A stretch of DNA of 38,200 bases from the sequence record MN850588.1; one strand, given 5' to 3'. Positions 1 through 38,200 of the stretch are shown here, piece after piece; positions within the stretch are counted from its first letter, which is position 1, and each line of letters opens with the position of its first letter. The position numbers and the translations under genes were made by a program. The notes beneath the pieces are model-generated. The model was given only the letters and a program-made list of their open reading frames with translations, searched no databases and was not told the DNA's origin. Source of the DNA: Escherichia phage sortregn.

Positions 1-1029
1 AAAATATTCTTTGTAACGTTGTTGTAAGTAGGTCGGAGTAGTCAGCGCGATCTCCTCCTGACCGTTTGCGTAGGCGGGCCACACGTCCGAGTCGCGGCAG
101 TGTTTGAACACCTGGAGCGCGGTCTTGTACTGCAAGCGCCCGATCATGATTTGCTCCGGCGTTAATCGGTTCATGAGCGCCAGCCACGGCTCGTCTTTTT
201 CCTGAACGAGGAGTTTAGTCCCCGCCGGATCCTGGTTATAGGCCAGCTTGAAACAGTCATGTTGTAAAGCCATCTTGCACCAGTAGCCCAGATCGTGAGC
301 CAGACGACCGAAGCGCTCCGGCTCCGCGCTTTGCGTGGTCTTGTAGTCGATGATCTCGCCGATGTCCGTCACGCGGTCCAGGCGGACCTTAACCGGGACG
401 CCATCGATCACGCAGAACAGCGACAACTCCGGGACGCCCGTCTCAATGATCCGGCGGTAGTTATGATTGACCAGCAACACGTCGCGCATTGAGTGAACGC
501 GGTCCCAGTCCTTCGCCGGGACGATCTCGCGACCGTTCGCCTCTTTGACGGCTTGCGCCTCGATCTCGTGCCAGATATTAAGCGTCTCGCCCGGCATTTG
601 TACGGCGCGACACATAGCGATCAATTCTTCGGCGGTTTTGTTGGAGTAGCCCTTCTGACCGCGTTCCTTTAGCCAGCTTTGCATCTTCGCTACTGACGTG
701 ATCAACTCCGGGAAGTCCTCCGGGTTAGGCAGACGGAAAAACTCGCGCTCGAAGCGTTCCGGCTCAAGTAACATCGTGTGGGAAGTGGTCCCGAATGTGA
801 GCGGCTTCTGGGCGGAGTTTAGTTTTTTGTTGGCGGCTTCCTGTGCTTTCTGGAAACGCCAGGCGGCGGGGCATTTGCTGTAAATGGTCCAGAGGCTCGA
901 CCCGGTAATGTAGATCTCGTCCTCGTGGTATTGCTCGTTTGTAAGCTGGTCGGCGCTCCGGGCGTCGATAAACATCGAAGCCGCGACGTCGTAGGACGGG
1001 AGCGCCGGGATCAATCCGTTCGTTTGCAT
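1..1029 (-). CDS. PD-(D/E)XK exonuclease (RecE/Cas4-like), C-terminus beyond window edge
   Basis: Absent from ORF track (no in-window stop). Hand translation from ATG 1029-1027 (GAGAGG RBS 8 nt upstream) stays open for 343 codons to nt 1: MQTNGLIPALPSYD...VKVRLDRVTDIGEIIDYKTTQSAEPERF... with a D..D/E-x-K nuclease core. Adjacent to VRR-NUC and helicase genes. Confidence 0.75.
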   Translation of the reverse strand, partial: MQTNGLIPALPSYDVAASMFIDARSADQLTNEQYHEDEIYITGSSLWTIYSKCPAAWRFQKAQEAANKKLNSAQKPLTFGTTSHTMLLEPERFEREFFRLPNPEDFPELITSVAKMQSWLKERGQKGYSNKTAEELIAMCRAVQMPGETLNIWHEIEAQAVKEANGREIVPAKDWDRVHSMRDVLLVNHNYRRIIETGVPELSLFCVIDGVPVKVRLDRVTDIGEIIDYKTTQSAEPERFGRLAHDLGYWCKMALQHDCFKLAYNQDPAGTKLLVQEKDEPWLALMNRLTPEQIMIGRLQYKTALQVFKHCRDSDVWPAYANGQEEIALTTPTYLQQRYKEYF

Positions 1030-1068
1030 TGTTGGGACCTCTCACTGGTGAATGTGAGAGGCATTAAA

Positions 1069-1536
1069 TCATTCTTTCGTGATGTTTGCAACTGGTAAAT
1101 TGAGATAATACTCCAGCGCCGCCAGGCCAGCCTCCGCACCCCATGCGACAGCAGTCCAGCCACCACGCGCCCGCGCTCGTTCGAGGACGGTCTTTTGTTC
1201 CGGCTTTAACCGGGACTTTCCGCGATTGTTCCGCTTCAACTCGATCAGCGCGAAGCCATAGCCGCCGCGAGGCTCCAGGAAAACCCAGTCAGAGATCCCG
1301 GCGAGGCGTCCGAGCGCGTTTAACTTCGCCCCGTACCGGGGATCGCTGGAGCCGCCGCTCTCGTTTACTGGGTGGAACGCCAGAAGCGCGTCGGGATCAG
1401 TGTGGGGATCGCCGTAAATCTCCCGGATGTTACTCGCCATGTTTTGCTGTTCGACGTCCTCGTGTGGCGAGTAGGTCGGAATGTGGTCCAGGTAGAACTC
1501 GCGCCAGAACTCAGTCTTTTTGTTTAATACAGGCAT
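1069..1536 (-). CDS. VRR-NUC domain nuclease
   Basis: ORF 1069-1551. Preferred start ATG 1536 (GAGGG 9 nt upstream, 1 nt after helicase stop). GFALIELKRNNRGKSRLKPEQKTVLERARARGGW fits the VRR-NUC E-x-K ... x-x-Q pattern. Confidence 0.8.
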   Translation of the reverse strand: MPVLNKKTEFWREFYLDHIPTYSPHEDVEQQNMASNIREIYGDPHTDPDALLAFHPVNESGGSSDPRYGAKLNALGRLAGISDWVFLEPRGGYGFALIELKRNNRGKSRLKPEQKTVLERARARGGWTAVAWGAEAGLAALEYYLNLPVANITKE

Positions 1537-1537
1537 G

Positions 1538-3580
1538 TTAAAAACCCTCATTCATGAATACTTTGTTAGTGATAACGTCTTTACCCTTGCCGATCTTCCG
1601 GTGGGTAACTTTCAGTGGGGCCATGAAGTACGGCGCGAAGGCGAGGACCTCCTGGGGCGTCCGTAGCTTCTTGATGTCGGCCCGTTTCTTTCCGTCCAGT
1701 ACGTGCTTAAGGATCCCATTGTGGAGCCATTCCTTTTTCGCCTGTGGGCTATCGCTACCGGGCCAGAATACTTGCCACGCCACGAACTGATCGCCGTCCT
1801 TCTCCAACTCGTACCGGAAGGCGATCCCCCCAGTCCCTCGCGCCAATTCCAGACGGAAGCCCCTCACGTTGTAGTAGTCGTCCCTGCTGTACGTGGTCCG
1901 GCTTAAGTTCTTGTTCGGATCTACGAGCGAGTTCCCGCAGCAGCGGCAGATCCTGGCTACGATGTCGTTTTGTGCGCCGCATCCCTTCTGTACCACCTTC
2001 CGCCCGCTGGAGTCCTTCCAGTCGTCGCAGGTGATGAACTGGAAAAAGTGTTCGCAGCGTTCGCCAGTGTCGGGATCGACGTAGCGGCAGCGTCGGGCGT
2101 GTTTGCCGTTTAGCGTCGGGTGGCCCGCCTTGCGACACTTCGGACAGTCTAACTCTAATTCTCCTTTGCTCTCGTCTGCGCTGTGCTGGTATGCCTCCAG
2201 CAGCGGGGAGAAATACAGGGATCCGAGTTCGTCAAGCGTCCCGGCATAGTCGAGGACCAGGTGATCCTCCTTCGTCACCCCGGCGGCGATGTGGAACGGC
2301 TTAAGGATGCGCATACCACGGCCTAAAAGCTGGGTTAGGAGCGTGAGGGATCCGATCTTCCGCAGTATCACGGACGTGTCCCAGAACGGGACGTTAACGC
2401 CAGTCGTTAGGGCGTTAACCTGGAATATAAATTTGATCTCCCCGGTATTGGCGCGGCGCAAAATGTCCATGCGCTTCTTGCCCGTCGTGTCGTCCGTGAT
2501 GATGGCGTAAGGCGTACCAGGGGGAAGGGCCTCCGCCGCCTGTTTGCAGTGTCTCACGCCCGCACACGTCACTAACACGCCGTTCCTGTGCTGGGCGATG
2601 GCGTATACCTCCGCCATGATCTCATGCGTGAGCTTTTTGTCCTTAAGGATCGCCTTTTGCATGGCGTCCATTTCGGCGTCCGTGAACTCCTTAATGCCAT
2701 CCTCGCCGGACGATCGCCACTGGTCGAGGTTGTAGTGGAGATTGGAGATCCCGAAGTGAGTCGGAACAACCGCGCCGACGCTTACCAGGTATTCCGTCGA
2801 GATCTCGCATACCTTCTTACGCCAAAATCCGGGCTGTTCGAGGTCTGGCTGGATGATGGACTCCACGCCACGGTATGGCGTCCCGGTGTAGCCAATAATG
2901 CGGAGTTCCTTCCCGTAGACCTCGCGGGCGCGTTGCTGGAATGTGCGGATAATGATCGTATAGCTGGAGCGACCCGCCTCGATCATCTCCTCGTAAGTCT
3001 CGCCCTTGTGCTCGCCGATAATGGTCGGCTCGTCGAAGCCGTCCAGGATGATCTCCCCGGTTTTCTCGTCCCGCAGGTACTCCGGGACCACGCGCTCCTG
3101 TGAGCGGATCAGGTCCTCAATGTTGACGTGATGGCATTCATCGATCAGCAGGAACAGCGGCGCGTAATGGGCGAGTGCCTGACCTGGGCGGAGTCCTCCG
3201 ATCACTGTACCCTCGGAGCCGACCACGATCGGGAAGTGTGCAGACTTGCGGCCCAGGCTGGCGCAGTAGATCGAGGAGTTCACGCCGAAGTTTTTCAACT
3301 CCTCGAAGTCCTGATCGATGATCTCCCCCTGGCGGGACAGGATCATGGCAGGGAAACCCATATCCCTGATCCGGCGGGCCAGCATGGAGATCATGATGGT
3401 TTTACCCGCACTCACGGCGGCGTCCACAATGACCGGGCCAGGATAGCGACGGATGGCCTCCGCGCAAGCCTCATACGCGACGAACTGGTGATCGTATGGT
3501 GTAACGGGCATATCTCCCAGGGCGCGGAGAATCGCGTCCCGGTCGAGCGCTTCGATCTGTTTCTCCAATGTCATTAACAT
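1538..3580 (-). CDS. SF2 (DEAD/DEAH-type) DNA helicase with C-terminal Zn-ribbon region
   Basis: 680 aa. Walker A VSAGKT, DECHH box, helicase C-terminal half, Cys-rich segment CPKCRK...CRYVD...CRCCGN. AAGGGA RBS. Confidence 0.9.
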   Translation of the reverse strand: MLMTLEKQIEALDRDAILRALGDMPVTPYDHQFVAYEACAEAIRRYPGPVIVDAAVSAGKTIMISMLARRIRDMGFPAMILSRQGEIIDQDFEELKNFGVNSSIYCASLGRKSAHFPIVVGSEGTVIGGLRPGQALAHYAPLFLLIDECHHVNIEDLIRSQERVVPEYLRDEKTGEIILDGFDEPTIIGEHKGETYEEMIEAGRSSYTIIIRTFQQRAREVYGKELRIIGYTGTPYRGVESIIQPDLEQPGFWRKKVCEISTEYLVSVGAVVPTHFGISNLHYNLDQWRSSGEDGIKEFTDAEMDAMQKAILKDKKLTHEIMAEVYAIAQHRNGVLVTCAGVRHCKQAAEALPPGTPYAIITDDTTGKKRMDILRRANTGEIKFIFQVNALTTGVNVPFWDTSVILRKIGSLTLLTQLLGRGMRILKPFHIAAGVTKEDHLVLDYAGTLDELGSLYFSPLLEAYQHSADESKGELELDCPKCRKAGHPTLNGKHARRCRYVDPDTGERCEHFFQFITCDDWKDSSGRKVVQKGCGAQNDIVARICRCCGNSLVDPNKNLSRTTYSRDDYYNVRGFRLELARGTGGIAFRYELEKDGDQFVAWQVFWPGSDSPQAKKEWLHNGILKHVLDGKKRADIKKLRTPQEVLAFAPYFMAPLKVTHRKIGKGKDVITNKVFMNEGF

Positions 3581-3590
3581 TGTTTATCCC

Positions 3591-3620
3591 TTGTAATATC
3601 ACTAAAGCATGATTTATAGT
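3591..3620 (+). promoter_or_regulatory. sigma70-like promoter candidate for the rightward early operon
   Basis: TTGTAA (3591-3596), 18-nt spacer, TATAGT (3615-3620), in the 65-nt divergent gap between the helicase and primase genes. Confidence 0.4.
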
Positions 3621-3645
3621 AACCGGGAAATAACCGGAGGGCAAT

Positions 3646-4464
3646 ATGGCGATCTACAAAAAAGAGGACGTTCTCGCGGCGATGCCCGGCAAATGGGAAC
3701 AGGCGCTCCTCGATCTTTGTGGCTGGGACCGCAAGGCGTTTAACGGCAATCATCAACCTTGCCCGATCTGTGGCGGGACGGACCGCTTTCGCTGGGGCCA
3801 TAAGCAACAGACGAAGAAGGCGGAGGGCTTCGGCTACTGTTCCGGCTCCTGTGGCGGCGCTCGTGATGGCATGTTTTGGTTCATGACCAGCCGATCGCAG
3901 CCGTTCAACGAGGCGATCAACGACCTGGGCGACTGGATAGGCGGACTCACCCCGGAGAAGCGGGAAACCATCGTCAAGGAGGCGCGGAAGTATGCCCGCC
4001 AGCAGGATAAGCCCGCGCAGGACTGGGAACTCACCCCGGAGGACGTGGACAAGATCATGAGCAAAGGCACGATGCGCGACGGATTCCTGTATGTTCCATG
4101 CGCTCGTCCACTGGGGGGATCCCTGGGGCCGTGGTGCAACGTGGCGAAGATCGGCTCCGACAGGTCCGTGGTGTTTGCCGCTGGTGGCCCGACGTGGGGC
4201 GCGGTAGGTCTGATCCACCCAGTGCCAGACGCTCCGGTGTATCTGGTGGCGGATCCGGTCCATGCGGTGAACGTGGCGGCGCGAGGGGAGGCGGAGGTCT
4301 GGCTTACGTTCCGGCCTATGAACGCGGTCCAGGCGTCGGCGATATATGACGGCGATCGGGAGATCCGGTTCGTCTACACTGACCCGGACGAGGTTTTCCT
4401 GTACGGCTACGAGAGGACGGGGAGGCCATGCGTCGGCGGGCATCTTGCCGGGGCGTTCGGGTAA
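3646..4464 (+). CDS. DNA primase-like protein (Zn-ribbon + Toprim-like)
   Basis: 272 aa. HQPCPICGGTDRFRW matches the primase-helicase zinc-binding motif (P4 alpha type). C-terminal VYLVADPVHAVNVAARGE is Toprim-like. GGAGGG RBS. Confidence 0.7.
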   Translation: MAIYKKEDVLAAMPGKWEQALLDLCGWDRKAFNGNHQPCPICGGTDRFRWGHKQQTKKAEGFGYCSGSCGGARDGMFWFMTSRSQPFNEAINDLGDWIGGLTPEKRETIVKEARKYARQQDKPAQDWELTPEDVDKIMSKGTMRDGFLYVPCARPLGGSLGPWCNVAKIGSDRSVVFAAGGPTWGAVGLIHPVPDAPVYLVADPVHAVNVAARGEAEVWLTFRPMNAVQASAIYDGDREIRFVYTDPDEVFLYGYERTGRPCVGGHLAGAFG

Positions 4465-4489
4465 AAAAAAAGGCCCCGCACGAGGGGCC
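4463..4489 (-). terminator. intrinsic-terminator-like hairpin oriented for leftward transcription
   Basis: A9 run (4463-4471), then GGCCCC-GCACGA-GGGGCC (4472-4489). On the minus strand this reads as a hairpin followed by a U9 run. There is no T-run on the plus side. Confidence 0.5.
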
Positions 4490-4542
4490 AGTGGGCGCGA
4501 CCGATACCAGCGGGCGCTAAAGCAATGGTGAACAGTCAACAA

Positions 4543-4560
4543 ATAGCACTTTTTGTTAAA
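4543..4560 (+). repeat. conserved element ATAGCACTTTTTGTTAAA (copy 1)
   Basis: 17/18 identical to 6855-6872. Both copies follow a terminator hairpin and precede CAATTATC (4577-4584) and the next gene. Confidence 0.6.
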
Positions 4561-4616
4561 ACACAAAACAGTTAATCAATTATCGTTAGTCACCACCAAC
4601 CAAAGAAGGGCAGCAG

Positions 4617-5258
4617 ATGAAAGACGAGAAAGACACCACCACGATCGATCATGTGGACGGCATGACCGAGGCGGAACGCGCAGCGGCAGACGTGACCACT
4701 GTTAGCGGTCGCCGCTTCAACAAATCCAAGACGCCGGACGCTATCCGCCAGAAGTGGCAGACCCCGCGCTGGCTGTTCGACTGGGCCGTGAAGCGCTTCG
4801 GGCAATTCGGGATCGATGTGGCAGCAGAAAAGGCTAACGCCCTTTGTGATGTCTACCTGGACGAGAAAACGGACGCCCTCAAGGATGGCGTGGAGTGGGG
4901 AGCCGAGGGCGGGCTGGCGTGGTGTAACCCGCCATACGCGGAGCCGCTTCCGTGGATCGTGAAGGCCATCCAGCAAGCGAAGGATCGCGACGTTACGACC
5001 GTGTTTCTCCTGAACTCCGACGCGTCTACGGCGTGGTTTAAGAAGGCGCTGGACGCCGGGAGCCTGGTTATCCATATCACCAGCGACGGCGAGAACTCCG
5101 GGCGCGTGGCGTTCGTGAAGGCCGGGACCGAAGTCGCGGGCAAGAAGAACAGCAAGCCGTCCGTAATGTTCGTTATCAAGCCGAAGAAGCGCGGACCGAT
5201 CAAGACTGAATATCTGACCCAGGCGGAGATGATGTTCGAAGGCAAAACGATGATTTAA
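4617..5258 (+). CDS. dam: DNA N6-adenine methyltransferase, small phage Dam family
   Basis: 213 aa. LAWCNPPY catalytic (D/N)PPY motif; size and layout of phage Dam enzymes (T1 / Stx-phage type). AAGAAGGG RBS. Confidence 0.85.
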   Translation: MKDEKDTTTIDHVDGMTEAERAAADVTTVSGRRFNKSKTPDAIRQKWQTPRWLFDWAVKRFGQFGIDVAAEKANALCDVYLDEKTDALKDGVEWGAEGGLAWCNPPYAEPLPWIVKAIQQAKDRDVTTVFLLNSDASTAWFKKALDAGSLVIHITSDGENSGRVAFVKAGTEVAGKKNSKPSVMFVIKPKKRGPIKTEYLTQAEMMFEGKTMI

Positions 5259-5274
5259 CCGAGAGGACCCAGAG

Positions 5275-5856
5275 ATGATTATTTATGCACCAGTAAGCGC
5301 CTTACGCGCTCACCAACTGACCAAAGGCCAGCAGGACGTCCGCTATTACCTGAACGCGATCCACTTCATCGGCAACCGGATCCGCACGTCTAACGGTCAT
5401 GTTTGCATGGAAAGCACCCATAAGCTCGTCAACGCGCCGGAGGAGGGGATCATCCTCTCAATCTCCACGCCACCGACTGGGCGGATCTTCTCCGCCGTGA
5501 TCGACACGGACGCCGGGATCGTGTACTGGCTGGACATTCCGGCAGATAAGCCGAAGGACCTCGAAGAAGTGGACCACAAAAAGGCCCGCGTCGCTGTGGG
5601 GACCGTGGACATTGTGGAGGCCAATTATCCGAACGTGGACGCACTCCTGAACAAGGCCCGCGAGAACTCGAAGGCCGTCCACGAGATCGGCGTGGCGACG
5701 CCTTACCTCGGAATGATCGAGAAGCTGGCGAAGAAGTTCGGGATCAAGATGCCTTTTGCGAAACTGAACTTTAACGGCGCAGCGGAGCCGATCCGCGTGA
5801 ACCTGACCACGCCGGACGGCGAGGCCACCCTGATCATTATGCCCGCGAGAGTGTAA
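5275..5856 (+). CDS. truncated DnaN (beta sliding clamp) homologue
   Basis: 193 aa. GQQDVRYYLNAIHF..RTSNGHVCM resembles the E. coli DnaN domain II start (..HQDVRYYLNGMLF..ATDGHRLAV..). ANYPNVDALL resembles GRFPDYRRVLP, and C-terminal ATLIIMPARV resembles AAYVVMPMRL. No domain I equivalent. GAGAGGA RBS. Confidence 0.6.
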   Translation: MIIYAPVSALRAHQLTKGQQDVRYYLNAIHFIGNRIRTSNGHVCMESTHKLVNAPEEGIILSISTPPTGRIFSAVIDTDAGIVYWLDIPADKPKDLEEVDHKKARVAVGTVDIVEANYPNVDALLNKARENSKAVHEIGVATPYLGMIEKLAKKFGIKMPFAKLNFNGAAEPIRVNLTTPDGEATLIIMPARV

Positions 5857-5858
5857 GC

Positions 5859-6083
5859 ATGGGACCTTATCAGACCTACCGCTGGAAATATTTCGTCCGT
5901 TGCGTGGCGGACGAACTCATGGATCGTAAACTGGTGGCCTCCCGCGAGGAGGCCGAGCACTTCGCCGAAGATCTGGAGGATTCGTTCGCGGAGGACTACG
6001 ACCCGCGTCCGATCTCAGAATGGCGAGCTATCGCGAAGAAAGACGCAGACGACTACGAGAAGGATCTGAAACGTGAAGCATAA
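5859..6083 (+). CDS. hypothetical acidic protein
   Basis: 74 aa ORF starting 3 nt after the upstream stop. Acidic (EDLEDSFAEDYD), no recognisable motif. Confidence 0.6.
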   Translation: MGPYQTYRWKYFVRCVADELMDRKLVASREEAEHFAEDLEDSFAEDYDPRPISEWRAIAKKDADDYEKDLKREA

Positions 6084-6825
6084 GGCGATCTTTTTATTCA
6101 ACCTGACCCGGATCATGGTGGACAAGTGGCTGGACGCTGGCGTGGAATGCTGGATGTATGACGGGCAGCACGAGCCAGGGATCCACCCAGACGCCGACGA
6201 GCCGAACCTGATCCGAGTGGGCCGGATGTTCGACGCGGACAACTCAATCAGGGAAGCGGCTCGCATCGCCGAGGAAGTCGGCCCCGGCGTGATCTTCGTG
6301 GCGTCCTTCGCTGAATGCACCGATCTAACCTGTACCGGGGCGCGATGGTGGGAAGCGAAGCGCAAGAAGGATCCGCGCTTCCAGGAGAAGGCCGTGGCGC
6401 TGGCTAAGATGGTGAAGCACGTCGCGGAATTTTGCAGCGTGGAGAACGGCAGCTTTGAACCCGCTTCGACGGTCCCCTGGATGCTGGAGAATCCGAAGAT
6501 CTCCCGACTCTCCACGATGTGGCGACCTTGCGATCACTGGTTCCACCCCTACAACTTCGGCGGCTACTTGCCGGAGGATCACCAGCATAGCCTCTACCCG
6601 GAGATCTACCCGGCGCGGGACGCGTACCCGAAGCAGACGGGGATCTGGTGCGGTGGCGGCTTCAAGATGCCGGAACACAAGAACGTCCCGGCGGTTAAGG
6701 ATAATCCCGGATGGTCGAAGCTGGGCGGATCTTCGACCCGAACGAAGAACATCCGCAGCGCCACCCCCGAAGGCTTCGCCGTCGCCGTGTTTATCTACAA
6801 CGCCACCCCGATCGCTCCATTCTGA
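6073..6825 (+). CDS. C5-cytosine-methyltransferase-like protein (divergent)
   Basis: 250 aa; GTG start overlaps the upstream stop (GAAGGA RBS). SFAECTDLTCTGARWW (cf. PPCT.L..SG.RW), WMLENP (ENV-like motif) and C-terminal RSATPEGFAVAV. This is the pattern of a phage family usually annotated DNA cytosine methylase. No canonical FxGxG. Confidence 0.5.
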   Translation: MKHKAIFLFNLTRIMVDKWLDAGVECWMYDGQHEPGIHPDADEPNLIRVGRMFDADNSIREAARIAEEVGPGVIFVASFAECTDLTCTGARWWEAKRKKDPRFQEKAVALAKMVKHVAEFCSVENGSFEPASTVPWMLENPKISRLSTMWRPCDHWFHPYNFGGYLPEDHQHSLYPEIYPARDAYPKQTGIWCGGGFKMPEHKNVPAVKDNPGWSKLGGSSTRTKNIRSATPEGFAVAVFIYNATPIAPF

Positions 6826-6828
6826 CAC

Positions 6829-6850
6829 AAGGCCCTCCGGGGCCTTTTTT
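6829..6850 (+). terminator. rho-independent terminator
   Basis: AAGGCCC-TCCG-GGGCCTT stem-loop followed by a T6 run, 4 nt after the stop of the methylase-like gene. Confidence 0.75.
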
Positions 6851-6854
6851 GCGT

Positions 6855-6872
6855 ATAGCACTTTTTGCTAAA
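6855..6872 (+). repeat. conserved element ATAGCACTTTTTGCTAAA (copy 2)
   Basis: 17/18 identical to 4543-4560. AGCACTTT recurs at 6872-6879 and CAATTATC at 6880-6887. Confidence 0.6.
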
Positions 6873-6927
6873 GCACTTTCAATTATCCTTTGTTATTATT
6901 CTTTCACACCAACACGAGGACGACGAA

Positions 6928-7152
6928 ATGAAACAGACTTTACTCCCGACCAAAACAAACAAGGCTCAACTGGTTAACCCGCTGTTACTGAAACAGGCGC
7001 ACATCCTGATCGAGGTGGCGATGATTCTCCGTAATCGCCTGAAAATGTACGCCGCCGGGCCAGCAGCTACAGCAGCTTTAAAGCGCGAGGCTCGCCAGGC
7101 AGAGGACGACGCTCGCGAACTGATCCGAGGCGCTTATGGTTATCGCCCGTAA
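6928..7152 (+). CDS. hypothetical protein
   Basis: ORF 6865-7152. ATG 6928 preferred (GAGGA RBS); the upstream part overlaps the conserved non-coding element. Confidence 0.6.
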   Translation: MKQTLLPTKTNKAQLVNPLLLKQAHILIEVAMILRNRLKMYAAGPAATAALKREARQAEDDARELIRGAYGYRP

Positions 7153-7411
7153 GACTTCGCGCCGGGAGTTATGGGAGGCGGCGCAAGCCGCCGAACTGGA
7201 CGGCATGATCAGCGCAGTCTCCCGCGTGTTCGGCAAGGAGGCGATCGCCGACATATCGATCGAGACGCCGGACGGCGAGATGTACCTGAACAACCCGGAC
7301 CCGCACCACTGGCGCGTCGTGCCTGGGACTAAAGGCGGAAAGAACGCTCTCAAAGACGCGATCGCCGACACCAAAAACCGGAAGCACCTCAAAGGGGGAT
7401 CTCGTGGGTAA
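7136..7411 (+). CDS. hypothetical protein
   Basis: 91 aa; GAGG 5 nt upstream of ATG; 17-nt overlap with the upstream gene. Confidence 0.6.
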   Translation: MVIARKTSRRELWEAAQAAELDGMISAVSRVFGKEAIADISIETPDGEMYLNNPDPHHWRVVPGTKGGKNALKDAIADTKNRKHLKGGSRG

Positions 7412-7796
7412 AGTAACAGCGAAGATTATCGGATGGACTGACGAGCAGGACGCGGAACTGGTTCGCCTGGCTGGAACCATGCCAGCGCCGGACCTGGCGA
7501 AGAAGATAAAACGCAACTTCCGCCAGATGCAGGTCCAGGCGTCGAAGCTGGGGATCTCCCTGGCGTACCGCAGGACGTACACGCAATGGACAGCGGAGGA
7601 GGACCGGAAGCTGGTCCGCTTCTGGGAGGATAAACTGACCCCGGAGGACGTGGTGGAGATCGCAGAGACTACGGGGATCTATGAAGTGACCCGCGACGAA
7701 CTGACACACGAGCACGTCGCGACCTGGCTCGACAAATCGCGCCCGGCAGTACGCGGACGCCTGGCAAAATTCAAGAAAGAGGGGAAAATAGCATGA
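7404..7796 (+). CDS. tandem Myb/SANT- or GcrA-like HTH DNA-binding protein
   Basis: 130 aa; GTG start with AAGGGGG RBS. Two repeats: WTDEQDAELVRLAG..LAKKIKRNFRQMQVQASKLGISL and WTAEEDRKLVRFWE..SRPAVRGRLAKF. The first resembles the GcrA N-terminus (WTDERV..L..LW..GLSASQIA..LGGVTRNAVIGKVHRLGLS) as recalled. Confidence 0.6.
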   Translation: MGKVTAKIIGWTDEQDAELVRLAGTMPAPDLAKKIKRNFRQMQVQASKLGISLAYRRTYTQWTAEEDRKLVRFWEDKLTPEDVVEIAETTGIYEVTRDELTHEHVATWLDKSRPAVRGRLAKFKKEGKIA

Positions 7797-7894
7797 CTGA
7801 CTTACGCGGAAGTAAATACGTTATATGGGGCGTAATCGCAGCCAGCGCCGCGCTGTGGGCTTTAATCGGTTTTGGCGTGTCGATGGTACTCTAA
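7793..7894 (+). CDS. small membrane protein (33 aa)
   Basis: Below the ORF-track cutoff. ATGA overlap with the upstream stop. MTDLRGSKYVIWGVIAASAALWALIGFGVSMVL has one TM helix. Followed by a terminator. Confidence 0.5.
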   Translation: MTDLRGSKYVIWGVIAASAALWALIGFGVSMVL

Positions 7895-7902
7895 AAAAAA
7901 GG

Positions 7903-7930
7903 GCCGCTTAAAAAGCGGCTCCTTTCGTTT
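7903..7930 (+). terminator. rho-independent terminator ending the rightward early operon
   Basis: GCCGCTT-AAA-AAGCGGC stem-loop followed by TCCTTTCGTTT, and preceded by an A8 run. Confidence 0.7.
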
Positions 7931-7990
7931 AAACGCCAGAGATGATCTACAATGCCCCGGCAGTATAACCAAACAAGAGAGGACCCGACA

Positions 7991-8788
7991 ATGGGGAATT
8001 TTTGGACCTACCACGAGAACACCCAGCGCGGCGGGATCGAACTGGGCCGAGTAATCGACCCGGCGAAAGCCTCGCGCCCGGTGATCTACCTAGAATCAGA
8101 TCCGCCAGGTCTGGACGCGGCGAAGGTTTCCGCCTTCATGCCGTACTACGTTTACACTCCGATGTCCTTCACTCAGGACTTGCCGGGAGTGGCTGGTGGC
8201 GATGCCGCCGCGACCTTCGTCCCTGGGGGGAGCACGTTCTCCGCGACGGTCGAAGTCGCCGGAGGTCAAGCGCCGTTTACTTATCAGTGGTACAAGTTTA
8301 GCGGCGGAGTCGGAACGGCGATCACGCTGGCGCAGAACGCCACGGCCCAGTCGAAGGTATTCCAGATCACCAACTACACCGCAGCGGCTCAACCCGGATC
8401 CGGTAACGGTGATTGGTATGTTGTCGTAACCGACGCGACCGGGGCCACGCTCCAGTCTCAGCGCATCCGCACGAAACAGGCGATCGCCTACTCCGTCAAC
8501 CTACCGACGACCGACACCTGGACCGTCGGGACCGCCGACGCCTTAACCGTCACCGTGAACGCGGCTACGGGCCTTGCGCCGTATACTCATGAATGGTTTA
8601 AGGATGGCGTTTCTCAGGGGCCGGGGACGTCGAGCGGGACGGGGAACGCGACCTCCACGCTATCGAAGGCAAGCCCGGCAGCGGGCGACGCTGGCGTGTA
8701 TTATTGCATTTCCACCAGCGCCAACACGAACCCGCCGAAAACCATCCAGAGCATTTCTTGCACTGTAACCGTTAACCCGGCAGCATAA
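7991..8788 (+). CDS. Ig-like domain protein (two I-set-like repeats)
   Basis: Start ATG 7991 preferred (AGAGAGGA RBS; the 7952 ATG has no RBS). Ig-like repeats ..APFTYQWYKF..GDWYVVVTDATG.. and ..APYTHEWFKDG..DAGVYYCISTS..CTVTV. Confidence 0.75.
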   Translation: MGNFWTYHENTQRGGIELGRVIDPAKASRPVIYLESDPPGLDAAKVSAFMPYYVYTPMSFTQDLPGVAGGDAAATFVPGGSTFSATVEVAGGQAPFTYQWYKFSGGVGTAITLAQNATAQSKVFQITNYTAAAQPGSGNGDWYVVVTDATGATLQSQRIRTKQAIAYSVNLPTTDTWTVGTADALTVTVNAATGLAPYTHEWFKDGVSQGPGTSSGTGNATSTLSKASPAAGDAGVYYCISTSANTNPPKTIQSISCTVTVNPAA

Positions 8789-8798
8789 GGAGCCGACT

Positions 8799-9011
8799 AT
8801 GTTTTATCACTCGCAGGACCTACCGGAGCGCGGCGGCGTTCTACTGACGAAGATCGCGGATCCTGGTTCGGCCCAGGTACAAGCGCGGGATCTGGTCTGG
8901 CTGGATGCTGACCCGACGGGCGGATCGTGGGAGCCACTCCCGGCAGTGTTCGACAAGGTGGACGCCTCCGGGCTGGAGAATCACCTCTCCTACTTCATCC
9001 CATACGCATAA
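8799..9011 (+). CDS. short paralogue of the N-terminal domain of the upstream Ig protein
   Basis: 70 aa; AAGGAG RBS. FYHSQDLPERGGVLLTKIADP..LDADPTGG parallels FWTYHENTQRGGIELGRVIDP..LESDPPG. C-terminal SYFIPYA parallels FMPYYVY. Confidence 0.7.
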   Translation: MFYHSQDLPERGGVLLTKIADPGSAQVQARDLVWLDADPTGGSWEPLPAVFDKVDASGLENHLSYFIPYA

Positions 9012-9038
9012 AAAAGGGGGCCAATCGGCCCCCTGTTT
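9010..9038. terminator. bidirectional terminator between convergent Ig cassette and lysis genes
   Basis: A-run, GGGGGCC-AATC-GGCCCCC, then TGTTT. Lies between the stop at 9011 (+) and the stop at 9037 (-). Confidence 0.8.
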
Positions 9039-9558
9039 ACTGCTGACGCTCCACGGCGTCGTAATTCACTTCGCAGACCTCCCCGGCGGTGATCGCCTTC
9101 TCCGCTATATCAGCATACCGTCGAGCAGCTTCTCCAGTCCCTCGGAGCAAGTCGGAATACATTCGGGCGGTCTTTTCCCCTGACGCCCTTCCGAGGGCAG
9201 CGGTCTGATCAGCGGCTTCGCGTCTGGCGTTCTCTTTGGCGGCTCGTTCGAGCAACCGATCAAGGGCAGCACCAGCAGCAGCAGAAGCGGCGCGAGCTTT
9301 TGCGGCCTGTTCGTTCGCATATTTTACGGACTCCTCGCGGGCAATGGCCCGGCCTTGTTCAATGATACGGGCGGCGGCTTGTGCGTTCGCTTCCTGGGTG
9401 GATTCCTTCGCGATCCGAGCATTGTCGCGAGCGGTCCAGCCCCGGTCCGTCCAGGCCGAGCCAGCCCAGAAAGATCCCCCCAGCGCCAGCAGCACGACAA
9501 CGACGAGCAGCAGCGATCGCCAGTGAGTCGAAAGGAACACGCGGAGGGCGGCGATCAT
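9037..9558 (-). CDS. Rz: i-spanin (Rz-like)
   Basis: 173 aa. N-terminal TM (WRSLLLVVVVLLALGG), Ala/Glu/Arg-rich coiled-coil periplasmic part. ATGA overlap with the endolysin stop. Contains the embedded Rz1-like ORF. Confidence 0.85.
   Translation of the reverse strand: MIAALRVFLSTHWRSLLLVVVVLLALGGSFWAGSAWTDRGWTARDNARIAKESTQEANAQAAARIIEQGRAIAREESVKYANEQAAKARAASAAAGAALDRLLERAAKENARREAADQTAALGRASGEKTARMYSDLLRGTGEAARRYADIAEKAITAGEVCEVNYDAVERQQ
9105..9320 (-). CDS. Rz1: o-spanin (Rz1-like lipoprotein), embedded in the i-spanin gene
   Basis: 71 aa in the +1 frame inside Rz. Signal peptide with lipobox LPLIGC, then a Pro-rich mature part (EPPKRTPDAKPLIRPLP). Confidence 0.85.
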   Translation of the reverse strand: MRTNRPQKLAPLLLLLVLPLIGCSNEPPKRTPDAKPLIRPLPSEGRQGKRPPECIPTCSEGLEKLLDGMLI

Positions 9559-10034
9559 TCGTCTGCAACCTTACCGCCAGCGGCGCGGAAGTAGCCCAGG
9601 AAGTCCTCGAAAGTCTCCGTTCGCTGACCGTATGGGGAGCCAGGCAGGGAGGCCCAGATGGTCCGGCATTTCTTCACGGCGTCCTTGATCCGGCCCGCGT
9701 CGATGTCGTCCAGCGCTTTACGCTCGCTGATCTGCTGGAGGGCGATCTGGTCCTGTGATGCCGGAGAGAAGTCCGGGAGTCCAAGCTGTTTTTTGTACAC
9801 GTCATAATAGCGGCTTAACAACTGGTAGCGCCCGGCGGCGGTTGAATTGATCCCCAGCTTCGGCAGCTTTACGAGGCGGTTCGGATGCTTCGAGTAGTCG
9901 CTGAACAGGGAGCCGCCCACGATCACGTCGTAGCCGTGATTGCGCGTCTGCTGGCGTCCGTTGTCTGTTCCCTCGCCTACCGCGATCGCGTCCAGGAATG
10001 CCTTACGCTGGGGCGTGACTTCAAATTTTGCCAT
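9555..10034 (-). CDS. endolysin, lambda R-type lytic transglycosylase
   Basis: 159 aa, near-collinear with lambda R as recalled: QRKAFLDAIAVGEGTDNGRQQTRNHGYDVIVGG, AAGRYQLLSR, IWASLPG. Confidence 0.95.
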   Translation of the reverse strand: MAKFEVTPQRKAFLDAIAVGEGTDNGRQQTRNHGYDVIVGGSLFSDYSKHPNRLVKLPKLGINSTAAGRYQLLSRYYDVYKKQLGLPDFSPASQDQIALQQISERKALDDIDAGRIKDAVKKCRTIWASLPGSPYGQRTETFEDFLGYFRAAGGKVADE

Positions 10035-10374
10035 CGGTCTGATCCTCGTGGTTAGTGTGCGCCGGAGTAGCGCGGATTTTTTTCAGGAATGGGATCTTTT
10101 CGCTGGCCCAGTCGAGCGCCGTCTCTACGCCCACGTAGCCCAGGAACACCGAAGCCAGATAGCCCCAGGTGCCATGATCGACCCCGAAGAATGATAAAAT
10201 ATTATTCATACCGAAAGCGACAGCAGCGCAGATCGCCCCGCCGCTGACAATATCGCGGAACGGGTGGCGCAATTGCCAGTGACGGAACACAGCCACCGAT
10301 GCCGCGATGAACGAATAACCTAACTCAACGCGGTATAGCTGGAACAATTGCCATAGCGTCGTATGCTCAGACAT
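10021..10374 (-). CDS. class I holin (lambda S-like)
   Basis: ORF 10021-10440; start ATG 10374 (MSEHTT) preferred. Three hydrophobic helices. ASVFLGYVGVETALDW..KIPFLKK resembles lambda S [24 protein letters not shown]. Basic/acidic C-terminal tail. Confidence 0.8.
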   Translation of the reverse strand: MSEHTTLWQLFQLYRVELGYSFIAASVAVFRHWQLRHPFRDIVSGGAICAAVAFGMNNILSFFGVDHGTWGYLASVFLGYVGVETALDWASEKIPFLKKIRATPAHTNHEDQTDGKI

Positions 10375-10472
10375 TGGAGGGATCCCTTTTAACAAGTGAG
10401 TGAACGCTAAAAGGGTAGCATGTGGAATCAAGGGCCGCAAAGCCCCTTTTCAGATGAAAGGTTAAGTAATTG

Positions 10473-10784
10473 TTATTTGCCGGAAAGAAGGCGCAAGGCG
10501 TCCATAGGAGACTCCGCCCCGGCTAACTGTTTAGCGAAGCCCTCCGCCGCCTGGCGCAGCTTGTCCACGTCCTCGAAGCCGCGATCGCGAGCCGCTTCCG
10601 CTTCGGTGTAGGCCGCTTCCCCGTCCATCGCCTGATCGTCCGGGTGGAACACCAGGTTAAACGACAATTCCGCGCCCTGGATCTCAGTGACCAGGCAGAT
10701 CGCCGGATTGTCGTCCGAGTCCTCGCCTTTGCGGACCAGAACCTGGCGATCGTGTGCTTCAAATAAGTGTGCGAAACGTTCCAT
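10473..10784 (-). CDS. hypothetical protein
   Basis: ORF 10473-10889; ATG 10784 preferred (AAGAGGT RBS). 103 aa, acidic, no motif recognised. Confidence 0.6.
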   Translation of the reverse strand: MERFAHLFEAHDRQVLVRKGEDSDDNPAICLVTEIQGAELSFNLVFHPDDQAMDGEAAYTEAEAARDRGFEDVDKLRQAAEGFAKQLAGAESPMDALRLLSGK

Positions 10785-10789
10785 AATAT

Positions 10790-11026
10790 TTACCTCTTGC
10801 CTTTGACCTGGAGCCGCTGACGACGGCCCCGCGTTTTGTTGTTGTACTCCTCGTGGGACAGTAGATCCCACGTTTCCCCCTCGTCCCACGTCACGAGCCG
10901 CCAGCTATAGCCCACGTTGAACGCTAACACCTTGCCGAAACCCCGGAGGCGCTTCGGTGACAACTCCCGCGCATAGTACCGCGCCAGAATGTCGTCGGCC
11001 TTCCGCTGGACCTTCTCCGGGATCAT
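10790..11026 (-). CDS. small basic protein with tentative RelE/ParE-like pattern
   Basis: 78 aa. RLRGFGKVLAFNVGYSWRLVTWDEGETWDLLSHEEY resembles RelE KLRGMPDCYKIKLRSSGYRLVYQV (as recalled). ATGA overlap with the upstream gene. The functional call is weak. Confidence 0.55.
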   Translation of the reverse strand: MIPEKVQRKADDILARYYARELSPKRLRGFGKVLAFNVGYSWRLVTWDEGETWDLLSHEEYNNKTRGRRQRLQVKGKR

Positions 11027-11400
11027 CCCGCAGGACCGGACAGGACAGCCAGCGCGAGGCGGGCGTGTTTGATCCGGCCTTCCAGAAATTCCCGCATCTC
11101 CTCGATCGCAGCCTCAGCCGTGACCGCTTCGAACTCGTCGCGATGGTTCCCGCGAGGGCCTTCCGGCAGCGAATAACAAGCCGTGTAACGCGTGATGCTA
11201 CGGCAGACGATCGAGACTGGTCCGCATGTGAGAATGTACCCGAACCCGCCGCCCAGCTTCTCCTCGCGCTCGTATGTCTGAACGCGGATCGGCATGGACT
11301 GGACGCTGGACTGGTGGCGAATGAGCGAGGCCACGCGCTCCGCGTCCTGCTGTGCGTCGGAGGCAGTGGGCCAGCGTGTTACTACTGTTACTTTCGACAT
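11023..11400 (-). CDS. hypothetical protein
   Basis: 125 aa; AGGAG RBS; translationally coupled to the downstream 78-aa gene. Confidence 0.65.
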   Translation of the reverse strand: MSKVTVVTRWPTASDAQQDAERVASLIRHQSSVQSMPIRVQTYEREEKLGGGFGYILTCGPVSIVCRSITRYTACYSLPEGPRGNHRDEFEAVTAEAAIEEMREFLEGRIKHARLALAVLSGPAG

Positions 11401-11419
11401 CTTCGACTCCTGGGTGGAT

Positions 11420-11435
11420 GGCCCCCGAAGGGGCC
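11420..11435 (-). other. stable intergenic GC hairpin
   Basis: GGCCCC-CGAA-GGGGCC in the 41-nt gap between two leftward genes. No U-run, so possibly an RNA stability or processing element. Confidence 0.3.
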
Positions 11436-11441
11436 GGGTGA

Positions 11442-11693
11442 TTAATAATATTCGTCGGCGCGGATCTTGTTACGATGGATAATGCGACGTGCTTCGAGTT
11501 CGCCGCGTGTGGTGTACTCGTCCACGTACTCCTCGATCTCCGGCTCCTCGCCTGTGAGTTCCGGCGCTTTCCATGAGAGATAACGCTTAACTGTGCCAGT
11601 TTTAACGAACGCCGGGAGCAGGTTTTTAAAGTTACGTGACCAGTGACGCCCGCGCTCTTGATCGCCTTTTACCATGATTGTTAAGTTTGCCAT
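11442..11693 (-). CDS. hypothetical protein
   Basis: 83 aa; GGAGAG RBS; charged, no motif recognised. Confidence 0.65.
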   Translation of the reverse strand: MANLTIMVKGDQERGRHWSRNFKNLLPAFVKTGTVKRYLSWKAPELTGEEPEIEEYVDEYTTRGELEARRIIHRNKIRADEYY

Positions 11694-11766
11694 CGTTATC
11701 TCTCCGGTAGTGGGCGACCCATTGCCGCCCGGTGAAAGAACTATAACAACATTTGATAAATCGCTT

Positions 11767-12420
11767 TTAGCAATTCGTGCTATTCGGATAAAGATACTCG
11801 CTCAACCGGGCCACCAGCGGCTCGTCTGGACCGAACTCAAACAGCCCGCCGTCGTTCTTGATCGAGTGGTGGATCTCCGCCAGTAACGTCTCCGCCCGCT
11901 GGAGCCTGGACGCCGCCGCGTTATCATGCCCGATCAGCTTCGTGATCTCCTCCTCCAGATCAGCGCCGAGCGCCGACGTCGCCCAGTGTTCGGCATACTC
12001 GCGATCCTTCAACAACCGGATCAGGGCCAACACGTCCGACTCGATACCGACAGTCGGGCCAGGCTGGAGCCGTGGCTGGATCTCGTCGAGCGTCTGCTGG
12101 GTAGCGTTCAACGTCCGGCGGATCTTGTCCTGTTCGGCCTTGCTCAGGTCCAGGATCAGCGGCGAAGCCGGGAGGCCATTTAACCAGGCGATCAGGTCGT
12201 CGTAAGGCATGACGGAATAAGCCTTCTCCGACGCGTACCCGGTGATCCGCCAGTCAGTGGTCGAACTGTACGCCTCGGAAATATCATCCTCCCGCAATTC
12301 GCGATAGACGATCTCAGCGCGACCGTTGTCGATCTTGCTCAGGCTCTCGATCAGCGTCTCCGGGATGTGGATCACTTCTTCGCCATTCTTAACGGCGGTT
12401 ACTGCGACATATCTGATCAT
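11767..12420 (-). CDS. hypothetical protein
   Basis: ORF 11767-12447; ATG 12420 preferred (AGGAAAGAGAG RBS, ATGA overlap with the upstream stop). 217 aa. Confidence 0.65.
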   Translation of the reverse strand: MIRYVAVTAVKNGEEVIHIPETLIESLSKIDNGRAEIVYRELREDDISEAYSSTTDWRITGYASEKAYSVMPYDDLIAWLNGLPASPLILDLSKAEQDKIRRTLNATQQTLDEIQPRLQPGPTVGIESDVLALIRLLKDREYAEHWATSALGADLEEEITKLIGHDNAAASRLQRAETLLAEIHHSIKNDGGLFEFGPDEPLVARLSEYLYPNSTNC

Positions 12421-12851
12421 CTCTCTTTCCTCATGGCTTGTTTGCATTGTAAAGCGGCGAGGGCCATCTCCGGGCCAATCTCGACGCCTGGGGGGAACCC
12501 TGTTTCCGTGGTCGCCAGCTTCGAACGATCCACCTTAAGGTCCCGTAATTGTCCGGCCCGTTCCATTTGTCCGGCGTGTCGGCAGAGATCCAGCAGCTTC
12601 TTACGATCGACGCCGGGGCAGTCCCAGAACGCCGCGAATATTTGCTCCGATGGTCGCAGGGCGCAAAAAGCATTGCGCGTTTCAACCGTCGGCAGATAAG
12701 GATCCATTCTCCCCTGTTCTATCGCCTCAATGATCGAGGGATCGGTGGAGCGGATCTTCTCCAGAATCTCCAGGCGGCGCTCCATTGCCGTCTTGCGTTT
12801 AACCGTGGCCCGAAGTGGGGCGGCAGGTTTTGAATCATCAAACAGTGACAT
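12417..12851 (-). CDS. hypothetical protein, first gene of the leftward operon
   Basis: ORF 12417-12977; ATG 12851 preferred (GGAGGG RBS). The upstream ORF part overlaps promoter-like AT-rich DNA. 144 aa. Confidence 0.65.
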   Translation of the reverse strand: MSLFDDSKPAAPLRATVKRKTAMERRLEILEKIRSTDPSIIEAIEQGRMDPYLPTVETRNAFCALRPSEQIFAAFWDCPGVDRKKLLDLCRHAGQMERAGQLRDLKVDRSKLATTETGFPPGVEIGPEMALAALQCKQAMRKER

Positions 12852-12876
12852 ATTGCCCTCCGTTGTGTGGAAATCA

Positions 12877-12904
12877 ATATTACATAACGTTACCATGATG
12901 TAAA
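12877..12904 (-). promoter_or_regulatory. sigma70-like promoter candidate for the leftward operon
   Basis: On the minus strand: TTTACA (12904-12899), 16-nt spacer, TAATAT (12882-12877). The spacer contains GGTAAC (complement of 12889-12894). Confidence 0.5.
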
Positions 12905-12975
12905 GCCCAACCGTGATAATAATTGACTTTACAGTGGTAACAAGGGCGGGTAACATTGCGACCAGTAACGCAACC
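12889..12975. repeat. GGTAAC/GTTACC hexamer cluster (candidate operators or iterons)
   Basis: GTTACC 12889-12894, GGTAAC 12936-12941 and 12949-12954, aGTAAC 12964-12969. GTAACGCAACC (12965-12975) resembles GTTACCGCAACC at 14713-14724. Confidence 0.55.
12916..12943 (-). promoter_or_regulatory. second leftward promoter candidate
   Basis: On the minus strand: TTGTTA (12943-12938), 16-nt spacer, TATTAT (12921-12916). The -35 overlaps GGTAAC 12936-12941. Confidence 0.4.
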
Positions 12976-12991
12976 ATGAGGTGATTAAACA

Positions 12992-14656
12992 GTGATTGAC
13001 TACGACGACGACAACCAGCCAGATCGCAGCGAGCAGGAGATCAGGGAGATGATCCGCCCAGAGCCGACGCCTCTCGAACCCGTCCCGGACTGGATGGGCC
13101 AGACCCCGGAGCCGACGGACGAGGAGGTGGCCCGGCAGATGGCGATCGAGGCTGAACGCGAAGCGGCAGAGCTGGAGTATTACCGATTCAACGACGACAA
13201 CCCGGACGATCACGCCTACGAGGTCGCGGTGAAGGATAACGAGGTGACGCTGGTCAAGCGCTCCGAAATGACCGAGGAGGAGCGGGCGGAGGCTTACCTG
13301 GCGAAGCAGCGCGAGAAGGACCGCAAGGCGATCGCCGACCTGCTGGCAGACGAGCCGGACCCCCTGCTGGAGGAACTGAACAAGGGCAACGAGATCAAGC
13401 CCGTTAATTACGTGATCCAGAACCTGATCCCGGAGCGCTCCGTGGGCTTCCTGGTCGGCGAGTCCGGCGCTAAGAAAACCTTTGCGGCCCTCCATATGGC
13501 CCTGTGCGTGGCGCGTGGCGTTCACTTCGGCGGCTTGCCAGTACGACAGGGATCCGTGATGTACTTCGCGCCGGAGGATGCGAACGGCGTCCGTGAGCGT
13601 TACGCGGGCTGGAAGTACACTCAGAACAAGAACGAGAACTTGCCTAATTTTTGGGTACTGGGCCAACAGGTCCCACTCCACCGCGAGGATCTTCTCCGCA
13701 AGTTCGGCGCGAGGATCAAGGACTCCGCATTTTTCCAGGCGAACCCCCTCTCCCTGATCGTGATCGATACCTACAGCGCCAACTCCGCCGGGCAGAAGGT
13801 CGGACAGACGCCAGTCAAGAAGGACGGGAAGATCGCGGAATGGGTAGGCGGGCGCGACTTCGACGAGAACGACAATAACGTGGCGGCGATCCTCATGAAG
13901 AACGCGGCAGACCTGGCGGACATGCTGGAGTGTGCCGTGATGATCATCCACCACACCGGGAAGGACACGGAGCGCGGCGGGCGCGGCGCGTCGGCTCTCA
14001 AGGCTAACGCAGGTTTTGAGGTCCTCGTGAAGAAATGCGCGAAGGACCGGGAGCTTTTCATCATTGAGCACTCGAAGGCGAAAGGCTGTGCGCTGTTACC
14101 GCCGCGAGCCATGCGCACGAAGGCGGCGAAACTCCCGCCGGACCTGGTGAAGATGAAGCGCGACGCGCTGGCCCGCATGACCGGACTCGACAACGAGGCG
14201 AAGAACAACCCGGCAGCGTGGGAGATCGGCGACAACCTGGGGACGCTGGTCGTCGTGAACAAGGTCGAGCCAGTCCCGACCGATAAGGCCGAGGAGAAGG
14301 ACGCGGGCGAGGAGAAAGGTCGCACCAAGCAGGAGGAACACGCGCTCCAGCTTTTGGCCTACGTGGTCGAGTACAACCACGATCGCGCCAGCAAGAACTA
14401 CAGGACGCCGAAACTCACAAAGGCGGCGCTCCGTGAGTGGGCGAAGAACTTCGCGGACCCGTCGCTGGATAAGCATCAATTCGCCCGCGCGTTCAAGTAC
14501 GCCACCGAAAAAGCGATGGTGATCAAAATGGCCGGGGATCAGACGCTAACCGCATCAACGGAAGCGCCCGCACTCCTGGGAGGGATCCGCGAACAGCAGC
14601 CACGATCCACGGACTGGAAACCAACCTCCGGCGGAGGTGATCTTGATGACTTTTGA
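12992..14656 (+). CDS. RepA/AAA_25-like RecA-fold replicative ATPase (putative helicase/initiator)
   Basis: 554 aa; GTG start with GAGGTG RBS. Walker A GESGAKKT, Walker B-like LIVIDTY, MIIHHTGKD motif. Acidic N-terminal extension and helical C-terminal domain. Confidence 0.85.
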   Translation: MIDYDDDNQPDRSEQEIREMIRPEPTPLEPVPDWMGQTPEPTDEEVARQMAIEAEREAAELEYYRFNDDNPDDHAYEVAVKDNEVTLVKRSEMTEEERAEAYLAKQREKDRKAIADLLADEPDPLLEELNKGNEIKPVNYVIQNLIPERSVGFLVGESGAKKTFAALHMALCVARGVHFGGLPVRQGSVMYFAPEDANGVRERYAGWKYTQNKNENLPNFWVLGQQVPLHREDLLRKFGARIKDSAFFQANPLSLIVIDTYSANSAGQKVGQTPVKKDGKIAEWVGGRDFDENDNNVAAILMKNAADLADMLECAVMIIHHTGKDTERGGRGASALKANAGFEVLVKKCAKDRELFIIEHSKAKGCALLPPRAMRTKAAKLPPDLVKMKRDALARMTGLDNEAKNNPAAWEIGDNLGTLVVVNKVEPVPTDKAEEKDAGEEKGRTKQEEHALQLLAYVVEYNHDRASKNYRTPKLTKAALREWAKNFADPSLDKHQFARAFKYATEKAMVIKMAGDQTLTASTEAPALLGGIREQQPRSTDWKPTSGGGDLDDF

Positions 14657-14670
14657 CCGGGGCGTGTGTT

Positions 14671-14811
14671 GGTAACGAGTAACACCCCCCCTTATAGGGG
14701 GGGATGTAACGTGTTACCGCAACCCACAAGGCCGAAAACATAGTTTTTTATGTGTACTGTTACCGACAAGCGACCGTAATCAAATCAATCATTTATGTGT
14801 GATTCGGTAAC
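14671..14811. repeat. GGTAAC/GTTACC hexamer cluster downstream of the RepA-like gene
   Basis: GGTAAC 14671-14676, aGTAAC 14678-14683, tGTAAC 14705-14710, GTTACC 14713-14718 and 14759-14764, GGTAAC 14806-14811. Confidence 0.55.
14685..14703. other. C7-TTATA-G7 perfect hairpin/palindrome
   Basis: CCCCCCC (14685-14691) TTATA GGGGGGG (14697-14703), bracketed by GTAAC motifs. No U-run. Confidence 0.6.
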
Positions 14812-14824
14812 GGGGAAAGTAGCG

Positions 14825-14872
14825 AATCGGTCGCGGGGAAATCGGGGGGTAAAAATCGGGGGTGACCCCCGA
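14825..14872. repeat. AATCGG(G)n direct repeats ending in a near-palindrome
   Basis: AATCGG 14825-14830, AATCGGGGGG 14840-14849, AATCGGGGG 14854-14862. TCGGGGGTGACCCCCGA 14856-14872 is palindromic apart from the centre. Confidence 0.55.
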
Positions 14873-14911
14873 CAAAATCCCCGCCAAATAATCATTGATA
14901 AGTGATGCGAA

Positions 14912-15100
14912 ATGAGCGACGATAACAACGTTATTTTATTCCCCAGACGGACACCGATCGGAGAGGTTCAACCAGTACGATCGAACGTCTGGATCGAGCG
15001 CTTCGGAATGTGGAATTACTTCCTGATGGTAGCGACAACCATCGGCGCGATCGTGGTCGGACTGGCGGCGATCGTGTTTAACATGCTGGGCCTGATGTGA
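14912..15100 (+). CDS. small membrane protein
   Basis: 62 aa with a C-terminal TM helix (YFLMVATTIGAIVVGLAAIVFNMLGL). Weak RBS. Confidence 0.5.
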   Translation: MSDDNNVILFPRRTPIGEVQPVRSNVWIERFGMWNYFLMVATTIGAIVVGLAAIVFNMLGLM

Positions 15101-15130
15101 GGCCCGTCACGACGACGAGGAAACGAGGAG

Positions 15131-15259
15131 ATGATGATGAATGACGAACACGGCAAGAAATCCAACGTAGCGGACGTCTCGCATATGTATGTAGGCCCGA
15201 ACCAACGCGCCTCACTGCTGGAGAAGGCGTTCGAGATGTTCAGAGCGGCGGCGTCGTGA
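15131..15259 (+). CDS. hypothetical small protein (42 aa)
   Basis: Below the ORF-track cutoff. Strong GAGGAG RBS directly upstream of ATGATGATG. Hand translated MMMNDEHGKKSNVADVSHMYVGPNQRASLLEKAFEMFRAAAS. Confidence 0.45.
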   Translation: MMMNDEHGKKSNVADVSHMYVGPNQRASLLEKAFEMFRAAAS

Positions 15260-15281
15260 TCCTGGACTCGTCCGTGGTCGA

Positions 15282-15554
15282 ATGGTCCGAAGTGGAGGCA
15301 TACCGCCCGGCAAAGTGAGGGCCGGGACCTGGGGGGATCGCCAGGCGGAGCGGCCTCCCTACTACGTGCAGATCAATAACCGCGTAGTGACCCCGGCGGA
15401 GTTCCACCGCCAGAAGCAGGAATTTATGAGGGGCGCGGTGATTGTAGTCCCACCGGACGAACCAACGTTCCCGATCGGCGAGATATGTCGCGGGATCCTG
15501 ATGATGTTCGGGCTATTCGCCCTGCTGTGGTTCGTGCTTACCTTCTTAAGATAA
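15282..15554 (+). CDS. hypothetical membrane protein
   Basis: 90-aa ORF with C-terminal TM (ILMMFGLFALLWFVLTFL). No good RBS at 15282; an internal start (MRGAVIVV, AGGAA upstream) is possible. Confidence 0.45.
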   Translation: MVRSGGIPPGKVRAGTWGDRQAERPPYYVQINNRVVTPAEFHRQKQEFMRGAVIVVPPDEPTFPIGEICRGILMMFGLFALLWFVLTFLR

Positions 15555-15619
15555 CGCTTGCATGATGTACGCCCCGGCGATATGCTGGGGCCGTTTCCAC
15601 CCACGAGAGAGATCGAACA

Positions 15620-16258
15620 ATGTCAATATTCACTTTCATTAATCGCAAACTGGGCCGTTTCAAGACGTGCCGGACCTGCAAGGATAAGCACCCTTGCGGC
15701 TTCGGGGAATGGCCTTCGATGTTCTTCATGTGCGACAAGTGCCAGAACAAGACGCTGGAGGAGCTATTCGAACCGGGACGCCTTAACCGCCTGACGATGG
15801 TCCACCAGACGGAGGAACAGATGGCAGAGTCCCGCCGCCGTCTGGGGCCGTTGATCGACAGCCTGGTGAGCCAGCAGCGCCAGAGCAAACAAACCGCAGC
15901 CCAGACCCAGGCAGCGAAGGCCGCGCAGTATCGCGACCCGCGATCGGTGGCAATGGCCCGCCAGATGGCGCACGACCCACGCCCGGCGGCTCGTGGTACG
16001 CAGCAGGATCCGATCTCGGACCCGATGCACCTCCTCAACCCGTTAAACCCGCTCTCCCCAGTGTCTCCGCTCAACCCGCTGAACGACTGGGACGACAGCA
16101 GCCACCGCCACCACGTCGCGCCAGCCATGAGCGAGCCGACGGAATGCCACACCACCAGCCACTCCTCCGGCTATGAGTCCAGCAGCAGCGACTACAGCAG
16201 CAGCAGCTACGACAGCGGGAGCGACTCCTCCAGCTACTCGTCCGGGGGCTGTGACTGA
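15620..16258 (+). CDS. Zn-ribbon protein with NPL repeats and Ser/Tyr/Asp-rich tail
   Basis: 212 aa; GAGAGAG RBS. CRTC-x17-CDKC, Q-rich middle, NPLNPLSPVSPLNPLN, and tail SSSSDYSSSSYDSGSDSSSYSSGGCD. Confidence 0.65.
   Translation: MSIFTFINRKLGRFKTCRTCKDKHPCGFGEWPSMFFMCDKCQNKTLEELFEPGRLNRLTMVHQTEEQMAESRRRLGPLIDSLVSQQRQSKQTAAQTQAAKAAQYRDPRSVAMARQMAHDPRPAARGTQQDPISDPMHLLNPLNPLSPVSPLNPLNDWDDSSHRHHVAPAMSEPTECHTTSHSSGYESSSSDYSSSSYDSGSDSSSYSSGGCD
16181..16245 (+). repeat. imperfect AGC-rich trinucleotide tract inside a CDS
   Basis: agcagcagcgactacagcagcagcagctacgacagcgggagcgactcctccagctactcgtcc encodes the Ser/Tyr/Asp tail of the 212-aa protein. Confidence 0.6.
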
Positions 16259-16554
16259 TGGCGATGGACAAGGACCGCAGGGTGGGCCGCACGAAGGCGG
16301 AAGCGCAACTCCTGAAACTCAAGCTGTACAAGGGGCCGGAGTGCAAGGTCCACGGCGGGAACTTCACCCGGTACACGTCAAACGGCGCTTGTGTGCTGTG
16401 CCGTAAGCTGGAGGCCGACACGACGAAGGGCAAGAGCCGGGGCTATATCGCCAAGAAGCGCGACACGCTGGCGTTTAATCACCCGGTTTCACCCTGGCCC
16501 ATAACCGCCGAGAATATGCACCTGTGCCCGGATCTCTCGTTCAAGCGAACTTGA
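16258..16554 (+). CDS. hypothetical Cys/His Zn-binding-like protein
   Basis: 98 aa; TGATG overlap with the upstream stop. ECKVHGGNFTRYTSNGACVLC pattern. Confidence 0.6.
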   Translation: MAMDKDRRVGRTKAEAQLLKLKLYKGPECKVHGGNFTRYTSNGACVLCRKLEADTTKGKSRGYIAKKRDTLAFNHPVSPWPITAENMHLCPDLSFKRT

Positions 16555-16576
16555 TCACGCTTCCGTAACCGCCGAT

Positions 16577-16626
16577 AATCCTCCGCGTAACCCTGTGACA
16601 CTCAGGCGATAAACGGAGGATTTTTT
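16577..16626 (+). promoter_or_regulatory. long-range hairpin pairing an anti-SD with the terS Shine-Dalgarno
   Basis: AATCCTCCG (16577-16585) can pair with CGGAGGATT (16614-16622). The latter holds the GGAGGA SD 9 nt upstream of the terS ATG. The loop is 28 nt and T6 follows. Confidence 0.4.
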
Positions 16627-16630
16627 CATC

Positions 16631-17185
16631 ATGGCAAACGAACAGAACCTTAAGAAGGGGAACCGCTTCTCCAAAGAGAACCAGCCGGAGCGACGCGGCA
16701 GGGCGAAGCAGAACCGGACGTTACTCCTCGAAGCACTCCGCAAGGTTCGGATCAAGGAGGCCACCGGGCGCAAGGTCGAGGACATCGATCCAAACACTGG
16801 CGAGGTGAAGGTGAACAGCGAAACGGGCGAGCCGATCATGGTGGACGAGTTCGTGGAGGTCCCGCTCACGGAGGACATGTTCATCCAGCGAGCGATCCAG
16901 ATGGCCCTCGTAGACGGTTCCATGATGCGCGACATCATGAGCCGATTAATCCCCTACACCAAGCCGACCAGCCCGACCTATTGCTTTGAACTGACCGGAT
17001 CCACCCCGTCCGAGCGTATCACCGAGATCGAGGACCTGGTGGCAGCGGGAGAGCTTCCGTTCGACGCGGCGGAGTCTATGGTGAAGATGATCCGCCACGG
17101 CGCGGAAGTGTTCGAAATGTCCGAAATGGTCAAACGACTGGACGCACTGGAGGCCCGACTGAATGGCGAAGCCAAAGACGAATAA
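16631..17185 (+). CDS. terS: putative terminase small subunit
   Basis: 184 aa upstream of terL, separated from it by the 144-aa HExxH gene. Basic N-terminus KKGNRFSKENQPERRGR typical of small-terminase-like DNA-binding N-termini, and coiled-coil C-terminus. Largely a positional call. Confidence 0.6.
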   Translation: MANEQNLKKGNRFSKENQPERRGRAKQNRTLLLEALRKVRIKEATGRKVEDIDPNTGEVKVNSETGEPIMVDEFVEVPLTEDMFIQRAIQMALVDGSMMRDIMSRLIPYTKPTSPTYCFELTGSTPSERITEIEDLVAAGELPFDAAESMVKMIRHGAEVFEMSEMVKRLDALEARLNGEAKDE

Positions 17186-17597
17186 ACTCCCGCCGGACAC
17201 TTACGGCAGACTGGAGGCGCTGGGCCTGAAATGGTTCACCGCCTCCCCTTACCCTTATTTCATCGTGTGCTTTGACCCGCAGGACGAGGAGATGGTGGCG
17301 AAGCTGGGCGAATGCTTCCCGGACTGGAACCGCGAGAAGCCGATCCAGCAAGGCGTCGCCATTGAGTACCACGCCGCCGACGTTAAGCTGGTGTTCGTAG
17401 GCGTCCGCCGGGGCCAATACTGGCGGACGACCATCGTCCACGAGATCGTCCACGTTAAGAACTACATCGGCGACACGCTGGGGATCGAGTGGGACGTGAA
17501 CAACGACGAGCCGGAGGCTTACTTCGTGGGCTGGCTGTTTAACATGATGGAGCAAACCTTCCAGGATCTGGGCTATGGCAAAAAATCGAAAGGATAA
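17163..17597 (+). CDS. HExxH motif protein (putative zinc metallopeptidase)
   Basis: 144 aa. IVHEIVHV followed 19 residues after the second His by EPEAY. Overlaps terS and terL by 23 nt each, in a third frame. Confidence 0.6.
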   Translation: MAKPKTNKLPPDTYGRLEALGLKWFTASPYPYFIVCFDPQDEEMVAKLGECFPDWNREKPIQQGVAIEYHAADVKLVFVGVRRGQYWRTTIVHEIVHVKNYIGDTLGIEWDVNNDEPEAYFVGWLFNMMEQTFQDLGYGKKSKG

Positions 17598-19197
17598 CCT
17601 CGCACGACTGGCCCGACTGGAGGGCCGGGCGTCTTACGTGGCCCGCGATGGTGGCCTGGTGTATGGCGTTTATGAGCCGGACGGGACCAGCGCCAAGCAC
17701 TGCTACAACATGAAGAAGGTTAACGGCGAATGGGTGTACACCTCCGAGCCGCACGACATCACGATCGCGGAGTGTCTGACCCCGATCCTCCTCCGTCCGA
17801 AGCGCTTTATTATCCTGGTCGGCGGGCGTGGCTCCGGGAAGTCGCTCACCGTCGGCGGGATCATCGACGCAGACGCCCACGACGAGGCGGCGAGCGCGAT
17901 GTGTCTCCGCGAATACCAGGCATCGATCAAGGATTCAGTCCACCCGCTCCTCGTCAACCGGATCGAGGAGTACGGTCTGGACGGCTTCGAGATCCTGGAG
18001 AAGGAGATCCGCCACACCAACGGCGCGATCATCCGTTTTAAGGGGATGGCGAGGGACCCAGCGGGCGTAAAATCCGCGTTCGGCTTCCGTCGCTTCTGGG
18101 GCGAGGAGGCGCAGACCTTTTCCGCCGAGTCTCTCCGCCAGTTAACGCCAACGATGCGCGAAACGGGCGGTATTATGCTGTTCACGGCGAACCCCGGCTC
18201 CAGTGAGGACGCATTCAGTCAGAGATTCCTGATCCCATTCTGGGAGGATCTCCAGCGGGACGGCATCTACGAGGACGATCTCCACCTGATAATCCGCGTC
18301 AACTGGTCGGATAACCCCTGGTTCCCCCCAGAGCTTCGATCGGAGATGGAGTTCGACCGCCAGACGCTTTCAAAGGCGCTATTCGATCACGTATGGGAAG
18401 GCCATTTTAATGACAGTGTGCCGGATGCCATTATCCCGGCGGAATGGTTCGACGCGGCGATCGACGCCCACAAGAAACTCGGATTCAAGCCGACCGGGAT
18501 CAGGATCGGCGCACTCGACCCGGCGGACGTCGGGGCGGATAACAAGGCTTACGGCGAGCGTTACGGCTCCGTGGTCACGCATATGGAGGAATGGTTCGAA
18601 GGTGACGCGAACGACTCCGTAGACAAGGCGATCAACACGGCGAAGGACCACGGGATCGAGGCGTTCGTGTGGGACCGCGCCGGACTGGGCGCTGGCTTGC
18701 GCCGCCAGGTCACGGAGGCTTACGCCGGGACGAAGGTCCTCGTAGACGGTTACAACGCCGGGGACGGCGTGAAGCACCCTGACAACCCTGTGGAGCTTGA
18801 TCACTGGCTGAACAACAAGGCCAGCGGGAACAATATCCAGAAGAACGCCGACGCGTTCGCGAACCGTGGCTCCCAGGACATCTACCTGTTACGGAAGCGC
18901 TTCGAAAGGACTTACGAGGCCGTGGTGAAGGGCGTATATCACAACCCGGACGAACTGATCGCGCTGGACAGCGAGGGGATCGGGGAGCATATGACCAAAC
19001 TCAGGGCGGAAGTGTGCCGTATTCCGCGCATTTACAACACCAACGGGAAATTTGCTAGGATGCCTAAGCCGCAGATGCGGACCAAACTCAAAATGAAGTC
19101 GCCGGGGATGGCTGACGTGCTTTGCATGTTGATGCAGCCGCCGGAGACGGTGAAAGACGAAGATTATTCCGGCTATAATGTGCCGAGCAACCGCTAA
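17575..19197 (+). CDS. terL: terminase large subunit
   Basis: 540 aa. Walker A-like ILVGGRGSGKS, ATPase N-half and nuclease C-half. Position upstream of portal. Confidence 0.9.
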   Translation: MAKNRKDNLARLARLEGRASYVARDGGLVYGVYEPDGTSAKHCYNMKKVNGEWVYTSEPHDITIAECLTPILLRPKRFIILVGGRGSGKSLTVGGIIDADAHDEAASAMCLREYQASIKDSVHPLLVNRIEEYGLDGFEILEKEIRHTNGAIIRFKGMARDPAGVKSAFGFRRFWGEEAQTFSAESLRQLTPTMRETGGIMLFTANPGSSEDAFSQRFLIPFWEDLQRDGIYEDDLHLIIRVNWSDNPWFPPELRSEMEFDRQTLSKALFDHVWEGHFNDSVPDAIIPAEWFDAAIDAHKKLGFKPTGIRIGALDPADVGADNKAYGERYGSVVTHMEEWFEGDANDSVDKAINTAKDHGIEAFVWDRAGLGAGLRRQVTEAYAGTKVLVDGYNAGDGVKHPDNPVELDHWLNNKASGNNIQKNADAFANRGSQDIYLLRKRFERTYEAVVKGVYHNPDELIALDSEGIGEHMTKLRAEVCRIPRIYNTNGKFARMPKPQMRTKLKMKSPGMADVLCMLMQPPETVKDEDYSGYNVPSNR

Positions 19198-19214
19198 ACC
19201 CCACGGAGAACATC

Positions 19215-21449
19215 ATGGCACGAGTTAAAAAATCGGTGCAGAACTGGCAGGAATGCGCCCGGAAGAAATTAAGCGCCGCGATCGGGGCGGAGGACACCAG
19301 CCGCAAGAAGATGATCGAAACGGCGCGATTTGTCCGCATTCCTGGCGCTCAGTGGGAAGGCTCCACGAACTCCGGCTTTGCGATGGATGATGAACGTTTC
19401 CAGAAATACCCGCGATTTGAGCTAAACAAGGTCGGGCGCGAGGTGGATCGCATCATTTCAGACTACCGCCTGAACCGCGTAAACGTCACGTTCCGCCCGA
19501 AGGACACCCAGGCCTCCGAAGAACTGGCGGACAAGCTGAACGGCAAGTTTCGCGCAGACTTCAACGAGTCGAACGGCTCCGAAGCCGTGGACAACACCTA
19601 CGAGGACGGCGTGACGGGCGGAATGGGCGCTTTCCGCATGGACACCGAACTGGAGGACGAGTTCGACCCGGACAACGAACAGCGTCACATTGTTTTTTAC
19701 CCGATCTATGATCCGGCCTCGTGCCTGTTTATCGATCAGGACTCCAAGATGTACGATCGCAGTGATGCTATGTGGATGGCGGAGCTATTCAGCATGACCC
19801 CGGACAAGTACGAGGAGCGCTATCCCGACGCCCTCGCCCCGGAGGACCTGATGGCGATCGATACCGGGAAACAATTCGACTGGGCCACGAAGGACGCGAT
19901 CTATCTGGCGCGTTACTACGAGGTGAAGATCGAGGACACCACCGTGATCTCCTACAAGAACCCGTTAACCGGGGAGGTGGAGGTCTACGACGAGGACGAG
20001 ATCGAGCAGATCGAGGACGAACTGGAGGCCGGAGGCTGGGAACGCCAGAAGGATCGCAAGGTCAAGCGCCGCAAGGTCTATTGCGGACTTATGACTGGTG
20101 GCGAATGGCTGGAGGAGCCGAAGCTGATCCCGTTCGAGTGGATCCCGATCTTCGTGTTCAACGCCCGCCGCTCGTTCATCGACAACATGGAACGCGTAAG
20201 CGGTCACGCGACCCAGGCCCTCGACGCGCAACGTCTGGAAAACCTGATCGTGTCCATGATGGCGGACCAGGCCGCGCAGTCTGGCGGCGATAACATCCCG
20301 ATCATGGACATTGATATGATTCCCGGAGCGCTGGCTGACGCCTGGGGGGAACGTAACACGAAGCGCCCGGCATACTTGCCCGCTAAATCGCTCCGTAACG
20401 CCGCTGGTGAGGTTGTGCAGCAAGCCGGGCCACTGGGTTACACGCCATCGACGCCGCTCTCTCCGGCGCTGGCAGCGGTCCTACAGTACACCGGGAGCAC
20501 TATCCAGCAGATCGTCGGCTCGTCCCAGGTGGAGGCGTTACCGTCGAACCTGGCGACCGAAACCGTGGAGGCCATTTTCGCCCGTATGGACGGACAGGGC
20601 GCTCTCTACATGGACAACCTGGGGAAAACGCTCCGCCACTGTGGGCGCGTGTACCTCAGCGCGGCCCGCAAGGTCTACGGCTCGGAGAATTACGTCCGCG
20701 TGAAGAACGAGGACGGGACCGACGATCTCGTGTTAATGACCGGGAAAGTGATCGATCGTGACACGGACGAGGCGATCGCGATTAACGACCTCAAGCGCGG
20801 GAAATATGAGGTCGAGGCCGACGTGGGCGAGTCCTCCCAGACGAAGCGCGTCGCAACCGTTCGCAGCCTGACGAATCTCCTCCAGTCCATGCAGCCTGGC
20901 GACCCGAACGCCGCCGTAGTGATGGGCCTGATCATCATGAACATGGACGGCGAAGGCTTGCAGGACTTCAAGGAATACAGCCGCCGCCAGCTTCTCCTGA
21001 ATGGCATCGTGAAGCCGCAGACGGACGAGGAGAAAGCGATGGTAGCCGAGGCCCAGCAAGCCGCCCAGCAGCAGCCGGACGCGCAGATGGTAGCCGCTCA
21101 GGGCGTAGCGCAGCAGGGACAGGCCGCAGTGATGGAGCAGGAGAACAAGCGTTTAGAACTGACGCTCAAGGCGCAGAGCACCGCGTCCGACGGTCAACTG
21201 AAAAACGCGCAGACGGTCAAGACGATGGCAGAGGCGGCGGCAATCCCGCAGGATCAGCTATTGAGCGCGATCGCCGTTCTCCAGAAGTACGTCTCCCAGC
21301 AGAACAGCGACGCCCACAAACAGGCGGATCTGTTCCTCAAGGCTCAGGGACAGGGCCACACCCAGCGCGAGGACCAGATGGCCCGCGAGATGGCAGAGCG
21401 CCAGGCATCGCAGAGCGCCGATCGTCAACTGGGATTAGCTGGCCTGTAA
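19215..21449 (+). CDS. portal protein, P22 gp1-like
   Basis: 744 aa, collinear with P22 gp1 as recalled: ARYYEVKIEDTTVISYKNPLTGEVEVY vs [28 protein letters not shown], and KVKRRKVY vs QIKRRRVY. C-terminal Q/A-rich barrel AEAQQAAQQQPDAQMVAAQGVAQQGQAA. Confidence 0.95.
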   Translation: MARVKKSVQNWQECARKKLSAAIGAEDTSRKKMIETARFVRIPGAQWEGSTNSGFAMDDERFQKYPRFELNKVGREVDRIISDYRLNRVNVTFRPKDTQASEELADKLNGKFRADFNESNGSEAVDNTYEDGVTGGMGAFRMDTELEDEFDPDNEQRHIVFYPIYDPASCLFIDQDSKMYDRSDAMWMAELFSMTPDKYEERYPDALAPEDLMAIDTGKQFDWATKDAIYLARYYEVKIEDTTVISYKNPLTGEVEVYDEDEIEQIEDELEAGGWERQKDRKVKRRKVYCGLMTGGEWLEEPKLIPFEWIPIFVFNARRSFIDNMERVSGHATQALDAQRLENLIVSMMADQAAQSGGDNIPIMDIDMIPGALADAWGERNTKRPAYLPAKSLRNAAGEVVQQAGPLGYTPSTPLSPALAAVLQYTGSTIQQIVGSSQVEALPSNLATETVEAIFARMDGQGALYMDNLGKTLRHCGRVYLSAARKVYGSENYVRVKNEDGTDDLVLMTGKVIDRDTDEAIAINDLKRGKYEVEADVGESSQTKRVATVRSLTNLLQSMQPGDPNAAVVMGLIIMNMDGEGLQDFKEYSRRQLLLNGIVKPQTDEEKAMVAEAQQAAQQQPDAQMVAAQGVAQQGQAAVMEQENKRLELTLKAQSTASDGQLKNAQTVKTMAEAAAIPQDQLLSAIAVLQKYVSQQNSDAHKQADLFLKAQGQGHTQREDQMAREMAERQASQSADRQLGLAGL

Positions 21450-21473
21450 CTGGTCGGACCGCACGAAAAGCTA

Positions 21474-21502
21474 AAGACAAGCCCGCTTCGGCGGGCTATT
21501 CT
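21474..21502 (+). promoter_or_regulatory. promoter candidate overlapping the portal terminator
   Basis: AAGACA (21474-21479), 17-nt spacer, TATTCT (21497-21502). Same architecture as 25006-25034. Confidence 0.4.
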
Positions 21503-21505
21503 TTG
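21481..21505 (+). terminator. rho-independent terminator after the portal gene
   Basis: GCCCGC-TTCG-GCGGGC followed by TATTCTTTG. Confidence 0.7.
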
Positions 21506-21508
21506 CCT

Positions 21509-21519
21509 CGACACATCAC
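21509..21519 (+). repeat. conserved leader CGACACATCAC (copy 1)
   Basis: Identical 11-mer at 25041-25051. Both copies lie exactly 6 nt after the -10-like hexamer. Confidence 0.6.
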
Positions 21520-21543
21520 TAAACCATTACAAAGGAGTTTTGA

Positions 21544-21765
21544 ATGGCCCGATCACTGATAGCAGTCAAAGACGCCGCCGGGGAAAAGTACCTCCTCCCG
21601 GTCCGTAACATCGTGAGCGTGACGGAGTTCCCGGACAACGAGCGCCGCGTGGAGGTCAAGGTCCGCGAGCCGATCAATGGCCCAGACGGGCGGATCTGTG
21701 GGTACGAGTTAAACCTGTATTACTCGCCAATGTCGATCGCACAATTCGAAGGGGCTTACGCGTGA
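21544..21765 (+). CDS. hypothetical protein (insert gene 1)
   Basis: 73 aa; AAGGAG RBS; first gene after the portal terminator. Confidence 0.6.
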   Translation: MARSLIAVKDAAGEKYLLPVRNIVSVTEFPDNERRVEVKVREPINGPDGRICGYELNLYYSPMSIAQFEGAYA

Positions 21766-21932
21766 AACGCTACAAATGCACCGTAGGCGACAAGCGCGGG
21801 GCGTTCGGCGACTGTATGGAGCAGGACAAGGACGGGGACTGGATGCGCGTCTCCGACCATAATCGACACATTCAGGCACTGGAGCGCCAGATCGCGGCGC
21901 TAAAGGCCAAAACCAGAGAGACGAAACAATGA
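21762..21932 (+). CDS. hypothetical protein (insert gene 2, 56 aa)
   Basis: Below the ORF-track cutoff. GTGA overlap with the upstream stop and ATGA overlap with the downstream start. MKRYKCTVGDKRGAFGDCMEQDKDGDWMRVSDHNRHIQALERQIAALKAKTRETKQ. Confidence 0.5.
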   Translation: MKRYKCTVGDKRGAFGDCMEQDKDGDWMRVSDHNRHIQALERQIAALKAKTRETKQ

Positions 21933-22297
21933 AAACGACCTACAACCTCGACCAGATGGCCCTCTTTTCTGCGATCGCCGCAGCGGTAGGAAAACAGGCG
22001 CCAGGGCTTCCGGCGGATAACCGCGCTAACGTGGTGATCGAGGCCGCAAACATGATCGTAGCGGCCTATGCGCTGACCGATGCCGAATACATGGCGAAGA
22101 AGGCAGAAGCGCCGATCGCCGTTGACCTCCAGCCGACGGCGGAACAGGTGGAGGCCGGGATCGCCTCGCTGTGGGACACCATCCCCGGCGCGATGGATCA
22201 GCTATGCCAGGACGTGGCAGAGGAGGAGCAGGGCGATCTATTCTCCGACGCTGTTACTTTCGTGTGGCAAGCCATGATCGGGAAGCGTCCACAATGA
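21929..22297 (+). CDS. hypothetical protein (insert gene 3)
   Basis: 122 aa, Ala-rich and acidic, translationally coupled on both sides. Confidence 0.6.
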   Translation: MKTTYNLDQMALFSAIAAAVGKQAPGLPADNRANVVIEAANMIVAAYALTDAEYMAKKAEAPIAVDLQPTAEQVEAGIASLWDTIPGAMDQLCQDVAEEEQGDLFSDAVTFVWQAMIGKRPQ

Positions 22298-22563
22298 GCG
22301 TAATCCATCACTACCTCGCCTTTCCGGGCGGGGGAGTGTCCGCCCTCCGCAAGCTGGGCCAGACGCTCGAAGAACGCCACGACCTCGACGGCATACTGGA
22401 GGGGCCGGAGGAGGGGGAGCGCTGGCGCATCGTAGCCAGTGAGATGATCCACGCCGCAGAAGGGCCAGACGTCGCGCTCTACTACGTGATCCCCGCTTCG
22501 GTTCCACCGCACCACGAGGCGCTCTATCTCTCGCAAGCCCTCGTAAAAGCCGCCACGAAATAA
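22294..22563 (+). CDS. hypothetical protein (insert gene 4)
   Basis: ORF 22171-22563; ATG 22294 preferred (ATGA overlap with the upstream stop). 89 aa. Confidence 0.6.
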   Translation: MSVIHHYLAFPGGGVSALRKLGQTLEERHDLDGILEGPEEGERWRIVASEMIHAAEGPDVALYYVIPASVPPHHEALYLSQALVKAATK

Positions 22564-22647
22564 CCCGCCACCCTGGGGGGATCGTTAATCGCGATCTCCC
22601 CTATTTGCATTTTCCCGCCGCCCTCGCTTAAACTTACTCCCGCCACC
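22564..22647 (+). repeat. CCCGCCRCC triple repeat in the portal-insert/scaffold gap
   Basis: CCCGCCACC 22564-22572, CCCGCCGCC 22614-22622, CCCGCCACC 22639-22647. Confidence 0.5.
22576..22612 (+). terminator. imperfect hairpin plus T-rich tail (possible terminator of the 4-gene insert)
   Basis: GGGGGATCG-TTAATCG-CGATC(T)CCCC, then TATTTGCATTTT. Confidence 0.4.
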
Positions 22648-22690
22648 GATGGGCGAATACATCGCGTATGCAACAAAACGAGGATCTACG

Positions 22691-23689
22691 ATGAAATTCC
22701 GTGAAATGTTTTTGAAATATTATGCACCGTACACCGAGAACGACGGCGGCGCGGCGGCATATGAAGCTATGCAGAACGGCAACTCTCAGGAAGCCACGGA
22801 CGACACCCCGGACACTGACCCGAACGAGCAGGACCACGACAACGACAACGACGTGGACACCGATCTGGACGAGCAGGATCTGGACGAGAACGGCAAGCCG
22901 AAGGCGAAGGAAGGCGGCGAGAACGCGGAAACCGAGGACGAGGAGGAGGAGTTCCTGTTCGACGGTCAACCAGTTACCGCAGCGCCTACGGACGAAGATG
23001 ATCAGGAAGGCGACAGCGACCTGGTGAAACATCTCCGCGCCCAACTCCGCGAGCAGAAAAAACAATTCAAGACCTCCACCCAGGCGGCGCAGGAGCGCAA
23101 AGAGATTCCCGCAGATATGCCCCGCAAGCCAGAGATGGGCGACGAGGGGATCGACTGGGACCCGGAGAAGTACGCCGAAGCGCTGGACAAGTGGACCGAG
23201 GACAAGGCCGCTTATCAGCAGCGCGAGCAGGAGATGGCAGCGAAGCGCGAAGCGTTCGGGAAGAAATTCTCCGAAGGCCAGCAGCGCTACCAGACCGAAC
23301 GCGCTAAGGCGATCAAGAAGTATGCGGGCTTTGAGAAGGCCGAAGCCGCGATCGCAGAACTGCCGGAGCCGTTACAGGCGGGCCTGATGATCAACAGTAA
23401 GAACCCGGCGGCGCTGGTCATGGTACTGGGACGTAACGCTGATTTGCGGAAGCAAGTCGAGGATGCCTATAATAGCGACCATATCGCGCTGGGCTACCTA
23501 ATCCGCGATATTGAGGCCCGCGCAGGTTCCAAGCCGAAGGCGAAACAGAATCTCAATTCTACGCCAGAAGTTAAGGGCCAGAACGGAGTCGCAAACGTCG
23601 GACAACTGGAAGCACTTCGCAAACGAGCGGAAGCGACCGGGGATTATACGGAATACTTCGCAGCCAAGAACAAACGGGCTGAAAAGTAA
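22691..23689 (+). CDS. putative scaffolding protein
   Basis: ORF 22649-23689; ATG 22691 preferred (GAGGA RBS). Highly acidic N-half, charged helical C-half. Position between portal and coat as for P22 gp8. Confidence 0.65.
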   Translation: MKFREMFLKYYAPYTENDGGAAAYEAMQNGNSQEATDDTPDTDPNEQDHDNDNDVDTDLDEQDLDENGKPKAKEGGENAETEDEEEEFLFDGQPVTAAPTDEDDQEGDSDLVKHLRAQLREQKKQFKTSTQAAQERKEIPADMPRKPEMGDEGIDWDPEKYAEALDKWTEDKAAYQQREQEMAAKREAFGKKFSEGQQRYQTERAKAIKKYAGFEKAEAAIAELPEPLQAGLMINSKNPAALVMVLGRNADLRKQVEDAYNSDHIALGYLIRDIEARAGSKPKAKQNLNSTPEVKGQNGVANVGQLEALRKRAEATGDYTEYFAAKNKRAEK

Positions 23690-23719
23690 AACTAACACTC
23701 TATCGGTGGAGATGGATAA

Positions 23720-24976
23720 ATGGCTAACCAGTTAGCGAAGGATCTCGAAATTGCATTCGAGAATTATGTGGCAGGCTTTGACGCGTCTTGCGTAGTATCG
23801 CAGAACGCAGCCAAATTCCGCCCGGATGATACCGCGATGCAACGCGCCGGGGACGTGATCTATCGTCCGCAGCACTACCACGCGGATATTTTGGAAGGTC
23901 TGGATCTGACTGGCAAGGCCGGGACCGATATCGTCCAGCGCCTGGTCCCGTCGGCGTTCAAAGAACCTCAGAACGTGCTCTATAAGCTGGACGCTCGCGA
24001 AATGCGCGACCCAGAGCACAAGAAAGAAATGGGCCGAGCAGCGGGCCAACGTATCGCAGCGAAGATCGACTCCGATCTGATCAACGCCGCAGCACGTTAC
24101 GCGACGCACGTCGTCCCGGTAGGCACTAACACGACCGGAACCCTGGGCCGCGACCTGTGGAACGCAGCGGCGGGCGTGGATGCCGAAATGACCGCTATCG
24201 GGATCCCGGTAGGCGTGAACCGTCGTTCCTTCTGGAACCCCTTCTCCTACAAAGACCTTGCGGGCGAACTGGGCGGACGCCAGTACGTCGCGGGCGTGAC
24301 CCTCTCCGCATACGAGAAGGCGCAGATCCCGGATGTGGCGAGCTTCGACTCCTACAAGACGGACATCTCTCCGCGTCTGGGCGCTGGCCCGACTGGAGCG
24401 ATCACCCTGACCGCAGCCCCGGCGCACAAAGTCCAGTCTAAGAACGCGAACGACATCCCGGTGGATAACCGCGAAGGCGTGATCGATGTTTCTGCTGGTC
24501 ACGGTCTGAAGGCTGGCGACGCGTTCACTATCGCGGGCGTTCACTCCGTCCACATGATCAGCAAGGACACGACTGATCAGCTTCAAGTGTTCCGTGTGCT
24601 GGCAGTGTCCGACAACAACGTAACGATCACCCCGCAGATCCTCCCGCCGGATAACGCGGATCTGCCGTCTCGTCCTTACTCCAACGTGGACGCGAACGCA
24701 GCCTCCGGCGCTGAACTGACCGTTATCAACAAGAACGCGGCGAACGCTAACTTGCTGTGGGCGGACGGCTCCGTGGAGCTTATGCTGGGTAATCTGGCGT
24801 TCCCGACTGGTCAAGGCCCGCAGGTTATGCGCGCTACCGCGAAGAACGGCGCGACGCTGATCATGTCCTACAGCTTCGACCACATCGCGGGCGTCACCAC
24901 TTGCCGCTTTACCACGCTTTACGGCGTTTCCGTCCTCGTGCCGGAATATGTCGGCCTGGTACTGCCGAACCAGTAA
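23720..24976 (+). CDS. major capsid (coat) protein, P22 gp5-like
   Basis: 418 aa. AGDAFTIAGVHSVHMISKDTTDQLQVFRVLAVSDNNVTITPQI vs P22 gp5 [45 protein letters not shown] (as recalled). Followed by a strong terminator. Confidence 0.9.
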   Translation: MANQLAKDLEIAFENYVAGFDASCVVSQNAAKFRPDDTAMQRAGDVIYRPQHYHADILEGLDLTGKAGTDIVQRLVPSAFKEPQNVLYKLDAREMRDPEHKKEMGRAAGQRIAAKIDSDLINAAARYATHVVPVGTNTTGTLGRDLWNAAAGVDAEMTAIGIPVGVNRRSFWNPFSYKDLAGELGGRQYVAGVTLSAYEKAQIPDVASFDSYKTDISPRLGAGPTGAITLTAAPAHKVQSKNANDIPVDNREGVIDVSAGHGLKAGDAFTIAGVHSVHMISKDTTDQLQVFRVLAVSDNNVTITPQILPPDNADLPSRPYSNVDANAASGAELTVINKNAANANLLWADGSVELMLGNLAFPTGQGPQVMRATAKNGATLIMSYSFDHIAGVTTCRFTTLYGVSVLVPEYVGLVLPNQ

Positions 24977-24995
24977 GACGCGACGCGCAGCACAA

Positions 24996-25022
24996 AGGGG
25001 AGCCATTGGCTCCTCTTTTTTT
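24996..25022 (+). terminator. rho-independent terminator after the coat gene
   Basis: AGGGGAGCC-ATT-GGCTCCTCT 9-bp stem followed by a T7 run. Confidence 0.8.
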
Positions 25023-25034
25023 ATGGCTTATACT
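25006..25034 (+). promoter_or_regulatory. sigma70-like promoter candidate overlapping the coat terminator
   Basis: TTGGCT (25006-25011), 17-nt spacer, TATACT (25029-25034). Confidence 0.55.
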
Positions 25035-25040
25035 GTTCCC

Positions 25041-25051
25041 CGACACATCAC
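25041..25051 (+). repeat. conserved leader CGACACATCAC (copy 2)
   Basis: Identical to 21509-21519, 6 nt after the -10-like hexamer. Confidence 0.6.
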
Positions 25052-25070
25052 CCTATCAAGAGGATCTACC

Positions 25071-25589
25071 ATGTCACGCAATAAGACCGCGATCGCCGTA
25101 GCTATGACCATGATTTACACCCGCCCCGCTATCATCGCCGGGGAAAATATCAAAGGTCTGGAAGTCCTGACCCGCGACCACACGGACGGCCCCTACGCCC
25201 GCGCCTCGTTCCCGGATGAAGAAGCCGCCGAGCGTCTGGAGTCTGGCTTCTGGGTGGATCATCCGGTCAAACTCTCCACGCTGGACAAGGCGATCGCCGA
25301 AGCCGCTCAGAAGGAAGCGGAGCAGGACAAAAAGGACGCCGACAACCAGAAAGCCGAGCAGGTGAAGAAGGAGCAGGACGAGAAGGTGGAAGATAAGGCC
25401 CCAGAATCGACCGCTACGGCCTCCGAGCAGAAAGACGACCCGAAGGCCACCGAAGCGGAAAAAGCCGCAGAGAGCGGCGCAGAGGCTCAGGAATCCACCC
25501 AGGAAGCGAAGGCCGACGAATCCAAGCCGAAAGACGGCGAGAAGGTAGACGGCGCGAAAGTTCCGACTGATAAGAAGGCGAAGAAATAA
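25071..25589 (+). CDS. hypothetical protein with Lys/Glu/Ala-rich disordered tail
   Basis: ORF 24948-25589; ATG 25071 preferred (AGAGGA RBS, downstream of terminator and promoter). 172 aa: a folded N-terminal ~75 aa, then a polyampholyte tail ending KKAKK. Confidence 0.6.
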   Translation: MSRNKTAIAVAMTMIYTRPAIIAGENIKGLEVLTRDHTDGPYARASFPDEEAAERLESGFWVDHPVKLSTLDKAIAEAAQKEAEQDKKDADNQKAEQVKKEQDEKVEDKAPESTATASEQKDDPKATEAEKAAESGAEAQESTQEAKADESKPKDGEKVDGAKVPTDKKAKK

Positions 25590-25591
25590 TT

Positions 25592-26047
25592 ATGGCGACC
25601 ATGCAGAAGATCCAGATCGTGAACCTGGCGTTACGCCGGGGCGGGATCGCGTCGTCTGCTGTTCTCATGCAACCAGATCCCCAGCAGTTAGCCGACGCGC
25701 TGGGCGATCTGGAGTCCCTTATGGCTTCGGTGATCAAGGACGGCGTGGATCTGCCGTACAACTTCACCACCAACCCGGACGGCATTCCCGACGGGAACGA
25801 GGACTCCGGTCTGGAACTTTGGACGCTGGAGGCGCTGGGCCTCAAGCTGGCACAAAGGATCCTGATCGATATGCAGCGCGACCTAACGCCGCAACAAAAC
25901 GCGGTCTTGCGCGAACAGTGGGACGTGGTGAAAGTGGCATTCTACAAAGTGCCATCACTCAAACAGCGTAACGATATGCCAACCGGGGAAGGAAATAATC
26001 CTTTCTGGGCTGACGATCGTTTCTACTATGACGGGACGGCGAAATGA
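25592..26047 (+). CDS. tail accessory factor, P22 gp4-like
   Basis: 151 aa. IVNLALRRGGIASSA..DALGDLESLMAS vs gp4 LVRAALRKLGVASDA..DAVDDLEAMMAE; MPTGEGN vs MPTGSGN. Position after coat. Confidence 0.8.
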   Translation: MATMQKIQIVNLALRRGGIASSAVLMQPDPQQLADALGDLESLMASVIKDGVDLPYNFTTNPDGIPDGNEDSGLELWTLEALGLKLAQRILIDMQRDLTPQQNAVLREQWDVVKVAFYKVPSLKQRNDMPTGEGNNPFWADDRFYYDGTAK

Positions 26048-27480
26048 GGAACCCAGAGCGCGGGCAGGAGATTAACATCCCGTTACTGTACGGTGACGGG
26101 CGCAGTAATAAGACGCTGGACTGGACGACGCGACTCCCGGAGAACATGCTGGCGGTCGCCCGACAGGTCAAAGGCGGCAACGGCTACATGCGGATCATGC
26201 CGGGGATCGATAAGGTCGCCGACGTGGACGGGATCAGCCGTGGCTCGGAATGGAACACGGTCAAAATGGGACCTTCCCGCGTAATGGGTGGCAAGCTGTA
26301 CCTCTTAGGCTCGCCGCTGGCGGACGTGTCCGGCGTGGACCGTACTCCTATGGCGCATAGCCGCGACAGGATCGGCATTGTGACCGATAACCGCCTGTTA
26401 ATGGTCGGCTATGACGGGACTGTGACGAACTTTTCCAACTGGACGGGGGAGGACGCTCCGATCTACTCGTGGGGCGACATTAACGACGTTTGCCACCTCC
26501 GCCAGCGCTTCATCTTCTCCACGAAGGGGACGGACACCTTTTGGATCTCCGACCTGGAGGACGAGACGAAGCCGGACAAGATCGCCCCGGCGTATCGCGC
26601 TGAATCCATGCCGGACGGCATCGTGGCGATCCGCTCGTGGCATGACTATGTTGTGTGCTTCGGTAGCGCCTCGATCGAGTTCTTCGGCCTGACCGGGGAC
26701 GACCAGAACGTCTACGCGAACCAGCCCTCCTACACCGTCCAGGCCGGAACGCTGGGACGTGAAACCGTTTGCGCCTATCTGGACACGTTCGCGTTTATTA
26801 CGTCCCAATTCTCCGGGGAGTACACGATCGCCATCATGCAGCCCGGCGCGGCTCCGACGGAGATCGCCAGCGCGGAAGTTAAGAAGATGCTCGCCGGGTA
26901 CACCGTGGAGCAGCTACAGGCGGCGCGACTGGAGTCACTCAGCTATGAAACGCATAAATTGCTTATTGTCCACCTACCGGACAAAACGCTGGTTTACGAT
27001 CACCCCGTTAGCCAGGCCCAGGGCGTCCCGGTCTGGTCATTCCTCAAGACGGGGATCCTCTCGCTTAAGCCGTGGCGGGCGATTGACGTCATGAACGAGG
27101 GCAACCGGATCACCGTCGGCGACAAGACGGGGAAATGGCTCGGAGCGCTGAACAATACCCACTCCGCGCAGTACGGCGAGGACCAGGAGATCGTCCTGTA
27201 CACGCCGATCCTGTGGGCTGAAAATGCGATCCTCGCTGACTTTAGGATCGACGCTTCGACCGGGGGCGGCTCTACCACTTCCCGGATCTGGCTCTCCGCC
27301 ACCGAGGACGGGATCAACTACGGGCAGGAGCGAACGATCGCTTATAACACGCCTTACCGCTGGCTACAGAACGTTATCTTGCCCGTTGTGGGCCGCGTCC
27401 GTTCCGCCATCGGCTTTAAACTTCGCACCGTTGGCGCGACCCCGGCGACTCTCTCGCGGGCGCGTGTCCGTGTGACCTGA
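26044..27480 (+). CDS. tail hub protein, P22 gp10-like
   Basis: 478 aa. FWISDLEDETKPDK..YRAESMPDGIVAIRSWHDYVVCFGSASIEFFGLTG vs gp10 WFITDLEDESHPDR..YRAESQPDGIIGIGTWRDFIVCFGSSTIEYFSLTG. Confidence 0.9.
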   Translation: MRNPERGQEINIPLLYGDGRSNKTLDWTTRLPENMLAVARQVKGGNGYMRIMPGIDKVADVDGISRGSEWNTVKMGPSRVMGGKLYLLGSPLADVSGVDRTPMAHSRDRIGIVTDNRLLMVGYDGTVTNFSNWTGEDAPIYSWGDINDVCHLRQRFIFSTKGTDTFWISDLEDETKPDKIAPAYRAESMPDGIVAIRSWHDYVVCFGSASIEFFGLTGDDQNVYANQPSYTVQAGTLGRETVCAYLDTFAFITSQFSGEYTIAIMQPGAAPTEIASAEVKKMLAGYTVEQLQAARLESLSYETHKLLIVHLPDKTLVYDHPVSQAQGVPVWSFLKTGILSLKPWRAIDVMNEGNRITVGDKTGKWLGALNNTHSAQYGEDQEIVLYTPILWAENAILADFRIDASTGGGSTTSRIWLSATEDGINYGQERTIAYNTPYRWLQNVILPVVGRVRSAIGFKLRTVGATPATLSRARVRVT

Positions 27481-27495
27481 TGCACTGGGGGGATC

Positions 27496-28092
27496 ATGGC
27501 AGTCGTTAACACTCTACAGCAGCTTAATACGGGCATTTTGCCACCCGGTACTTCTCAGGCGTTCCGGGATTATCTGGTCCGCCTGGGATCCTTCACGCAG
27601 GAAGCCGGGGACACCGCGAACAACGCCGAGGGATCGGCGTCTGACGCCTTCACGATCGCGGAACAGCAGAGGATCCGAAACGACCAGCAGGACAACGAGA
27701 TCGACAACCTGGAGGGGCAAGTCTCCAGCCTGGCGACCCGCGTCACCGAAGCGGAGAACCAGGTGGACACGCTGGCCCAGCAGGTCGAAGCGTTCGACAG
27801 TATCGTGATCAAGAACAACGTGGACACCCTCCAGATCATGGACGGGCCTCTCTCCATCGGGACGGAGATCCGCGTGAACAACGTCAAGGTAATGGGCGGA
27901 CGTCAAACTGGCTGGACCGCGCAGACCGGGACCACGAAGAAGGGCGGGATCGACGGTTCGGCGGCGTATGCCGTCGGCGGCGCATACAGCCAGGCAGAGG
28001 TCCAGGCACTGGCGGACGGCCTGGTGGAAGCCCGGCAGGTGATCGCCGCGCTGGTGGCGCTGGCGCTCTCTCACGGCTACGCGGGGACCTGA
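27496..28092 (+). CDS. tail needle, P22 gp26-like
   Basis: 198 aa. Heptad-rich N-half; GGRQTGWTAQTGTTKKG vs gp26 GARQTGWTAATGTANKG. Confidence 0.85.
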   Translation: MAVVNTLQQLNTGILPPGTSQAFRDYLVRLGSFTQEAGDTANNAEGSASDAFTIAEQQRIRNDQQDNEIDNLEGQVSSLATRVTEAENQVDTLAQQVEAFDSIVIKNNVDTLQIMDGPLSIGTEIRVNNVKVMGGRQTGWTAQTGTTKKGGIDGSAAYAVGGAYSQAEVQALADGLVEARQVIAALVALALSHGYAGT

Positions 28093-28094
28093 TC

Positions 28095-28496
28095 GTGGAT
28101 TATGGCGAGATGATCGAACTTGTCCCGGACTCCGGCGTGGACCTCCTCCACGCCTGGGGCCTCCCGGAGTGGCCCCGCCACGTCGAGGCAAAGTATTTTC
28201 TGTGGGAAAGATGTTGCGTGTTCGCGATCATGGCGAACGACGAAGGCGGGATCGATGGACATATGGCAATGGATCCACCCATGCGCAGACGGTCCCGCGA
28301 GGCTTGCCAGGCGTTCCTCGCACACTGGGGCCACTATGCGATCCGCGTCCCGGTATTGATGGACCACCGTCACGCCCGGAACGTCGTCCGCAAAGTCGGA
28401 TTTGTTGAAAGTCCGCCCCAGCTTGTACAATTGGCGGACGGCAGAGAGGCGGAAATTATTTTCATGAGGAGAGGACCAAATGGGCGGAGCAATTAG
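28095..28496 (+). CDS. P22 gp14-position protein (head/ejection accessory)
   Basis: 133 aa, GTG start. Assignment is by synteny after the needle gene only. Confidence 0.5.
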   Translation: MDYGEMIELVPDSGVDLLHAWGLPEWPRHVEAKYFLWERCCVFAIMANDEGGIDGHMAMDPPMRRRSREACQAFLAHWGHYAIRVPVLMDHRHARNVVRKVGFVESPPQLVQLADGREAEIIFMRRGPNGRSN

Positions 28497-29142
28497 CGGG
28501 ATCGGTGGAGCCGTCTCGTCCGTTTTAGGCGGTATCGGGACGAATAAGGCCCTTAAGCAGCAGCAGAAGGCCACCGACAAACAAATGGACTACCAGCGCG
28601 AGCTACAGGCGCAACAGGCCGAGTGGTTAAGTCCTTTCCGTGAGGCAGGGACGAACGCTATCCCCGGCCTGACTGCGATCGCGGGCCAGCCGATTGACCG
28701 GGAGGCGTTACTCTCGGACTACTACGGCGGGAACGAGTTCAAGATGGCGGAAGAACAGGCCCGACGCTCTCAGCTTGCCAGCGCGGAAGCGACCGGGGGC
28801 CTCGGATCCACGGCGACCGGGAACAGCCTCGCAGCCATCGCGCCGACGCTGGGCCAGAACTACCTGAACGCGCAGCAAGCGCAGCAGCAGGATATGTATA
28901 ACCAGCTTTTAGGCCTGGTTAACGTGGGCTTGTCCGGCGCTGGCGCTCAGTCCGCAGCGGCTACCGGGACCACTAACGCACTGACGGCGCTCGCCGGGCA
29001 GAAAGGCCAAATTCTGGGCCAGAAAGCGGCCTTGCCGTGGAATACCGCAGCAACGGCTAACAATCAGATGGCGCAGGGCGCGGCGCAGGATATGAACACG
29101 TTTACTAACATGTTCGGCGGCATGTTCGGAGGGATGATCTAA
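28480..29142 (+). CDS. ejection/internal virion protein, gp7-position
   Basis: 220 aa. Gly-rich N-terminus (GGAISGIGGAVSSVLGGIG), Q/A-rich. Synteny with P22 gp7. Confidence 0.55.
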   Translation: MGGAISGIGGAVSSVLGGIGTNKALKQQQKATDKQMDYQRELQAQQAEWLSPFREAGTNAIPGLTAIAGQPIDREALLSDYYGGNEFKMAEEQARRSQLASAEATGGLGSTATGNSLAAIAPTLGQNYLNAQQAQQQDMYNQLLGLVNVGLSGAGAQSAAATGTTNALTALAGQKGQILGQKAALPWNTAATANNQMAQGAAQDMNTFTNMFGGMFGGMI

Positions 29143-30464
29143 TGGCTCAATTATTAGGCGGCGGCGGTTCGGATCCGGGCGATCTGTGGAATAACCTCCA
29201 GAACATCCAGGCCGCAGGGACTAACACGCTCCAGAACATCGGGCAGATTCAGGCTAACACGGCGCAGCAGATCCAGAACCGACAGCAGGGGATGGCGATG
29301 CAAGCCGCAGCAGCCCAGCGCGACCAGATGGCGGCGTTTAATCAGGACTGGCAAGCAGCCCAGGGCGACCCGTCCAAGATTTCGGAACTGGCCTACAAAT
29401 ACCCGACCCAGATCGAAGCGCTCCAGAAGCGTCTCGGACTGGTGGATGATATTCGCCGCCAGCAGGGATCCCAGCTTGCAAGCCAGGCCGACGTCGCGAT
29501 CTCGCAGGGGCCGCAGATGGCCCAGCAATTCGTCCAGCAGAACGCCCCGGCGCTCCAGGCGCTGGGAATTGATCCGCAGGTGGCCTACCAGACGGCGGCG
29601 CAGGACCCGGAGGCGTTTAAACGCTCCGTTCAAGCGCTCCACCTGGCGAGCAATACCAGCAAGGATCAACTGGACTACTCGAAAGAGATCATGAAGAACC
29701 AGACCACGATCAGGGGCCAGGACCTCGACGCGGCGGCGAAGGCGGCAGACCGTAACCTCCGTTACATCGGGCTACAGAATGACCGCCTGAACACGCAGAT
29801 CGCGCAGGAAGGGAACGACATCAAACGCGCCCAGATGCAGCAGACGCTACAGAAGGCGCAACAGGACAGCCTGAACACGAAACGCGATTTTCTCCAGACC
29901 TACGACAAGACGGTGGCCCCGATCGACACGTCGCTGGAACTGGCGAAACAGCTATTAAACCGTAAGGATCTGGGCTTCGTGACCGGGATTAACGGCTACG
30001 GAAACCGCTTCTGGTCGGCGGCTACTGGCGGCGGCGATAACACGGCGGAGATCATGCAGACCCTGGATCAGCTTAAGAGCCAGGCGCGACTCGCCGGGAT
30101 GGAGTCCTTGCGCGGGACTGGCTCCGTCACCGAGAAGGAAGGCGAGGCGGCGGCTAATGCCCTGCTGAACGCTAACCCCGGACAAATGAGCGAGGATCAG
30201 CTTAAGGCGGTGATCCAGCGTTATGTCTCCAGCCTGGAGAAGGGCAAGGCAGCGCTGGAGAAGAACCAGGGCGGGCGAGTCCAGGCCTACCGCCAGGAGA
30301 TCGCACGAGACGACGCCAAACAGGAAGCAGTCGGGCAATTGACCGCTGGGGGGATCCCCGCGCAGAACGCGCAAGCGGCTATTAATTACCTGATGCAGAA
30401 CCCTACCCCTAGCGTTAAGGCGCAATTTAAGGAAAAATACGGTTTCTTACCGGAGGGGCTTTAA
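29142..30464 (+). CDS. ejection/internal virion protein, gp20-position
   Basis: 440 aa, Q/A-rich helical. Synteny with P22 gp20. TAATG overlap with the upstream stop. Confidence 0.55.
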   Translation: MAQLLGGGGSDPGDLWNNLQNIQAAGTNTLQNIGQIQANTAQQIQNRQQGMAMQAAAAQRDQMAAFNQDWQAAQGDPSKISELAYKYPTQIEALQKRLGLVDDIRRQQGSQLASQADVAISQGPQMAQQFVQQNAPALQALGIDPQVAYQTAAQDPEAFKRSVQALHLASNTSKDQLDYSKEIMKNQTTIRGQDLDAAAKAADRNLRYIGLQNDRLNTQIAQEGNDIKRAQMQQTLQKAQQDSLNTKRDFLQTYDKTVAPIDTSLELAKQLLNRKDLGFVTGINGYGNRFWSAATGGGDNTAEIMQTLDQLKSQARLAGMESLRGTGSVTEKEGEAAANALLNANPGQMSEDQLKAVIQRYVSSLEKGKAALEKNQGGRVQAYRQEIARDDAKQEAVGQLTAGGIPAQNAQAAINYLMQNPTPSVKAQFKEKYGFLPEGL

Positions 30465-33400
30465 ATGGCGAACATCTTCGACCAATTTGATCAGAACATG
30501 CCGAAAAATGCGACGGCGCTCCCTAATCAGATTCCAAACCAACCCGGATCCACTGGATCCGGTTATGCTGATCTGGTGGAGAGTGCCGGGGCGAAGTGGG
30601 GGATCCCTGCTGGCCTCATGACCCAATTAGTGGGGAAAGAGTCCAGCGGCAACCCGTCCGCCGTCTCCTCGAAAGGCGCAACCGGGCTAACTCAGGTTAT
30701 GCGCGGGACCGCCGAGGATATGGGCTACAACTGGGACGCGCTGAAAAACGATCCAGCATTACAGGCAGACGCGGGGGCGCAGTACCTTTCCCGCATGTAT
30801 CAGAGGTATGGAGACTGGGGGACCGCTCTCCAGGCTTACCATGACGGCCCCGGCAACGTAGACAAACAACTGGCGGGACAGGCAGAACCTGGCCCGGAGG
30901 GGCGTCAATATGTGGATGATCGGTTTAATCAATGGACTGGGCGAGGCGCTGGCGACAATGGCAGCGGCGAACCTACTCAATACGCAACCAGCGCACGATC
31001 TCCGAGTGCTGGCGGTAATGTTTTCGACCAATTCGGGGACTACCAACCCCCAGCAGCAGCCGCAGCCGACGGAGCCGGACCAACCGGAGCCGATCAACAA
31101 GTCGCAGCCGTCGCCGCTGGCAATGCACCTAATCAAGCGGGATCTGATGGCGCACAAGGGGCGGCAGCGCCGAACGGTAACGGAGTCCAGAGCGGAGCTA
31201 ATCAGCCCGGACAAACCGATCCAAACGAAGAAGCCGCCCGAAACTGGGAACAGTTAGGCCAGACCGTTCTCCATTCGCTGGATCAGGGCGCTCGCGGCGT
31301 GGCTCAGACGGGGATCGACCTGCTGAACACGCCGATCTCGCTGGCGAACATGATCTCCAATGCCGTGACCGATGCGGGCAAATGGGCCGGAGTCGTGGAC
31401 CAGGACACCCAAGCGCCGACCATCACGCCTGGGGGGATCCCTGGTCTCGCGCCTACCGACAAATACGCGCAGATCGGGACCGTGATCGGGGATATGCTCG
31501 CGCCACTGCCTGGCCCTCGTAAGGCTCAGGCGGCGACCGAACTCCTCGGACTGGTCCGTGAATCGCCGGACGTGGCTACCTTCTCGACTCGCCTCGCTGA
31601 TGCCGTGCAGAACTGGATCGCGGCTCCGGCGGCTCGTGCCGTTCCCGGCGCGGTGGCCGCTGGACGTGGGGACCCGGAGGAGACGCTGACGAACATCGCG
31701 TTAGCTCCCGCTGGCGAGGCTGTGGGCCGCGCTGTTATCGGTGGCGCTGGTAGGCTGTGGAACGCTCTCCGGGGCGAAGCTGGGGCCGCTGGTGGCGCTG
31801 GTGCAGATGCAGCGGCAGACGCCGCAAGATCCACCCAGGCGTCCGAGGCGGGCATTTCCGACGCGGTGGCTCGTGACGCGAGCAAGTTCCGACTGACGCC
31901 GGATCGCACTGTGCAGGGCGCGAACGGTGAAACCCTCCGCGCTTCTGACGATGCGATCGATCTGGCGAACATGGCGGACGTGGACAAGAAGGTCCTCAAG
32001 ACGGCCCGCGATCTGGGACTGGAGGACCAACTGACCCCGGCGGCTTATGCGCGTGACACCAATTTCCGCAGCACGATCCAGCAGCTTGTAAGCCGTAAAG
32101 GTTCCAACCTGGAGACGCAGCAGCTAAACGGGATCGCCCGCTTAGGCGAGAAAGCCGACGAGCTGATCGACAGCATGAGCAGCATGAACGCGCAGACCAT
32201 TGATCAGGCGTTTACCGCCCGCACTCGTGCAGTGATCGACGGACTGGGCGACGAGGCGGAGAAGGCTTATAACGCGATCGCGGCGAAGATCCCGCGTAAC
32301 GCCGAAGTAAGGCCGGACAGTACCGTGGACTATCTGACGGCGAAAGCCGACGAGTTAGGCGGCGACGCGTACCTGTCAACGGCAGAGCGTAAGGCGCTGG
32401 ACTGGATGGCTCCGAAGCCTGGCAAGGTGGACCCTGTGACGGGCCTCCCGGATCAGGACGTGGCGACGATCCCGACTTACTCCCGACTGGACACGCTTCG
32501 TAAGCAGGTAGGCCAGGCGCTCAATAAAAAATCCGGCCCGTTCAAGGACGAGGAGACGGGAGCGCTTAAACAGCTTTACGCCCGCCTGACGGACGACCAG
32601 GAGAAAGTCGCGGCCCAGTACGGCGCGGCGGACGACTGGAACGTGGCTAAACAGCTTGTTAAACGCCGTAAGGACCTGGAGACGATCGCCCAGGACGCGC
32701 TCGGAAAGAACCTTACCGACTCGATCACCGGGAAAGTGCAGAACGCGATCCTGAATCTGGGTAAAAAGGGCGGCAGCGCGAAGGACTGGGACCGTCTGAT
32801 GGCTGCAACCCCGGAGAGCCTGAAACAGGACGTAGTGGCTAACGCGCTGGAGCGTACCCTGGGCGCACGTAGCGCCCGCGATACCTTCGCGATCCCCGGC
32901 TTCGTGGACTGGTACAAGACCGCCCAGGCAAACGGGACGTTAGGCAACGTCATGAAGCATTTACCCCGCGATCAGCGTGTGCGCCTGATGCAGGTTTACC
33001 GCGTGGCGAACGCCATCGACCGGGCGAAACGCTTTACCACGACGACGGGATCGATCTCCGACTTCGTGAAGCGCTTCGACGATCCTAGCGCTGGCGGCGT
33101 CTTGTCCAAGCTGTACGGCGCGGCGGGCTGGCTGGGTAAACATGCGGCGGCGTTCTATGCAGCAGGTCCGGCGGGTAATGCGGCCCTCTCAGCGGCTCAG
33201 GCAGCGCGGGGCGCTCGCGTCCCTCGTTCGGTGCTGGCGGACAATTTGCTTTCGTCCACGAACTTCTCCAAACTTATGCAAGCCGCAGCCGCGCAGAGTT
33301 CCGGGAAGCTAACCCCAGCGGGCCGGACGTTCGTCCGCGAGGCCGAGGAAGCGGCGGCAAACTCCCCAGAGTGGCGGGCCTTGTATGAGGCATTCACCCC

Positions 33401-33491
33401 GGAGGAGAAAGCCGCAGTAAACCGGGCCGGGATCGTCGGATTCTTCTCCGGCGCTGGCGGCAGGGCAGCAGCGAACGAGCAGCAGCAATAA
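30465..33491 (+). CDS. large ejection/internal virion protein with N-terminal lytic transglycosylase (SLT) domain
   Basis: 1008 aa at the gp16 position. SLT motifs GKESSGNPSAVSSKGATGLTQVM ... YLSRMYQRYGDWGTALQAYHDGPGNV (about nt 30560-30870), then an A/G/Q/N-rich linker and a long helical region. Confidence 0.75.
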   Translation: MANIFDQFDQNMPKNATALPNQIPNQPGSTGSGYADLVESAGAKWGIPAGLMTQLVGKESSGNPSAVSSKGATGLTQVMRGTAEDMGYNWDALKNDPALQADAGAQYLSRMYQRYGDWGTALQAYHDGPGNVDKQLAGQAEPGPEGRQYVDDRFNQWTGRGAGDNGSGEPTQYATSARSPSAGGNVFDQFGDYQPPAAAAADGAGPTGADQQVAAVAAGNAPNQAGSDGAQGAAAPNGNGVQSGANQPGQTDPNEEAARNWEQLGQTVLHSLDQGARGVAQTGIDLLNTPISLANMISNAVTDAGKWAGVVDQDTQAPTITPGGIPGLAPTDKYAQIGTVIGDMLAPLPGPRKAQAATELLGLVRESPDVATFSTRLADAVQNWIAAPAARAVPGAVAAGRGDPEETLTNIALAPAGEAVGRAVIGGAGRLWNALRGEAGAAGGAGADAAADAARSTQASEAGISDAVARDASKFRLTPDRTVQGANGETLRASDDAIDLANMADVDKKVLKTARDLGLEDQLTPAAYARDTNFRSTIQQLVSRKGSNLETQQLNGIARLGEKADELIDSMSSMNAQTIDQAFTARTRAVIDGLGDEAEKAYNAIAAKIPRNAEVRPDSTVDYLTAKADELGGDAYLSTAERKALDWMAPKPGKVDPVTGLPDQDVATIPTYSRLDTLRKQVGQALNKKSGPFKDEETGALKQLYARLTDDQEKVAAQYGAADDWNVAKQLVKRRKDLETIAQDALGKNLTDSITGKVQNAILNLGKKGGSAKDWDRLMAATPESLKQDVVANALERTLGARSARDTFAIPGFVDWYKTAQANGTLGNVMKHLPRDQRVRLMQVYRVANAIDRAKRFTTTTGSISDFVKRFDDPSAGGVLSKLYGAAGWLGKHAAAFYAAGPAGNAALSAAQAARGARVPRSVLADNLLSSTNFSKLMQAAAAQSSGKLTPAGRTFVREAEEAAANSPEWRALYEAFTPEEKAAVNRAGIVGFFSGAGGRAAANEQQQ

Positions 33492-33496
33492 CAAAC

Positions 33497-33514
33497 GGGG
33501 GCCAGGTGGCCCCC
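33497..33514 (+). terminator. GC hairpin between the ejection protein and tailspike genes (weak terminator/attenuator)
   Basis: GGGGGCC-AGGT-GGCCCCC followed only by TTCTC. Confidence 0.35.
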
Positions 33515-33531
33515 TTCTCATGGAGCGCATT

Positions 33532-35925
33532 ATGTCCGACTTAGACACGCTTTCGGCGGTTTCTATGCCGTCCGTCCCATTCCTCCGCATCGATCGCTTT
33601 GCGGCGGTGGCGGACGGTGGGCTTTACGTGGGCCAACCCGACACGGACCCGACGCAGCCGGAGAACCAGGTCCCGGTCTACATCCTGAACGAGGACGGAA
33701 CCCTGACCCAGATCGAGCAGCCTGTGAAGATCGGGATCGCGGGCTATCCGGTTTATAACGGGCAAGTCGTCAAGGTCCTGACGCAGCCGGGGACCTCTCT
33801 CGACGTCCGCGACCGGAACAACGTCCAGATGTTCTACTTCGACAACCTGACGAAGTACGACCCGGAACAGATGTGGAAACTACTCCAGAGTTCGACGGGC
33901 TGGGAGTTCGTGGGGACCACTTACGGCAACGTGAAACAGGCCATTCAGGGCTATATCACGCCGTGGAACTTCGTCGGCAAGCCGGAATATGCGACCGAGA
34001 CGGAAGCGATTCAGGCCATGTTTGACTATGCGAAGGCGAATAACCTCCCGATCCGCGCTTTCAACTGGGAAGGCACGACCGCCGGGATCGTCACCGCAGA
34101 GAACATCACGATCGTCGGCGGGATCTGGAACCTGGTCGGCAATAACGCAAAGTTCACTAATTGCGTGGTTTTTGATGGGATCTGGCGTCGCCGCTCTATC
34201 TGGTCAAAAGGGACTTACTTCGAGCGTTGCCGCTTCGAACAATGCCGCATCCTTCACGCGTCGGACGACGTGCTGATCCTTAACTCCAAGTTCTCCGGCA
34301 AGGTAGGCAGGAACGTGGCCTCCATCGTCATGCAGGGGAACCAGGTCGAAGGCGACAACAACAAGGACTATTTCGGGCGTTTACGCGTCGAGAACTGCGA
34401 GTTTAATGATATTTCTGGGGGGATCTTCCAGCAGGGCGGGCACTTCAAAATCACCCGCATGATCTTGCGTAACCTGACGTTTACGAACCTGGACTCCGAC
34501 GCGATCGAGCTTAACGTGGTGAATGATGGCTCCTTTACCGAAGGATGCACGATCGAGAACATCGAGATCTATAACTCTAACGCCACGCTTGCGAACTCCA
34601 ACTTAGGGATCGGGATCGGTGTGGCTGGTGCTGGCCCGTACTCGTGGGACGCGCCGGAAACCAACTACGCGAAAAACTTCGTGATCCGCAACGTGACCGC
34701 CGTCGGCGTTCGCCAGTGTGTCCACGTCGAGGTCGGATCCGACTTCGTGATCGAGAACGTGAACGTAAACCCGGACGCCAACAAGTCGATCGGGACTGGC
34801 CTGATCGTCTCCGGCGTTTATATCGCTGGTTCGAAGAACTTCACGATCAACGGCGTAAGCGGAACCCCTGTTCCGTCCGCGACTGTGCCGATCACGGACA
34901 TTCGTATGATCTGCCTGGTGCCGGGACCTACTGACCAATCCGCCCAGCAGTACAATACGCTTTGCCGTGACTACACGATCCGAAACGTGGACGCAAAGGG
35001 CGCATGGGTGCAACTGTGGGTAGACGCTTACCCCGGCTATGGTTCGATCCAGCCACACAGCAACCACGCGACGATCGAAAACGTGGACTGTTATCGCTTC
35101 TCGTGCTTCGGCGTGGGGACCGTGACGACGCTCCGAAACATCACTTGCACCACGTCCGACTGTTTAGGCGATACCTCCACCGGGGGCGGCTATAAAAACC
35201 AGGCGGGATCCGGTACGCTGTTATATATCTTCACTAAATCGGTGCTGAATATTGACGGCTTCTACTCGGAGACTCCGGGCGAGATCTACCGCAAGCCGCG
35301 CTACATGTACACCAATGTGAAGAACTGCAACATTCAGGTAGATCAGGGCGCTAACTTCGACGGACGCGTGGGCGCTCAACTGACGCCGATCACGAAGGCT
35401 TACGCGCCGCAGATCACGGCCCACGGTGGATATGGGAACTTCTTCCCGCGTGGTCGGGAGTTCGACGTGGGCGATCAGGTCTTTGTCTACGACTACGGCA
35501 GCAACGACCCGGCTAATGGTCCTGGGGGGATTGTGGCGCTCAAGGCTTACGTGGTGACGGGCTTCGGCGCGTACTACCCGGCGAACACTGGCGCGTCCAC
35601 CCTCCGCGCAGCAGCAGCGGGCGCTAAACGCGTTTACTGTGCGCTGACGCCGACCGGGACCAGTACCGGATCGCCGTGGCTGTACACTGACACGCTGACC
35701 GCCGGGACGCGTATCAAGATCACGACCAGCGTCGGACAGGAAACCGTGACGATCACCCGCGCACCGTTCCAGCCGCTGAACGATAACGACAACACGGACA
35801 ACCCGGCGAACACGTCGTTACCTATCGCGATCGAGTTCACCCCGGCGCTACAGGGTAGCGTGGCGGCGAACGCTCGCTTTACGATGGCTTACCCCATCAC
35901 CACGCGACCGCCGATCTCCGCATAA
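33532..35925 (+). CDS. tailspike with P22 gp9-type head-binding domain
   Basis: ORF from 33520; ATG 33532 preferred (GGAG 5 nt upstream). FAAVADGGLYVGQPDTDPTQPENQVPVYILNEDGTLTQIEQPVKIGIAGYPVYNGQVVKV vs gp9 [60 protein letters not shown]. The remainder is beta-helix-like. Confidence 0.9.
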   Translation: MSDLDTLSAVSMPSVPFLRIDRFAAVADGGLYVGQPDTDPTQPENQVPVYILNEDGTLTQIEQPVKIGIAGYPVYNGQVVKVLTQPGTSLDVRDRNNVQMFYFDNLTKYDPEQMWKLLQSSTGWEFVGTTYGNVKQAIQGYITPWNFVGKPEYATETEAIQAMFDYAKANNLPIRAFNWEGTTAGIVTAENITIVGGIWNLVGNNAKFTNCVVFDGIWRRRSIWSKGTYFERCRFEQCRILHASDDVLILNSKFSGKVGRNVASIVMQGNQVEGDNNKDYFGRLRVENCEFNDISGGIFQQGGHFKITRMILRNLTFTNLDSDAIELNVVNDGSFTEGCTIENIEIYNSNATLANSNLGIGIGVAGAGPYSWDAPETNYAKNFVIRNVTAVGVRQCVHVEVGSDFVIENVNVNPDANKSIGTGLIVSGVYIAGSKNFTINGVSGTPVPSATVPITDIRMICLVPGPTDQSAQQYNTLCRDYTIRNVDAKGAWVQLWVDAYPGYGSIQPHSNHATIENVDCYRFSCFGVGTVTTLRNITCTTSDCLGDTSTGGGYKNQAGSGTLLYIFTKSVLNIDGFYSETPGEIYRKPRYMYTNVKNCNIQVDQGANFDGRVGAQLTPITKAYAPQITAHGGYGNFFPRGREFDVGDQVFVYDYGSNDPANGPGGIVALKAYVVTGFGAYYPANTGASTLRAAAAGAKRVYCALTPTGTSTGSPWLYTDTLTAGTRIKITTSVGQETVTITRAPFQPLNDNDNTDNPANTSLPIAIEFTPALQGSVAANARFTMAYPITTRPPISA

Positions 35926-35930
35926 AGCAA

Positions 35931-35957
35931 AGGGGCCAATTAAGGCCCCTTTTTTTG
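35931..35957. terminator. bidirectional terminator between the tailspike and the leftward early operon
   Basis: AGGGGCC-AATTAA-GGCCCCT stem-loop, T7 run on the plus side, and TTTGCTTTA on the minus side. Confidence 0.8.
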
Positions 35958-35979
35958 TCTCTCGATTCGAACTTAACAT

Positions 35980-36177
35980 TTAGCGCGGCAGGTCGAGCCG
36001 AGCCTGTAAAACGCCCGCGTAAGCCTTCATCACGTCCAACTGTACGACGAGGAGACGCTGTTCCGTAGGGTTAACTTTCGCGAACCCCGGCGAGTTAAAA
36101 ATGAATTGCGACAGTGCCGTGATCTTGCCTTCGAGATCGGCCTTTTCGATGCGGACGCGTTCTAAAAAGTCAGTCAT
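35980..36177 (-). CDS. small helical protein (crAss001_48-like family as recalled), function unknown
   Basis: ORF 35980-36195; ATG 36177 preferred (8-nt overlap with the upstream HTH gene). FLERVRIEKADLEGKITALSQFI..F..L...EQRLLVVQLDVMKAYAGVLQARL pattern. Confidence 0.65.
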   Translation of the reverse strand: MTDFLERVRIEKADLEGKITALSQFIFNSPGFAKVNPTEQRLLVVQLDVMKAYAGVLQARLDLPR

Positions 36178-36388
36178 GGTTAACTCCTGTTTCAATCAGA
36201 TCCGCGATCGAGACGTCGAGCGCCTTCGCGATGCGGCATAGGTTAGTAACAGATGGCAATTCATGCCCGTTTTCGTAGCGGCTCAACTGATGCGGGATCA
36301 TGCCGATTCGCTCCGCTAATTCTTTTTGCTGGATGCCTTTCGCTTCGCGGACTTGCTTCACGAGGCAAACGGCTTTTAATTCCGCCAT
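36170..36388 (-). CDS. Cro/CI-type (XRE) HTH transcriptional regulator
   Basis: ORF 36170-36403; ATG 36388 preferred (AAGGAG 6 nt upstream). KGIQQKELAERIGMIPHQLSRYENGHELPSVTNLCRIAKALDVSIADL is a classic XRE HTH. Confidence 0.8.
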   Translation of the reverse strand: MAELKAVCLVKQVREAKGIQQKELAERIGMIPHQLSRYENGHELPSVTNLCRIAKALDVSIADLIETGVNHD

Positions 36389-36420
36389 GTTCGGCTCCTT
36401 CATTGGTTAACGTCTCCGTG

Positions 36421-36449
36421 ATTATTCATTAAAGCGTTATGCAAATCAA
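36421..36449 (-). promoter_or_regulatory. sigma70-like promoter candidate for the HTH/small-protein pair
   Basis: On the minus strand: TTGATT (36449-36444), 17-nt spacer, AATAAT (36426-36421). TAACG...CGTTA inverted repeats flank the -10. Confidence 0.55.
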
Positions 36450-36451
36450 AA

Positions 36452-36892
36452 TTATTCTGGGTTAAGCCCTTCACCGTTAACCAGATGCCACTCTTTATGA
36501 TGCTTCTCGCAGAGCCAGCGCACATCTAACGGGCGATCGTAGTCGTCATGATGTCCCACTACCTTCTCCGCCCCGCAGACCTCACACGGCCCCCTGTGGA
36601 GTTCTCCAGTCTTTAGCGCGTAATAGACCATGCTATGAGCGCGGCGCTTCTTTGGATGCCTGGCATGATAGGCTGATTTTGTAGCGTTCGATCGCTCCCG
36701 GCCTTCTCCATGCTGATATTTTTTAGCGTGACAGATGATCCTCTCTTTTCTTTCTGGATCGCTGTGGTAATAACTCCGGTAATTCTTGTTCTTGCACTGG
36801 CGACAGCGTGGATCCCTTCCGTCCTTCCGGCGCTTGTCCTTGTGGAACTCCTCCGGCGGCTTTGATTCGTGGCAAATTGTGCATTGTTTCAT
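36452..36892 (-). CDS. HNH endonuclease
   Basis: 146 aa. N-terminal CTICH..CRQC zinc motif and C-terminal CEVCG..VGHHDDYDRPLDVRWLCEKHHKEWH. Confidence 0.85.
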   Translation of the reverse strand: MKQCTICHESKPPEEFHKDKRRKDGRDPRCRQCKNKNYRSYYHSDPERKERIICHAKKYQHGEGRERSNATKSAYHARHPKKRRAHSMVYYALKTGELHRGPCEVCGAEKVVGHHDDYDRPLDVRWLCEKHHKEWHLVNGEGLNPE

Positions 36893-36935
36893 CTCGTCGT
36901 CTCCTGGGAGGATCGGCCCCGAAGGGCCTCACCCG

Positions 36936-37481
36936 TTAAAACGGAATATCATCGTCGAAATCTTGAGGCGGCTCGTTAGACGCTCCAGAAGCGCCACCAC
37001 GAGGCGCAGACCCAGACCCGCTACCCTTGCCAGGATTTTGCGAGTTCGTCGCGCCACGGCCCGGAGAATTGCGAGAATTGCCACCGCCGCCGGAGTGGGT
37101 AGGTCCACTCCCCCCAGACTGACCGCCTTCACGCTTCCCGCCTAACATTTGCATCGTGCCGCCGACGTTCACGACGACCTCCGTCGTGTACTTCTCGACG
37201 CCTTGCTGGTCCGTCCATTTGCGCGTCTGGAGCTTGCCTTCGATGTAGACCTGGGACCCCTTGCGGAGATACTCTCCGGCGACCTCCGCCAGCTTGCCCC
37301 ACAAAACGACGCGATGCCATTCCGTGATCTCCTTCATCTCGCCCGTTTGCTTATCGCGCCAGGACTCGGAGGTGGCTACGGTGATATTTGCCACCGCGCC
37401 GCCGTTCGGCATGTATTTTACTTCGGGATCCTGGCCCAGATTGCCGACCAGAATCACCTTATTAACGCCGCGTGATGCCAT
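36936..37481 (-). CDS. ssb: single-stranded DNA-binding protein
   Basis: 181 aa. [22 protein letters not shown] fold, Gly-rich linker, acidic tip DFDDDIPF. Confidence 0.97.
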
Positions 37482-37483
37482 GC

Positions 37484-38164
37484 TTAGAAGTCCTCAATAT
37501 TCGGTTTATCTTCCGCCGCTGGTGCTTCCTGCTGTGGCTCTACCGGGGCGGCGGGCTGTGCTTTCGCCGTGGCATTATCGGCGGTCTTTTTCTGCTTAAC
37601 AACCGAAGCCGGGTTAAACCCTTTCGACTCGCTGGCGCGGAGTGCCGCCTTGCGGGTAATGTGCCAATCGCGGACGACCTTCACGCTCGCCGAGTCGTCC
37701 GCCAGCATGTGGACCACTTTCCCCACGGCTTCGTCCAGTTTTTCCACGTCGTCGATCGATTCGAGATCCGCGATCCACTGGCGGGCGGTTTTCTTCGTCG
37801 CGTTGCCGTCGTCGTCTGCCTGGGTGATGCCGAACAGCGCCGCCAGGTGATAGCGTCGGGCATAGGTGATCGCCGAGCCGACAGAGTGAGCCGCCGCGCC
37901 CTTACCGAAGGAGAGAGGCATCTCCATAACCGCCGTCATGAACTCGCCGGACTCGTGGAGGACCATCGTCTCCAGCGGTAACACGAGCATGTTATTTTTT
38001 TCGGTGCAGGGCATAGGCGTTTGAACGACGATCAAGCCGTTCGACTCCAGCGCCGGGCGGATCGTGGCGATGAAGGATCCCAAGTCCGCATACCAGTTAT
38101 GCAGGTGATTATTTTCCGTGTTCTTTTTGGCCTCGGACATCATAGCGATGCGGGCCTTAACCAT
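37484..38164 (-). CDS. erf: ERF-family single-strand annealing protein
   Basis: 226 aa. [20 protein letters not shown] is an Erf-family signature. The start may instead be ATG 38143, which forms an ATGA overlap with an upstream frame. Confidence 0.85.
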
Positions 38165-38200
38165 TGCCGGGACAATCGCGGCGCGTGATTCAGAAAATAA
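38140..38200 (-). CDS. possible 3' end of an upstream gene (fragment)
   Basis: Minus frame open from the window edge to TGA at 38142-38140, overlapping an internal erf ATG in an ATGA arrangement. Only about 20 codons are visible. Confidence 0.25.
   Translation of the reverse strand, partial: YFLNHAPRLSRQWLRPASL

Follow-up and report, generated by a model that had tools for sequence, protein, structure and literature searches.

Genome and methyltransferase genes

The window analysed here, a stretch of 38,200 nt with a GC content of 0.593, belongs to an Escherichia phage sortregn-like Murrayvirus, 98–99% identical to Salmonella phage Lumpael, and the phage is a virulent phage of E. coli/Salmonella. 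On the plus strand, positions 4617–5258 encode a Dam-family N6-adenine methyltransferase of 213 amino acids. This assignment, made in the initial annotation from the letters alone, is borne out by profile searches: the product matches PF05869 (E=5.7e-44; 150.2 bits, cutoff 28.1; profile positions 1–168 of 169) and reaches 116.6 bits with the TIGR01712 phage_N6A_met equivalog, whose cutoff is 97.05. The catalytic motif NPPY (N104-P105-P106-Y107) is intact and is invariant over 12 aligned homologues including T1 Dam, as are 17 further columns across the clade members and T1 Dam. The gene was found in every clade genome examined. The enzyme belongs to the same family of orphan methylases as T1 Dam, to which it is 32–34% identical. 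Like T1 Dam, and functionally also the Dams of T2/T4 and P1, it stands alone without a partner nuclease, and protective self-methylation is the presumed role of both. Some PF05869 relatives have been reported to be non-specific; for this enzyme we infer GATC as the target because of its family membership, with indirect support from an enriched word that is exactly GATC and from the ATCGAT pattern described below. The host Dam could make the same mark.

The genes of this region follow the order Dam, RusA-like, gp31, second methyltransferase-like, and the order is the same in Kc237, STP9, L099 and L102. The RusA-like Holliday-junction resolvase gene (5275–5856, plus strand; phrog_3007, E=1.6e-44) lies between the two methyltransferase genes of this conserved cassette. 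The second methyltransferase-like gene (6073–6825, plus strand, 250 amino acids) matches the phrog_757 'DNA methyltransferase' family with E=1.5e-65; searches of its product against Pfam and NCBIfam, and against PDB sequences at E≤1, gave no match. Its AlphaFold2 model (pLDDT 92.9) finds its best PDB matches, which are weak, in the catalytic domains of DNMT1 and MET1 (E about 3e-4, TM 0.39–0.45). E81-C82-T83 and E139-N140-P141 are invariant and compatible with C5-methyltransferases, and homologues are called 'Dcm methylase' in several public records. The product looks like a putative divergent cytosine-C5 methyltransferase, and its gene accompanies Dam in all clade genomes examined. Genome scans found no genes for further base modification or hypermodification, so that the earlier thought of GATC as a substrate for further modification gains nothing from the gene content. 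Among the annotated and scanned genes, none was recognised as coding for a DNA polymerase.

GATC content

GATC occurs 494 times in the window (12.9/kb; exact count), distributed over positions 1–38200; 484 sites are at least partly coding and 10 are intergenic. The initial annotation had extrapolated to about 500 sites from hand counts of 11, 11 and 9 in three 720-nt stretches, the second of which should read 10. Its "about four-fold" excess agrees with the observed/expected ratio of 3.58 by base composition. Dinucleotide-preserving shuffles contain 218±12 GATC (ratio 2.26, z=22.5), and a second-order Markov model gives a ratio of 1.44. Within genes, 473 GATC are observed against 267±10.7 in synonymous shuffles that leave the proteins and the codon usage of every gene unchanged (ratio 1.77, z≈19). 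By this codon-aware null GATC ranks first among the 256 tetranucleotides, with z=20.6 against z=11 for the runner-up, and 482 of the 814 synonymously possible positions (59%) are filled. Neither base composition nor amino-acid sequence nor codon usage accounts for the excess.

Codon context

All three codon phases, in which GATC had been noticed by eye, are enriched over the synonymous null: GAT|C with 111 against 64, nGA|TCn with 32 against 11, and nnG|ATC with 330 against 192. The choice of Asp codon follows the next base, as two short examples had hinted. Before C, 54% of the Asp codons are GAT, compared with 18% elsewhere (OR 5.2, p=2e-21). The example at 18241–18300 is as described; that at 20700–20830 keeps its trend with corrected counts (GAT before C in 2/2, GAC before non-C in 5/6). 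In the other 15 NNY codon families the effect is far weaker, the top odds ratios being 2.3–2.7 (GGY, TCY; p about 1e-3 to 6e-3). Similarly, 69% of ATC codons have a G before them, compared with 25% of ATT and 37–44% of other A-starting codons. A context effect that large is confined to the GAY family and, among following codons, to ATC. The effect at Asp codons is real and specific to GATC.

GGATCC, which had also seemed frequent, occurs at 38 sites genome-wide, 37 of them in genes against a null of 15.3 (2.4x, compared with 1.8x for GATC); flank composition revealed no extended motif around GATC. In this the phage differs from the subcluster B3 mycobacteriophages, where GATC and GGATCC are about fourfold over-represented, GGATCC being specifically elevated, an excess left unexplained by its authors (Siranosian et al. 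2015, PMC4841201). The two cases are alike in a roughly fourfold excess that is genome-wide rather than limited to one region. The mycobacteriophage hosts are without Dam, while those of the window phage are Dam-positive. The B3 study applied neither a codon-aware null nor a test of conservation, and its text does not mention methyltransferases (PMC4841201).

Relatives and controls

Nine relatives, from four ICTV genera and including unclassified members, have GATC ratios of 1.45–1.93 against the synonymous null, with totals of 407–524 per clade genome. Individual sites turn over, and the sharing of sites with distant genera is low (Jaccard 0.15–0.19). Where a site exists, the synonymous bases within it are conserved above matched controls in 8/8 comparisons. 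For instance, in Skarpretter the wobble G before ATC is retained in 93% against 33% in the control (p=9e-12), and GAT before C in 83% against 45%. A stable total made up of changing sites is what weak selection per site, acting on density, leaves behind. The clade really does keep about twice the GATC that its proteins and codon usage predict, and does so through synonymous codon choice. We found no earlier report of a GATC excess for this clade in the literature.

Outside the clade the picture is different. E. coli (ratio 1.06, about 4.8 GATC/kb) and phage T1 (1.07) are neutral, P22 is depleted (0.38), and coliphage J8-65 and phiX174 contain no GATC at all, in keeping with the statement of the initial annotation that phages usually deplete such palindromes. 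GATC avoidance in enterobacterial phages was reportedly noted by McClelland in 1985 and by Deschavanne and Radman in 1991 (J Mol Evol 33:125). Those phages deal with the same tetranucleotide, hosts and machinery (Dam, MutH, GATC-reading nucleases) and are also under selection at synonymous sites, yet the sign is opposite, 0.38x in P22 against 1.45–1.93x here. The window was earlier called P22-like. This holds for its structural module, whose portal, scaffold, needle and ejection proteins are annotated as P22 type, but not for composition and GATC usage. The P22-like prophage loci compared, 77 in number and with coat proteins 73–76% identical, are depleted in GATC (1.2–3.8/kb) at a GC content of 0.475–0.52; the coat gene uses 16/27 possible sites in the window and 4.3/28.7 in the prophage loci. 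Among Dam carriers elsewhere, other T1-like phages have ratios of 1.1–1.45 and temperate carriers are depleted, while an unrelated viral contig of 67.6% GC with only the Dam homologue in common reaches 1.59 (z=12.9). As T1 and the temperate carriers show, possession of a Dam does not suffice for a GATC excess. T1 has the enzyme without the excess; the window genome has been reshaped to about 1.8x, with ATCGAT present only where GATC overlaps it.

Avoidance of palindromes and the ATCGAT pattern

Short palindromes in the window fall below the codon-aware null, which is the mark of restriction-site avoidance. Of the 64 palindromic hexamers 28 are absent, those not containing GATC reach 0.29x of the synonymous null, CTAG is found 4 times where 23 would be expected, and there is no EcoKI, EcoBI, EcoRI or PstI site. 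GATC itself, unlike in T7-like and P22-like phages, is not avoided (1.77x null).

The ClaI-type site ATCGAT occurs 20 times between positions 403 and 37760, starting at 403, 3140, 3314, 4644, 4812, 7255, 13763, 16784, 17922, 19731, 19857, 20751, 24482, 25865, 26206, 28251, 31956, 33050, 33589 and 37755. Every copy overlaps GATC, as GATCGAT or ATCGATC (20/20), and no unoverlapped copy occurs in 13 clade sequences examined. The exception is contig L099, weakly enriched in GATC, where 2/8 ATCGAT are unprotected. Complete clade genomes carry 12–20 copies each. Pooled over five lineages there are 86 overlapped copies (null 39.6) and 0 unoverlapped (null 33.6). The conservative flank-based probability of finding none is 0.005–0.107 per genome, and the sites, being mostly lineage-specific, are mostly independent between lineages. 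In the controls, unprotected copies are common: 11/19 in T1, 9/12 in P22 and 10/17 in E. coli. T1-like Dam-carrying loci show a weaker signature (24 unprotected against 61 expected). It is absent from the P22-like prophage loci (190 against 193), of which 1/77 showed a Dam homologue in the ±10 kb retrieved around the locus. Across these sequences the signature tracks Dam carriage. In 84 Dam-carrying sequence sets, palindrome avoidance is stronger where the GATC ratio is higher (Spearman −0.33, p=0.002; phylogeny uncorrected), a weak correlation confounded by relatedness. Overlapping Dam methylation blocks ClaI-type enzymes. An analogous block has been described for NruI (PMC2890505). Because palindromes have been purged and ATCGAT is left only at GATC overlaps, the pattern suggests methylation masking restriction sites.

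Alternatively, the excess could have no adaptive value. Dam would remove the counter-selection on GATC, which would then be inflated passively, either by a context-dependent bias in mutation or repair or by a 'refuge' effect; in the refuge version, nearly all other short words are purged by restriction avoidance and synonymous choices funnel into the safe GATC. The extreme oligonucleotide filtering just described speaks for such a process, as do the free turnover of sites and an excess that goes with synonymous freedom and is almost lacking from intergenic DNA. Nevertheless, before ATC the bases C, T and A are all reduced together, which is not the avoidance of one word; T1 has Dam yet is neutral; and GC pressure would push GAT to GAC, yet GAT is kept specifically before C. 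We know of no mutational or repair process that drives sequence towards GATC; methylation, moreover, usually turns a site into a mutation hotspot. We regard passive inflation as unlikely.

Distribution along the genome

GATC occupancy per gene is homogeneous over early and late genes and both strands, and spacing is indistinguishable from random filling of the possible positions. The 12 gaps of more than 300 nt are as many as random expectation, and about 29% of gaps between adjacent sites are of at most 31 nt, slightly below random placement. An additive and position-independent effect would produce such a distribution, and three further explanations can be weighed on it.

The uniform, genome-wide spread would fit access to host mismatch repair, in which dense GATC together with the phage Dam keeps parental strands methylated, so that MutHLS repairs through short excision tracts and the mutation rate falls. 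With no phage DNA polymerase gene found, host replication and repair are relevant. However, about 4.8 GATC/kb suffices for E. coli, and the gain from 13/kb should be small; a modifier of mutation rate divided among about 200 extra sites would be under extremely weak selection; and spacing no more even than random gives no hint that coverage is selected. With an over-active Dam the hemimethylated state is shorter-lived and discrimination between strands should suffer, as is known from Dam overproduction. The restriction of ATCGAT to GATC overlaps and the link to palindrome avoidance are left unexplained. This account seems to us slightly less plausible still than passive inflation.

Position independence is also expected if tens of thousands of extra sites on replicating phage DNA soak up SeqA, MutH or host Dam, or recruit SeqA to organise that DNA, and so upset host replication control or repair in the phage's favour. 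The host chromosome has about 19,000 GATC sites. About 494 sites multiplied by a burst of about 100, the burst size of Kc237 (PMC8402661), would exceed that number. The phage Dam, however, would counter any titration of Dam and shorten the life of the hemimethylated sites bound by SeqA and MutH, the closely spaced pairs that SeqA favours are not enriched, and the masking of ATCGAT again has no place in the scheme, which makes titration very improbable. Even less credible is that GATC serves as the recognition element of a phage enzyme, namely the zinc-ribbon primase (3646–4464; PF08273), the HNH endonuclease or the VRR-NUC nuclease. T7-type zinc-ribbon primases do read short fixed template sequences, a palindrome would serve both strands, and with additional sites priming or nicking could become more frequent and replication or recombination faster. 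The proposal is purely speculative, with no sequence link of primase, HNH or VRR-NUC to GATC; it accounts for neither the conserved Dam nor the ATCGAT pattern, and the unrelated contig with only Dam in common is equally enriched.

Coding DNA carries 13.3 GATC/kb, and intergenic DNA 10 sites in 1,911 nt (5.2/kb; composition expectation 7.4). Pooled over nine clade genomes, 17.9 kb of intergenic DNA holds 67 GATC, 1.0x by composition and 1.36x by the dinucleotide null. The excess does lie in coding DNA, as first proposed, but intergenic DNA is not free of GATC, which occurs there at about chance frequency. Two regions singled out earlier, 12852–12991 (140 nt) and 14657–14911 (255 nt), indeed have no GATC, a zero that at these lengths is not statistically meaningful. 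The latter, an intergenic region inside one of the 12 long gaps, would be expected to contain about 1 site at intergenic density and about 3 at coding density. The former is a real divergent promoter region, since the Lumpael annotation over-extends the adjoining ORF: homologues place the start of this minus-strand gene (12417–12851) at Met43 of the Lumpael-annotated ORF. All 4 promoter-like matches in a scan of 12780–15300 fall within it, against 1.1 in shuffles. Taken with the conservation data, these results show that GATC density is held by weak genome-wide selection on DNA at synonymous positions, and not by placement of GATC at specific regulatory positions. Because GATC is palindromic, selection on DNA is formally inseparable from selection on GAUC in the mRNA.

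Methylated GATC as a possible shield

The GATC-specific excess, its clade-wide maintenance, the phage Dam and the opposite trend in typical enteric phages together point to a positive use of GATC by the phage. The reading we favour, at slightly under even odds (about 0.45), is that dense Dam-methylated GATC is kept under weak genome-wide selection as a shield against host nucleases. GATC would be the target of both the phage Dam-family enzyme and the host Dam, and the former probably maintains methylation at all of the approximately 494 sites (988 adenines, 6.4% of adenines) while the phage replicates rapidly. Alone among short palindromes, methylated GATC would then be safe from enterobacterial hosts: enzymes needing unmethylated sites would be blocked, and a nuclease cutting G-m6A-TC would wreck the host's own Dam-methylated chromosome. 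A methylated site would also hide any restriction target overlapping its adenines. Under heavy restriction pressure each extra GATC may bring a small additive gain, and synonymous sites would drift to GATC until mutation-selection balance, at about 59% occupancy. The self-mark proposed at the outset comes close to this restriction shield, which is more specific and draws on the purged palindromes and the ATCGAT overlap.

The weakest step is the size and the object of the protective benefit. Masking is seen for one hexamer; TCGCGA is masked in some lineages only, and TCATGA and TCGA are unmasked. Only about 9% of hexamer windows are predicted to hold methylated adenines, a thin shield, and therefore the benefit per site may be too small. 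Against a shield also speak the abundance of GGATCC and CGATCG, since adenine methylation does not stop BamHI- and PvuI-type enzymes, and the Dam carriers that show no GATC excess, T1 and the temperate phages. The near-absent intergenic excess needs the added assumption that regulatory constraints dominate there.

A bolder form of the shield is possible, though we hold it doubtful: that GATC density is an evolved defence, a sequence-encoded 'methyl armour', for which synonymous sites have been rewritten to give the phage's own methylase as many substrates as possible and to which the second methyltransferase may add a cytosine methyl at GATC or close by. G-m6A-TC would escape both the methylation-sensitive and the methylation-dependent nucleases of Dam-positive hosts, and the cytosine methyl would also cover BamHI-, PvuI- and Sau3AI-type enzymes. 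Hypermodified bases, the non-specific adenine methylases of the Hia5/M.EcoGII type and the dam-h mutants of T2/T4 follow the same logic of denser modified bases against nucleases. Those systems relax specificity or change base chemistry, whereas the window phage would multiply the target of a site-specific enzyme. If true, site avoidance and base hypermodification would be joined by a third anti-restriction strategy, one that may be repeated in T1-like phages (weakly), in the unrelated high-GC contig and possibly in the B3 mycobacteriophages.

GATC is over-represented at synonymous positions

GATC, the site of Dam methylation, occurs 494 times in the window, or 12.9 per kb. The initial annotation had extrapolated to about 500 sites from three 720-nt samples, for which it gave 11, 11 and 9 sites; exact counting yields 11, 10 and 9, so that only the second was one too high. 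Base composition predicts 138 sites (observed/expected 3.58), in line with the roughly four-fold excess claimed there. A dinucleotide-preserving shuffle of the whole genome predicts 218±12 (ratio 2.26, z=22.5), and a second-order Markov null 344 (ratio 1.44). The synonymous shuffle, carried out per gene, keeps each protein sequence and the codon usage of each gene. Under this null, which the annotation had proposed as a test, the excess stands, with 473 in-gene sites observed against 267±10.7 expected (ratio 1.77, z=19). By the synonymous shuffle GATC is also the top of all 256 tetranucleotides (z=20.6), followed by CTGG (z=11). The number of synonymously possible GATC positions is 814, of which 482 (59%) are occupied.

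Neither base composition nor the high GC content of the window (59.3% over 38,200 nt) can be the cause, as the dinucleotide and synonymous shuffles fall far too low and other high-GC phage loci reach only 0 to 1.16 fold. The amino-acid sequence was rejected likewise. The coat gene offers 27 possible sites compared with 28.7 in GATC-poor orthologues, which is not higher, yet 16 of the 27 are used in the window versus 4.3 of 28.7 in P22-like prophage loci. The latter supplied 77 coat homologues of 73–76% identity, in loci with a GC content of 0.475–0.52 and 1.2–3.8 GATC per kb.

All three codon phases, in which sites had been noticed initially, are enriched over the synonymous null: 330 versus 192 for nnG|ATC, 111 versus 64 for GAT|C, and 32 versus 11 for nGA|TCn. 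The hint that the choice of Asp codon tracks the next base proved to be a strong effect, since GAT accounts for 54% of the Asp codons followed by C and for 18% of the rest (OR 5.2, p=2e-21). Among the 16 NNY families only Asp strongly prefers T when C follows, the next odds ratios being 2.3–2.7 for GGY and TCY. Similarly, a G-ending codon precedes ATC in 69% of cases, compared with 25% for ATT and 17–56% for other common following codons. A generic codon-pair or junction bias was therefore discarded, because an effect of this size appears in GAY and ATC only and the three phases converge on one palindrome. A longer motif such as GGATCC or CGATCG was discarded as well; the composition of the flanks reveals no extended motif beyond codon-phase effects, and GATC-containing hexamers rise roughly in step with GATC itself (CGATCG and GGATCC 2.2–2.4 fold, TGATCA 1.6 fold). 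The excess is specific to GATC, independent of frame and located at synonymous sites, and composition, protein sequence and codon usage do not account for it. Given the palindromic nature of GATC, selection could in principle act on GAUC in RNA rather than on DNA.

Occupancy is uniform across coding DNA

Occupancy is uniform over early and late genes and on both strands, and the sites are spaced as they would be if the possible positions were filled at random. Counts per 500 nt are near Poisson (variance/mean 0.84), and gaps longer than 300 nt number 12 against 10.7 expected. Clusters, periodicity and GATC-free functional zones were sought along the window and none was seen, nor was there an excess of closely spaced GATC pairs. 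Recently acquired genes lacking the signal were considered and dismissed, as no gene deviates once multiple testing is allowed for. One rival explanation is that the sites titrate or recruit SeqA, MutH or Dam.

The 1,911 nt of intergenic DNA in the window hold 10 GATC where composition predicts 7.4, and the pooled intergenic DNA of nine clade genomes holds 67 in 17.9 kb, 1.0 times the composition and 1.36 times the dinucleotide expectation. By these regional counts the excess therefore resides in coding DNA, where synonymous freedom exists. The initial view that GATC is confined to coding DNA is right for the excess, but intergenic DNA carries the site at about chance frequency and is not empty. 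The two regions singled out as GATC-free are so short that a lack of sites there is uninformative.

Genes of the window were carried over from the annotation of the Salmonella phage Lumpael (Murrayvirus), which is 98–99% identical, the window being reverse-complemented and rotated relative to it; three corrections were made. The gene at 12417–12851 (− strand), annotated as 12417–12977 (186 aa) in Lumpael, starts at Met43 in all homologues, and 12852–12991 (140 nt) is therefore a genuine divergent promoter region. A scan of 12780–15300 returned four promoter-like matches, all within 12852–12991, versus 1.1 in shuffles. A conserved 144-aa ORF at 17163–17597 (+), not in the Lumpael annotation, lies upstream of the large terminase gene, is 94% identical to the annotated gp43 of IME_EC2 and is possibly the small terminase. 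A conserved HNH endonuclease gene at 36452–36892 (−; 146 aa, 76% identity to IME_EC2 gp22) is also not annotated in Lumpael. The early genes gp05–gp11 of Lumpael (about 3 kb; compare 1856–5345 of that genome) are missing from the window at about 15100–15320, a junction with fragments of gp05 and gp12 only. A small early protein at 10790–11026 (−) has a toxin domain resembling ParE (PF24732, E=1.3e-18).

A conserved methylase cassette

The ORF at 4617–5258 (+) does encode the Dam-family methylase initially proposed, as it matches PF05869 (E=6e-44), scores over the cutoff of the TIGR01712 equivalog, has an invariant NPPY motif and is 32–34% identical to T1 Dam. Its N-terminus (MKDExD..T.D; 4617–4650 of the window), ahead of the Pfam-matched region, is conserved in the clade and in T1 Dam. 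The order Dam, RusA-like resolvase, small ORF and second methyltransferase-like gene is kept in every clade genome examined, and no member without Dam was found among them. The second protein, encoded at 6073–6825 (+), has no Pfam or NCBIfam match. Its AlphaFold2 model (pLDDT 92.9) finds the catalytic domains of DNMT1 and MET1 as best PDB matches, weakly, and its E-C-T and E-N-P motifs are invariant. The 217 homologues at E≤1e-5, of about 230–260 aa, occur in phage-sized contigs and prophages, some under the record name 'Dcm methylase'. With the model taken into account, the product is probably a divergent cytosine-C5 methyltransferase. A sequence search of solved structures gave no match for either methyltransferase, and no genes for further base modification turned up when the early region was scanned with Pfam, PHROG and NCBIfam. 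Another rival explanation is that GATC is the recognition site of a phage enzyme.

Carriage of Dam is not a sufficient cause of enrichment: T1, whose Dam belongs to this family, has a ratio of 1.07, and 79 surveyed viral loci carrying PF05869-like genes also speak against it. Clade members range from 1.26 to 1.91 in this survey, about 35 T1-like contigs from 1.1 to 1.45, and the remaining loci, many of them probably temperate, mostly from 0.33 to 1.2. The T1-like or Webervirus-sized contigs with Dam (L103–L137) display a steady mild excess, with 5–6.7 GATC per kb and ratios mostly of 1.1–1.45. One unrelated viral contig of 67.6% GC, L165 (IMGVR_UViG_3300031951_001237, 8279–23310), has only the Dam homologue (35% identity) in common with the window. 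It holds 13.5 GATC per kb with a synonymous-shuffle ratio of 1.59 (z=12.9), and each of its 7 ATCGAT copies overlaps a GATC.

Palindrome avoidance and proposed masking of ATCGAT

The window is strongly filtered against restriction targets. Absent from it are 28 of the 64 palindromic hexamers, including CTGCAG, GAATTC, CCCGGG, CGGCCG and GTCGAC; sites for EcoKI, EcoBI, EcoRI and PstI number zero, and hexamer palindromes without GATC stand at 0.29 times the synonymous null. Six clade relatives lack 19–31 hexamers, T1 lacks 11 and P22 lacks 6. In a comparison of 84 sequence sets with Dam, the GATC ratio is higher where palindromes are avoided more strongly (Spearman −0.33, p=0.002, with no correction for relatedness). 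A further rival explanation is that GATC is inflated passively, by a refuge effect or a mutation bias.

ATCGAT, a ClaI-type site, occurs 20 times in the window, starting at 403, 3140, 3314, 4644, 4812, 7255, 13763, 16784, 17922, 19731, 19857, 20751, 24482, 25865, 26206, 28251, 31956, 33050, 33589 and 37755, and each copy overlaps GATC as GATCGAT or ATCGATC. All 13 clade sequences checked (ten complete genomes including the window, the near-complete STP9 record, and contigs L101 and L102) have 9–20 copies each and none that is not overlapped. The exception is the weakly enriched contig L099 (ratio 1.26), with 2 of 8 not overlapped. With five lineages pooled, 86 copies overlap GATC, where the null predicts 39.6, and 0 do not, where it predicts 33.6. 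A conservative null with real flank frequencies expects 2.1–4.5 non-overlapped copies per genome, with a probability of zero of 0.005–0.107 each; the sites are mostly lineage-specific, and the lineages are therefore largely independent trials. Non-overlapped copies make up 11 of 19 in T1, 9 of 12 in P22 and 10 of 17 in E. coli; P22-like prophage loci have 190 versus 193 expected, and T1-like Dam-carrying loci are intermediate, with 24 versus 61 expected.

Overlapping Dam methylation blocks ClaI-type enzymes. An equivalent block is described for NruI, while Sbo13I, an enteric isoschizomer, is insensitive to Dam methylation (PMC2890505). The limitation of TCGCGA to GATC-overlapped copies in some lineages only fits the insensitivity of Sbo13I. 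Masking of TCATGA and TCGA by GATC was looked for in the clade and not found.

Other oligonucleotides deviate as well. CTAG occurs 4 times in the window versus 23 expected from the synonymous null, and 2–6 times in all clade members; scarce CTAG together with high CTGG resembles the very-short-patch repair signature of E. coli. The strand-symmetric pairs TTGG/CCAA (0.44 times), GTGC/GCAC (0.56 times) and CTGC/GCAG (0.74 times) lie below the synonymous null, GTGC being one half of the EcoKI site.

Conservation and turnover in the clade

The phages Lumpael, IME_EC2, sortsyn, ST231, Sortsne, IME279, Kc237, C130_2 and Skarpretter have 55–60% GC and 10–13 GATC per kb, and the same test gives these nine genomes synonymous-shuffle ratios of 1.45–1.93 (z=12–22). 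STP9 (vB_SstS_STP9, OR754315.1) is a further clade member with 472 GATC, proteins 35–69% identical to those of the window, and the Dam and second-methylase cassette; its 'Stutzerimonas' host (record UNVERIFIED_ORG) looks a doubtful assignment. The ratio is 1.06 for 50 kb of E. coli K-12 and 0.38 for P22. J8-65 (NC_025445.1), a 41-kb coliphage of 55.7% GC, has no GATC at all, where its own codon usage predicts 134, and 38 of the 64 palindromic hexamers are missing from it. In this phage the same problem is solved the opposite way. No Dam homologue was found in P22 or J8-65.

When codons are aligned with those of eight relatives, synonymous bases inside GATC prove better conserved than matched synonymous controls. 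Between the window and Skarpretter, a wobble G is kept in 93% of cases before ATC and in 33% before other codons that begin with A (p=9e-12); the retention of GAT is 83% before C and 45% otherwise, and that of GAC 31% before C and 79% otherwise. Individual sites turn over (Jaccard 0.15–0.19 with distant genera), with totals steady at 407–524 per genome. Conservation combined with turnover is the pattern of weak selection on many exchangeable sites, as in codon bias. The excess is thus shown to be upheld across a deep clade by preferential conservation, alongside a conserved Dam-family gene.

Discussion

The simplest reading is that infecting DNA carries methylated GATC, whose methyl groups would hide overlapping restriction targets. 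The genomes strongly suggest both that the sites are methylated and that methylation is protective. Each methylated GATC would contribute a small additive gain, which may be the reason for the excess; it would be the only palindrome beyond the reach of both methylation-sensitive and methylation-dependent nucleases of a Dam-positive host, and it would mask neighbouring sequence as well. Alternatively, dense GATC could provide better access to host mismatch repair, a rival explanation backed by an experiment with phiX174 (PMC5014478).

Literature searches returned no report of GATC enrichment in Murrayvirus and its relatives. The closest precedent is the unexplained fourfold excess of GATC and GGATCC in B3 mycobacteriophages (PMC4841201). 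We rate the clade as a combination of known elements, an orphan phage Dam and oligonucleotide selection, with the sign of target-site selection reversed. Deschavanne and Radman reportedly described GATC avoidance in 1991, the opposite of the clade pattern. The masking signature, in which ATCGAT is tolerated only where it overlaps GATC, is previously undescribed.

According to textbooks, short palindromes are purged from phage genomes, and from those of enteric phages GATC above all. A well-sampled clade, comprising Murrayvirus, Sortsnevirus, Hungariovirus and Skarprettervirus, runs counter to this rule with strong statistics and an internal control, as the same genomes purge other palindromes. 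If methylated GATC does protect these phages, a protective system can arise by co-evolution of a genome's sequence with a site-specific orphan methylase, widespread phage Dam genes acquire a testable rationale, and a restriction site seen only in overlap with a methylation site permits purely computational inference of methylation in vivo and of its target. Therapy and biocontrol are prospective uses of phages of this clade. Their DNA is expected to withstand MboI/DpnII-type and ClaI-type enzymes and to be shredded by DpnI, and which hosts they can infect may hinge on the methylase.

Follow-up and report, generated by a model that had tools for sequence, protein, structure and literature searches.

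A strict nine-letter DNA word, evenly spaced and arranged in facing pairs, in the genome of Escherichia phage sortregn and its relatives

Results

Genome-wide repertoire of the word

The window analyzed is a 38,200-nt sequence of Escherichia phage sortregn (record MN850588.1). It contains 35 copies of the exact 9-letter word CTGGGNGGA, distributed over both strands, and 31 of these 35 copies lie inside genes. The individual sites and the genes considered in their interpretation are listed in Table 1.

Table 1. Copies of CTGGGNGGA and associated genes in the 38,200-nt window
Feature	Position	Strand	Details
Single site	808-816	+	CTGGGCGGA; exoVIII gene, antisense; kept in 6 relatives
VRR-NUC nuclease gene	1069-1551	-	Alternative candidate reader; overlaps helicase gene; shared with T1-like phages
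Convergent pair	1368-1833	+/-	1368(+) CTGGGTGGA, 1825(-) CTGGGGGGA; starts 457 bp apart; VRR-NUC and helicase genes
RadD-like SF2 helicase gene	1538-3580	-	Alternative candidate reader; shared with T1-like phages
Single site	3184-3192	+	CTGGGCGGA; helicase gene, antisense
DnaG/T7 gp4-type primase gene	3646-4464	+	Candidate reader; zinc-binding domain and TOPRIM-like core
Convergent pair	4111-4222	+/-	4111(+) CTGGGGGGATC, 4214(-) CTGGGTGGATC; 103 bp apart; inside primase gene
Convergent pair	5477-6190	+/-	5477(+) CTGGGCGGATC, 6182(-) CTGGGTGGATC; 705 bp apart
Single site	6721-6729	+	CTGGGCGGATC; N is C, A, or G among relatives, other bases constant
Single site	7622-7630	+	CTGGGAGGA
Single site	8223-8231	+	CTGGGGGGA; Hoc-like gene; possible degenerate partner CTGGGCCGA(-) at 8868
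Convergent pair	9394-9483	+/-	9394(+) CTGGGTGGA, 9475(-) CTGGGGGGATC; 81 bp apart; spanin gene
Single site	11410-11418	+	CTGGGTGGA; intergenic
Convergent pair	12488-13061	+/-	12488(+) CTGGGGGGA, 13053(-) CTGGGCGGATC; 565 bp apart; straddles divergent gene junction 12977/12992
Single site	15329-15337	+	CTGGGGGGATC; possible degenerate partner GTGGGTGGA(-) at 15596
Convergent pair	18240-18331	+/-	18240(+) CTGGGAGGATC, 18323(-) CTGGGGGGA; 83 bp apart; large terminase gene
Convergent pair	20342-20840	+/-	20342(+) CTGGGGGGA, 20832(-) CTGGGAGGA; 490 bp apart; portal gene
Convergent pair	22573-23083	+/-	22573(+) CTGGGGGGATC, intergenic; 23075(-) CTGGGTGGA, scaffold gene; 502 bp apart
Single site	24269-24277	+	CTGGGCGGA; coat gene
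Convergent pair	25250-25502	+/-	25250(+), 25494(-), both CTGGGTGGAT; 244 bp apart
Single site	27485-27493	+	CTGGGGGGATC; abuts needle-gene ATG; partner at 28274(-) reads ATGGGTGGATC
Single site	30346-30354	+	CTGGGGGGATC
Convergent pair	31429-31838	+/-	31429(+) CTGGGGGGATC, 31830(-) CTGGGTGGATC; 401 bp apart
Convergent pair	34415-34947	+/-	34415(+) CTGGGGGGATC, 34939(-) CTGGGCGGA; 524 bp apart; tailspike gene
Single site	35522-35530	+	CTGGGGGGA; possible degenerate partner CTGCGCGGA(-) at 35603, 81 bp away
HNH/EndoVII-like gene	36452-36892
Convergent pair	36904-37117	+/-	36904(+) CTGGGAGGATC, intergenic; 37109(-) CTGGGGGGA, SSB gene; 205 bp apart

The 35 copies compare with about 2 (2.15) expected from base composition and with 10.7 ± 2.2 (maximum, 19 in 500 shuffles) under a codon-aware null, in which synonymous codons were shuffled within genes. 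Eight bases are strict and only the sixth is free (G, 15; T, 9; C, 7; A, 4), the word with its flank being CTGGGNGGA(T)(C/T). The 24 single-base neighbors total 45 copies, about 2 each, which corresponds to background. Such a sharp, all-or-none motif is typical of enzyme recognition, unlike a degenerate operator.

The initial annotation had reported only the variant CTGGGGGGA. Its 15 copies (11 plus, 4 minus) were found at all positions given there, the 11-mer CTGGGGGGATC indeed occurs nine times, and every G6 run outside positions 14685 to 14849 falls within a CTGGGGGGA copy. Dinucleotide shuffling yielded 0.46 ± 0.73 CTGGGGGGA copies (maximum, 3), and the codon-aware null suggested there yielded 3.4 ± 1.1, a figure that includes about 3 unshuffled intergenic copies; 15 copies were reached in 0 of 500 shuffles. 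The motif was thus real and enriched, but its description was incomplete: nearly all one-mismatch variants of CTGGGGGGA differ at base 6 alone, so that the true unit is CTGGGNGGA.

Copies of CTGGGNGGA occupy all reading frames on both strands. The frames and encoded peptides described for CTGGGGGGA, as well as the intergenic location of copies 22573 and 27485, matched our data, and the claim that this is not a protein motif holds, since all frames are used and the codon null is exceeded. The T-ending codon noted before Gly-Gly is present, but it simply reflects the motif's own CT in frame 1. The data support CTGGGNGGA as a signal at the DNA level that neither protein sequence nor codon choice explains. 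Our literature search found no published description of this signal, which appears to be new for these phages.

Facing pairs and even spacing

Every minus-strand copy lies 81 to 705 bp downstream of a plus-strand copy, resulting in 12 convergent pairs, and only the pair 25250/25494 has the same N in both arms. The stations are evenly spaced, with a coefficient of variation (CV) of 0.44 that random placement reached in 0 of 5,000 trials; the gap CV was 0.31 to 0.48 in all ten family genomes (P ≤ 0.004). Facing pairs were never closer than 46 bp, and their spacing, from 46 to 790 bp, showed no helical phasing. The mean interval between plus-strand sites of this genome is 1.66 kb. The strand split of 23 plus to 12 minus copies was equal in plus-gene and minus-gene blocks and on either side of the origin-like region at 14.7 kb, and is by itself not significant (P = 0.09).

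Conservation among relatives

At orthologous sites in relatives of ~75% identity, the eight bases are kept and N drifts. All eight fixed bases were retained at 62 to 68% of the orthologous sites in Sortsne, IME279, and Kc237, versus 17 to 26% for same-phase control windows (P = 2e-5 to 9e-9), and anti-oriented copies were conserved as well as co-oriented ones. Purifying selection on the CTGGGNGGA sites is supported by these alignments. The possibility raised initially, that relatives encode the same positions with other codons and unconserved flanks, was not borne out.

The arrangement of several sites is also maintained. The primase gene carries a pair in all ten family genomes (spacing, 93 to 150 bp), and so does the spanin gene, where the 81-bp spacing is constant and N changes. 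Six relatives retain both arms of the pair 36904/37109. Skarpretter retains the 36904 arm, in an alignment that did not reach 37109. The region of Lumpael matching the single site 27485 contains an exact plus-then-minus pair 789 bp apart (30415/31204). The coat-gene site 24269 is common only to Lumpael (98.5% identical) and is lost in the other eight relatives.

In genomes of Murrayvirus and Sortsnevirus, CTGGGNGGA ranks first among words. E. coli shows no enrichment (2 copies in 50 kb), the density there being 0.04 per kb versus 0.9 per kb in the phage.

Taken together, these data refute an origin of the enrichment as a functionless by-product of amino acid or codon usage, mutation bias, or shared ancestry, to which we assign almost no probability. 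The codon-aware null is well above the base-composition expectation, indicating some contribution from Gly-Gly and Trp-Gly peptides encoded by the preferred CTG and GGN codons. However, the observed number exceeds the maximum of all codon shuffles, all frames, both orientations, and intergenic positions are in use, sites are retained above same-phase controls, and codon usage cannot yield pairing or even spacing.

Association with the T1-type replication/recombination module

The only proteins common to the family, T1, tonn, Domnhall, and KLB22 are ExoVIII, VRR-NUC, the SF2 helicase, the primase, Dam, and Erf. The replication/recombination module, which includes the Zn-ribbon primase, is all that T1 shares with this phage, and the primase is 29 to 38% identical to those of T1-like phages and KLB22. 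T1 lacks CTGGGNGGA altogether (0 copies) but has a strict word of its own, CTGANTGGT, with 29 copies versus 1.44 expected. Its five gaps of ≤500 bp between copies are all convergent (P = 0.001), its stations are even (CV, 0.52; P = 0.0005), and its strand split is 16:13. Other Drexlerviridae contain 12 to 14 copies of CTGANTGGT; part of this enrichment may be due to codon usage, since E. coli carries 7 per 50 kb. KLB22, a siphovirus that carries this module (primase, 38% identical), has 11 copies of CTGGGNGGA versus 1.9 expected, and Sf6, with P22-like structural genes, has 1. Presence of the motif goes with the replication module rather than with the modules for virion structure or packaging. 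We propose that its reader is an enzyme of this T1-type module.

Orientation relative to genes

The initial annotation had considered the motif to be co-oriented with transcription. This applies to CTGGGGGGA (11 copies co-oriented, 2 intergenic pointing as the adjacent genes do, 2 anti-oriented) but not to the full motif (17 co-oriented, 14 anti-oriented, 4 intergenic); the apparent co-orientation arose because N = G alone had been considered. In 24 of the 31 coding sites, N is a purine on the sense strand, so the free base tracks gene orientation. A signal read in mRNA or during transcription, namely, a pause, an internal Shine-Dalgarno-like element, or a nuclease site, would agree with the bias of the N = G copies and with the overlap of copies 27485 and 36904 with ribosome-binding regions, in the latter case that of the minus-strand nuclease gene. 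We consider it very improbable, as it is contradicted by the orientation counts of the full motif, and T1 shows a similar division (16 co-oriented, 13 anti-oriented). In addition, anti-oriented copies are equally conserved, Rfam returned no matches, folding of short pairs was no stronger than that of shuffled sequence (z, -1.6 to +0.7) and gave no evidence of hairpins, and only 1 of 12 pairs has arms with complementary bases at N. The suggested role as a transcriptional pause site likewise does not fit a motif lacking orientation bias.

Discussion

Candidate readers of the word

Among the other roles suggested initially, priming site, nick site, and recognition by a phage factor are still live readings. 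A host Chi/RecBCD role is unlikely and, like the pause, unsupported: the word is not Chi (GCTGGTGG), is not enriched in E. coli, and belongs to one phage family only.

The motif, its strictness, pairing, even spacing, conservation, confinement to the family, and link to the module are seen directly; as a best guess, held tentatively, we infer that the reader is the phage DnaG/T7-type primase and that the copies are its initiation sites. The primase (3646-4464) would read CTGGGNGGA(TC), each copy being a preferred primer-initiation site on its own strand. Forks moving with late transcription would use the plus strand, which has a site every ~1.7 kb, as lagging-strand template, and a facing pair would start synthesis outward in both directions, because synthesis runs toward the 5' end of the site's own strand. 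Several observations are consistent with this proposal. (i) Among the shared proteins, Dam (a GATC methylase by family) aside, the primase alone comes from a family for which reading of template sequence, via a zinc-binding domain, is known (PMC2978363). (ii) The plus-strand interval lies inside the range of 1 to 6 kb reported for Okazaki fragments and strong priming sites of T7, and the first priming sites of the two T7 lagging strands, ~100 nt apart, are a precedent for close opposed sites (PMC12839067). (iii) The initiation triplet of gammaproteobacterial DnaG is CTG (PMC2978363), with which both CTGGGNGGA and CTGANTGGT begin, and the T7-like primase AtTwinkle uses 5'-(G/C)GGA-3' (PMC5737085), CTGGGNGGA ending in NGGA. 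(iv) The uniformity of the 23:12 bias across gene blocks and origin flanks fits a process with one dominant direction round the genome.

Other data argue against the primase. The CTG and GGA analogies cannot both hold, since they imply starts at different ends of the word, and under the AtTwinkle analogy the primer would have C as its first base. Known DnaG/T7-type sites are triplets with flank preferences, and we know of no such primase that requires eight exact bases. The primases of tonn (60% identical to that of T1), Domnhall (52%), DTL, and T145P1 are related to that of T1, yet these phages reach only the 12 to 14 copies of CTGANTGGT mentioned above, and seszw and pIS4-A, also with related primases, show no comparable word. 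Furthermore, lagging-strand priming by itself needs no pairing of opposed sites, the lineage contrast rests on very few independent lineages, and the strand bias alone lacks significance.

Alternatively, the copies might mark site-specific single-strand nicks like those of T5, phiKMV, and tf/LUZ24-like phages, made by a phage nuclease in or close to each copy, be it in the virion DNA or briefly in the course of replication or recombination; we regard this as doubtful. In favor of this reading, the phage encodes nucleases, VRR-NUC and the product of the HNH/EndoVII-like gene. Stand-alone phage VRR-NUC proteins, however, are known to act as junction resolvases, and the HNH/EndoVII-like gene does not occur in T1, tonn, Domnhall, or KLB22, its homologs being scattered over many unrelated phages. 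Nick motifs are nevertheless the closest known pattern. In tf, 14 nicks fall within TACT/RTGMC (PMC3517423), and Rembedalsseter has 13 copies of WACTRTGAC inside and outside genes, a motif whose conservation and enrichment extend over 61 related phages that share little DNA identity (PMC11780129). The word described here is likewise a 9-mer with one degenerate position, family-wide conservation, and frame independence, and the minimum distance of 46 bp between facing copies would be expected if opposed nicks must avoid a double-strand break. However, the described nick motifs are all confined to one strand (PMC3517423, PMC11780129), unlike the splits of 23:12 here and 16:13 in T1, and the Rembedalsseter-type motif is reported as unevenly spread (PMC11780129), whereas spacing here is very even.

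It is unlikely that the copies are phage-specific Chi-like stops, at which a phage helicase-nuclease or exonuclease degrading from DNA ends would halt on meeting a correctly oriented copy. Phage DNA would thereby be marked as self, and facing pairs would leave overlaps of 46 to 790 bp for Erf/ExoVIII annealing, the smallest of which exceeds the need of annealing. As in Chi, eight bases are strict; the word is sparse in the host but abundant in the phage, any end would soon meet one of the evenly spaced sites in either orientation, and the module supplies an SF2 helicase, whose gene overlaps that of a nuclease, together with ExoVIII, Erf, and SSB. On the other hand, we know of no phage-encoded enzyme that recognizes a Chi-like site, and RecBCD polarity would make facing pairs leave a gap, not an overlap. 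The frequency of the T1 word in E. coli weakens a self/non-self role, and the enrichment of genuine E. coli Chi in Sortsne and IME279 (16 to 17 copies) indicates that those phages already use host Chi.

Quite unlikely, finally, is a sequence-specific phage protein (architectural, partition-like, or regulatory, in the manner of stoperators) that would bind the copies and loop the DNA between facing sites. A dimer bridging two half-sites is suggested by the inverted pairs, even spacing suits genome organization, and several family-specific small proteins have no assigned function. Pair spacing is nonetheless broad and without helical phasing, one-mismatch variants are not enriched, which is unusual for operators, and no DNA-binding protein is shared with T1, though T1 has the same syntax. 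In contrast to stoperators, moreover, the sites are mostly intragenic and unbiased with respect to transcription.

Comparison with known systems

The nick motifs of tf/LUZ24-, phiKMV-, and T5-like phages resemble CTGGGNGGA in length (~9 nt), a degenerate position, and >10-fold enrichment (PMC3517423, PMC11780129), in conservation despite diverged family DNA, and in lying in and out of genes; copy numbers across these systems run from about 13 to 35 per 40 to 46 kb. The nick motifs occupy one strand and are reported to be spread unevenly, whereas CTGGGNGGA is evenly spaced on both strands (23:12), its minus copies always facing a plus copy. Sites of DnaG/T7 gp4-type primases, an enzyme type that this phage encodes, are also strand-specific template words: d(CTG) in E. 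coli, 5'-(G/T)2GTC-3' in T7, which has ~26 strong priming sites, and the AtTwinkle site (PMC2978363, PMC5737085, PMC12839067). They specify 3 to 5 bases and are not conspicuous over-represented words, in contrast to the eight strict bases and paired copies here. Chi and KOPS (GGGNAGGG) are, like CTGGGNGGA, exact 8-base words with one reading orientation, dispersed over the genome, and KOPS also has a free base inside the word; both are host words, enriched and skewed in the host chromosome, whereas CTGGGNGGA is phage family specific, paired, and skewed only 2:1. The stoperators of cluster A mycobacteriophages are tens of dispersed copies of an asymmetric word, as here, but they measure 13 to 14 bp, are bound by the immunity repressor, and are mostly intergenic and co-oriented with transcription, whereas CTGGGNGGA is mostly intragenic without orientation bias. 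The ssiA/ssiB signals of RSF1010 oriV are single 40-nt hairpins at one origin, compared with ~12 pairs of 9-mers without hairpin evidence here; they form an inverted pair of priming signals on opposite strands, served by a plasmid-encoded site-specific primase, and share with CTGGGNGGA the opposed pairing.

Occurrence and strictness of the motif

A word of eight fixed bases with a free base at position 6 (N), CTGGGNGGA, occurs 35 times in the window. The initial annotation had located 15 copies of its N = G variant, CTGGGGGGA, had counted nine of them as the 11-mer CTGGGGGGATC, and had described them as being read in all three frames; positions, counts, and reading frames were all reproduced. 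Dinucleotide-preserving shuffles gave 0.46 copies (maximum, 3). The codon-aware null model, named beforehand as the refuting test, was run by shuffling synonymous codons within each gene, and the enrichment of CTGGGGGGA survives it: the shuffles contained 3.4 ± 1.1 copies, a value that includes the unshuffled intergenic copies, and 15 was reached in 0 of 500. A one-mismatch scan showed that variants of CTGGGGGGA concentrate at base 6, which is G in 15, T in 9, C in 7, and A in 4 of the 35 copies. For the full motif, base composition predicts ~2.15 copies (Poisson P = 5e-30), and the codon-aware null gave 10.7 ± 2.2 (maximum, 19); synonymous shuffling thus rules out a codon or protein artifact as its source. 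Changing any of the eight fixed bases reduced the counts to background, with 0 to 8 copies per variant and 45 over the 24 variants. In the flank, base 10 is T in 65 to 69% and base 11 is C in 56 to 66% of cases; past T at +10 and C/T at +11 the consensus carries no information, and no second motif co-occurs within 150 bp of the copies.

Runs of G6/C6 number 20 on both strands of the window, compared with the 33 that codon shuffling predicts; motif copies account for 15 of the 20, and the non-coding stretch at 14.7 kb contains the other 5. As initially observed, all G6 runs outside 14685-14849 fall within motif copies, and the coding DNA of the window has no G6/C6 run outside them. Coding DNA avoids such runs elsewhere, so the frequency of N = G indicates a positive preference. 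The next most frequent words in the window contain CGATCG, for example, GCGATCGC. GATC is in strong excess, with 494 sites versus 282 under the codon-aware null and ~140 from base composition; its enrichment in phage T1 is only 1.26-fold.

Orientation, pairing, and spacing

The motif had been proposed to be co-oriented with transcription. This did not hold for the full set, in which 17 copies run with the local genes, 14 run against them, and 4 are intergenic; the bias was reported because only the N = G variant had been considered. Copies with N = G are 11 co-oriented and 2 anti-oriented, those with N = T are 1 and 7, respectively, and the sense strand has a purine at N in 24 of the 31 coding copies, compared to a background of 54%. 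By strand, 23 copies are plus and 12 are minus, a split that is similar in all relatives and alike in plus-gene blocks (16:9) and minus-gene blocks (7:3); taken alone, this bias is nonsignificant (P = 0.09). Two copies of the motif extend into translation-initiation regions (27485-27498 and 36892-36912). In the first, a CTGGGGGGATC copy directly adjoins the needle-gene ATG; in the second, the copy at 36904 shares bases with the AGGAG that lies upstream of the minus-strand nuclease gene and has an N = A that seven relatives retain.

Each minus-strand copy is directly preceded along the window by a plus-strand copy, resulting in facing (convergent) pairs. The 12 convergent gaps measure 81 to 705 bp and the 12 divergent gaps 539 to 2,585 bp; 12 convergent gaps of ≤720 bp were obtained in 0 of 5,000 strand-label shuffles. 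An excess of facing pairs was found in all ten genomes of the Murrayvirus/Sortsnevirus family, likewise in the distant members Skarpretter, STP9, and C130_2, with P values of ≤0.0012 in nine and 0.03 in C130_2, tests that are not independent since the genomes are related. Several plus-strand copies that lack an exact partner are accompanied, at pair distance, by a one-mismatch version; in place of the one at 28274, the corresponding region of Salmonella phage Lumpael contains an exact plus-then-minus pair, 789 bp apart. When each pair is counted as one station, alongside the single copies, the gaps between stations in the window have a coefficient of variation (CV) of 0.44, which was equalled in 0 of 5,000 random placements, and the largest gap is 3.0 kb. 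Over the ten family genomes the CV is 0.31 to 0.48 (P ≤ 0.004). Copies on either strand by itself are also evenly spaced, with mean gaps of 1.66 kb (plus) and 3.2 kb (minus). A hairpin or RNA structure of the short pairs was rejected, with z scores (−1.6 to +0.7) no better than those of shuffles; N is complementary in the two arms of only 1 of 12 pairs, and there were no Rfam family matches. As explanations of the motif, an RNA-level signal and chance are both contradicted.

Conservation and distribution

Positional conservation in related genomes, initially suggested as a check, was found: relatives keep the orthologous sites, with all eight fixed bases held and N drifting. The eight bases are kept at 90% of sites in sortsyn and IME_EC2, compared to 48% of same-phase control windows, and at 62 to 68% in Sortsne, IME279, and Kc237, compared to 17 to 26% (Fisher P, 2e-5 to 9e-9). 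Every one of the ten family genomes has the spanin-gene pair at 81 bp and a pair within the primase gene. In Lumpael (98.5% identical to the window over the aligned part), sortsyn, IME_EC2, and Sortsne, no 9-mer is more frequent than CTGGGGGGA; it is among the commonest in IME279 and Kc237 (12 to 15 copies) and has 5 to 6 copies in the more distant C130_2, STP9, and Skarpretter. Ranked by sharpness, CTGGGNGGA is first in Skarpretter and second in C130_2 (16 to 18 copies). Two other features of these genomes were discarded: the AAAGACG-type words of Skarpretter, STP9, and C130_2 are unsharp and represent Lys-Asp codon runs in the contexts listed, and the "terminal repeat" of C130_2 contains one copy, has none at its boundaries, and is not homologous to the window.

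In a facing-pair scan of IMG/VR, the motif was dense in this family alone, the matches outside it having a chance-like 2 to 3 copies each. A 50-kb stretch of Escherichia coli K-12 has 2 copies of CTGGGNGGA versus 14 of Chi; a host motif was rejected, as CTGGGNGGA is not enriched in E. coli.

Association with the T1-type module

The window record is a circular permutation, since the exoVIII gene spans both of its ends. The virion module is P22-like, and the genome contains no DNA polymerase gene. The replication and recombination module encodes a zinc-ribbon primase, a RadD-like SF2 helicase with an overlapping VRR-NUC gene, ExoVIII, Erf, SSB, RusA, Dam, a second methyltransferase-like protein (MTase2), an HNH/EndoVII-like nuclease, and a RepA-like AAA helicase, whose gene adjoins an origin-like non-coding region. 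Neither MTase2 nor the primase had a sequence match in the PDB. The putative methyltransferase at 6073-6825, annotated as "DNA methyltransferase" (phrog_757), had none in Pfam, NCBIfam, or the PDB, and reading its sequence revealed no obvious SAM-binding or catalytic motif. The non-coding region, directly after the helicase gene, has the look of a replication origin, with AATCGG(GG) units repeated at 14825, 14840, and 14854, GTAAC/GTTAC repeats, an A/T-rich patch, and a C7...G7 inverted repeat (14685-14703). A gene 100% identical to the nuclease gene lies at 21802-22239 in Lumpael, where the GenBank copy of record MK125141.1 has no annotated feature.

Coordinates of features of the sortregn window
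Feature	Position	Strand
Zinc-ribbon primase	3646-4464	plus
Dam methylase	4617-5258	
Putative "DNA methyltransferase"	6073-6825	
RepA-like AAA_25 helicase	12992-14656	
Origin-like non-coding region	14660-14900	
HNH/EndoVII-like nuclease gene	36452-36892	minus

Judged from the genome sequences of the few lineages compared, the motif tracks the shared T1-type module, given its distribution in Sf6, KLB22, and T1 and the set of shared proteins. (i) Sf6, with P22-like structural genes and lambdoid replication, has 1 copy of CTGGGNGGA versus 0.96 expected. (ii) The siphovirus KLB22, with the same order of replication and recombination genes and a primase 38% identical to that of the window, has 11 copies versus 1.9 expected (P = 5e-6), without close pairs. 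(iii) T1 has zero copies of CTGGGNGGA. Its most enriched word (record MN153797.1) is CTGANTGGT, with 29 copies versus 1.44 expected, eight strict fixed bases, and N being C in 14 and T in 11. These copies are 16 plus and 13 minus, and, relative to genes, 16 co- and 13 anti-oriented; the neighbor gaps of ≤500 bp are all convergent (5/5; P = 0.001), and the stations are even (CV, 0.52; P = 0.0005). (iv) By tblastn, ExoVIII, VRR-NUC, the SF2 helicase, the primase, Dam, and Erf are common to the family, T1, tonn, Domnhall, and KLB22; MTase2, RusA, XRE, the HNH nuclease, and all virion genes had no T1 counterpart. The window primase is ~29% identical to those of T1-like phages. Phages seszw and pIS4-A encode related primases yet have no comparable word. 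Other Drexlerviridae contain 12 to 14 copies of CTGANTGGT. Codon usage may explain part of this enrichment, given the 7 copies per 50 kb in E. coli; alignable sites were too few to judge positional conservation among these phages.

A number of partners for the motif were rejected. P22-like virion and packaging genes are ruled out by Sf6, T1, and KLB22. MTase2, RusA, XRE, and the HNH nuclease are all missing from T1, and homologs of the nuclease are also scattered over many phage groups. For the RepA-like helicase, no homolog was detected in the motif-carrying Skarpretter and C130_2. From the distribution of this helicase (no tblastn match at E ≤ 1e-4 in these two phages and only 51% identity in Kc237), it follows that the replicative helicase/initiator cassette undergoes exchange within the phage group.

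Other words were also observed. Vibrio phage K172 has a sharp word, CGTGTCAT, with 16 copies versus 1.37 expected, within TCCGTGTCAT-like sites. Among Drexlerviridae, GTGCTATT occurs 16 times in T1, 13 times in T145P1, and 10 times in DTL; a related word, TAGCACTT/AGTNCTATT, occurs 11 to 12 times in tonn, and words of this type may be promoter-type elements. The Klebsiella phage Domnhall has 47 overlapping G8/C8 matches, which indicate long homopolymer G/C tracts.

Candidate functions

Ranked first, and put forward tentatively, is the possibility that CTGGGNGGA copies are primase initiation sites. It would explain why the word is so strict, why it is linked to the module, why its copies are evenly spaced on each strand at distances in the Okazaki range, and why it has no relation to transcription. 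Facing pairs would then be, with some strain, starts for outward synthesis on both strands. The window primase combines a zinc-binding domain with a TOPRIM polymerase core; in enzymes of this kind the former determines template specificity, and E. coli DnaG initiates at d(CTG) (PMC2978363). The site of the T7-like AtTwinkle is 5'-(G/C)GGA-3', with GA cryptic (PMC5737085). T7 has ~26 strong priming sites at 1- to 6-kb intervals, and the first sites of its two lagging strands are ~100 nt apart (PMC12839067); the mean gaps of the window on the plus and minus strands are compatible with Okazaki fragments of this range. Both CTGGGNGGA and CTGANTGGT begin with CTG, and CTGGGNGGA ends with NGGA; these are no more than resemblances, and at most one of the two ends can mark the primer start. 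As weaknesses of this reading, eight strict bases are without precedent among such enzymes, and a comparable word is missing from several phages whose primases are related.

The motif could also be a phage-specific resection-stop signal, with facing pairs preserving overlap for annealing by Erf, which we consider improbable and rank second among the rivals; sites for a bridging DNA-binding protein, ranked third, are slightly less probable.

More broadly, it is conceivable, if doubtful, that phages with the T1-type module carry ~20 to 25 evenly spaced stations where an enzyme of the module would begin or halt DNA synthesis or resection on the two strands. Each station would be defined by an exact 9-mer, often in two facing copies, and CTGGGNGGA (Murrayvirus/Sortsnevirus) and CTGANTGGT (T1) would represent a single system in versions particular to each lineage. 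If so, this would be an undescribed sequence-programmed, multisite mode of phage DNA replication or recombination. Were the primase or another module enzyme to read the sites, key steps of DNA metabolism would take place at sequence-defined, even, paired sites, a new rule of phage genome organization. This arrangement would concern a large, medically used group of coliphages, including T1-like siphoviruses and P22-like podoviruses, set limits on their synonymous recoding and genome engineering, and provide an easy genomic marker for the module. It would be directly testable in a classical system, T1 apparently carrying 29 unnoticed copies of its word.

Comparison with known systems

A literature search retrieved no paper containing CTGGGNGGA or CTGANTGGT, older subscription papers on T1 being outside its reach, and no motif is mentioned in the genome papers describing these phages. 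The nearest documented pattern is that of phage nick sites (PMC3517423, PMC11780129), which, like CTGGGNGGA, have a short, frame-independent consensus that is enriched and conserved family-wide. Nicking is the first of the rivals to priming; we consider it unlikely, since in every case described the copies are confined to a single strand, whereas CTGGGNGGA lies on both (23:12). Should the copies prove to be nicks, both-strand nick motifs in a fixed geometry would be on record for the first time in any family, with a bearing on the 50-year-old question of the purpose of phage nicks.

Other systems differ as follows. (i) The enterobacterial Chi, GCTGGTGG, has a different sequence and is over-represented in the host chromosome, whereas CTGGGNGGA is not (50 kb of E. 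coli K-12); the window contains only 7 copies of true Chi, versus 3.0 under the codon-aware null. In Sortsne and IME279, Chi has 16 to 17 copies with a strand bias of 11-12:5. (ii) Stoperators are co-oriented and mostly intergenic, in contrast to the mixed orientation and few intergenic copies of CTGGGNGGA. (iii) The arms of hairpin elements pair stably with complementary changes, which those of CTGGGNGGA pairs do not. Taken together, the element resembles known dispersed enzyme-recognition words, but none of these occurs on both strands with an obligatory facing-pair arrangement and even spacing, as CTGGGNGGA does, and there is a real chance that this paired, even, both-strand element is something new.

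Follow-up and report, generated by a model that had tools for sequence, protein, structure and literature searches.

Three genes of Escherichia phage sortregn (MN850588.1), coding for a Dam-type methylase, a second methylase-like protein and a tandem-HTH protein, are best read as two orphan DNA-modification enzymes made together with replication proteins, and a separate probable HTH regulator that shows no sign of depending on methylation. A probability of about one half was assigned to this explanation as a whole. Most likely the phage simply methylates its own DNA, as is ordinary for phages, and encodes a regulator yet to be characterised; this arrangement is preferred because methylation reading by the HTH protein is not shown by anything in the sequence. 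Positions are those of the window, the whole 38,200-nt stretch of sortregn DNA that was analysed.

Gene order and transcription units

The cluster (Table 1) is the middle part of the replication (early/middle) genes of a virulent Murrayvirus podophage and is surrounded by primase, helicase and recombination genes. With 3600-8000 as query, Salmonella phage Lumpael was 98.8% identical to sortregn. The three open reading frames on which the first-pass annotation was built were found where it had placed them, all on the + strand. They had been assigned to one operon; all genes do run rightward, but a terminator and a promoter-like element separate the second methylase from the HTH unit. Unit 1 is ordered Dam, gp32, gp31 and C5-methylase-fold protein, and unit 2 gp29, gp28, HTH gene and 33-aa peptide.

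The terminator stem is invariant in six phages, and alignment showed the extended -10-like TGTTATTAT to be kept in Murrayvirus, Sortsnevirus and Kosakonia phage Kc237. Unit 2 would thus have its own promoter behind the terminator. The 21-nt upstream element occurs in only two copies genome-wide and is common to both units in Murrayvirus; a candidate promoter is placed near 4550. Synteny of Dam, second methylase and HTH gene is kept across three phage groups; together with the common element, this is compatible with functional coupling of both units. The hairpin after the primase gene is terminator-like on the - strand only, since its A9 lies upstream and a U-tract is missing on the + strand. 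For the ORF called at 6865, the true start is probably the conserved ATG at 6928. A Pfam search with the 193-aa protein gave no match.

Table 1. Coordinates of genes, protein modules and regulatory elements in the cluster.
Feature	Position	Strand	Remarks
Sigma70-like promoter candidate, TTGTAA-18-TATAGT	3591..3620	+	ahead of primase gene; holds one of three CTAAAGCA copies
DNA primase	3646..4464	+	first gene of rightward cluster; PF08273, PHROG 510
Conserved GC hairpin	4472..4489	.	after primase gene; A9 before stem; no + strand U-tract
21-nt element TAGCACTTTTTGTTAAAACAC	4544..4564	+	upstream of Dam; conserved within Murrayvirus
Phage Dam-type N6-adenine DNA methyltransferase, 213 aa	4617..5258	+	NPPY at residues 104-107
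193-aa protein	5275..5856	+	PHROG 3007; records differ: 'RusA-like resolvase' or 'beta clamp'
74-aa protein	5859..6083	+	PHROG 2676; 3' end overlaps start of second-methylase gene
Compact C5-cytosine-methyltransferase-fold protein, 250 aa	6073..6825	+	catalytic-type Cys82; ENP 139-141; motif I LFNLTR
Intrinsic terminator	6829..6851	+	7-bp GC stem (6829-6846) and U6; closes Dam-to-methylase unit
21-nt element, second copy TAGCACTTTTTGCTAAAGCAC	6856..6876	+	repeat of 4544..4564 element
Putative extended -10-like TGTTATTAT	6891..6899	+	read from alignment
74-aa protein	6928..7152	+	start moved from TTG 6865
91-aa protein	7136..7411	+	PHROG 2817; 8-nt overlap with HTH gene start
Tandem-HTH protein, 130 aa	7404..7796	+	basic (pI 9.4); PHROG 323, E 1.3e-18, residues 5-126
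HTH module 1	residues 10-53 (7431-7562)	+	part of 130-aa protein
HTH module 2	residues 61-130 (7584-7793)	+	part of 130-aa protein
33-aa hydrophobic peptide	7793..7894	+	start codon overlaps stop codon of HTH gene
Strong hairpin	7901..7921	+	-18 kcal/mol, z -4.75, weak U-tract; ends HTH unit

Modification enzymes and GATC sites

The Dam-family identity proposed earlier was upheld by PF05869 (E 5.7e-44), by the NPPY motif and by the 'phage N-6-adenine-methyltransferase' equivalog TIGR01712 (116.6 bits, cut-off 97). Like the members of this phage Dam family, the sortregn protein is matched over its full length above curated cut-offs, carries NPPY and is an orphan enzyme in a replication module. 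The family includes the Dam enzymes of T1, HP1 and Stx phages, and we take its characterised members to define the specificity as GATC. From these relatives and the GATC-rich genome, we infer that the sortregn enzyme methylates GATC.

The GATC excess noted in the first pass was reproduced, with 494 sites, or one per 77 bp of the genome; base composition alone would predict 3.6 times fewer. In 46 coding sequences there were 453 sites, against 256.5 +/- 10 under synonymous-codon shuffling, and non-coding DNA has no excess. The bases on either side of GATC mirror GC content only, so that an extended motif was rejected. A simple anti-restriction model leaves the genome-wide excess unexplained. Literature searches yielded nothing on methylation in Murrayvirus or on the GATC excess, and the strong coding-only excess of the Murrayvirus/Sortsnevirus clade is worth a separate study.

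The second protein had been described as divergent and C5-methylase-like. Its fold, the motif IV Cys and a motif VI of the E-N-V type bear this out; a PF00145 match and a canonical motif I were not found, nor was any Pfam, NCBIfam or PDB sequence match. DNMT3-type enzymes were the top matches. Compared with C5-cytosine methyltransferases (DNMT3A/B catalytic domain, M.HhaI; PF00145), it is smaller (about 240 aa) and its target-recognition region is minimal. This family, labelled 'Dcm methylase', has a compact DNMT3-like fold that no Pfam model covers. In place of the SAM-binding F-x-G-x-G of motif I, LFNLTR is found here and LFDxTG in most family members, so that SAM binding is not assured. The protein might write another C5 adduct (e.g. 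carboxymethyl) or be catalytically impaired in this lineage, instead of writing plain 5-methylcytosine. We consider this unlikely, as the family is strongly conserved (mean column identity 49% over 217 homologues), with no variation at the catalytic Cys, at ENP or at one conserved Arg, and the best matches are genuine methyltransferases.

In the preferred explanation, unit 1 would supply both modification enzymes along with replication proteins. The Dam-type enzyme would methylate GATC, the second enzyme would attack cytosine C5, and together they would hold newly replicated phage DNA fully modified. Full modification could protect against restriction and could avert the effects of under-methylated GATC when replication outpaces host Dam.

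Architecture and relatives of the tandem-HTH protein

Two HTH repeats had been reported in the 130-aa protein; the quoted sequence was exact, and two modules were seen in both the structural model and the sequence. In the predicted structure (pLDDT 81), module 1 is a three-helix domain (residues 13-49). Module 2 (residues 64-126) is predicted to open with the same WTxEED helix, to have an inserted helix (80-90) and to end in a helix-turn-helix. The internal repeat is detectable though weak, and module 1 scored 61 bits against a profile of 204 repeat units of the family. The product would be monomer-sized, with its two recognition helices set on adjacent DNA grooves.

Judged by sequence, the true family is PHROG 323 and the multi-repeat WTxEED proteins of bacteria and phages. 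A profile search collected 661 WTxEED proteins, most with 4-13 module copies, and the best phage matches to the family consensus were Murrayvirus proteins. The Murrayvirus protein has two modules only, the second of them diverged. PHROG 323 is a 'transcription regulation' family ('transcriptional regulator, D5-like'); the label suggests a possible link to the D5 dsDNA-binding protein of T5. Literature searches gave no demonstrated function or activity, binding site or target gene for family members. A BFVD structure search returned many similar small two-HTH phage proteins, all uncharacterised, and PDB searches with the 130-aa sequence and with the family profile gave insignificant matches only.

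The first repeat had been likened to GcrA. Among characterised HTH domains, the GcrA DNA-binding domain was the best full-length match to module 1, which appears to be its distant cousin. As in GcrA (Caulobacter crescentus; PF07750; PDB 5yiu, 5yix, 7ye1), module 1 spans about 45 residues in three helices, with a W-T-D-E start and an L-G-(L/I)-S end, and each protein is encoded near an N6-adenine methylase. The likeness does not extend to family membership, the sigma70 domain or the methyl-pocket residues. Pfam GcrA did not match the 130-aa protein at E <= 1 or any of 23 family members at E <= 10, which places it outside the GcrA family. It has no Cys and lacks the sigma70-interacting CCCH zinc domain, long disordered linker and basic tail of GcrA, carrying a second HTH module instead of the C-terminal sigma70 domain. 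The settings differ also: the sortregn host is enterobacterial and its methylase Dam-type, whereas GcrA belongs to a CcrM/GANTC system. The methyl pocket of GcrA is formed by R33, N34, I37 and G38 (PMC5887438). A gapless helix-3 alignment (HMMER and hhalign, both run on the family profile) places F39, R40, Q43 and V44 of the 130-aa protein at these positions, but this alignment is uncertain and at the detection limit, and an alternative gapped version pairs R33 with R40 and I37 with V44.

Myb/SANT domains (PF00249, PF13921; c-Myb R2R3) likewise have tandem three-helix repeats. Their alignments with the 130-aa protein cover mainly helix 1, and module 2 differs in its inserted helix and AsnC/Crp-like HTH. 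PF00249 matched helix 1 only and stayed below its gathering scores (14.8 bits versus 24.4, 15.7 versus 22.9). The three regularly spaced Trp/aromatic residues of each Myb-type repeat are absent, with Trp at 11, 62, 74 and 108 and W11 alone in module 1. In a single-repeat Pfam scan, the scores of Sigma70_r4_2, Myb and GcrA differed by no more than 3 bits, and none reached its cut-off. A phage protein family hitherto uncharacterised can be assigned to the large group of WTxEED HTH-repeat proteins, which forms a link between Myb domains and the DNA-binding domain of GcrA.

Methylation reading, DNA handling and candidate targets

To our knowledge, GcrA is the only bacterial HTH protein known as an m6A reader for transcription. 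A circuit of epigenetic timing or self-recognition had been suggested for sortregn, in which the HTH protein prefers m6A-GATC written by the phage Dam and so times transcription or marks phage DNA as self. The distant homology of module 1, the conserved gene order with Dam and the extreme GATC density are in its favour, as is a candidate late promoter (16551-16579) that has GATC in the -35 hexamer in 4/5 phages. A leader hairpin lies at 16577-16623. We regard it as very improbable nonetheless. The GcrA pocket residues are not conserved in the alignment with the best support, the sigma70-interaction domain is missing, and the HTH gene stands in its own unit behind a terminator. In six phages, neither GATC nor GANTC occurs in any of the cluster's three intergenic regions; the caveat already attached to the suggestion, that its promoter candidates lack GATC, holds for the cluster promoters. 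GATC is not in excess in non-coding DNA or embedded in an extended motif. The -35 GATC has been lost from IME279, and one GATC inside a 29-bp promoter is unremarkable at the genomic spacing. GATC methylation cannot tell self from host, because the host itself is Dam+. Other phages and prophages carry the second-methylase family with neither an HTH nor a PF05869 neighbour, and in L009 an HTH homologue (54% identical) adjoins a non-methylase gene.

Very improbable, too, is a version in which the 130-aa protein, a tandem HTH of GcrA-DBD stock, is a new and minimal kind of m6A reader that recognises the extremely dense Dam-methylated GATC array. Late transcription or the handling of the genome would then be tied to methylation state, and with it to replication status; the conserved late promoter with the -35 GATC is one place where this might happen. 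If methylation were indeed read, enterobacterial phages would gain their first described methylation-reading transcription factor, and the GcrA principle would reach beyond alphaproteobacteria. From its sequence, there is no indication that the HTH protein depends on methylation.

The HTH protein could also be an accessory that binds an origin or packaging site and not a transcription factor; small HTH proteins often fill such DNA-handling roles. Its gene lies within the replication module, and a possible site is the GATC-free, repeat-rich non-coding region of 255 bp at 14657-14911, downstream of the AAA_25 primase/helicase gene, with a 48-bp near-palindrome and GTAAC/GTTAC repeats. This role was given a low probability: no oligomerisation domain is predicted in the model, GGTAACG is not significantly enriched, and the PHROG label is one of transcription regulation. 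As a small terminase the protein was rejected, since the gene for the large terminase is immediately preceded by better-placed candidates (16631-17185 and 17163-17597).

The preferred role is that of a transcription regulator, which might act, for example, in the early-to-late switch; it would share ancestry with the GcrA DNA-binding domain, without sigma70 tethering or methyl-reading pockets. In a search for its binding site, the intergenic regions were found to share only terminator stems and CTAAAGCA, whose three copies all lie within the methylase/HTH cluster. CTAAAGCA is an unlikely target, as Sortsnevirus keeps the recognition helix but not CTAAAGCA. No enrichment was seen for TCACNCCAAC, TCAATTATC or GGTAACG. 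The recognition helix (R37-V44) is invariant in 23 homologues with identity down to 53%, so the protein should bind a sequence that is conserved in phage or host DNA.

Methylases and the GATC excess

The window is a full, already published phage genome (MN850588; Podoviridae, Murrayvirus, 59.3% GC, 38,200 bp; PMC7552041). GenBank labels the three genes as two 'DNA methyltransferases' and one 'hypothetical protein'; the last, the HTH protein, is 100% identical to 'sortregn_11'. Across 3600-8000 (4.4-kb query), Salmonella phage Lumpael (Murrayvirus) is 98.8% identical to the window. The likeliest mechanism (probability about 0.5) has two independent parts, orphan methylases and a separately transcribed DNA-binding regulator. 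The methylases would be expressed alongside replication genes and would keep the GATC-dense genome modified; the HTH protein would be a sequence-specific regulator with some conserved target.

Coordinates of the features discussed
Feature	Position (strand)	Description
8-mer CTAAAGCA	3602, 4517, 6868	three copies
Hairpin after primase gene	4463-4489	conserved; A9 before, no U-run after
21-nt element TAGCACTTTTTGYTAAARCAC	4544-4564; 6856-6876	before Dam; before the HTH unit
Dam	4617-5258 (+)	NPPY at residues 104-107
ORF between the methylases	5275-5856	193 aa
Second methylase	6073-6825 (+)	PHROG 757
gp29, annotated start	6865	TTG, 95 aa
gp29, alternative start	6928	ATG, 74 aa
HTH protein	7404-7796 (+)	130 aa
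Ribosome-binding context (G)AGGATCTAC	7935-7951; 22675-22690; 25055-25070	just before ATG of three late/structural genes; variant GATGATCTAC ahead of the first
Segment after AAA_25 primase/helicase gene	14657-14911	255 bp, non-coding, no GATC
Near-palindrome	14671-14718	48 bp
Candidate late promoter	16551-16579	TTGATC-17-GATAAT, sigma70-like
Promoter with leader hairpin	16551-16636	AAUCCUCCG...CGGAGGAUU + U-run
First late gene	16631

All three ORFs had been delimited correctly in the first-pass annotation, and its assignment of the first to the Dam family was borne out (PF05869, E 5.7e-44; TIGR01712 equivalog above the curated cut-off). Pfam, NCBIfam and PDB sequence searches with the second methylase returned no match. 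Its family, named 'Dcm methylase' by the sources, has at least 217 members. In an alignment of 34 homologues, Cys82 was invariant within F-(A/P)-E-C-T-D-L-T, as was E139-N140-P141, and motif I was non-canonical. Both writers are well supported; that the second has non-standard chemistry is improbable, a question independent of the other three readings. Its homologues on a 50-kb phage contig and within Vibrio prophage regions lacked the HTH module, and no PF05869 neighbour was recorded within 6 kb of them. The family as a whole (window protein and homologues P0024-P0143) is covered by neither a Pfam nor an NCBIfam model and lacks sequence relatives in PDB; it is predicted to adopt a compact DNMT3-like C5-methyltransferase fold with a minimal target-recognition region. 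RefSeq/PHROG call the 193-aa product encoded between the methylases a 'RusA-like Holliday junction resolvase', other records a 'beta sliding clamp'; Pfam and NCBIfam scans gave no match.

The GATC excess noticed earlier is real and large: with 494 sites, or one per 77 bp, the genome has 3.6 times as many as composition predicts. The 46 coding sequences held 453 sites, against 256.5 +/- 10 once synonymous codons were shuffled within genes (z 19.6). The excess was present in nearly every gene; 314 of the 453 sites lay in frame xxG-ATC, and 70% of ATC codons had G before them. All relatives shared the excess: the ratio to composition was 2.6-3.6 among phages of Murrayvirus, Sortsnevirus and Kosakonia and about 1.8-2.0 in three metagenomic relatives (L008-L010). 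GANTC and CCWGG showed no excess when tested, and no extended motif was found around GATC. Non-coding DNA held 6 sites in 1313 nt (4.5 predicted by composition, 17 at genome-wide density), so the excess belongs to coding DNA, not promoters. GATC was missing from the four longest segments that look regulatory (together 574 nt), and the cluster's three intergenic regions, the two internal ones aligned in six phages, contained neither GATC nor GANTC. As for the suggested phage self-recognition by GATC methylation, the host is itself Dam+, so the mark cannot set phage DNA apart in kind, and only density can differ. The ribosome-binding context of the three late/structural genes places GATC within the Shine-Dalgarno/start-codon spacer. 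CTAG is nearly missing genome-wide, with 4 sites where codon shuffling predicts 21 in coding sequence; over the whole window GGCC is under-represented (z -5.1) and CCGG over-represented (z 4.5).

The tandem HTH protein

The protein sequence quoted earlier was correct, and its two W-T-D/A-E-x-D repeats are real: module 2 begins with the same W-T-x-E-E-D helix as module 1. The structural model (pLDDT 81) placed module 1 in helices 13-22, 28-35 and 39-49, a disordered hinge at 57-59, and module 2 in helices 64-74, 80-90, 102-108 and 113-126, where the W-T-x-E-E-D helix is followed by an inserted helix and an HTH resembling those of Lrp/AsnC and Crp. The family proper comprised only 23 clusters, every one from the present phage group. 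In a metagenomic relative with a 54% identical homologue, the upstream gene encoded a 206-aa non-methylase (contig incomplete). The conserved target is proposed because the recognition helix is invariant among homologues; action of the protein at the origin or in packaging is an unlikely alternative.

On the choice between GcrA and Myb, direct comparison gave weak evidence. None of the 23 HTH-family sequences matched Pfam GcrA, even at E <= 10, and 15 of them gave sub-threshold Pfam matches to Myb in helix 1. PDB sequence searches with the protein and family gave no significant match. More was learnt from a profile search covering 1.84 billion representative proteins, which gave 661 matches, chiefly long proteins of bacteria or phages in which the module (consensus RPWTEEEDALLRKLYGTMPAKEIAKRLGRTVRAVQARARKLGLSL) recurs 4-13 times in tandem. 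Against a profile built from 204 full-length units, selected by the phage domain-1 HMM, the phage module scored 61 bits, the Caulobacter GcrA DBD 30.6 bits over its entire length, and c-Myb repeats 11-15 bits over part of theirs. With single-sequence templates, hhalign of the family profile gave 97.6% for the GcrA DBD (E 3e-12), 87-93% for Myb R1-R3 (partial), 28% for the Lrp HTH, 2% for sigma70 region 4 and <1% for the homeodomain; the Murrayvirus domain-1 profile alone gave 48% for the GcrA DBD (58% against a GcrA alignment), 28% for Myb R1 and <1% for the others. The GcrA resemblance thus probably reflects real but distant homology of the DNA-binding module. By these sequence profiles GcrA is a nearer relative than Myb, although single-unit Pfam scans do place the family between Myb, GcrA-N and sigma70-r4-type HTHs.

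Membership of the GcrA family fails. GcrA consists of a DBD (1-45), a linker (46-107) and a domain based on a CCCH zinc finger that interacts with sigma70 region 2 (108-173) (PMC5887438), whereas the phage protein has only 130 residues, no cysteine and a second HTH as its C-terminal half. The methyl pockets of GcrA are formed by R33/N34/I37/G38, with base contacts by H41/R42, and I37E, G38Y and G38W impair activation at methylated promoters (PMC5887438). The phage protein has Q and V at the I37 and G38 positions, which in view of those mutants argues against the same pockets; an alternative gapped alignment preserved two of the four pocket positions, one as R and one as a hydrophobic residue, and the residue comparison is strong but not absolute. 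The putative reader is a generic tandem HTH, probably of GcrA-DBD/Myb ancestry, and nothing in it points to methyl reading or sigma70 tethering. This weighs against a circuit in which it reads methylation written by the phage enzymes, a reading we consider highly improbable.

Transcription units and the late promoter

Murrayvirus, Sortsnevirus and two Kosakonia phages share one gene order: primase, Dam, gp32, (gp31), second methylase, gap, gp29, gp28, HTH, (33-aa peptide), decoration/tail-like protein. The single operon proposed is too simple a description of the cluster: a canonical terminator (GGCCCUCCGGGGCC + U6, -13.7 kcal/mol; invariant in six phages) follows the second methylase, and past it a conserved block with an extended -10-like TGTTATTAT precedes the conserved ATG of gp29. 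The genome has exactly two copies of the 21-nt element, and their placement suggests that the Dam and HTH units are co-regulated within Murrayvirus. The 8-mer is confined to the cluster's three intergenic regions. Both are kept within Murrayvirus and not in Sortsnevirus, which has ordinary -35/-10 hexamers in place of the 21-nt element. Translation of gp29 probably starts at the ATG, which is conserved with its upstream block in six phages; 6865-6927 overlaps the promoter-like element. Only on the - strand is the hairpin after the primase gene terminator-like, yet none of the genes on that strand runs into it.

Promoter candidates had been said to carry no GATC. This is so within the cluster's intergenic regions, but the candidate late promoter, upstream of small-terminase candidates and the whole packaging/structural operon, has one overlapping its -35 hexamer. 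This is the sole such candidate and a lead that keeps the methyl-reader idea alive. The promoter is conserved in five phages; IME279 has TTGATA and has lost the GATC, and at one GATC per 77 bp the overlap is statistically unremarkable. The conserved leader hairpin that follows would mask the first late gene's Shine-Dalgarno sequence and may serve as a leader terminator/attenuator for late genes; its stem is invariant and so shows no covariation.

In a comparison of window 15100-17575 with Lumpael 1-5600, a block of small hypothetical genes in Lumpael (gp05-gp12) had no recognisable counterpart in the window, which explains most of the 2.9-kb size gap between the two genomes. The segment after the AAA_25 gene contains, besides the near-palindrome, GTAAC/GTTAC repeats and AAATCGGGGG repeated twice, and may be an origin, a pac site or a regulatory region.

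Follow-up and report, generated by a model that had tools for sequence, protein, structure and literature searches.

The beta sliding clamp of E. coli, DnaN (PDB 1MMI, 2POL), is an acidic protein of 366 aa and three domains. Its head-to-tail dimer interface is made up of Ile272, Leu273 and Glu298-304 on the domain III side, and of Ile78, Phe106, Lys74 and Arg96/103/105 on the domain I side (review PMC11139829). The same review defines an 18-residue pocket for clamp-binding motifs with two subsites. Subsite I comprises R152, L155, T172, G174, H175, R176, L177, P242, R246, V247, V360 and M362, and subsite II comprises H175, N320, Y323, V344, M362, P363, M364 and R365 (PMC11139829). The monomeric mutant I272A/L273A forms no ring and still presents this pocket, and binds the clamp-loader protein delta ~50 times tighter than the dimer does (PMC11139829).

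Clamp folds without a closed ring are also found in the herpesvirus processivity factors UL42 (a monomer) and UL44 (a C-shaped dimer), which bind a polymerase peptide at the pocket-equivalent site and hold DNA by a basic surface. In phages, full-length DnaN homologues of ~380 aa include gp28 of Burkholderia phage KL1 and ORF027 of Pseudomonas phage 73, both of which have three domains and presumably form rings. Some phage PolIII-beta homologues occur without a phage polymerase, and their role has been queried (Kazlauskas et al. 2016, PMC4889955). The protein described here is likewise a phage-borne PolIII-beta relative, but it belongs to a family of 1.5-domain proteins of about 170-215 aa. In the literature we found neither a functional or experimental study of this half-size family nor a description of a 1.5-domain, pocket-only architecture.

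The gene lies in Escherichia phage sortregn (MN850588.1), a Murrayvirus of 38,200 bp that is 97.3% similar to Salmonella phage Lumpael (PMC7552041). This whole stretch is referred to below as the window, and the features discussed are collected in Table 1.

Table 1. Features of the half-clamp gene and its surroundings in the sortregn window (positions from the first letter of the window)
Feature	Position	Strand	Remarks
Probable operon	3591..6856	+	From ORFs, Pfam, consensus promoter and terminator scans
Promoter-like site	3591-3620	+	Consensus promoter scan
Primase	3646-4464	+	Pfam Zn_Ribbon_Prim
Dam methyltransferase	4617-5258	+	Pfam Dam
Shine-Dalgarno-like GAGAGGA	5261..5267	+	7 nt upstream of the half-clamp ATG; read from sequence
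Half-size beta-clamp homologue gene	5275..5856	+	193 aa; ATG at 5275, stop 5854-5856 included
Domain II-like module, residues 1-126	5275..5652	+	Aligns to E. coli beta ~136-250
QDVRYYLN, aa 20-27	5332..5355	+	Identical to beta 149-156; holds pocket R152 and L155
SNGHVC, aa 39-44	5389..5406	+	Against TDGHRL 172-177; strand of pocket subsite I
NYPNV, aa 117-121	5623..5637	+	Against RFPDY 240-244; holds pocket P242
Half domain III, residues 131-193	5665..5853	+	Against E. coli 316-366; one helix, three strands, end IIMPARV
74-aa acidic ORF	5859-6083	+	Directly after the half-clamp gene; no Pfam match
Dcm-like methyltransferase	6073-6825	+	Annotation of relatives only (Dcm or C5 cytosine methyltransferase); no Pfam match at E up to 0.001
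Terminator-like hairpin	6829-6846	+	Consensus terminator scan; ends the operon
Phage SSB	36936..37481	-	Pfam SSB, 4.7e-41; C-terminus DFDDDIPF (translation)

Identification of a half-size clamp homologue

As a single sequence, the 193-aa protein has no match in Pfam (E up to 10), NCBIfam or PDB. It matches PHROG 3007 from end to end (E 1.6e-44), with residues 1-193 aligned to profile positions 1-186 of 190. A profile built from 23 close homologues matches beta sliding clamps in PDB at E 8e-6, and a profile built from 105 diverse relatives matches E. coli beta at E 6e-24. Almost a third of these relatives (31/105) match Pfam DNA_pol3_beta_2 and no other DnaN Pfam domain, while the TIGR00663 scores of four relatives are 24-59 bits against a cutoff of 137.65. 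The half-clamp itself falls below the thresholds of TIGR00663 and of Pfam (DNA_pol3_beta, _beta_2 and _beta_3), and lacks the three-domain architecture of ~366 aa. The AF2 monomer model has a pLDDT of 82 with a shallow alignment, and a pLDDT of 95.6 and a pTM of 0.90 with a deep one; the model is compact.

Every significant sequence and structure match of the protein is a sliding clamp, so that the clamp fold assumed in the original prediction is borne out by both profile and structure comparison. Four segments which that prediction had likened to DnaN are also recovered in an HMM alignment with the E. coli reference sequence (taken from NC_000913). QDVRYYLN is identical at 8/8 positions, and the NGH/DGH strand, the NYPN/FPDY-like segment and the C-terminal ending (IIMPARV, aa 187-193, against VVMPMRL, 360-366) align as expected (Table 1). 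Because the profile matches, the AF2 models and the aligned motifs agree, the clamp homology is confirmed, and the protein is established as a genuine half-size DnaN homologue with a clamp fold. The gene is under purifying selection (dN/dS ~0.1 against Enterobacteria phage IME_EC2), and is kept in relatives down to 35% amino-acid identity.

Retained and missing segments of the clamp

The family profile was split in two parts and each was scored against E. coli DnaN. The N-terminal HMM matches DnaN 136-250, which is domain II, with 56 bits (2e-19). The HMM of the C-terminal 63 aa matches DnaN 316-366 with 21.7 bits (E 8e-9), and reaches only -0.3 bits against DnaN 275-302. The half-clamp is made up of domain II and of domain III from E. 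coli 316 to 366, its C-terminal half. Nothing in it aligns to DnaN domain I, and the domain III equivalent is ~46 residues shorter, both much as predicted; the piece missing from domain III is its N-terminal half, with residues ~254-312 uncovered. The retained half carries pocket positions Y323, M362, P363 and R365.

A further difference from DnaN lies within domain II. In the AF2 model there is no helix between the strands at 59-63 and 73-77, where a Pro-containing loop (aa 64-72) is found instead. The missing helix corresponds to the second channel-lining helix of domain II in beta. Pro67, at the position of E202, is conserved in 82% of the family.

Compared with DnaN, the half-clamp therefore lacks domain I, the first half of domain III, one inner helix and either side of the head-to-tail dimer interface, since both sides fall in the absent segments. 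The original prediction had the dimer-interface region kept, which is incorrect: I272, L273 and E298-304 belong to the part of domain III that is deleted, its first half. As judged from the alignment and the model, the missing interfaces and the lost inner helix would speak against a closed ring around DNA. The I272A/L273A mutant is an engineered, full-length protein, whereas the phage family would lose the ring by deletion of the interface-bearing segments; as proposed here for the half-clamp, the mutant has no ring and still presents its pocket. The charge differs as well, E. coli beta being acidic (pI 5.25) and the sortregn protein near neutral (pI 7.9; family median 8.4).

Conservation of the clamp-binding-motif pocket

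The conservation of 105 family members was mapped onto E. coli beta numbering. Columns conserved in at least 60% of members make up 11/18 pocket positions, compared with 24/142 of the other aligned positions (Fisher p 1.4e-4), and the median identity to E. coli beta is 67% in the pocket and 19% elsewhere. R152, L155, G174, H175, P242, Y323, M362 and P363 are each conserved in at least 91% of members. Individual values include 99% for R152, 95% for L155, 105/105 for G174, 99/105 for H175, 103/105 for P242 and 95/105 for T172, which is a serine in the sortregn protein.

The sortregn half-clamp is identical to beta at 9/18 pocket positions (R23, L26, G41, H42, P119, Y144, M189, P190 and R192) and at 16.5% of positions elsewhere, with conservative pocket substitutions at S39, L124 and I187. 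One E. coli prophage member keeps 15/18 pocket residues, as counted from its sequence. The pocket of the Murrayvirus clade is the most derived, with R176V, L177C, R246A, N320A and M364A, and may for that reason bind a different range of ligands from host beta.

On these sequence grounds, the clamp-binding-motif pocket appears to be kept in the half-clamp family. The pocket residues are also the most conserved ones in true clamps, and their conservation could partly reflect fold stability or the manner in which the family was detected. In the clamp topology, the pocket of beta sits at the boundary of domains II and III, bordered by the strands that follow helix 1 of domain II and by the final three strands of domain III. 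The two retained pieces flank this boundary and so look like a minimal set for building the pocket. From this topology, we infer that together they would form a hydrophobic pocket for motifs of the QLxLF or QxxLxF type. The earlier suggestion that the protein could dock host Pol III or other clamp-binding proteins would fit a pocket with this pattern of conservation.

Distribution and annotation of the family

The half-clamp is a member of a large, size-conserved phage and prophage family, and not a one-off truncation. An exhaustive profile search returned 698 clusters (50% identity) at E <=1e-3. Nearly all of the 150 clusters listed are 165-215 aa in length, the exceptions being a few fragments and some slightly longer members. 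The longer members P0283, P0212, P0140, P0138 and P0076 were considered as domain fusions and rejected, since they contain no informative fusion and look like read-through or start-site artefacts or short extensions. By tblastn, the family is present in 217 phage records. BFVD holds the identical protein and many viral look-alikes of 160-250 aa from phages of Pantoea, Serratia, Burkholderia, Rhodococcus, Xanthomonas and Bacillus. Protein searches also found prophage copies in E. coli, Yersinia, Serratia, Atlantibacter, Dickeya and Arsenophonus, although no copy was found in E. coli genomes by blastn with a lambdoid metagenome copy as query. A locus search with a single lambdoid member as query gave 3 weak loci only.

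The similarity to clamps is already known, in that GenBank carries the annotation 'putative beta-clamp'. Names given by depositors are 'putative beta-clamp protein', 'DNA polymerase III beta subunit', 'beta clamp domain protein' and 'hypothetical protein', and some relatives are annotated as 'processivity factor'. In RefSeq and PHROG 3007 the family is labelled 'RusA-like Holliday junction resolvase' (e.g. Lumpael NC_048113 14621-15202).

Genomic context in sortregn

Positions 4000-8000 of the window are 98.8% identical to Lumpael and ~89% identical to IME_EC2, both of which are Murrayvirus. The half-clamp gene lies within a probable operon between the Dam and Dcm-like methyltransferase genes, and the gene order of this operon recurs in IME_EC2, Sortsne and C130_2. 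An ORF similar to the 74-aa acidic ORF occupies the same place in C130_2 (locus L019, 4096-4311) and is absent in Sortsne. Long ORFs of 160-330 aa run antisense to the primase, Dam and Dcm-like genes and overlap them (3574-4566, 4590-5075 and 6325-6861 on the minus strand, and similar ones). Rather than genes, these are probably a by-product of the high G+C content (~59%).

The original prediction placed the gene in a phage without a polymerase gene. In agreement with this, no Pfam polymerase domain is found in 20 ORFs scanned, including all those of the replication region; for the remaining large ORFs the statement is drawn solely from the annotation of relatives, and no polymerase is annotated in the near-identical Lumpael or the related Sortsne genome. 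Nor does a clamp loader gene accompany the half-clamp, according to the Pfam-scanned ORFs and the annotation of relatives. The replication and recombination genes of sortregn encode a primase, an AAA_25 helicase-like protein, a DEAD-box helicase, a VRR-NUC nuclease, Erf and an SSB. The C-terminus of the SSB, DFDDDIPF, matches the tip with which E. coli SSB docks its partner proteins. The phage appears to copy, besides the clamp pocket, this second hub of the host replisome.

Genomic context in other phages and prophages

In P22-like and lambda-like prophages, the half-clamp is the first gene after cII and is followed by the genes for the initiator and the DnaB-like helicase. It falls between lambda P and a D12 methyltransferase gene in another lambdoid contig, and comes after N in an Arsenophonus prophage. 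These positions mark it as an early gene associated with replication. Lambdoid prophages depend on host Pol III. Early placements of this kind are seen at loci L020 (3501-4037), L022-L024 (8001-8537), L010 (1307-1933) and L025 (8001-8525).

A different arrangement is found in Dhillonvirus, which encodes its own PolA. Here the half-clamp is a lone gene or part of a mini-operon on the opposite strand, inside head or tail gene clusters. Opposite-strand placement is also found in Skatevirus, ZCKp20p-like phages, Gorganvirus and one metagenomic siphovirus. The opposite-strand loci are L006 (6971-7489), L005 (6974-7510), L004 (6974-7510), L021 (3501-3998) and L012 (7001-7624). This lone placement, seen in several lytic siphoviruses, resembles that of an accessory gene with its own transcription. 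Phages both with and without their own polymerase carry the family, and the PolA-bearing phages together with the isolated placement argue against recruitment of host Pol III as its only role.

Clamp-binding-type motifs in phage proteins

Scans of phage proteins revealed no conserved clamp-binding-type motif in a phage partner, the matches being at chance level or confined to certain lineages. In sortregn, clamp-binding-like strings are present near the C-terminus of Dam (QAEMMF, aa 202-207) and of the portal protein (19215-21449; QADLF, aa 703-707), and at the N-terminus of a 122-aa ORF (21929-22297; QMALF, aa 9-13). The primase contains a match of this type, QALLDL. The Dam and portal strings are preserved in Sortsne, where the Dam string reads QAEMIF, and the Dam motif is lost in C130_2, which reads KQDMLD. 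By our own estimate, the number of matches in the proteome is about that expected by chance. With a count at this level and the loss in C130_2, the Dam, portal, ORF and primase motifs were rejected as evidence for a phage partner.

In Hafnia phage yong1, the CII protein (L020, 3184-3483), encoded directly upstream of the half-clamp, ends in QVTMNF and fits the hexameric clamp-binding consensus. It was rejected as a general link, as the CII proteins of E. coli prophages have no such ending.

Possible functions

The reading we favour, to which we assign a probability of about 0.5, is that the half-clamp is a stand-alone receptor for clamp-binding motifs that forms no canonical ring, with its preferred role being that of an adaptor or tether for host Pol III. 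The protein, probably monomeric, would be an early product, expressed alongside the phage primase and methyltransferases. In a phage lacking a polymerase, it would capture host Pol III or the clamp loader for replication of phage DNA. The neutral-to-basic charge of the family may help through direct contact with DNA, as in UL42. Given the basic pI of the family, UL42 and UL44 offer a possible working analogy for a clamp fold that would act in this way.

The main rival, which we regard as unlikely on balance, uses the same pocket for the opposite effect. As a decoy, the half-clamp would titrate clients off the host clamp, with clamp-loader delta, Hda, MutS/MutL and the translesion polymerases Pol II, IV and V as candidates. 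Host replication control, mismatch repair or damage tolerance would be disturbed to the benefit of the phage. Such a role is consistent with a conserved pocket from which the ring-forming parts are gone, and with the tight binding of delta by monomeric beta, ~50-fold that of the dimer (PMC11139829). The occurrence of the family in polymerase-bearing phages, and as stand-alone accessory genes outside replication modules, would suit a general host-manipulation factor; its presence in polymerase-bearing phages would be better explained by a decoy than by an adaptor. These phages also carry recombination genes of the Erf/ExoVIII or RecT type. Recombination of this type would gain from weakened mismatch repair. 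However, indiscriminate titration would starve a polymerase-less phage of Pol III and the clamp loader, so that a decoy would need to be selective in its clients.

An unconventional processivity factor, assembled from several copies around DNA, is improbable. The clamp fold and the 'processivity factor' annotation of some relatives point in this direction, and geometry would allow it: each chain has three beta-alpha-beta-beta-beta units, so that a tetramer of 1.5-domain chains would reach the canonical 12 repeat units, and a half-domain could in principle pair with that of another copy to form a dimer. Against such assemblies stand the absence of both canonical interface regions, the replacement of one channel-lining helix by a conserved Pro-containing loop, the compact and very confident monomer model (pTM 0.90), and the lack of an accompanying clamp loader or polymerase gene in sortregn.

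More doubtful still is a pocket devoted to a phage-encoded partner, for instance in tethering the flanking methyltransferases or the primase to replicating DNA, for which PCNA and DNMT1 offer an analogy. In Murrayvirus, Sortsnevirus and Hungariovirus the half-clamp gene is flanked by Dam and Dcm-like genes, and in an unrelated lambdoid contig it is two genes from a D12-class methyltransferase. Adjacency to a methyltransferase is in this way found in two independent backbones, but most other lineages have no methyltransferase adjoining the half-clamp. The C-terminal Dam string shared by sortregn and Sortsne would provide a docking motif for such a partner, although it is gone in C130_2, is part of the Pfam Dam domain and not of a free tail, and belongs to a set of proteome matches of about chance size.

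The two remaining readings are progressively less likely. Capping or poisoning of host beta monomers through a retained dimer interface, as raised in the original prediction, is very improbable: general DnaN homology is what speaks for it, while the domain III residues I272, L273 and E298-304 are in the deleted half and the complementary residues are in the absent domain I, so that canonical capping has no structural basis. The database reading of the family as RusA-like Holliday junction resolvases, which goes back to the label of PHROG 3007 and to the RefSeq product names taken from that label, is refuted by the fold and profile comparisons and can be given practically no credence, since there is no match to Pfam RusA (PF05866) even at E up to 10, the significant sequence and structure matches are all to sliding clamps, and E. 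coli prophages carry a separate true RusA gene (PF05866) in the same locus.

Implications

The RusA label looks like a misannotation that has been propagated, and it is flagged here across many phage records. For the stand-alone PolIII-beta homologues, one large family can now be described in which the partner-docking pocket appears kept and the ring dropped, and the question raised by Kazlauskas et al. (2016) is narrowed to peptide binding, pocket mutants and host clients. Tentatively, such widespread, monomeric, pocket-only clamp derivatives may hijack the host clamp network, either by recruitment of Pol III and the clamp loader or by selective titration of clients such as Hda or those of mismatch repair or translesion synthesis. 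If true, this would be a previously undescribed takeover of the host replisome, paired in sortregn with an SSB that copies the host tip. If this is borne out, the half-clamps would amount to naturally occurring, soluble competitors or adaptors for the pocket of the bacterial clamp, and because this pocket is an active antibiotic target, the family could serve as a tool for probing clamp-client traffic.

What the first reader, a model, noticed from the sequence alone, without database searches (positions are those of the whole stretch)
7931..9011. Terminator-bounded cassette: Ig-domain protein plus a short paralogue of its N-terminal domain
The two genes sit between the early-operon terminator (7903-7930) and the bidirectional terminator (9010-9038), outside the virion module. 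The first has a ~75-aa N-terminal domain followed by two Ig-like repeats (YQWYKF..., HEWFKDG...YYC). The second (70 aa, strong RBS) is a stand-alone copy of that N-terminal domain (YH..RGG..L..I.DP...L..DP.G...PY). Phage Ig domains are usually displayed on virions. Here the shared domain could be a virion- or receptor-docking module made in Ig-bearing and bare versions that compete. Alternatively it is a moron acting at the cell surface.
Basis: partly seen in the sequence, partly recalled or inferred. Interest (0 to 1): 0.55.

Follow-up and report, generated by a model that had tools for sequence, protein, structure and literature searches.

The report
Ig-display protein with bare anchor partner
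This phage carries a swappable two-gene unit, an immunoglobulin-like surface-display protein followed by a 70-residue stand-alone copy of its N-terminal domain; the two genes always travel together, which suggests a two-part docking device, but nobody has yet shown that either protein is in the virus particle.

Summary
The window is Escherichia phage sortregn (Murrayvirus, 99.7% identical to Salmonella phage Lumpael here). Between two hairpin terminators lie a 265-aa protein (true start 7991, not 7952) and a 70-aa protein (8799-9011). The larger has a roughly 62-aa beta-rich N-domain, a linker and two Ig-like domains. The 70-aa protein is a paralogue of that N-domain (hhalign probability 99%, E 2.7e-18 over residues 1-41) and is under purifying selection (dN/dS about 0.2).

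New findings:
- The N-domain family is tiny: 14 clusters among 1.84 billion representatives. It has no Pfam, PHROG or solved-structure relative.
- It splits into three types: U (Ig protein alone), P (Ig protein always followed by a short gene) and S (the short protein).
- In the loci collected, every P gene has an S gene 9-18 nt downstream, and no U gene has one.
- About 75-kb phages carry near-identical Ig arrays on an unrelated N-domain, joined at the same linker.
- Close relatives swap exactly the coding block 7968-9005.

The best reading is a virion-surface Ig-display (Hoc/pb10-like) protein whose anchor works with a bare paralogous partner. Virion location and binding partner are inferred, not shown. 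This is a new variant of a known kind, of moderate interest.

The parts
7901..7929 (.). Left boundary: hairpin terminator. The stem is 7901-7921 with a T-rich tail on the + strand; it reads as a terminator on the - strand too, with a T8 run.
   Evidence: Scan. The sequence is conserved in IME_EC2, Sortsne, L015 and L018.
7940..7956 (+). Conserved non-coding element AGAGATGATCTACAATGCC. It contains a -10-like TACAAT at 7948-7953 and is a candidate promoter or leader of the cassette. DNA homology with relatives that carry a different cassette ends at about 7956-7969.
   Evidence: Upstream alignment by eye and blastn breakpoints. No good -35 was found, so promoter function is inferred only.
7991..8788 (+). 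Ig-display protein, 265 aa (sortregn_13 / Lumpael gp25). SD AGAGAGGA lies at 7976-7983. The annotated alternative start at 7952 is probably not used.
7991..8176 (+). N-terminal 'P-type' anchor domain (aa 1-62). It is predicted beta-rich: strands 4-10, 15-21, 31-33, 47-51 and 59-62. It is followed by the conserved linker MSFTQDLPG.
   Evidence: AF2 model with pLDDT about 80 in this part; alignments; hhalign.
8213..8479 (+). Ig-like domain 1 (approximately aa 75-163; motif GGxAPFTYQWYK).
   Evidence: Pfam SprB/Ig_3, AF2, and alignment to N4 gp17 (9e99_J) residues 106-181.
8489..8776 (+). Ig-like domain 2 (approximately aa 167-262; HEWFKDG...GVYYC).
   Evidence: Pfam Ig_3 residues 187-254 of the 278-aa form and alignment to the T5 pb10 Ig domain 5lxk.
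8789..8798 (+). 10-nt spacer with SD GGAG (8789-8792) for the second gene. The two genes are in different frames, so read-through does not link them.
   Evidence: Sequence. Spacers of 9-18 nt, each with an SD, occur in all relatives.
8799..9011 (+). Bare 'S-type' anchor paralogue, 70 aa (sortregn_14 / Lumpael gp24). It carries the family-specific insertion GGSWEPLPAVFDK and a C-terminal YFIPYA.
9015..9034 (.). Right boundary: G+C-rich hairpin between the cassette and the convergent lysis operon (Rz ends at 9037). It has a strong T-run for the - strand and a weak one for the + strand. Homology with relatives resumes at 9006-9010.

Best explanation
The cassette encodes a two-component device for displaying Ig-like domains on the outside of the virion.

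The 265-aa protein is a decoration protein of the Hoc/pb10 kind. It has a small beta-rich N-terminal anchor domain, a conserved linker (PxxFTxDLPG) and two solvent-exposed Ig-like domains. The 70-aa protein is an ancient paralogue of the anchor that has no payload. I propose that the two anchors act together at the docking site. Either they form a heteromer, or they sit side by side on the same virion surface, most probably the capsid. In related phages a single 'U-type' anchor does this job alone. The Ig domains then give weak adhesion to glycans or mucus, or to the host surface, as proposed for other phage Ig domains.

Shown:
- gene structure, paralogy and purifying selection;
- strict P-S co-occurrence in the loci collected;
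- modular exchange of anchor against Ig array;
- cassette-type replacement between conserved flanks;
- co-inheritance with the virion module.

Inferred:
- presence in the virion;
- capsid as the partner;
- physical P-S interaction;
- adhesion as the pay-off.
For: 1. Ig-display identity. PHROG 2973 at 4e-38 and Pfam Ig_3. AF2 pLDDT 92. The best solved relatives are the capsid decoration proteins N4 gp17 and T5 pb10, through the Ig domains.

2. The anchor is a separate module. Proteins of ~75-kb phages share the linker and Ig arrays (up to 48% identity) but carry an N-domain unrelated by profile comparison; only the linker aligns.

3. Link to the virion module. Kc259 shares only virion genes, Rz and this cassette with Lumpael. 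In the Kc259 lineage the cassette follows the P22-type tailspike gene directly. The domain family occurs only at this locus, in 14 clusters of 1.84e9.

4. Partnership. HMM typing of all loci found every P-type gene followed by an S gene, in at least 9 distinct genomes from about 5 divergent lineages. None of at least 10 U-type loci has one. This prediction was made before and was confirmed there.

5. The pair moves as a unit into a backbone with no other similarity over 20 kb, apart from the catalytic part of the tailspike.

6. Spacers are 9-18 nt, each with an SD.

7. S is under selection, dN/dS about 0.2.

8. An S-type anchor fused to one Ig domain occurs as the only gene at this locus in L018. 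The S-type domain can therefore itself be an Ig anchor.

9. Neither protein has a signal peptide or membrane segment (read from the sequence).
Against: - No virion proteomics or structure exists for any member.
- In Murrayviruses the cassette lies after the early/replication genes, not in the late operon, and its expression timing is unknown.
- No virion protein co-varies with anchor type. MCP identity is 81% for Lumpael-IME_EC2 and 73% for IME_EC2-Sortsne, although the latter two share the U type.
- The gp24 model is only moderately confident (pLDDT 74) and disagrees with the BFVD model of the same sequence (TM 0.33).
- The P-type HMM was built from loci already known to be paired, so the typing is partly circular. 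U and P nevertheless separate widely: U-HMM score >=84 against <=29 bits.
Confidence: 0.42

Rival explanations
1. Dilution or competition. Both anchors bind the same virion sites independently. The bare version occupies a fraction of the sites and so sets the density of Ig arrays. This would be the gene-duplication equivalent of the programmed frameshifts that give phage structural proteins with and without an Ig extension.
For: The two share a homologous N-terminal 41 residues. The precedent of mixed plus/minus-Ig subunits made by frameshifting is described in PMC5009743. In ~75-kb phages two tandem genes share one anchor but carry 1 and 2 Ig domains, so several payload versions of one anchor can coexist in a phage.
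Against: S never accompanies U-type proteins. S and P have remained distinct subfamilies, about 35% identical, and S has a conserved insertion absent from P. That is not what one expects of two ligands of one site. The tight spacing suggests fixed stoichiometry rather than tunable competition.
Confidence: 0.22
2. The short protein is an assembly chaperone or cap for the Ig protein's anchor. It would pair transiently with the P-type N-domain in the cytoplasm, for example by beta-strand complementation, to prevent aggregation or premature binding. It would not be part of the finished virion.
For: Its position immediately downstream of a surface-protein gene is typical of phage fibre chaperones (general knowledge). 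It co-occurs strictly with the P type. It is a small open beta structure.
Against: Chaperones are not usually paralogues of their client domain. An S-type domain carries an Ig domain itself in L018, which marks it as an anchor rather than a chaperone.
Confidence: 0.15
3. The proteins are not virion proteins. The cassette would be an accessory unit acting inside the infected cell or at its surface, for example in superinfection exclusion or host manipulation, with Ig domains used for protein or glycan binding there.
For: In Murrayviruses the cassette lies outside the structural operon, between its own terminators, next to the early and lysis genes.
Against: There is no signal peptide or membrane segment. 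No PADLOC or NCBIfam match was found. The cassette is co-inherited with the virion module and follows the tailspike in Kc259. Its closest solved relatives are capsid decoration proteins.
Confidence: 0.1
4. The short ORF is a decaying remnant of a duplicated Ig-protein gene and has no function.
For: An S-type domain still fused to an Ig domain exists (P0042), which suggests the short genes arose by loss of the Ig part.
Against: dN/dS is 0.17-0.22. Length is conserved at 68-73 aa, with a conserved C-terminal YxxPY and an SD, across about 5 lineages only 40-50% identical to each other.
Confidence: 0.03

Closest known systems
T5 pb10 capsid decoration protein
   Same: The architecture matches: a small N-terminal capsid-binding domain followed by a solvent-exposed Ig-like domain. 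The Ig domain is detectably homologous (5lxk_A, E 3e-5). pb10 binds hexamer centres with high affinity (PMC5292684).
   Different: The pb10 anchor is alpha-helical, whereas this one is predicted beta-rich and has no sequence match. pb10 has one Ig domain and no bare paralogue.
T4 Hoc and 'Hoc-like head decoration' proteins (PHROG 2973)
   Same: Ig-like arrays displayed by a phage-encoded protein without a signal peptide. Member of PHROG 2973 (4e-38).
   Different: [quoted passage not shown] Here the anchor is N-terminal and unrelated. The PHROG match starts at residue 47 of the 278-aa form, so most of the N-domain is not covered.
Coliphage N4 gp17 decoration protein (PDB 9e99)
   Same: Best solved-structure match (Foldseek E 4e-10; sequence E 1.7e-5 over Ig domain 1). 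[quoted passage not shown]
   Different: All three gp17 domains are Ig-like and lie flat on the capsid. The N-domain here did not match any PDB fold. N4 has no bare paralogue.
Structural proteins made with and without an Ig-like extension by programmed frameshifting (T3 capsid, Listeria and Lactobacillus phages)
   Same: The virion receives a mixture of a structural module with and without Ig domains (PMC5009743).
   Different: Here there are two separate genes in different frames, each with its own SD and stop. The two modules are long-diverged paralogues rather than identical sequences.
Tandem anchored Ig proteins of ~75-kb podophages (L016/L017)
   Same: Two adjacent genes share one N-terminal domain and the same linker, and carry related Ig arrays, at the end of the late/lysis region.
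   Different: Their N-domain is unrelated, and both copies keep a payload (1 and 2 Ig domains). They are uncharacterised metagenomic contigs.

Membership tests
Phage Ig-like decoration proteins, broad sense (PHROG 2973 'Hoc-like head decoration') | Significant match to the family profile | tested here: met
   phrog_2973 E 4.3e-38, residues 47-278.
Phage Ig-like decoration proteins, broad sense (PHROG 2973 'Hoc-like head decoration') | One or more Ig-like beta-sandwich domains | tested here: met
   Pfam Ig_3 at 3.2e-9 with two stretches. AF2 pLDDT above 90 over residues 70-265. 596 Foldseek PDB hits at E<=1e-3, all Ig-type.
Phage Ig-like decoration proteins, broad sense (PHROG 2973 'Hoc-like head decoration') | Physically bound to the outside of the capsid | not testable with these tools
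   No proteomics or cryo-EM for Murrayvirus, Sortsnevirus, Skarprettervirus or Kc259 was found.
T4 Hoc, strict sense | [quoted passage not shown] | tested here: not met
   The non-Ig domain is N-terminal and the protein ends in the second Ig domain.
T5 pb10-like | Alpha-helical N-terminal capsid-binding domain homologous to the pb10 NTD | tested here: not met
   The predicted N-domain is all-beta. The N-domain profile finds nothing in PDB sequences at E<=10. Only the Ig domain matches 5lxk/8zvi.
N4 gp17-like | Three Ig-like domains, with DI contacting quasi-3-fold axes | tested here: inconclusive
Plus/minus-Ig isoforms by programmed frameshift | Both products come from one gene through a recoding site | tested here: not met
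   There are two ORFs with separate SD and ATG. A TAA stop and a 10-nt spacer separate them. The frames differ in sortregn, and Kc259 has a second in-frame stop.
   hhalign probability 99.0%, E 2.7e-18 over 41 columns. Exhaustive HMMER with the joint profile retrieves both kinds and almost nothing else.
Known anti-phage defence or anti-defence proteins | Match to PADLOC or NCBIfam models | tested here: not met
   0 families at E<=1 for both proteins.

The most novel reading that the evidence does not exclude
The P and S proteins form an obligate heteromeric anchor. It would have arisen by duplication and subfunctionalisation of a self-sufficient (U-type) anchor of a previously undescribed fold. 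Only one subunit carries the Ig payload. The result would be a natural two-component phage-display system whose cassette is exchanged whole between phages at conserved terminator flanks.
Probability: 0.3. Interest if true: 0.55.

Novelty: new variant of a known kind. Interest (0 to 1): 0.4.

Why it matters
[quoted passage not shown] This cassette offers a new, very small anchor domain in three natural configurations at one locus in near-identical phages: alone with payload (U), payload plus bare partner (P+S), and partner type with payload. That is a ready-made comparative system. It can be used to ask how an anchor recognises a P22-like virion, whether a homomeric anchor can evolve into a heteromeric one, and how the copy number of displayed domains is set without frameshifting. 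It would not change any general principle.

Tried and rejected
- The PDB hit 9occ 'neck whiskers protein gp24' turned out to be the Sf11 tail tube protein, matched through its Ig domain only.
- I looked for a virion protein that co-varies with anchor type and found none, comparing Lumpael, IME_EC2, Sortsne and Kc259.
- I looked for a shared late-promoter motif. The conserved element at 7940-7956 has two near-matches. One is the SD and start of the gene after the MCP gene; the other lies inside a coding region. This gives no evidence on timing.
- Homology between the 41-kb-type and 75-kb-type anchors was rejected by hhalign: only the linker aligns, probability 15%.
- IMG/VR added only one new paired locus. 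A mixed P+U alignment was too diverse for a pattern scan.
- Extending the L019 contig to 20 kb (L038) did not reach its capsid genes.
- The literature holds no proteomics or structures for this phage group.
- Rfam gave only sub-threshold chance hits over the left terminator. GC content is unremarkable.

Full report
**Identity of the window.** The region 7700-9200 is 99.7% identical to Salmonella phage Lumpael (Murrayvirus). The 38,200-bp length and the protein names returned (sortregn_13, sortregn_14) identify the window as Escherichia phage sortregn (MN850588), a wastewater coliphage listed in PMC7552041. These are about 41-kb, 59% G+C podophages with a P22-like virion module: portal, scaffold, coat, gp4-like, gp10-like, needle, ejection proteins and tailspike.

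**The observation.**
- ORFs 7952..8788 (278 aa) and 8799..9011 (70 aa) are present on the + strand.
- A hairpin with a T-rich tail lies at 7901-7929, directly after the last gene of the upstream operon (primase, Dam, RusA, methyltransferase).
- A G+C-rich hairpin at 9015-9034 separates the cassette from the convergent Rz-endolysin-holin operon. The right hairpin has a proper T-run only for the minus strand.
- The first protein matches PHROG 2973 'Hoc-like head decoration' (4e-38) and Pfam Ig_3.
- Its AF2 model (pLDDT 92) shows a small beta-rich N-domain with strands 4-10, 15-21, 31-33, 47-51 and 59-62. Two Ig sandwiches follow.
- The 70-aa protein has no Pfam, PHROG, NCBIfam or PADLOC match.
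- Pairwise BLASTP between the two gives 13/40 identities, E 2e-6.
- A profile of nine short proteins against a profile of sixteen Ig-protein N-domains gives hhalign probability 99%, E 2.7e-18 over residues 1-41.

**Start codon.** The upstream ATG 7952 is in frame in sortregn, IME_EC2 and Sortsne. It is out of frame in L015 and followed by a stop after seven codons in L018. The second ATG (7991), preceded by AGAGAGGA, is conserved everywhere. GenBank's sortregn_13 is 265 aa. I therefore place the gene at 7991-8788.

**The short gene is real.** Nei-Gojobori dN/dS is 0.18 for sortregn against L015 (79% aa identity, dS 0.77) and 0.17-0.22 among Kc259-like contigs. This is similar to the values for the neighbouring Ig gene. 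Length (68-73 aa), an SD, a 9-18-nt spacer and a C-terminal YxxPY motif are conserved.

**Distribution.**
- An exhaustive HMMER search of 1.84 billion cluster representatives with the joint N-domain profile found only 14 clusters at E<=1e-3. Eleven are clearly family members. All of these are either Ig proteins of 169-333 aa with the domain at the extreme N-terminus or stand-alone proteins of 68-73 aa.
- No solved structure contains the domain by sequence.

**Three subtypes and a strict pairing rule.** Alignment and a distance tree separate three types.
- U-type N-domains (FWHRYYRPDLLGWKVTRI...) have 71% mean identity.
- P-type N-domains have 40% mean identity.
- S-type domains, the short proteins, have 53% mean identity and carry a conserved insertion GGxWxPxPxV.

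Having seen this, I predicted that the two further P-like Ig proteins found by HMMER (P0043, P0044) would be followed by a short gene. Both are. HMM typing of every locus in hand gave the following.
- Every P-type gene is followed by an S gene. This holds for sortregn/Lumpael, L015, Kc259 and L008-L014, L019, L021, L022/23 and L028, about five lineages whose S proteins are only 40-50% identical.
- None of ten or more U-type loci has an S gene. These are IME_EC2, Sortsne, Skarpretter, Kc166B, IME279 and five metagenomic contigs.
- No genome has a second copy elsewhere.
- One contig (L018) has a single gene in which an S-type domain carries one Ig domain. The S-type domain can therefore itself serve as an Ig anchor.
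- Caveat: the P profile was built from paired loci. U and P are nonetheless separated by more than 50 bits.

**Modularity.** Ig proteins from ~75-kb phage contigs (P0031, P0034-38) share the linker PLAFTxDLPG and Ig arrays with the 41-kb phages, up to 48% identity to sortregn. Their N-domain is different. hhalign aligns only the ten linker columns, probability 15%. In those phages there are again two tandem genes sharing their own N-domain, one with one Ig domain (150 aa) and one with two (244-253 aa). So the Ig arrays are portable payloads and the N-domain is a separate, exchangeable module. Keeping two versions of one anchor with different payloads has arisen more than once.

**Cassette behaviour.** blastn of 7000-10000 against IME_EC2 shows 83% identity up to 7967, almost none across the coding block, and 87% identity from 9006. 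Sortsne and L018 break at 7956-7969 and 9006-9010. The left flank comprises the terminator and a conserved element AGAGATGATCTACAATGCC (7940-7956, with a -10-like TACAAT). The right flank is the hairpin. Close relatives thus carry U-Ig, P-Ig+S or S-Ig between the same flanks.

**Link to the virion.**
- Kosakonia phage Kc259 shares with Lumpael only the virion proteins (TerL, portal, coat, gp4-like, gp10-like, ejection proteins; 27-67% identity), Rz, the tailspike and this cassette. None of the replication or early genes gives a convincing match.
- In Kc259 and 60-odd related contigs, the cassette follows the P22-type tailspike gene (Pfam Head_binding) directly at the end of the late operon.
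- In L019/L038 the pair sits next to tailspikes of another adaptor type. That backbone has no other similarity to Lumpael over 20 kb, apart from the catalytic part of the tailspike. The pair therefore travels as a unit.
- Neither protein has a signal peptide or hydrophobic segment (direct reading).
- The closest solved relatives of the Ig part are the capsid decoration proteins N4 gp17 and T5 pb10.

**What could not be settled.**
- No virion protein co-varies with anchor type, so the docking partner is unknown. Capsid is the default by analogy, but neck or tail cannot be excluded.
- GenBank annotators call homologues 'major tail subunit', 'tail protein', 'neck whiskers' or 'Hoc-like'. All of these rest on the Ig domains.
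- Expression timing in Murrayviruses is unknown. The conserved upstream element has no convincing -35 and no informative second copy.
- I found no proteomic or structural study of this phage group.

**Interpretation.** The most economical reading is a virion-surface Ig-display protein whose anchor functions together with a bare paralogous partner (confidence 0.42).
It explains neither the exclusive association with P-type anchors nor the long-maintained divergence.
- A chaperone role (0.15) and a non-virion accessory role (0.10) remain open.
- A dead remnant is excluded by selection (0.03).

The phenomenon resembles the mixtures of structural subunits with and without an Ig extension that other phages make by programmed frameshifting (PMC5009743). 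Here it is achieved with two diverged genes. It is a new variant of a known kind, of moderate interest.

Noticed in passing
window 7940-7956 (also 25059-25075 and 31348-31364): The 17-nt element AGAGATGATCTACAATGCC between the left terminator and the Ig gene is conserved across genera (sortregn, L015, IME_EC2, Sortsne, L018), although the coding sequence downstream is replaced. Two near-matches exist in the window against 0.05 expected. One overlaps the SD and start of the gene after the coat gene; the other is inside the 1008-aa ejection-protein gene.
   Followed up: partly
window 7793-7894 (+): A 33-aa hydrophobic ORF (MTDLRGSKYVIWGVIAASAALWALIGFGVSMVL) ends the upstream operon just before the terminator. 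It is 91% conserved in IME_EC2, where the RefSeq annotation retrieved here lists no gene for it. It is probably a small membrane protein of unknown role.
   Followed up: no
window 25071-25589 (+), the gene after the coat gene: This 172-aa protein has a conserved N-terminal part (GFWVDHP.KL...IAEAA.KEA) and a long lysine/glutamate-rich low-complexity tail. It is preceded by its own terminator-like hairpin. Homologues sit at the same position in IME_EC2, Sortsne and Kc259 but diverge fast (26-69% identity). Its function is unknown, and it could be another head accessory protein.
   Followed up: partly
L016 5482-5934 and 6001-6762; L017 likewise: The ~75-kb phage contigs carry two tandem Ig-protein genes with a shared N-domain of their own (62% identical between the two) and 1 versus 2 Ig domains. 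They lie after the tailspike and lysis genes. This is a parallel case of paired anchored proteins.
   Followed up: partly
Lumpael gp47 (L007 30605-31201) vs IME_EC2 and Sortsne: The tail needle is mosaic: 27% global identity to IME_EC2 (same genus) but 59% to Sortsne (another genus). The scaffold-to-gp10 block is also less conserved (77-81%) than portal and terminase (94-95%) between Lumpael and IME_EC2.
   Followed up: no
window 9105-9320 (-), inside Rz 9037-9558: A 71-aa ORF with a lipoprotein-type signal (LLLLLVLPLIGCSNEP) is embedded out of frame in the Rz gene. It looks like an Rz1-type o-spanin and is not annotated in Lumpael.
   Followed up: no
P0003, P0015, P0017: Proteins of these lytic-looking ~41-kb phages are deposited under bacterial assemblies (an E. 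coli MAG and Enterobacter bugandensis), on contigs the size of the whole phage genome. Lumpael gp01 is annotated as a DNA_BRE_C-type recombinase. These may be contaminating phage or an episomal carrier state.
   Followed up: no
L015 6958-7200 (-): A close relative of sortregn carries a ParE_like (toxin-type) 80-aa gene in the small-gene block beyond the holin gene. The window has a different gene there.
   Followed up: no

Follow-up and report, generated by a model that had tools for sequence, protein, structure and literature searches.

A candidate replication origin of short opposed repeats downstream of a RepA-type helicase gene in Escherichia phage sortregn and related phages

In phage P4, the alpha protein joins a helicase to a C-terminal winged helix that recognises short repeats (TGTTCACC); the helicase is of the SF3 type and fused to a primase, and alpha binds two repeat clusters, ori and crr, which are both required for replication. 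The iteron plasmids pSC101, P1, F and R6K have 17-22 bp direct repeats and a Rep protein with two winged-helix domains and no helicase. Their origins depend on DnaA, DnaB and DnaC and contain an IHF site, and repeats over the rep promoter provide autoregulation. The oriV of RSF1010 has a large inverted repeat with the hairpin priming signals ssiA and ssiB and a dedicated primase; the initiator is a separate protein, RepC, with 20-bp iterons, and RepA is without a winged helix. In the core origin of SV40 and polyomavirus, opposed pentanucleotides surround a palindrome with a flanking A/T tract, and large T antigen assembles there head to head, the SV40 pentanucleotides being bound by the origin-binding domain of this replicative helicase.

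The Rep protein of the SaPIs, the pathogenicity islands of Staphylococcus aureus, is a helicase with a C-terminal winged helix that is also the initiator, and neither a separate loader nor DnaA is needed (PMC9371898). The SaPI ori comprises 6-12 penta- or hexanucleotide iterons directly downstream of rep, with at least two on each side in opposite directions, and Rep and ori form island-specific cognate pairs (PMC9371898). Here we analysed the complete genome of Escherichia phage sortregn (Murrayvirus; MN850588.1), the 38.2 kb of which are referred to as the window, with emphasis on positions 14657-14911. The comparison set consisted of 17 related lineages from two genera, Murrayvirus and Sortsnevirus, with loci also taken from Logan/ENA contigs. 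The papers that we found on these genera describe no origin, promoter or regulatory site. We give a probability of roughly 60% to the reading that 14665-14815 is a replication origin and that the helicase encoded upstream is its own initiator, binding the repeats in the manner of SaPI Rep or P4 alpha but with a RepA-type core. Judged from the sequence comparisons, this is most likely an origin of a known type that was previously undescribed for this phage group.

The helicase gene (12992-14656, plus strand) encodes 554 amino acids, with an acidic N-terminal part (aa 1-130), a RepA/AAA_25 core (aa ~131-400; Pfam AAA_25, E = 1.3e-25) and a C-terminal domain that is predicted to be a winged helix. 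Domain limits were taken from alignments of 23 homologs, which place the hypervariable winged-helix domain at aa ~446-521 (14327-14554, plus strand) with DKHQFARAFKYATEK as putative recognition helix. The only sequence match in the PDB was RSF1010 RepA (1g8y), a weak one (E = 0.007) and, of the helicase cores whose structure is known, the closest; a RepC-like gene was not found in sortregn. Foldseek searches with the C-terminal domain gave no match at E <= 0.001, the fold matches being generic, and a homolog search with this domain alone gave none. Neither SaPI Rep nor P4 alpha came up as a specific match in structure or sequence. Searching plasmids with the helicase returned distant core matches only, with no plasmid replicon of this type found, and among viral contigs three loci matched, two of them phages already in the comparison set.

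The predicted C-terminal winged helix is shared with SaPI Rep. Whereas SaPI Reps are AAA+ proteins related to SF3 and MCM helicases, the motor here is of the RepA/AAA_25 type with a RecA fold, and because of this the sortregn element may work like the SaPI type without being a homologous member of it. The resemblance to P4 alpha lies in the combination of helicase and winged helix in one protein and in the presence of two repeat clusters. Unlike in P4, the primase is a separate gene (DnaG-like, 3646-4464), the promoter-proximal cluster is operator-like, and there is no homology. Other annotated replication genes of sortregn encode SSB, ERF and helicases; a DNA polymerase is absent among the annotated genes.

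All features that a sequence-only reading had listed for 14657-14911 were found at their coordinates. Among these were six GTAAC-type sites in both orientations between 14671 and 14811, which are present as four exact hexamers and two pentamers. The left pair, on the plus strand (14671-14683), consists of GGTAAC (14671-14676) and GTAAC (14679-14683), and the right pair (14706-14718) of a direct GTAAC (14706-14710) and an inverted GTTACC (14713-14718). They are followed by GTTACC at 14759-14764 (minus strand) and by a last GGTAAC at 14806-14811 (plus strand), which marks the right-hand limit of the module that is co-inherited with the helicase. The first site begins 15 nt past the helicase stop codon. 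This cluster is the genome-wide maximum of GTAAC/GTTAC sites, with 6 sites per 150 bp against 0.25 expected, a density reached in none of 300 first-order Markov simulations. Six such sites directly downstream of the helicase gene, in opposed sets, parallel the SaPI arrangement.

The 38.2 kb contain 15 exact GGTAAC/GTTACC hexamers, seven of them in two clusters, 12889-12954 and 14671-14811, which flank the helicase gene. The upstream sites belong to a divergent promoter region (12884-12975) with GTTACC at 12889, GGTAAC at 12936 and 12949, and AGTAAC at 12964. A promoter scan identified the helicase promoter as TTTACA (-35, 12928-12933)-17-TAACAT (-10, 12951-12956); the GGTAAC at 12936 sits in its spacer and the one at 12949 overlaps the -10 hexamer. 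These repeats are putative operators for autoregulation. A second site set over the helicase promoter distinguishes the locus from SaPIs and is shared with iteron plasmids, as are the IHF-like site in the origin region and, if the sequence is read correctly, recognition by a winged helix. Unlike those of the iteron plasmids, the repeats here are 5-7 bp long and occur in both orientations, direct repeats of 17-22 bp being absent, and the proposed binder is the helicase itself. There is also no DnaA box: TTATNCACA with at most one mismatch was not found in 14657-14911, and its 13 matches in the genome equal the chance expectation.

The left ~160 bp (14665-14815) follow one plan in the 17 lineages of both genera, their sequence being otherwise 35-50% identical. 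The plan begins with two or three GTAAC-type repeats, a hairpin with an A/T loop and two or three opposed repeats, and continues with an A/T run and further repeats; an IHF-like site, the distance of which is fixed, and a final repeat complete it. Lineages carry about 4-10 repeat copies (4-8 when counted per 195 bp), and the repeats fall into types: GGTAAC (A), CGTTAA/GCGTTA (B/F), ATAACA (C), GGTTAC (D/H), CGTTAC (E), AGTAAC (G) and GGTAAC (I). Examples are CGTTAAC in sortsyn and ATAACAT in ST231. At the helicase promoter, 1.7 kb away, the matching repeat type was present in 2-4 copies within the 65 nt upstream in all 15 lineages for which promoter repeats were compared, and cross-matching origin hexamers with promoters gave a block-diagonal matrix. 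A single base separates type D (GGTTAC) from type E (CGTTAC), at the downstream repeats and at the promoter alike. More distant relatives keep the plan with other repeats; in Susuwatari the repeat core also occurs at the helicase promoter.

Over the N-terminus and core of the helicase, sortsyn and ST231 share 96-100% identity, against 39-46% in the winged helix, and these phages also differ in both promoter and downstream repeats. The same mosaic pattern recurs in P0008/P0013 and in types D/E. Pairs with the same winged-helix type had their top hexamer in common in 7 of 7 cases, and pairs with the same core and a different winged helix in 0 of 7. These contrasts suggest that the repeat type follows the hypervariable winged-helix type and not the core, as in cognate pairs. 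Over all pairs, winged-helix identity and repeat-profile similarity correlate weakly (Spearman rho 0.14, Mantel p = 0.09), with core identity performing no worse, and the pairing argument is for this reason built on the categorical and mosaic contrasts. Since the winged helix adjoins the downstream repeats, part of the co-inheritance could be due to linkage. The protein encoded by the left neighbour was rejected as specificity factor, being 95-99% identical between lineages of different types. A trans-acting specificity factor may be encoded beyond the ±1.5 kb around the locus that the search covered.

The C7-TTATA-G7 hairpin seen in the sequence-only reading was confirmed at 14685-14703, as the single occurrence of CCCCCCC-TTATA-GGGGGGG in the window; its 5' arm is made of pyrimidines, its 3' arm of purines and its loop of A/T. 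It lies 28 nt past the helicase stop codon, and 27 to 40 nt past it across the lineages. Because loop lengths differ (3-7 nt, all A/T), hairpins aligned by MAFFT were out of register, and pairs were counted outward from the loop instead. All 17 lineages have perfect stems of 7-10 bp; 12 of 13 stems are distinct and all are fully paired, with two-sided changes that exchange C-G and T-A at 7 of 8 stem positions. The hairpin lies within an imperfect palindrome of ~60 nt that folds with 24-31 pairs in every lineage. The two strands fold equally well (plus -32.9, minus -33.7 kcal/mol, p = 0.19) and with few G-U pairs, which points to symmetry at the level of DNA. A strand-specific meaning of the pyrimidine 5' arm was rejected, as the palindrome reads alike on both strands. 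The whole of 14657-14911, taken as single-stranded DNA, folds better than shuffled sequences (z = -3.2).

In all lineages opposed repeat sets are arranged around this GC-stemmed hairpin, with the longer A/T run ~35 nt to the right. This differs from the AT-rich centre of SaPI origins: in sortregn the A/T loop at the centre is short, with the A/T run and IHF-like site both off-centre on the same side. The A/T run (AAAACATAGTTTTTTATGTGTA, 14735-14756), itself short, is a candidate unwinding segment, found about 35-40 nt past the hairpin in the lineages that were read. An AT-rich stretch had been noted earlier; it exists and contains the IHF-like site, but its instability is modest, about eighth among the least stable 60-mers (z = 3.7). 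With duplex stability only about the eighth lowest in the genome, the A/T run was rejected as a unique unwinding element. The IHF-like site AATCAATCATTTA (14783-14795, plus strand) matches the strict core consensus WATCARNNNNTTR, for which 14783 is the sole match on either strand of the genome, and 15 of 17 lineages have a relaxed version of it 99-100 nt past the hairpin start. Opposed short repeats around a palindrome also recall the SV40 origin, as an analogy only: SV40 is a eukaryotic system whose helicase has an SF3 motor and binds the origin through an unrelated fold.

Two genome-wide signals were uninformative about the position of an origin. The claimed lack of GATC is real, with none within 14639-14956, but this is only the tenth-longest GATC gap of the genome. 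Other intergenic DNA has 2.5-4.6 GATC per kb compared with 13 per kb overall, and because the non-coding DNA of this phage is generally GATC-poor, GATC avoidance was rejected as an origin mark. GC/AT skew tracks gene orientation and gives no origin position.

Further to the right, the three AATCGG(G)n repeats are indeed present at 14825, 14840 and 14854, but they are not the conserved iterons, which are the GTAAC-type sites. They form a lineage-specific G-run/A-tract segment (14825-14888) that runs into the palindrome TCGGGGGTGACCCCCGA (14856-14872). This palindrome, called a near-palindrome before, is unique and reads TCGGGGGT-G-ACCCCCGA, with perfect 8-nt arms; a T run follows it only on the minus strand, where no gene lies upstream. 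The segment is 92% identical in IME_EC2 and sortsyn. Repeats and second palindrome are kept in types A, B, G and H and absent in types C, D, E and F, where different A/T-tract repeats take their place. In Kc237 the sequence to the right of the last repeat (the equivalent of 14806-14811) is replaced.

The last ~45 bp appear to be a separate unit, fitting a putative promoter and ribosome-binding block of the next gene. The conserved block at 14891-14923 (plus strand) reads ATCA-TTGATA (14895-14900)-17 nt-GACGAT (14918-14923), is sigma-70 promoter-like, and includes an SD-like GTGATG that precedes the start codon ATG at 14912. Its consensus is TTGAnA-17-(T/G)AnnAT, and it occurs once in the sortregn genome. 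Position and spacing are invariant in 14 of the 17 lineages scanned, and reading the sequences of Sortsne and P0008 showed the block there too. Class 2 lineages have TTGAAA-17-TACTAT at the same position, with 10 of 12 sigma-70 matches; TTGATA-17-GACGAT has 8 of 12, which is below the threshold of the promoter scan, and the block can also be read as SD plus start codon. A sigma-54 promoter in this part was rejected by eye since the spacing is wrong. The gene that follows (14912-15100, plus strand), the first of the downstream cluster, encodes a 62-aa protein with a hydrophobic C-terminal segment, conserved over both genera with divergent sequence and variable start codons. The earlier proposal of an origin is thus favoured by the comparative sequence evidence for the left ~160 bp, and its alternative of a promoter or control element fits the last ~45 bp, so that the region is composite and both ideas seem partly right.

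A different reading of the left part is that the winged helix or another factor binds the repeats for regulation only and that replication starts elsewhere, for example in the divergent promoter region 12852-12991. The binding might impede or tune transcription that runs on from the helicase gene into the genes behind it, or titrate the protein. Read-through control is plausible because no terminator divides the helicase from the downstream genes (none was found in a scan of 14600-14950), and the conserved promoter-like block at the right end would fit such control. Moreover, 12852-12991 bears the same repeats, is more AT-rich and belongs to the four regions of lowest stability in the genome (z ~4); being both AT-rich and repeat-bearing, this promoter-proximal cluster might itself serve as the origin, or be needed as a second site. 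On the other hand, promoter copies of the repeats are the regulatory ones in known iteron systems. The downstream array is the larger one, and its opposed repeats, palindrome, A/T run and IHF site exceed what a roadblock needs. The fusion of a sequence-specific DNA-binding domain with a replicative helicase is the hallmark of self-loading initiators (PMC9371898). We therefore regard regulation alone as rather unlikely. An action of the ~60-nt palindrome in RNA, as an RNase III-type processing site, a stabilising 3' hairpin or an unconventional terminator, is improbable. The 24-31-pair hairpin in every lineage, the two-sided stem changes and the position just past the stop codon would agree with it. 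Against this, the strands fold equally well with few G-U pairs, the type-specific motif is not confined to the palindrome and is found again at the promoter, 1.7 kb distant, and the inner right copy in sortregn retains the motif at the cost of palindrome pairing. An intrinsic terminator would show a U tract directly after its hairpin; after the one at 14685-14703 there is none, on either strand, in any of the lineages. An Rfam scan of the whole window gave no match at gathering score.

It is very improbable that the region is just a mosaic boundary, whose conserved flanks favour recombination and enclose variable DNA that is itself functionless. Divergence is indeed sharply bounded, its limits lying at about -400 and +240 nt relative to the helicase stop with 95-100% identity outside, and nearby modules have been replaced in Kc237 and Lumpael; yet architecture, spacing and repeat organisation are kept despite the sequence turnover, and the repeat type agrees with that of a separate locus. 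Hardly credible is a packaging site (pac or cos) for the small terminase, assisted by IHF as at lambda cosB. Repeats plus an IHF site are reminiscent of lambda cosB, and three assemblies break within the region. These breaks are at three different positions, one of them explained by an assembly overlap or graph branching, for which reason the locus was rejected as a place of genome termini or of a pac site. The repeats co-vary with helicase and promoter and not with the terminase genes 2.7 kb away. The portal is P22-like, and headful packagers of the P22 kind normally have their pac site within the small-terminase gene.

If 14665-14815 is the origin, we would envisage the following mechanism. 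The helicase would be a RepA-type hexameric motor whose C-terminal winged helix recognises the GTAAC-type repeats, which flank the palindrome in opposed sets and have further copies on either side of the A/T run and IHF site. Repeat-bound helicase together with an IHF bend could open the A/T run, extrude the palindrome, or both, and helicase molecules would load themselves on the DNA without DnaA. The DnaG-like primase of the phage and a host polymerase would then take over. Binding to the repeats over the helicase promoter would let the helicase shut off its own synthesis.

A broader idea, which we find possible but doubtful, is that of an exchangeable replication-specificity cassette common to murrayviruses, sortsneviruses and distant phages with AAA_25 helicases. 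It would unite a winged-helix tail on a RecA-fold, SF4-like helicase, operators at the promoter and an origin of opposed mini-iterons around a pyrimidine/purine palindrome. The palindrome might extrude as hairpins that nucleate loading or priming, and the roughly nine types might act as replicon 'immunity' groups among co-infecting phages. If this holds, it would provide a self-loading SF4-type helicase of a bacterial virus as a counterpart of large T antigen, E1 and SaPI Rep among the AAA+ motors.

The roughly nine repeat types, with one pair differing by one base at both loci, offer material for mapping how winged helices read DNA. Possible uses include phage engineering, phage-derived vectors and the prediction of interference between co-infecting relatives. 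If the origin reading is true, a RepA/RecA-fold motor would be a further basis for the self-loading initiator-helicase design of SaPIs and P4, and helicase, operators and origin together would provide a compact replicon model for two genera and several distant phages.

The gap lies between the gene for a 554-aa AAA_25 helicase (12992-14656, plus strand) and that for a 62-aa protein with a hydrophobic C-terminal segment (14912-15100, plus strand) in the 38,200-bp genome of sortregn, a Murrayvirus (listed in PMC7552041). All features named by the sequence-only reading, which had proposed an origin or a late control element, were found at their positions in the window sequence. The cluster of GTAAC/GTTAC sites (14671-14811) is statistically real: six sites occur in 150 bp where 0.25 are expected, the highest density genome-wide, and none of 300 Markov simulations matched it. 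The claimed absence of GATC is true but carries little weight, as this is merely the 10th-longest GATC gap in the genome; in other intergenic DNA the site occurs 2.5-4.6 times per kb, versus 13 overall. The AT-rich stretch is likewise present, but its duplex instability ranks only about eighth in the genome. The strict IHF core consensus WATCARNNNNTTR has its single match in 38.2 kb, both strands considered, within this stretch at 14783. Genome-wide, the 494 GATC sites in 38.2 kb represent 3.6 times the mononucleotide and 1.44 times the second-order Markov expectation, with the excess restricted to coding DNA. The phage has its own Dam methyltransferase (4617-5258, plus strand), and CTAG is strongly depleted (4 observed, 33.5 expected).

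We compared the region downstream of the helicase gene in 17 lineages, using nine sources from deposited phages and ten from Logan contigs found via helicase homologs. The plan holds throughout, even though types are only 35-50% identical in this stretch. A perfect hairpin of 7-10 bp lies ~27-40 nt past the helicase stop codon, with a pyrimidine-rich 5' arm, a purine-rich 3' arm and an A/T loop (TAT, TATAG, ATAT, TTATAT or TAAA). Because the two to three short repeats on each side are mostly in opposite orientation, ~60 nt form an imperfect palindrome (24-31 pairs). After another ~35-40 nt comes an A/T run, then more repeats, a WWTCANNNNNTTA site located 99-100 nt past the hairpin start in 15 of the 17 lineages, and one more repeat. 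All hairpin stems are fully paired, 12 of 13 are distinct, and C-G/T-A alternation occurs at 7 of 8 stem positions. That the hairpin is universal while having 12 different stems shows that pairing or symmetry is under selection. The palindrome folds equally on both strands with few G-U pairs, and the symmetry therefore belongs to the DNA and not to one transcript.

The repeats themselves differ between lineages. In the left 195 bp of the region, the dominant hexamer is GGTAAC in type A (sortregn, P0004, P0005), CGTTAA/GTTAAC in type B (sortsyn, IME_EC2), ATAACA/ATGTTA in type C (ST231, P0009), GGTTAC in type D (KMB41, P0017), CGTTAC in type E (P0015, P0016), GCGTTA/CGTTAA in type F (P0018, P0019), AGTAAC/GTAACA in type G (P0008), GGTTAC in type H (P0013) and GGTAAC in type I (sortkaff, IME279, Kc237). 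The type-specific motif also occurs beyond the palindrome, and the inner right repeat of sortregn keeps it in direct orientation, breaking the palindrome pairing; these copies fit a protein-binding site better than an RNA stem.

A second locus, 1.7 kb upstream, also carries the type-specific motif: in 15 of 15 lineages, two to four copies fall within the 65 nt that separate the -35 hexamer of the helicase gene from its ribosome-binding site. When origin hexamers are tabulated against promoter segments, the matrix is block-diagonal by type, and types D and E show their single-base difference (GGTTAC versus CGTTAC) at both loci. The window has GGTAAC at 12936 and 12949, AGTAAC at 12964 and, in the leftward promoter's spacer, GTTACC at 12889; of these, the 12949 copy overlaps the -10 hexamer of TTTACA-17-TAACAT, the predicted helicase promoter. 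With four copies of the origin repeat and a stability among the four lowest in the genome, the divergent promoter region that separates the helicase gene from the leftward operon (12852-12991) could be a second replication site besides an operator. For the leftward ORF, annotated with 186 aa, the start is probably at 12851 (SD GGAGGG, then MSLFDD...) instead of 12977.

The plan, with other repeats, is also kept by Susuwatari and MED16, whose helicases are only 36-39% identical. In Serratia phage Susuwatari (locus L026, 2480-2660), polypyrimidine and polypurine arms of ~30 nt form an extreme palindrome about a TCTAGA centre, and three direct repeats of GTCAGGGATG come next; the AGGGAT core is also present four times in its helicase promoter region. 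In Pantoea phage MED16 (locus L027, 2440-2560), GGATTAT repeats of both orientations surround the hairpin ATATCCC-TATA-GGGATAT.

A candidate reader of the repeats is the helicase itself, which consists of an acidic N-terminal region, a conserved RepA-like core with RSF1010 RepA as its sole PDB sequence match, and a C-terminal domain predicted to be helix-helix-helix-beta-hairpin (pLDDT ~90). This winged helix is hypervariable, and its types coincide with those of the repeats. Three independent mosaic contrasts show it differing in an otherwise nearly identical helicase: core, N-terminal and winged-helix identities are 92-97%, 74-97% and 39-46% for B versus C, 91%, 93% and 48% for G versus H, and 91-94%, 84-90% and 52-57% for D versus E. 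The promoter repeats and the downstream repeats also differ in all three. At the DNA level, sortsyn and ST231 are 85-98% identical until about 400 nt before the helicase stop codon; identity drops to 45-58% over the winged helix, recovers at the conserved C-terminal tail, is 35-50% over the repeat block and returns to 95-100% from about +270. Thus, three hypervariable segments co-vary over conserved DNA. Types B and F have helix RTDFFHAFEHATK and a CGTTAAC-type repeat in common despite 27-30% N-terminal identity. Helicase residues 1-130 (12992-13390), which are acidic, proline-rich and poorly conserved, also swap between lineages, independently of the core, and, although annotations read 'primase/helicase', contain no primase domain.

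The divergently transcribed neighbour protein was considered as specificity factor and rejected, since it is 95% identical between G and H; it is 99% identical between P0019 (F) and sortkaff (I), though their types differ. Over all pairs, winged-helix identity and repeat-profile similarity show a weak rank correlation (rho 0.14, Mantel p = 0.09), and core identity is no worse a predictor. The case for the winged helix as putative reader rests on the categorical contrasts, and adjacency could explain part of its association with the origin.

Kc237 retains the block from the repeats to the IHF-like site and differs in the sequence and gene to its right, while IME_EC2 and sortsyn are 92% identical to the window over the last 75 nt and diverged in the left part. 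The region is therefore composite, and the left unit (~14665-14815) travels with the helicase, the right unit with the downstream gene. Of the 17 lineages scanned, 14 have a block ATCA-TTGAnA-17 nt-(T/G)AnnAT at a constant position in the right unit, and reading the sequences also revealed this block in Sortsne and P0008. It reads TTGATA (14895)-17-GACGAT (14918) in the window, and TTGAAA-17-TACTAT or TTGATT-17-TAATAT, a good sigma-70 match, in class 2 lineages. Constant hexamers and spacing with a variable spacer in P0004 and P0008 favour a promoter. The block also holds SD-like sequences and the small-gene start codons, which vary between ATG, TTG and GTG. A promoter in the last ~45 bp is plausible, and the block may equally be read as a 5' leader. 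Only types A, B, G and H have the AATCGG(G)n repeats and the 14856-14872 palindrome; in the remaining types this position is taken by phased A/T-tract repeats of other kinds, e.g., three copies of TGCGGCATTTT in type F. This segment seems to be upstream DNA specific to some lineages and may be bent. The genome otherwise has few G5 runs (AATCGGGGG with at most one mismatch, 4 matches versus 14 expected), and 14838-14862 holds two exact AATCGGGGG copies 14 nt apart.

The small hydrophobic-tailed protein (14912-15100; in relatives, locus L011, 5014-5200, and the minus strand of locus L010) is conserved across Murrayvirus and Sortsnevirus and gave no Pfam or PHROG match. Since GTT replaces the common GTG in sortregn and Lumpael, translation there must begin at the upstream ATG. 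Salmonella phage Lumpael is 99% identical to the window over the helicase locus. Directly downstream of the gap, ~2.3 kb of small genes (15241-17572) stand against ~5.2 kb with a tyrosine-recombinase-like gene in this otherwise 99%-identical phage, a mosaic swap. Three independent assembly breaks fall inside the gap, in Sortsne (loci L009/L010), Kc237 (L013/L014) and a Logan contig (L019); physical genome ends were rejected because the positions differ, and graph branching where conserved meets hypervariable DNA is the likely cause. The IME279 record end is a 24-bp assembly overlap.

The best-supported reading of the left ~160 bp is a replication origin, to which we assign a probability of about 0.6. 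The papers found describe neither an origin nor promoters for these phages. Annotated genes include a DnaG-like zinc-ribbon primase (3646-4464), an SNF2-type helicase, a VRR-NUC nuclease, a second methyltransferase, RusA, SSB, ERF, terminase and a P22-like portal; no DNA polymerase is among those of sortregn, and its relative MED16 is likewise reported to have none (PMC8306585). In SaPI Rep/ori, one self-loading protein serves as both helicase and initiator: its C-terminal winged helix recognises 6-12 iterons of five or six nucleotides that directly follow rep, two or more on either side and in opposing orientations (PMC9371898). This is the closest documented system to the sortregn helicase and repeats.

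By analogy, the sortregn helicase would bind the opposed GTAAC repeats, and an IHF bend at 14783-14795 would bring the distal repeat(s) near. Opening of the A/T run (14735-14756) and/or the central palindrome would follow. Because the region has no DnaA box, helicase hexamers are proposed to load without DnaA, after which phage primase and host polymerase would complete the replisome, and the promoter repeat copies would mediate autorepression. The weakest step is what the hairpin does; it might extrude, nucleate melting or provide a priming signal comparable to ssiA and ssiB of RSF1010. Further features are in common with P4 alpha and its ori and crr, and with autoregulated iteron plasmids. 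The sortregn origin would thus work like a SaPI- or P4-type self-loading origin but would not be a homologous member of these families, since the motor superfamily differs, and the origin centre is a GC-stemmed hairpin in place of an AT-rich tract. The value of the system lies in its clean, experimentally tractable set of specificity types.
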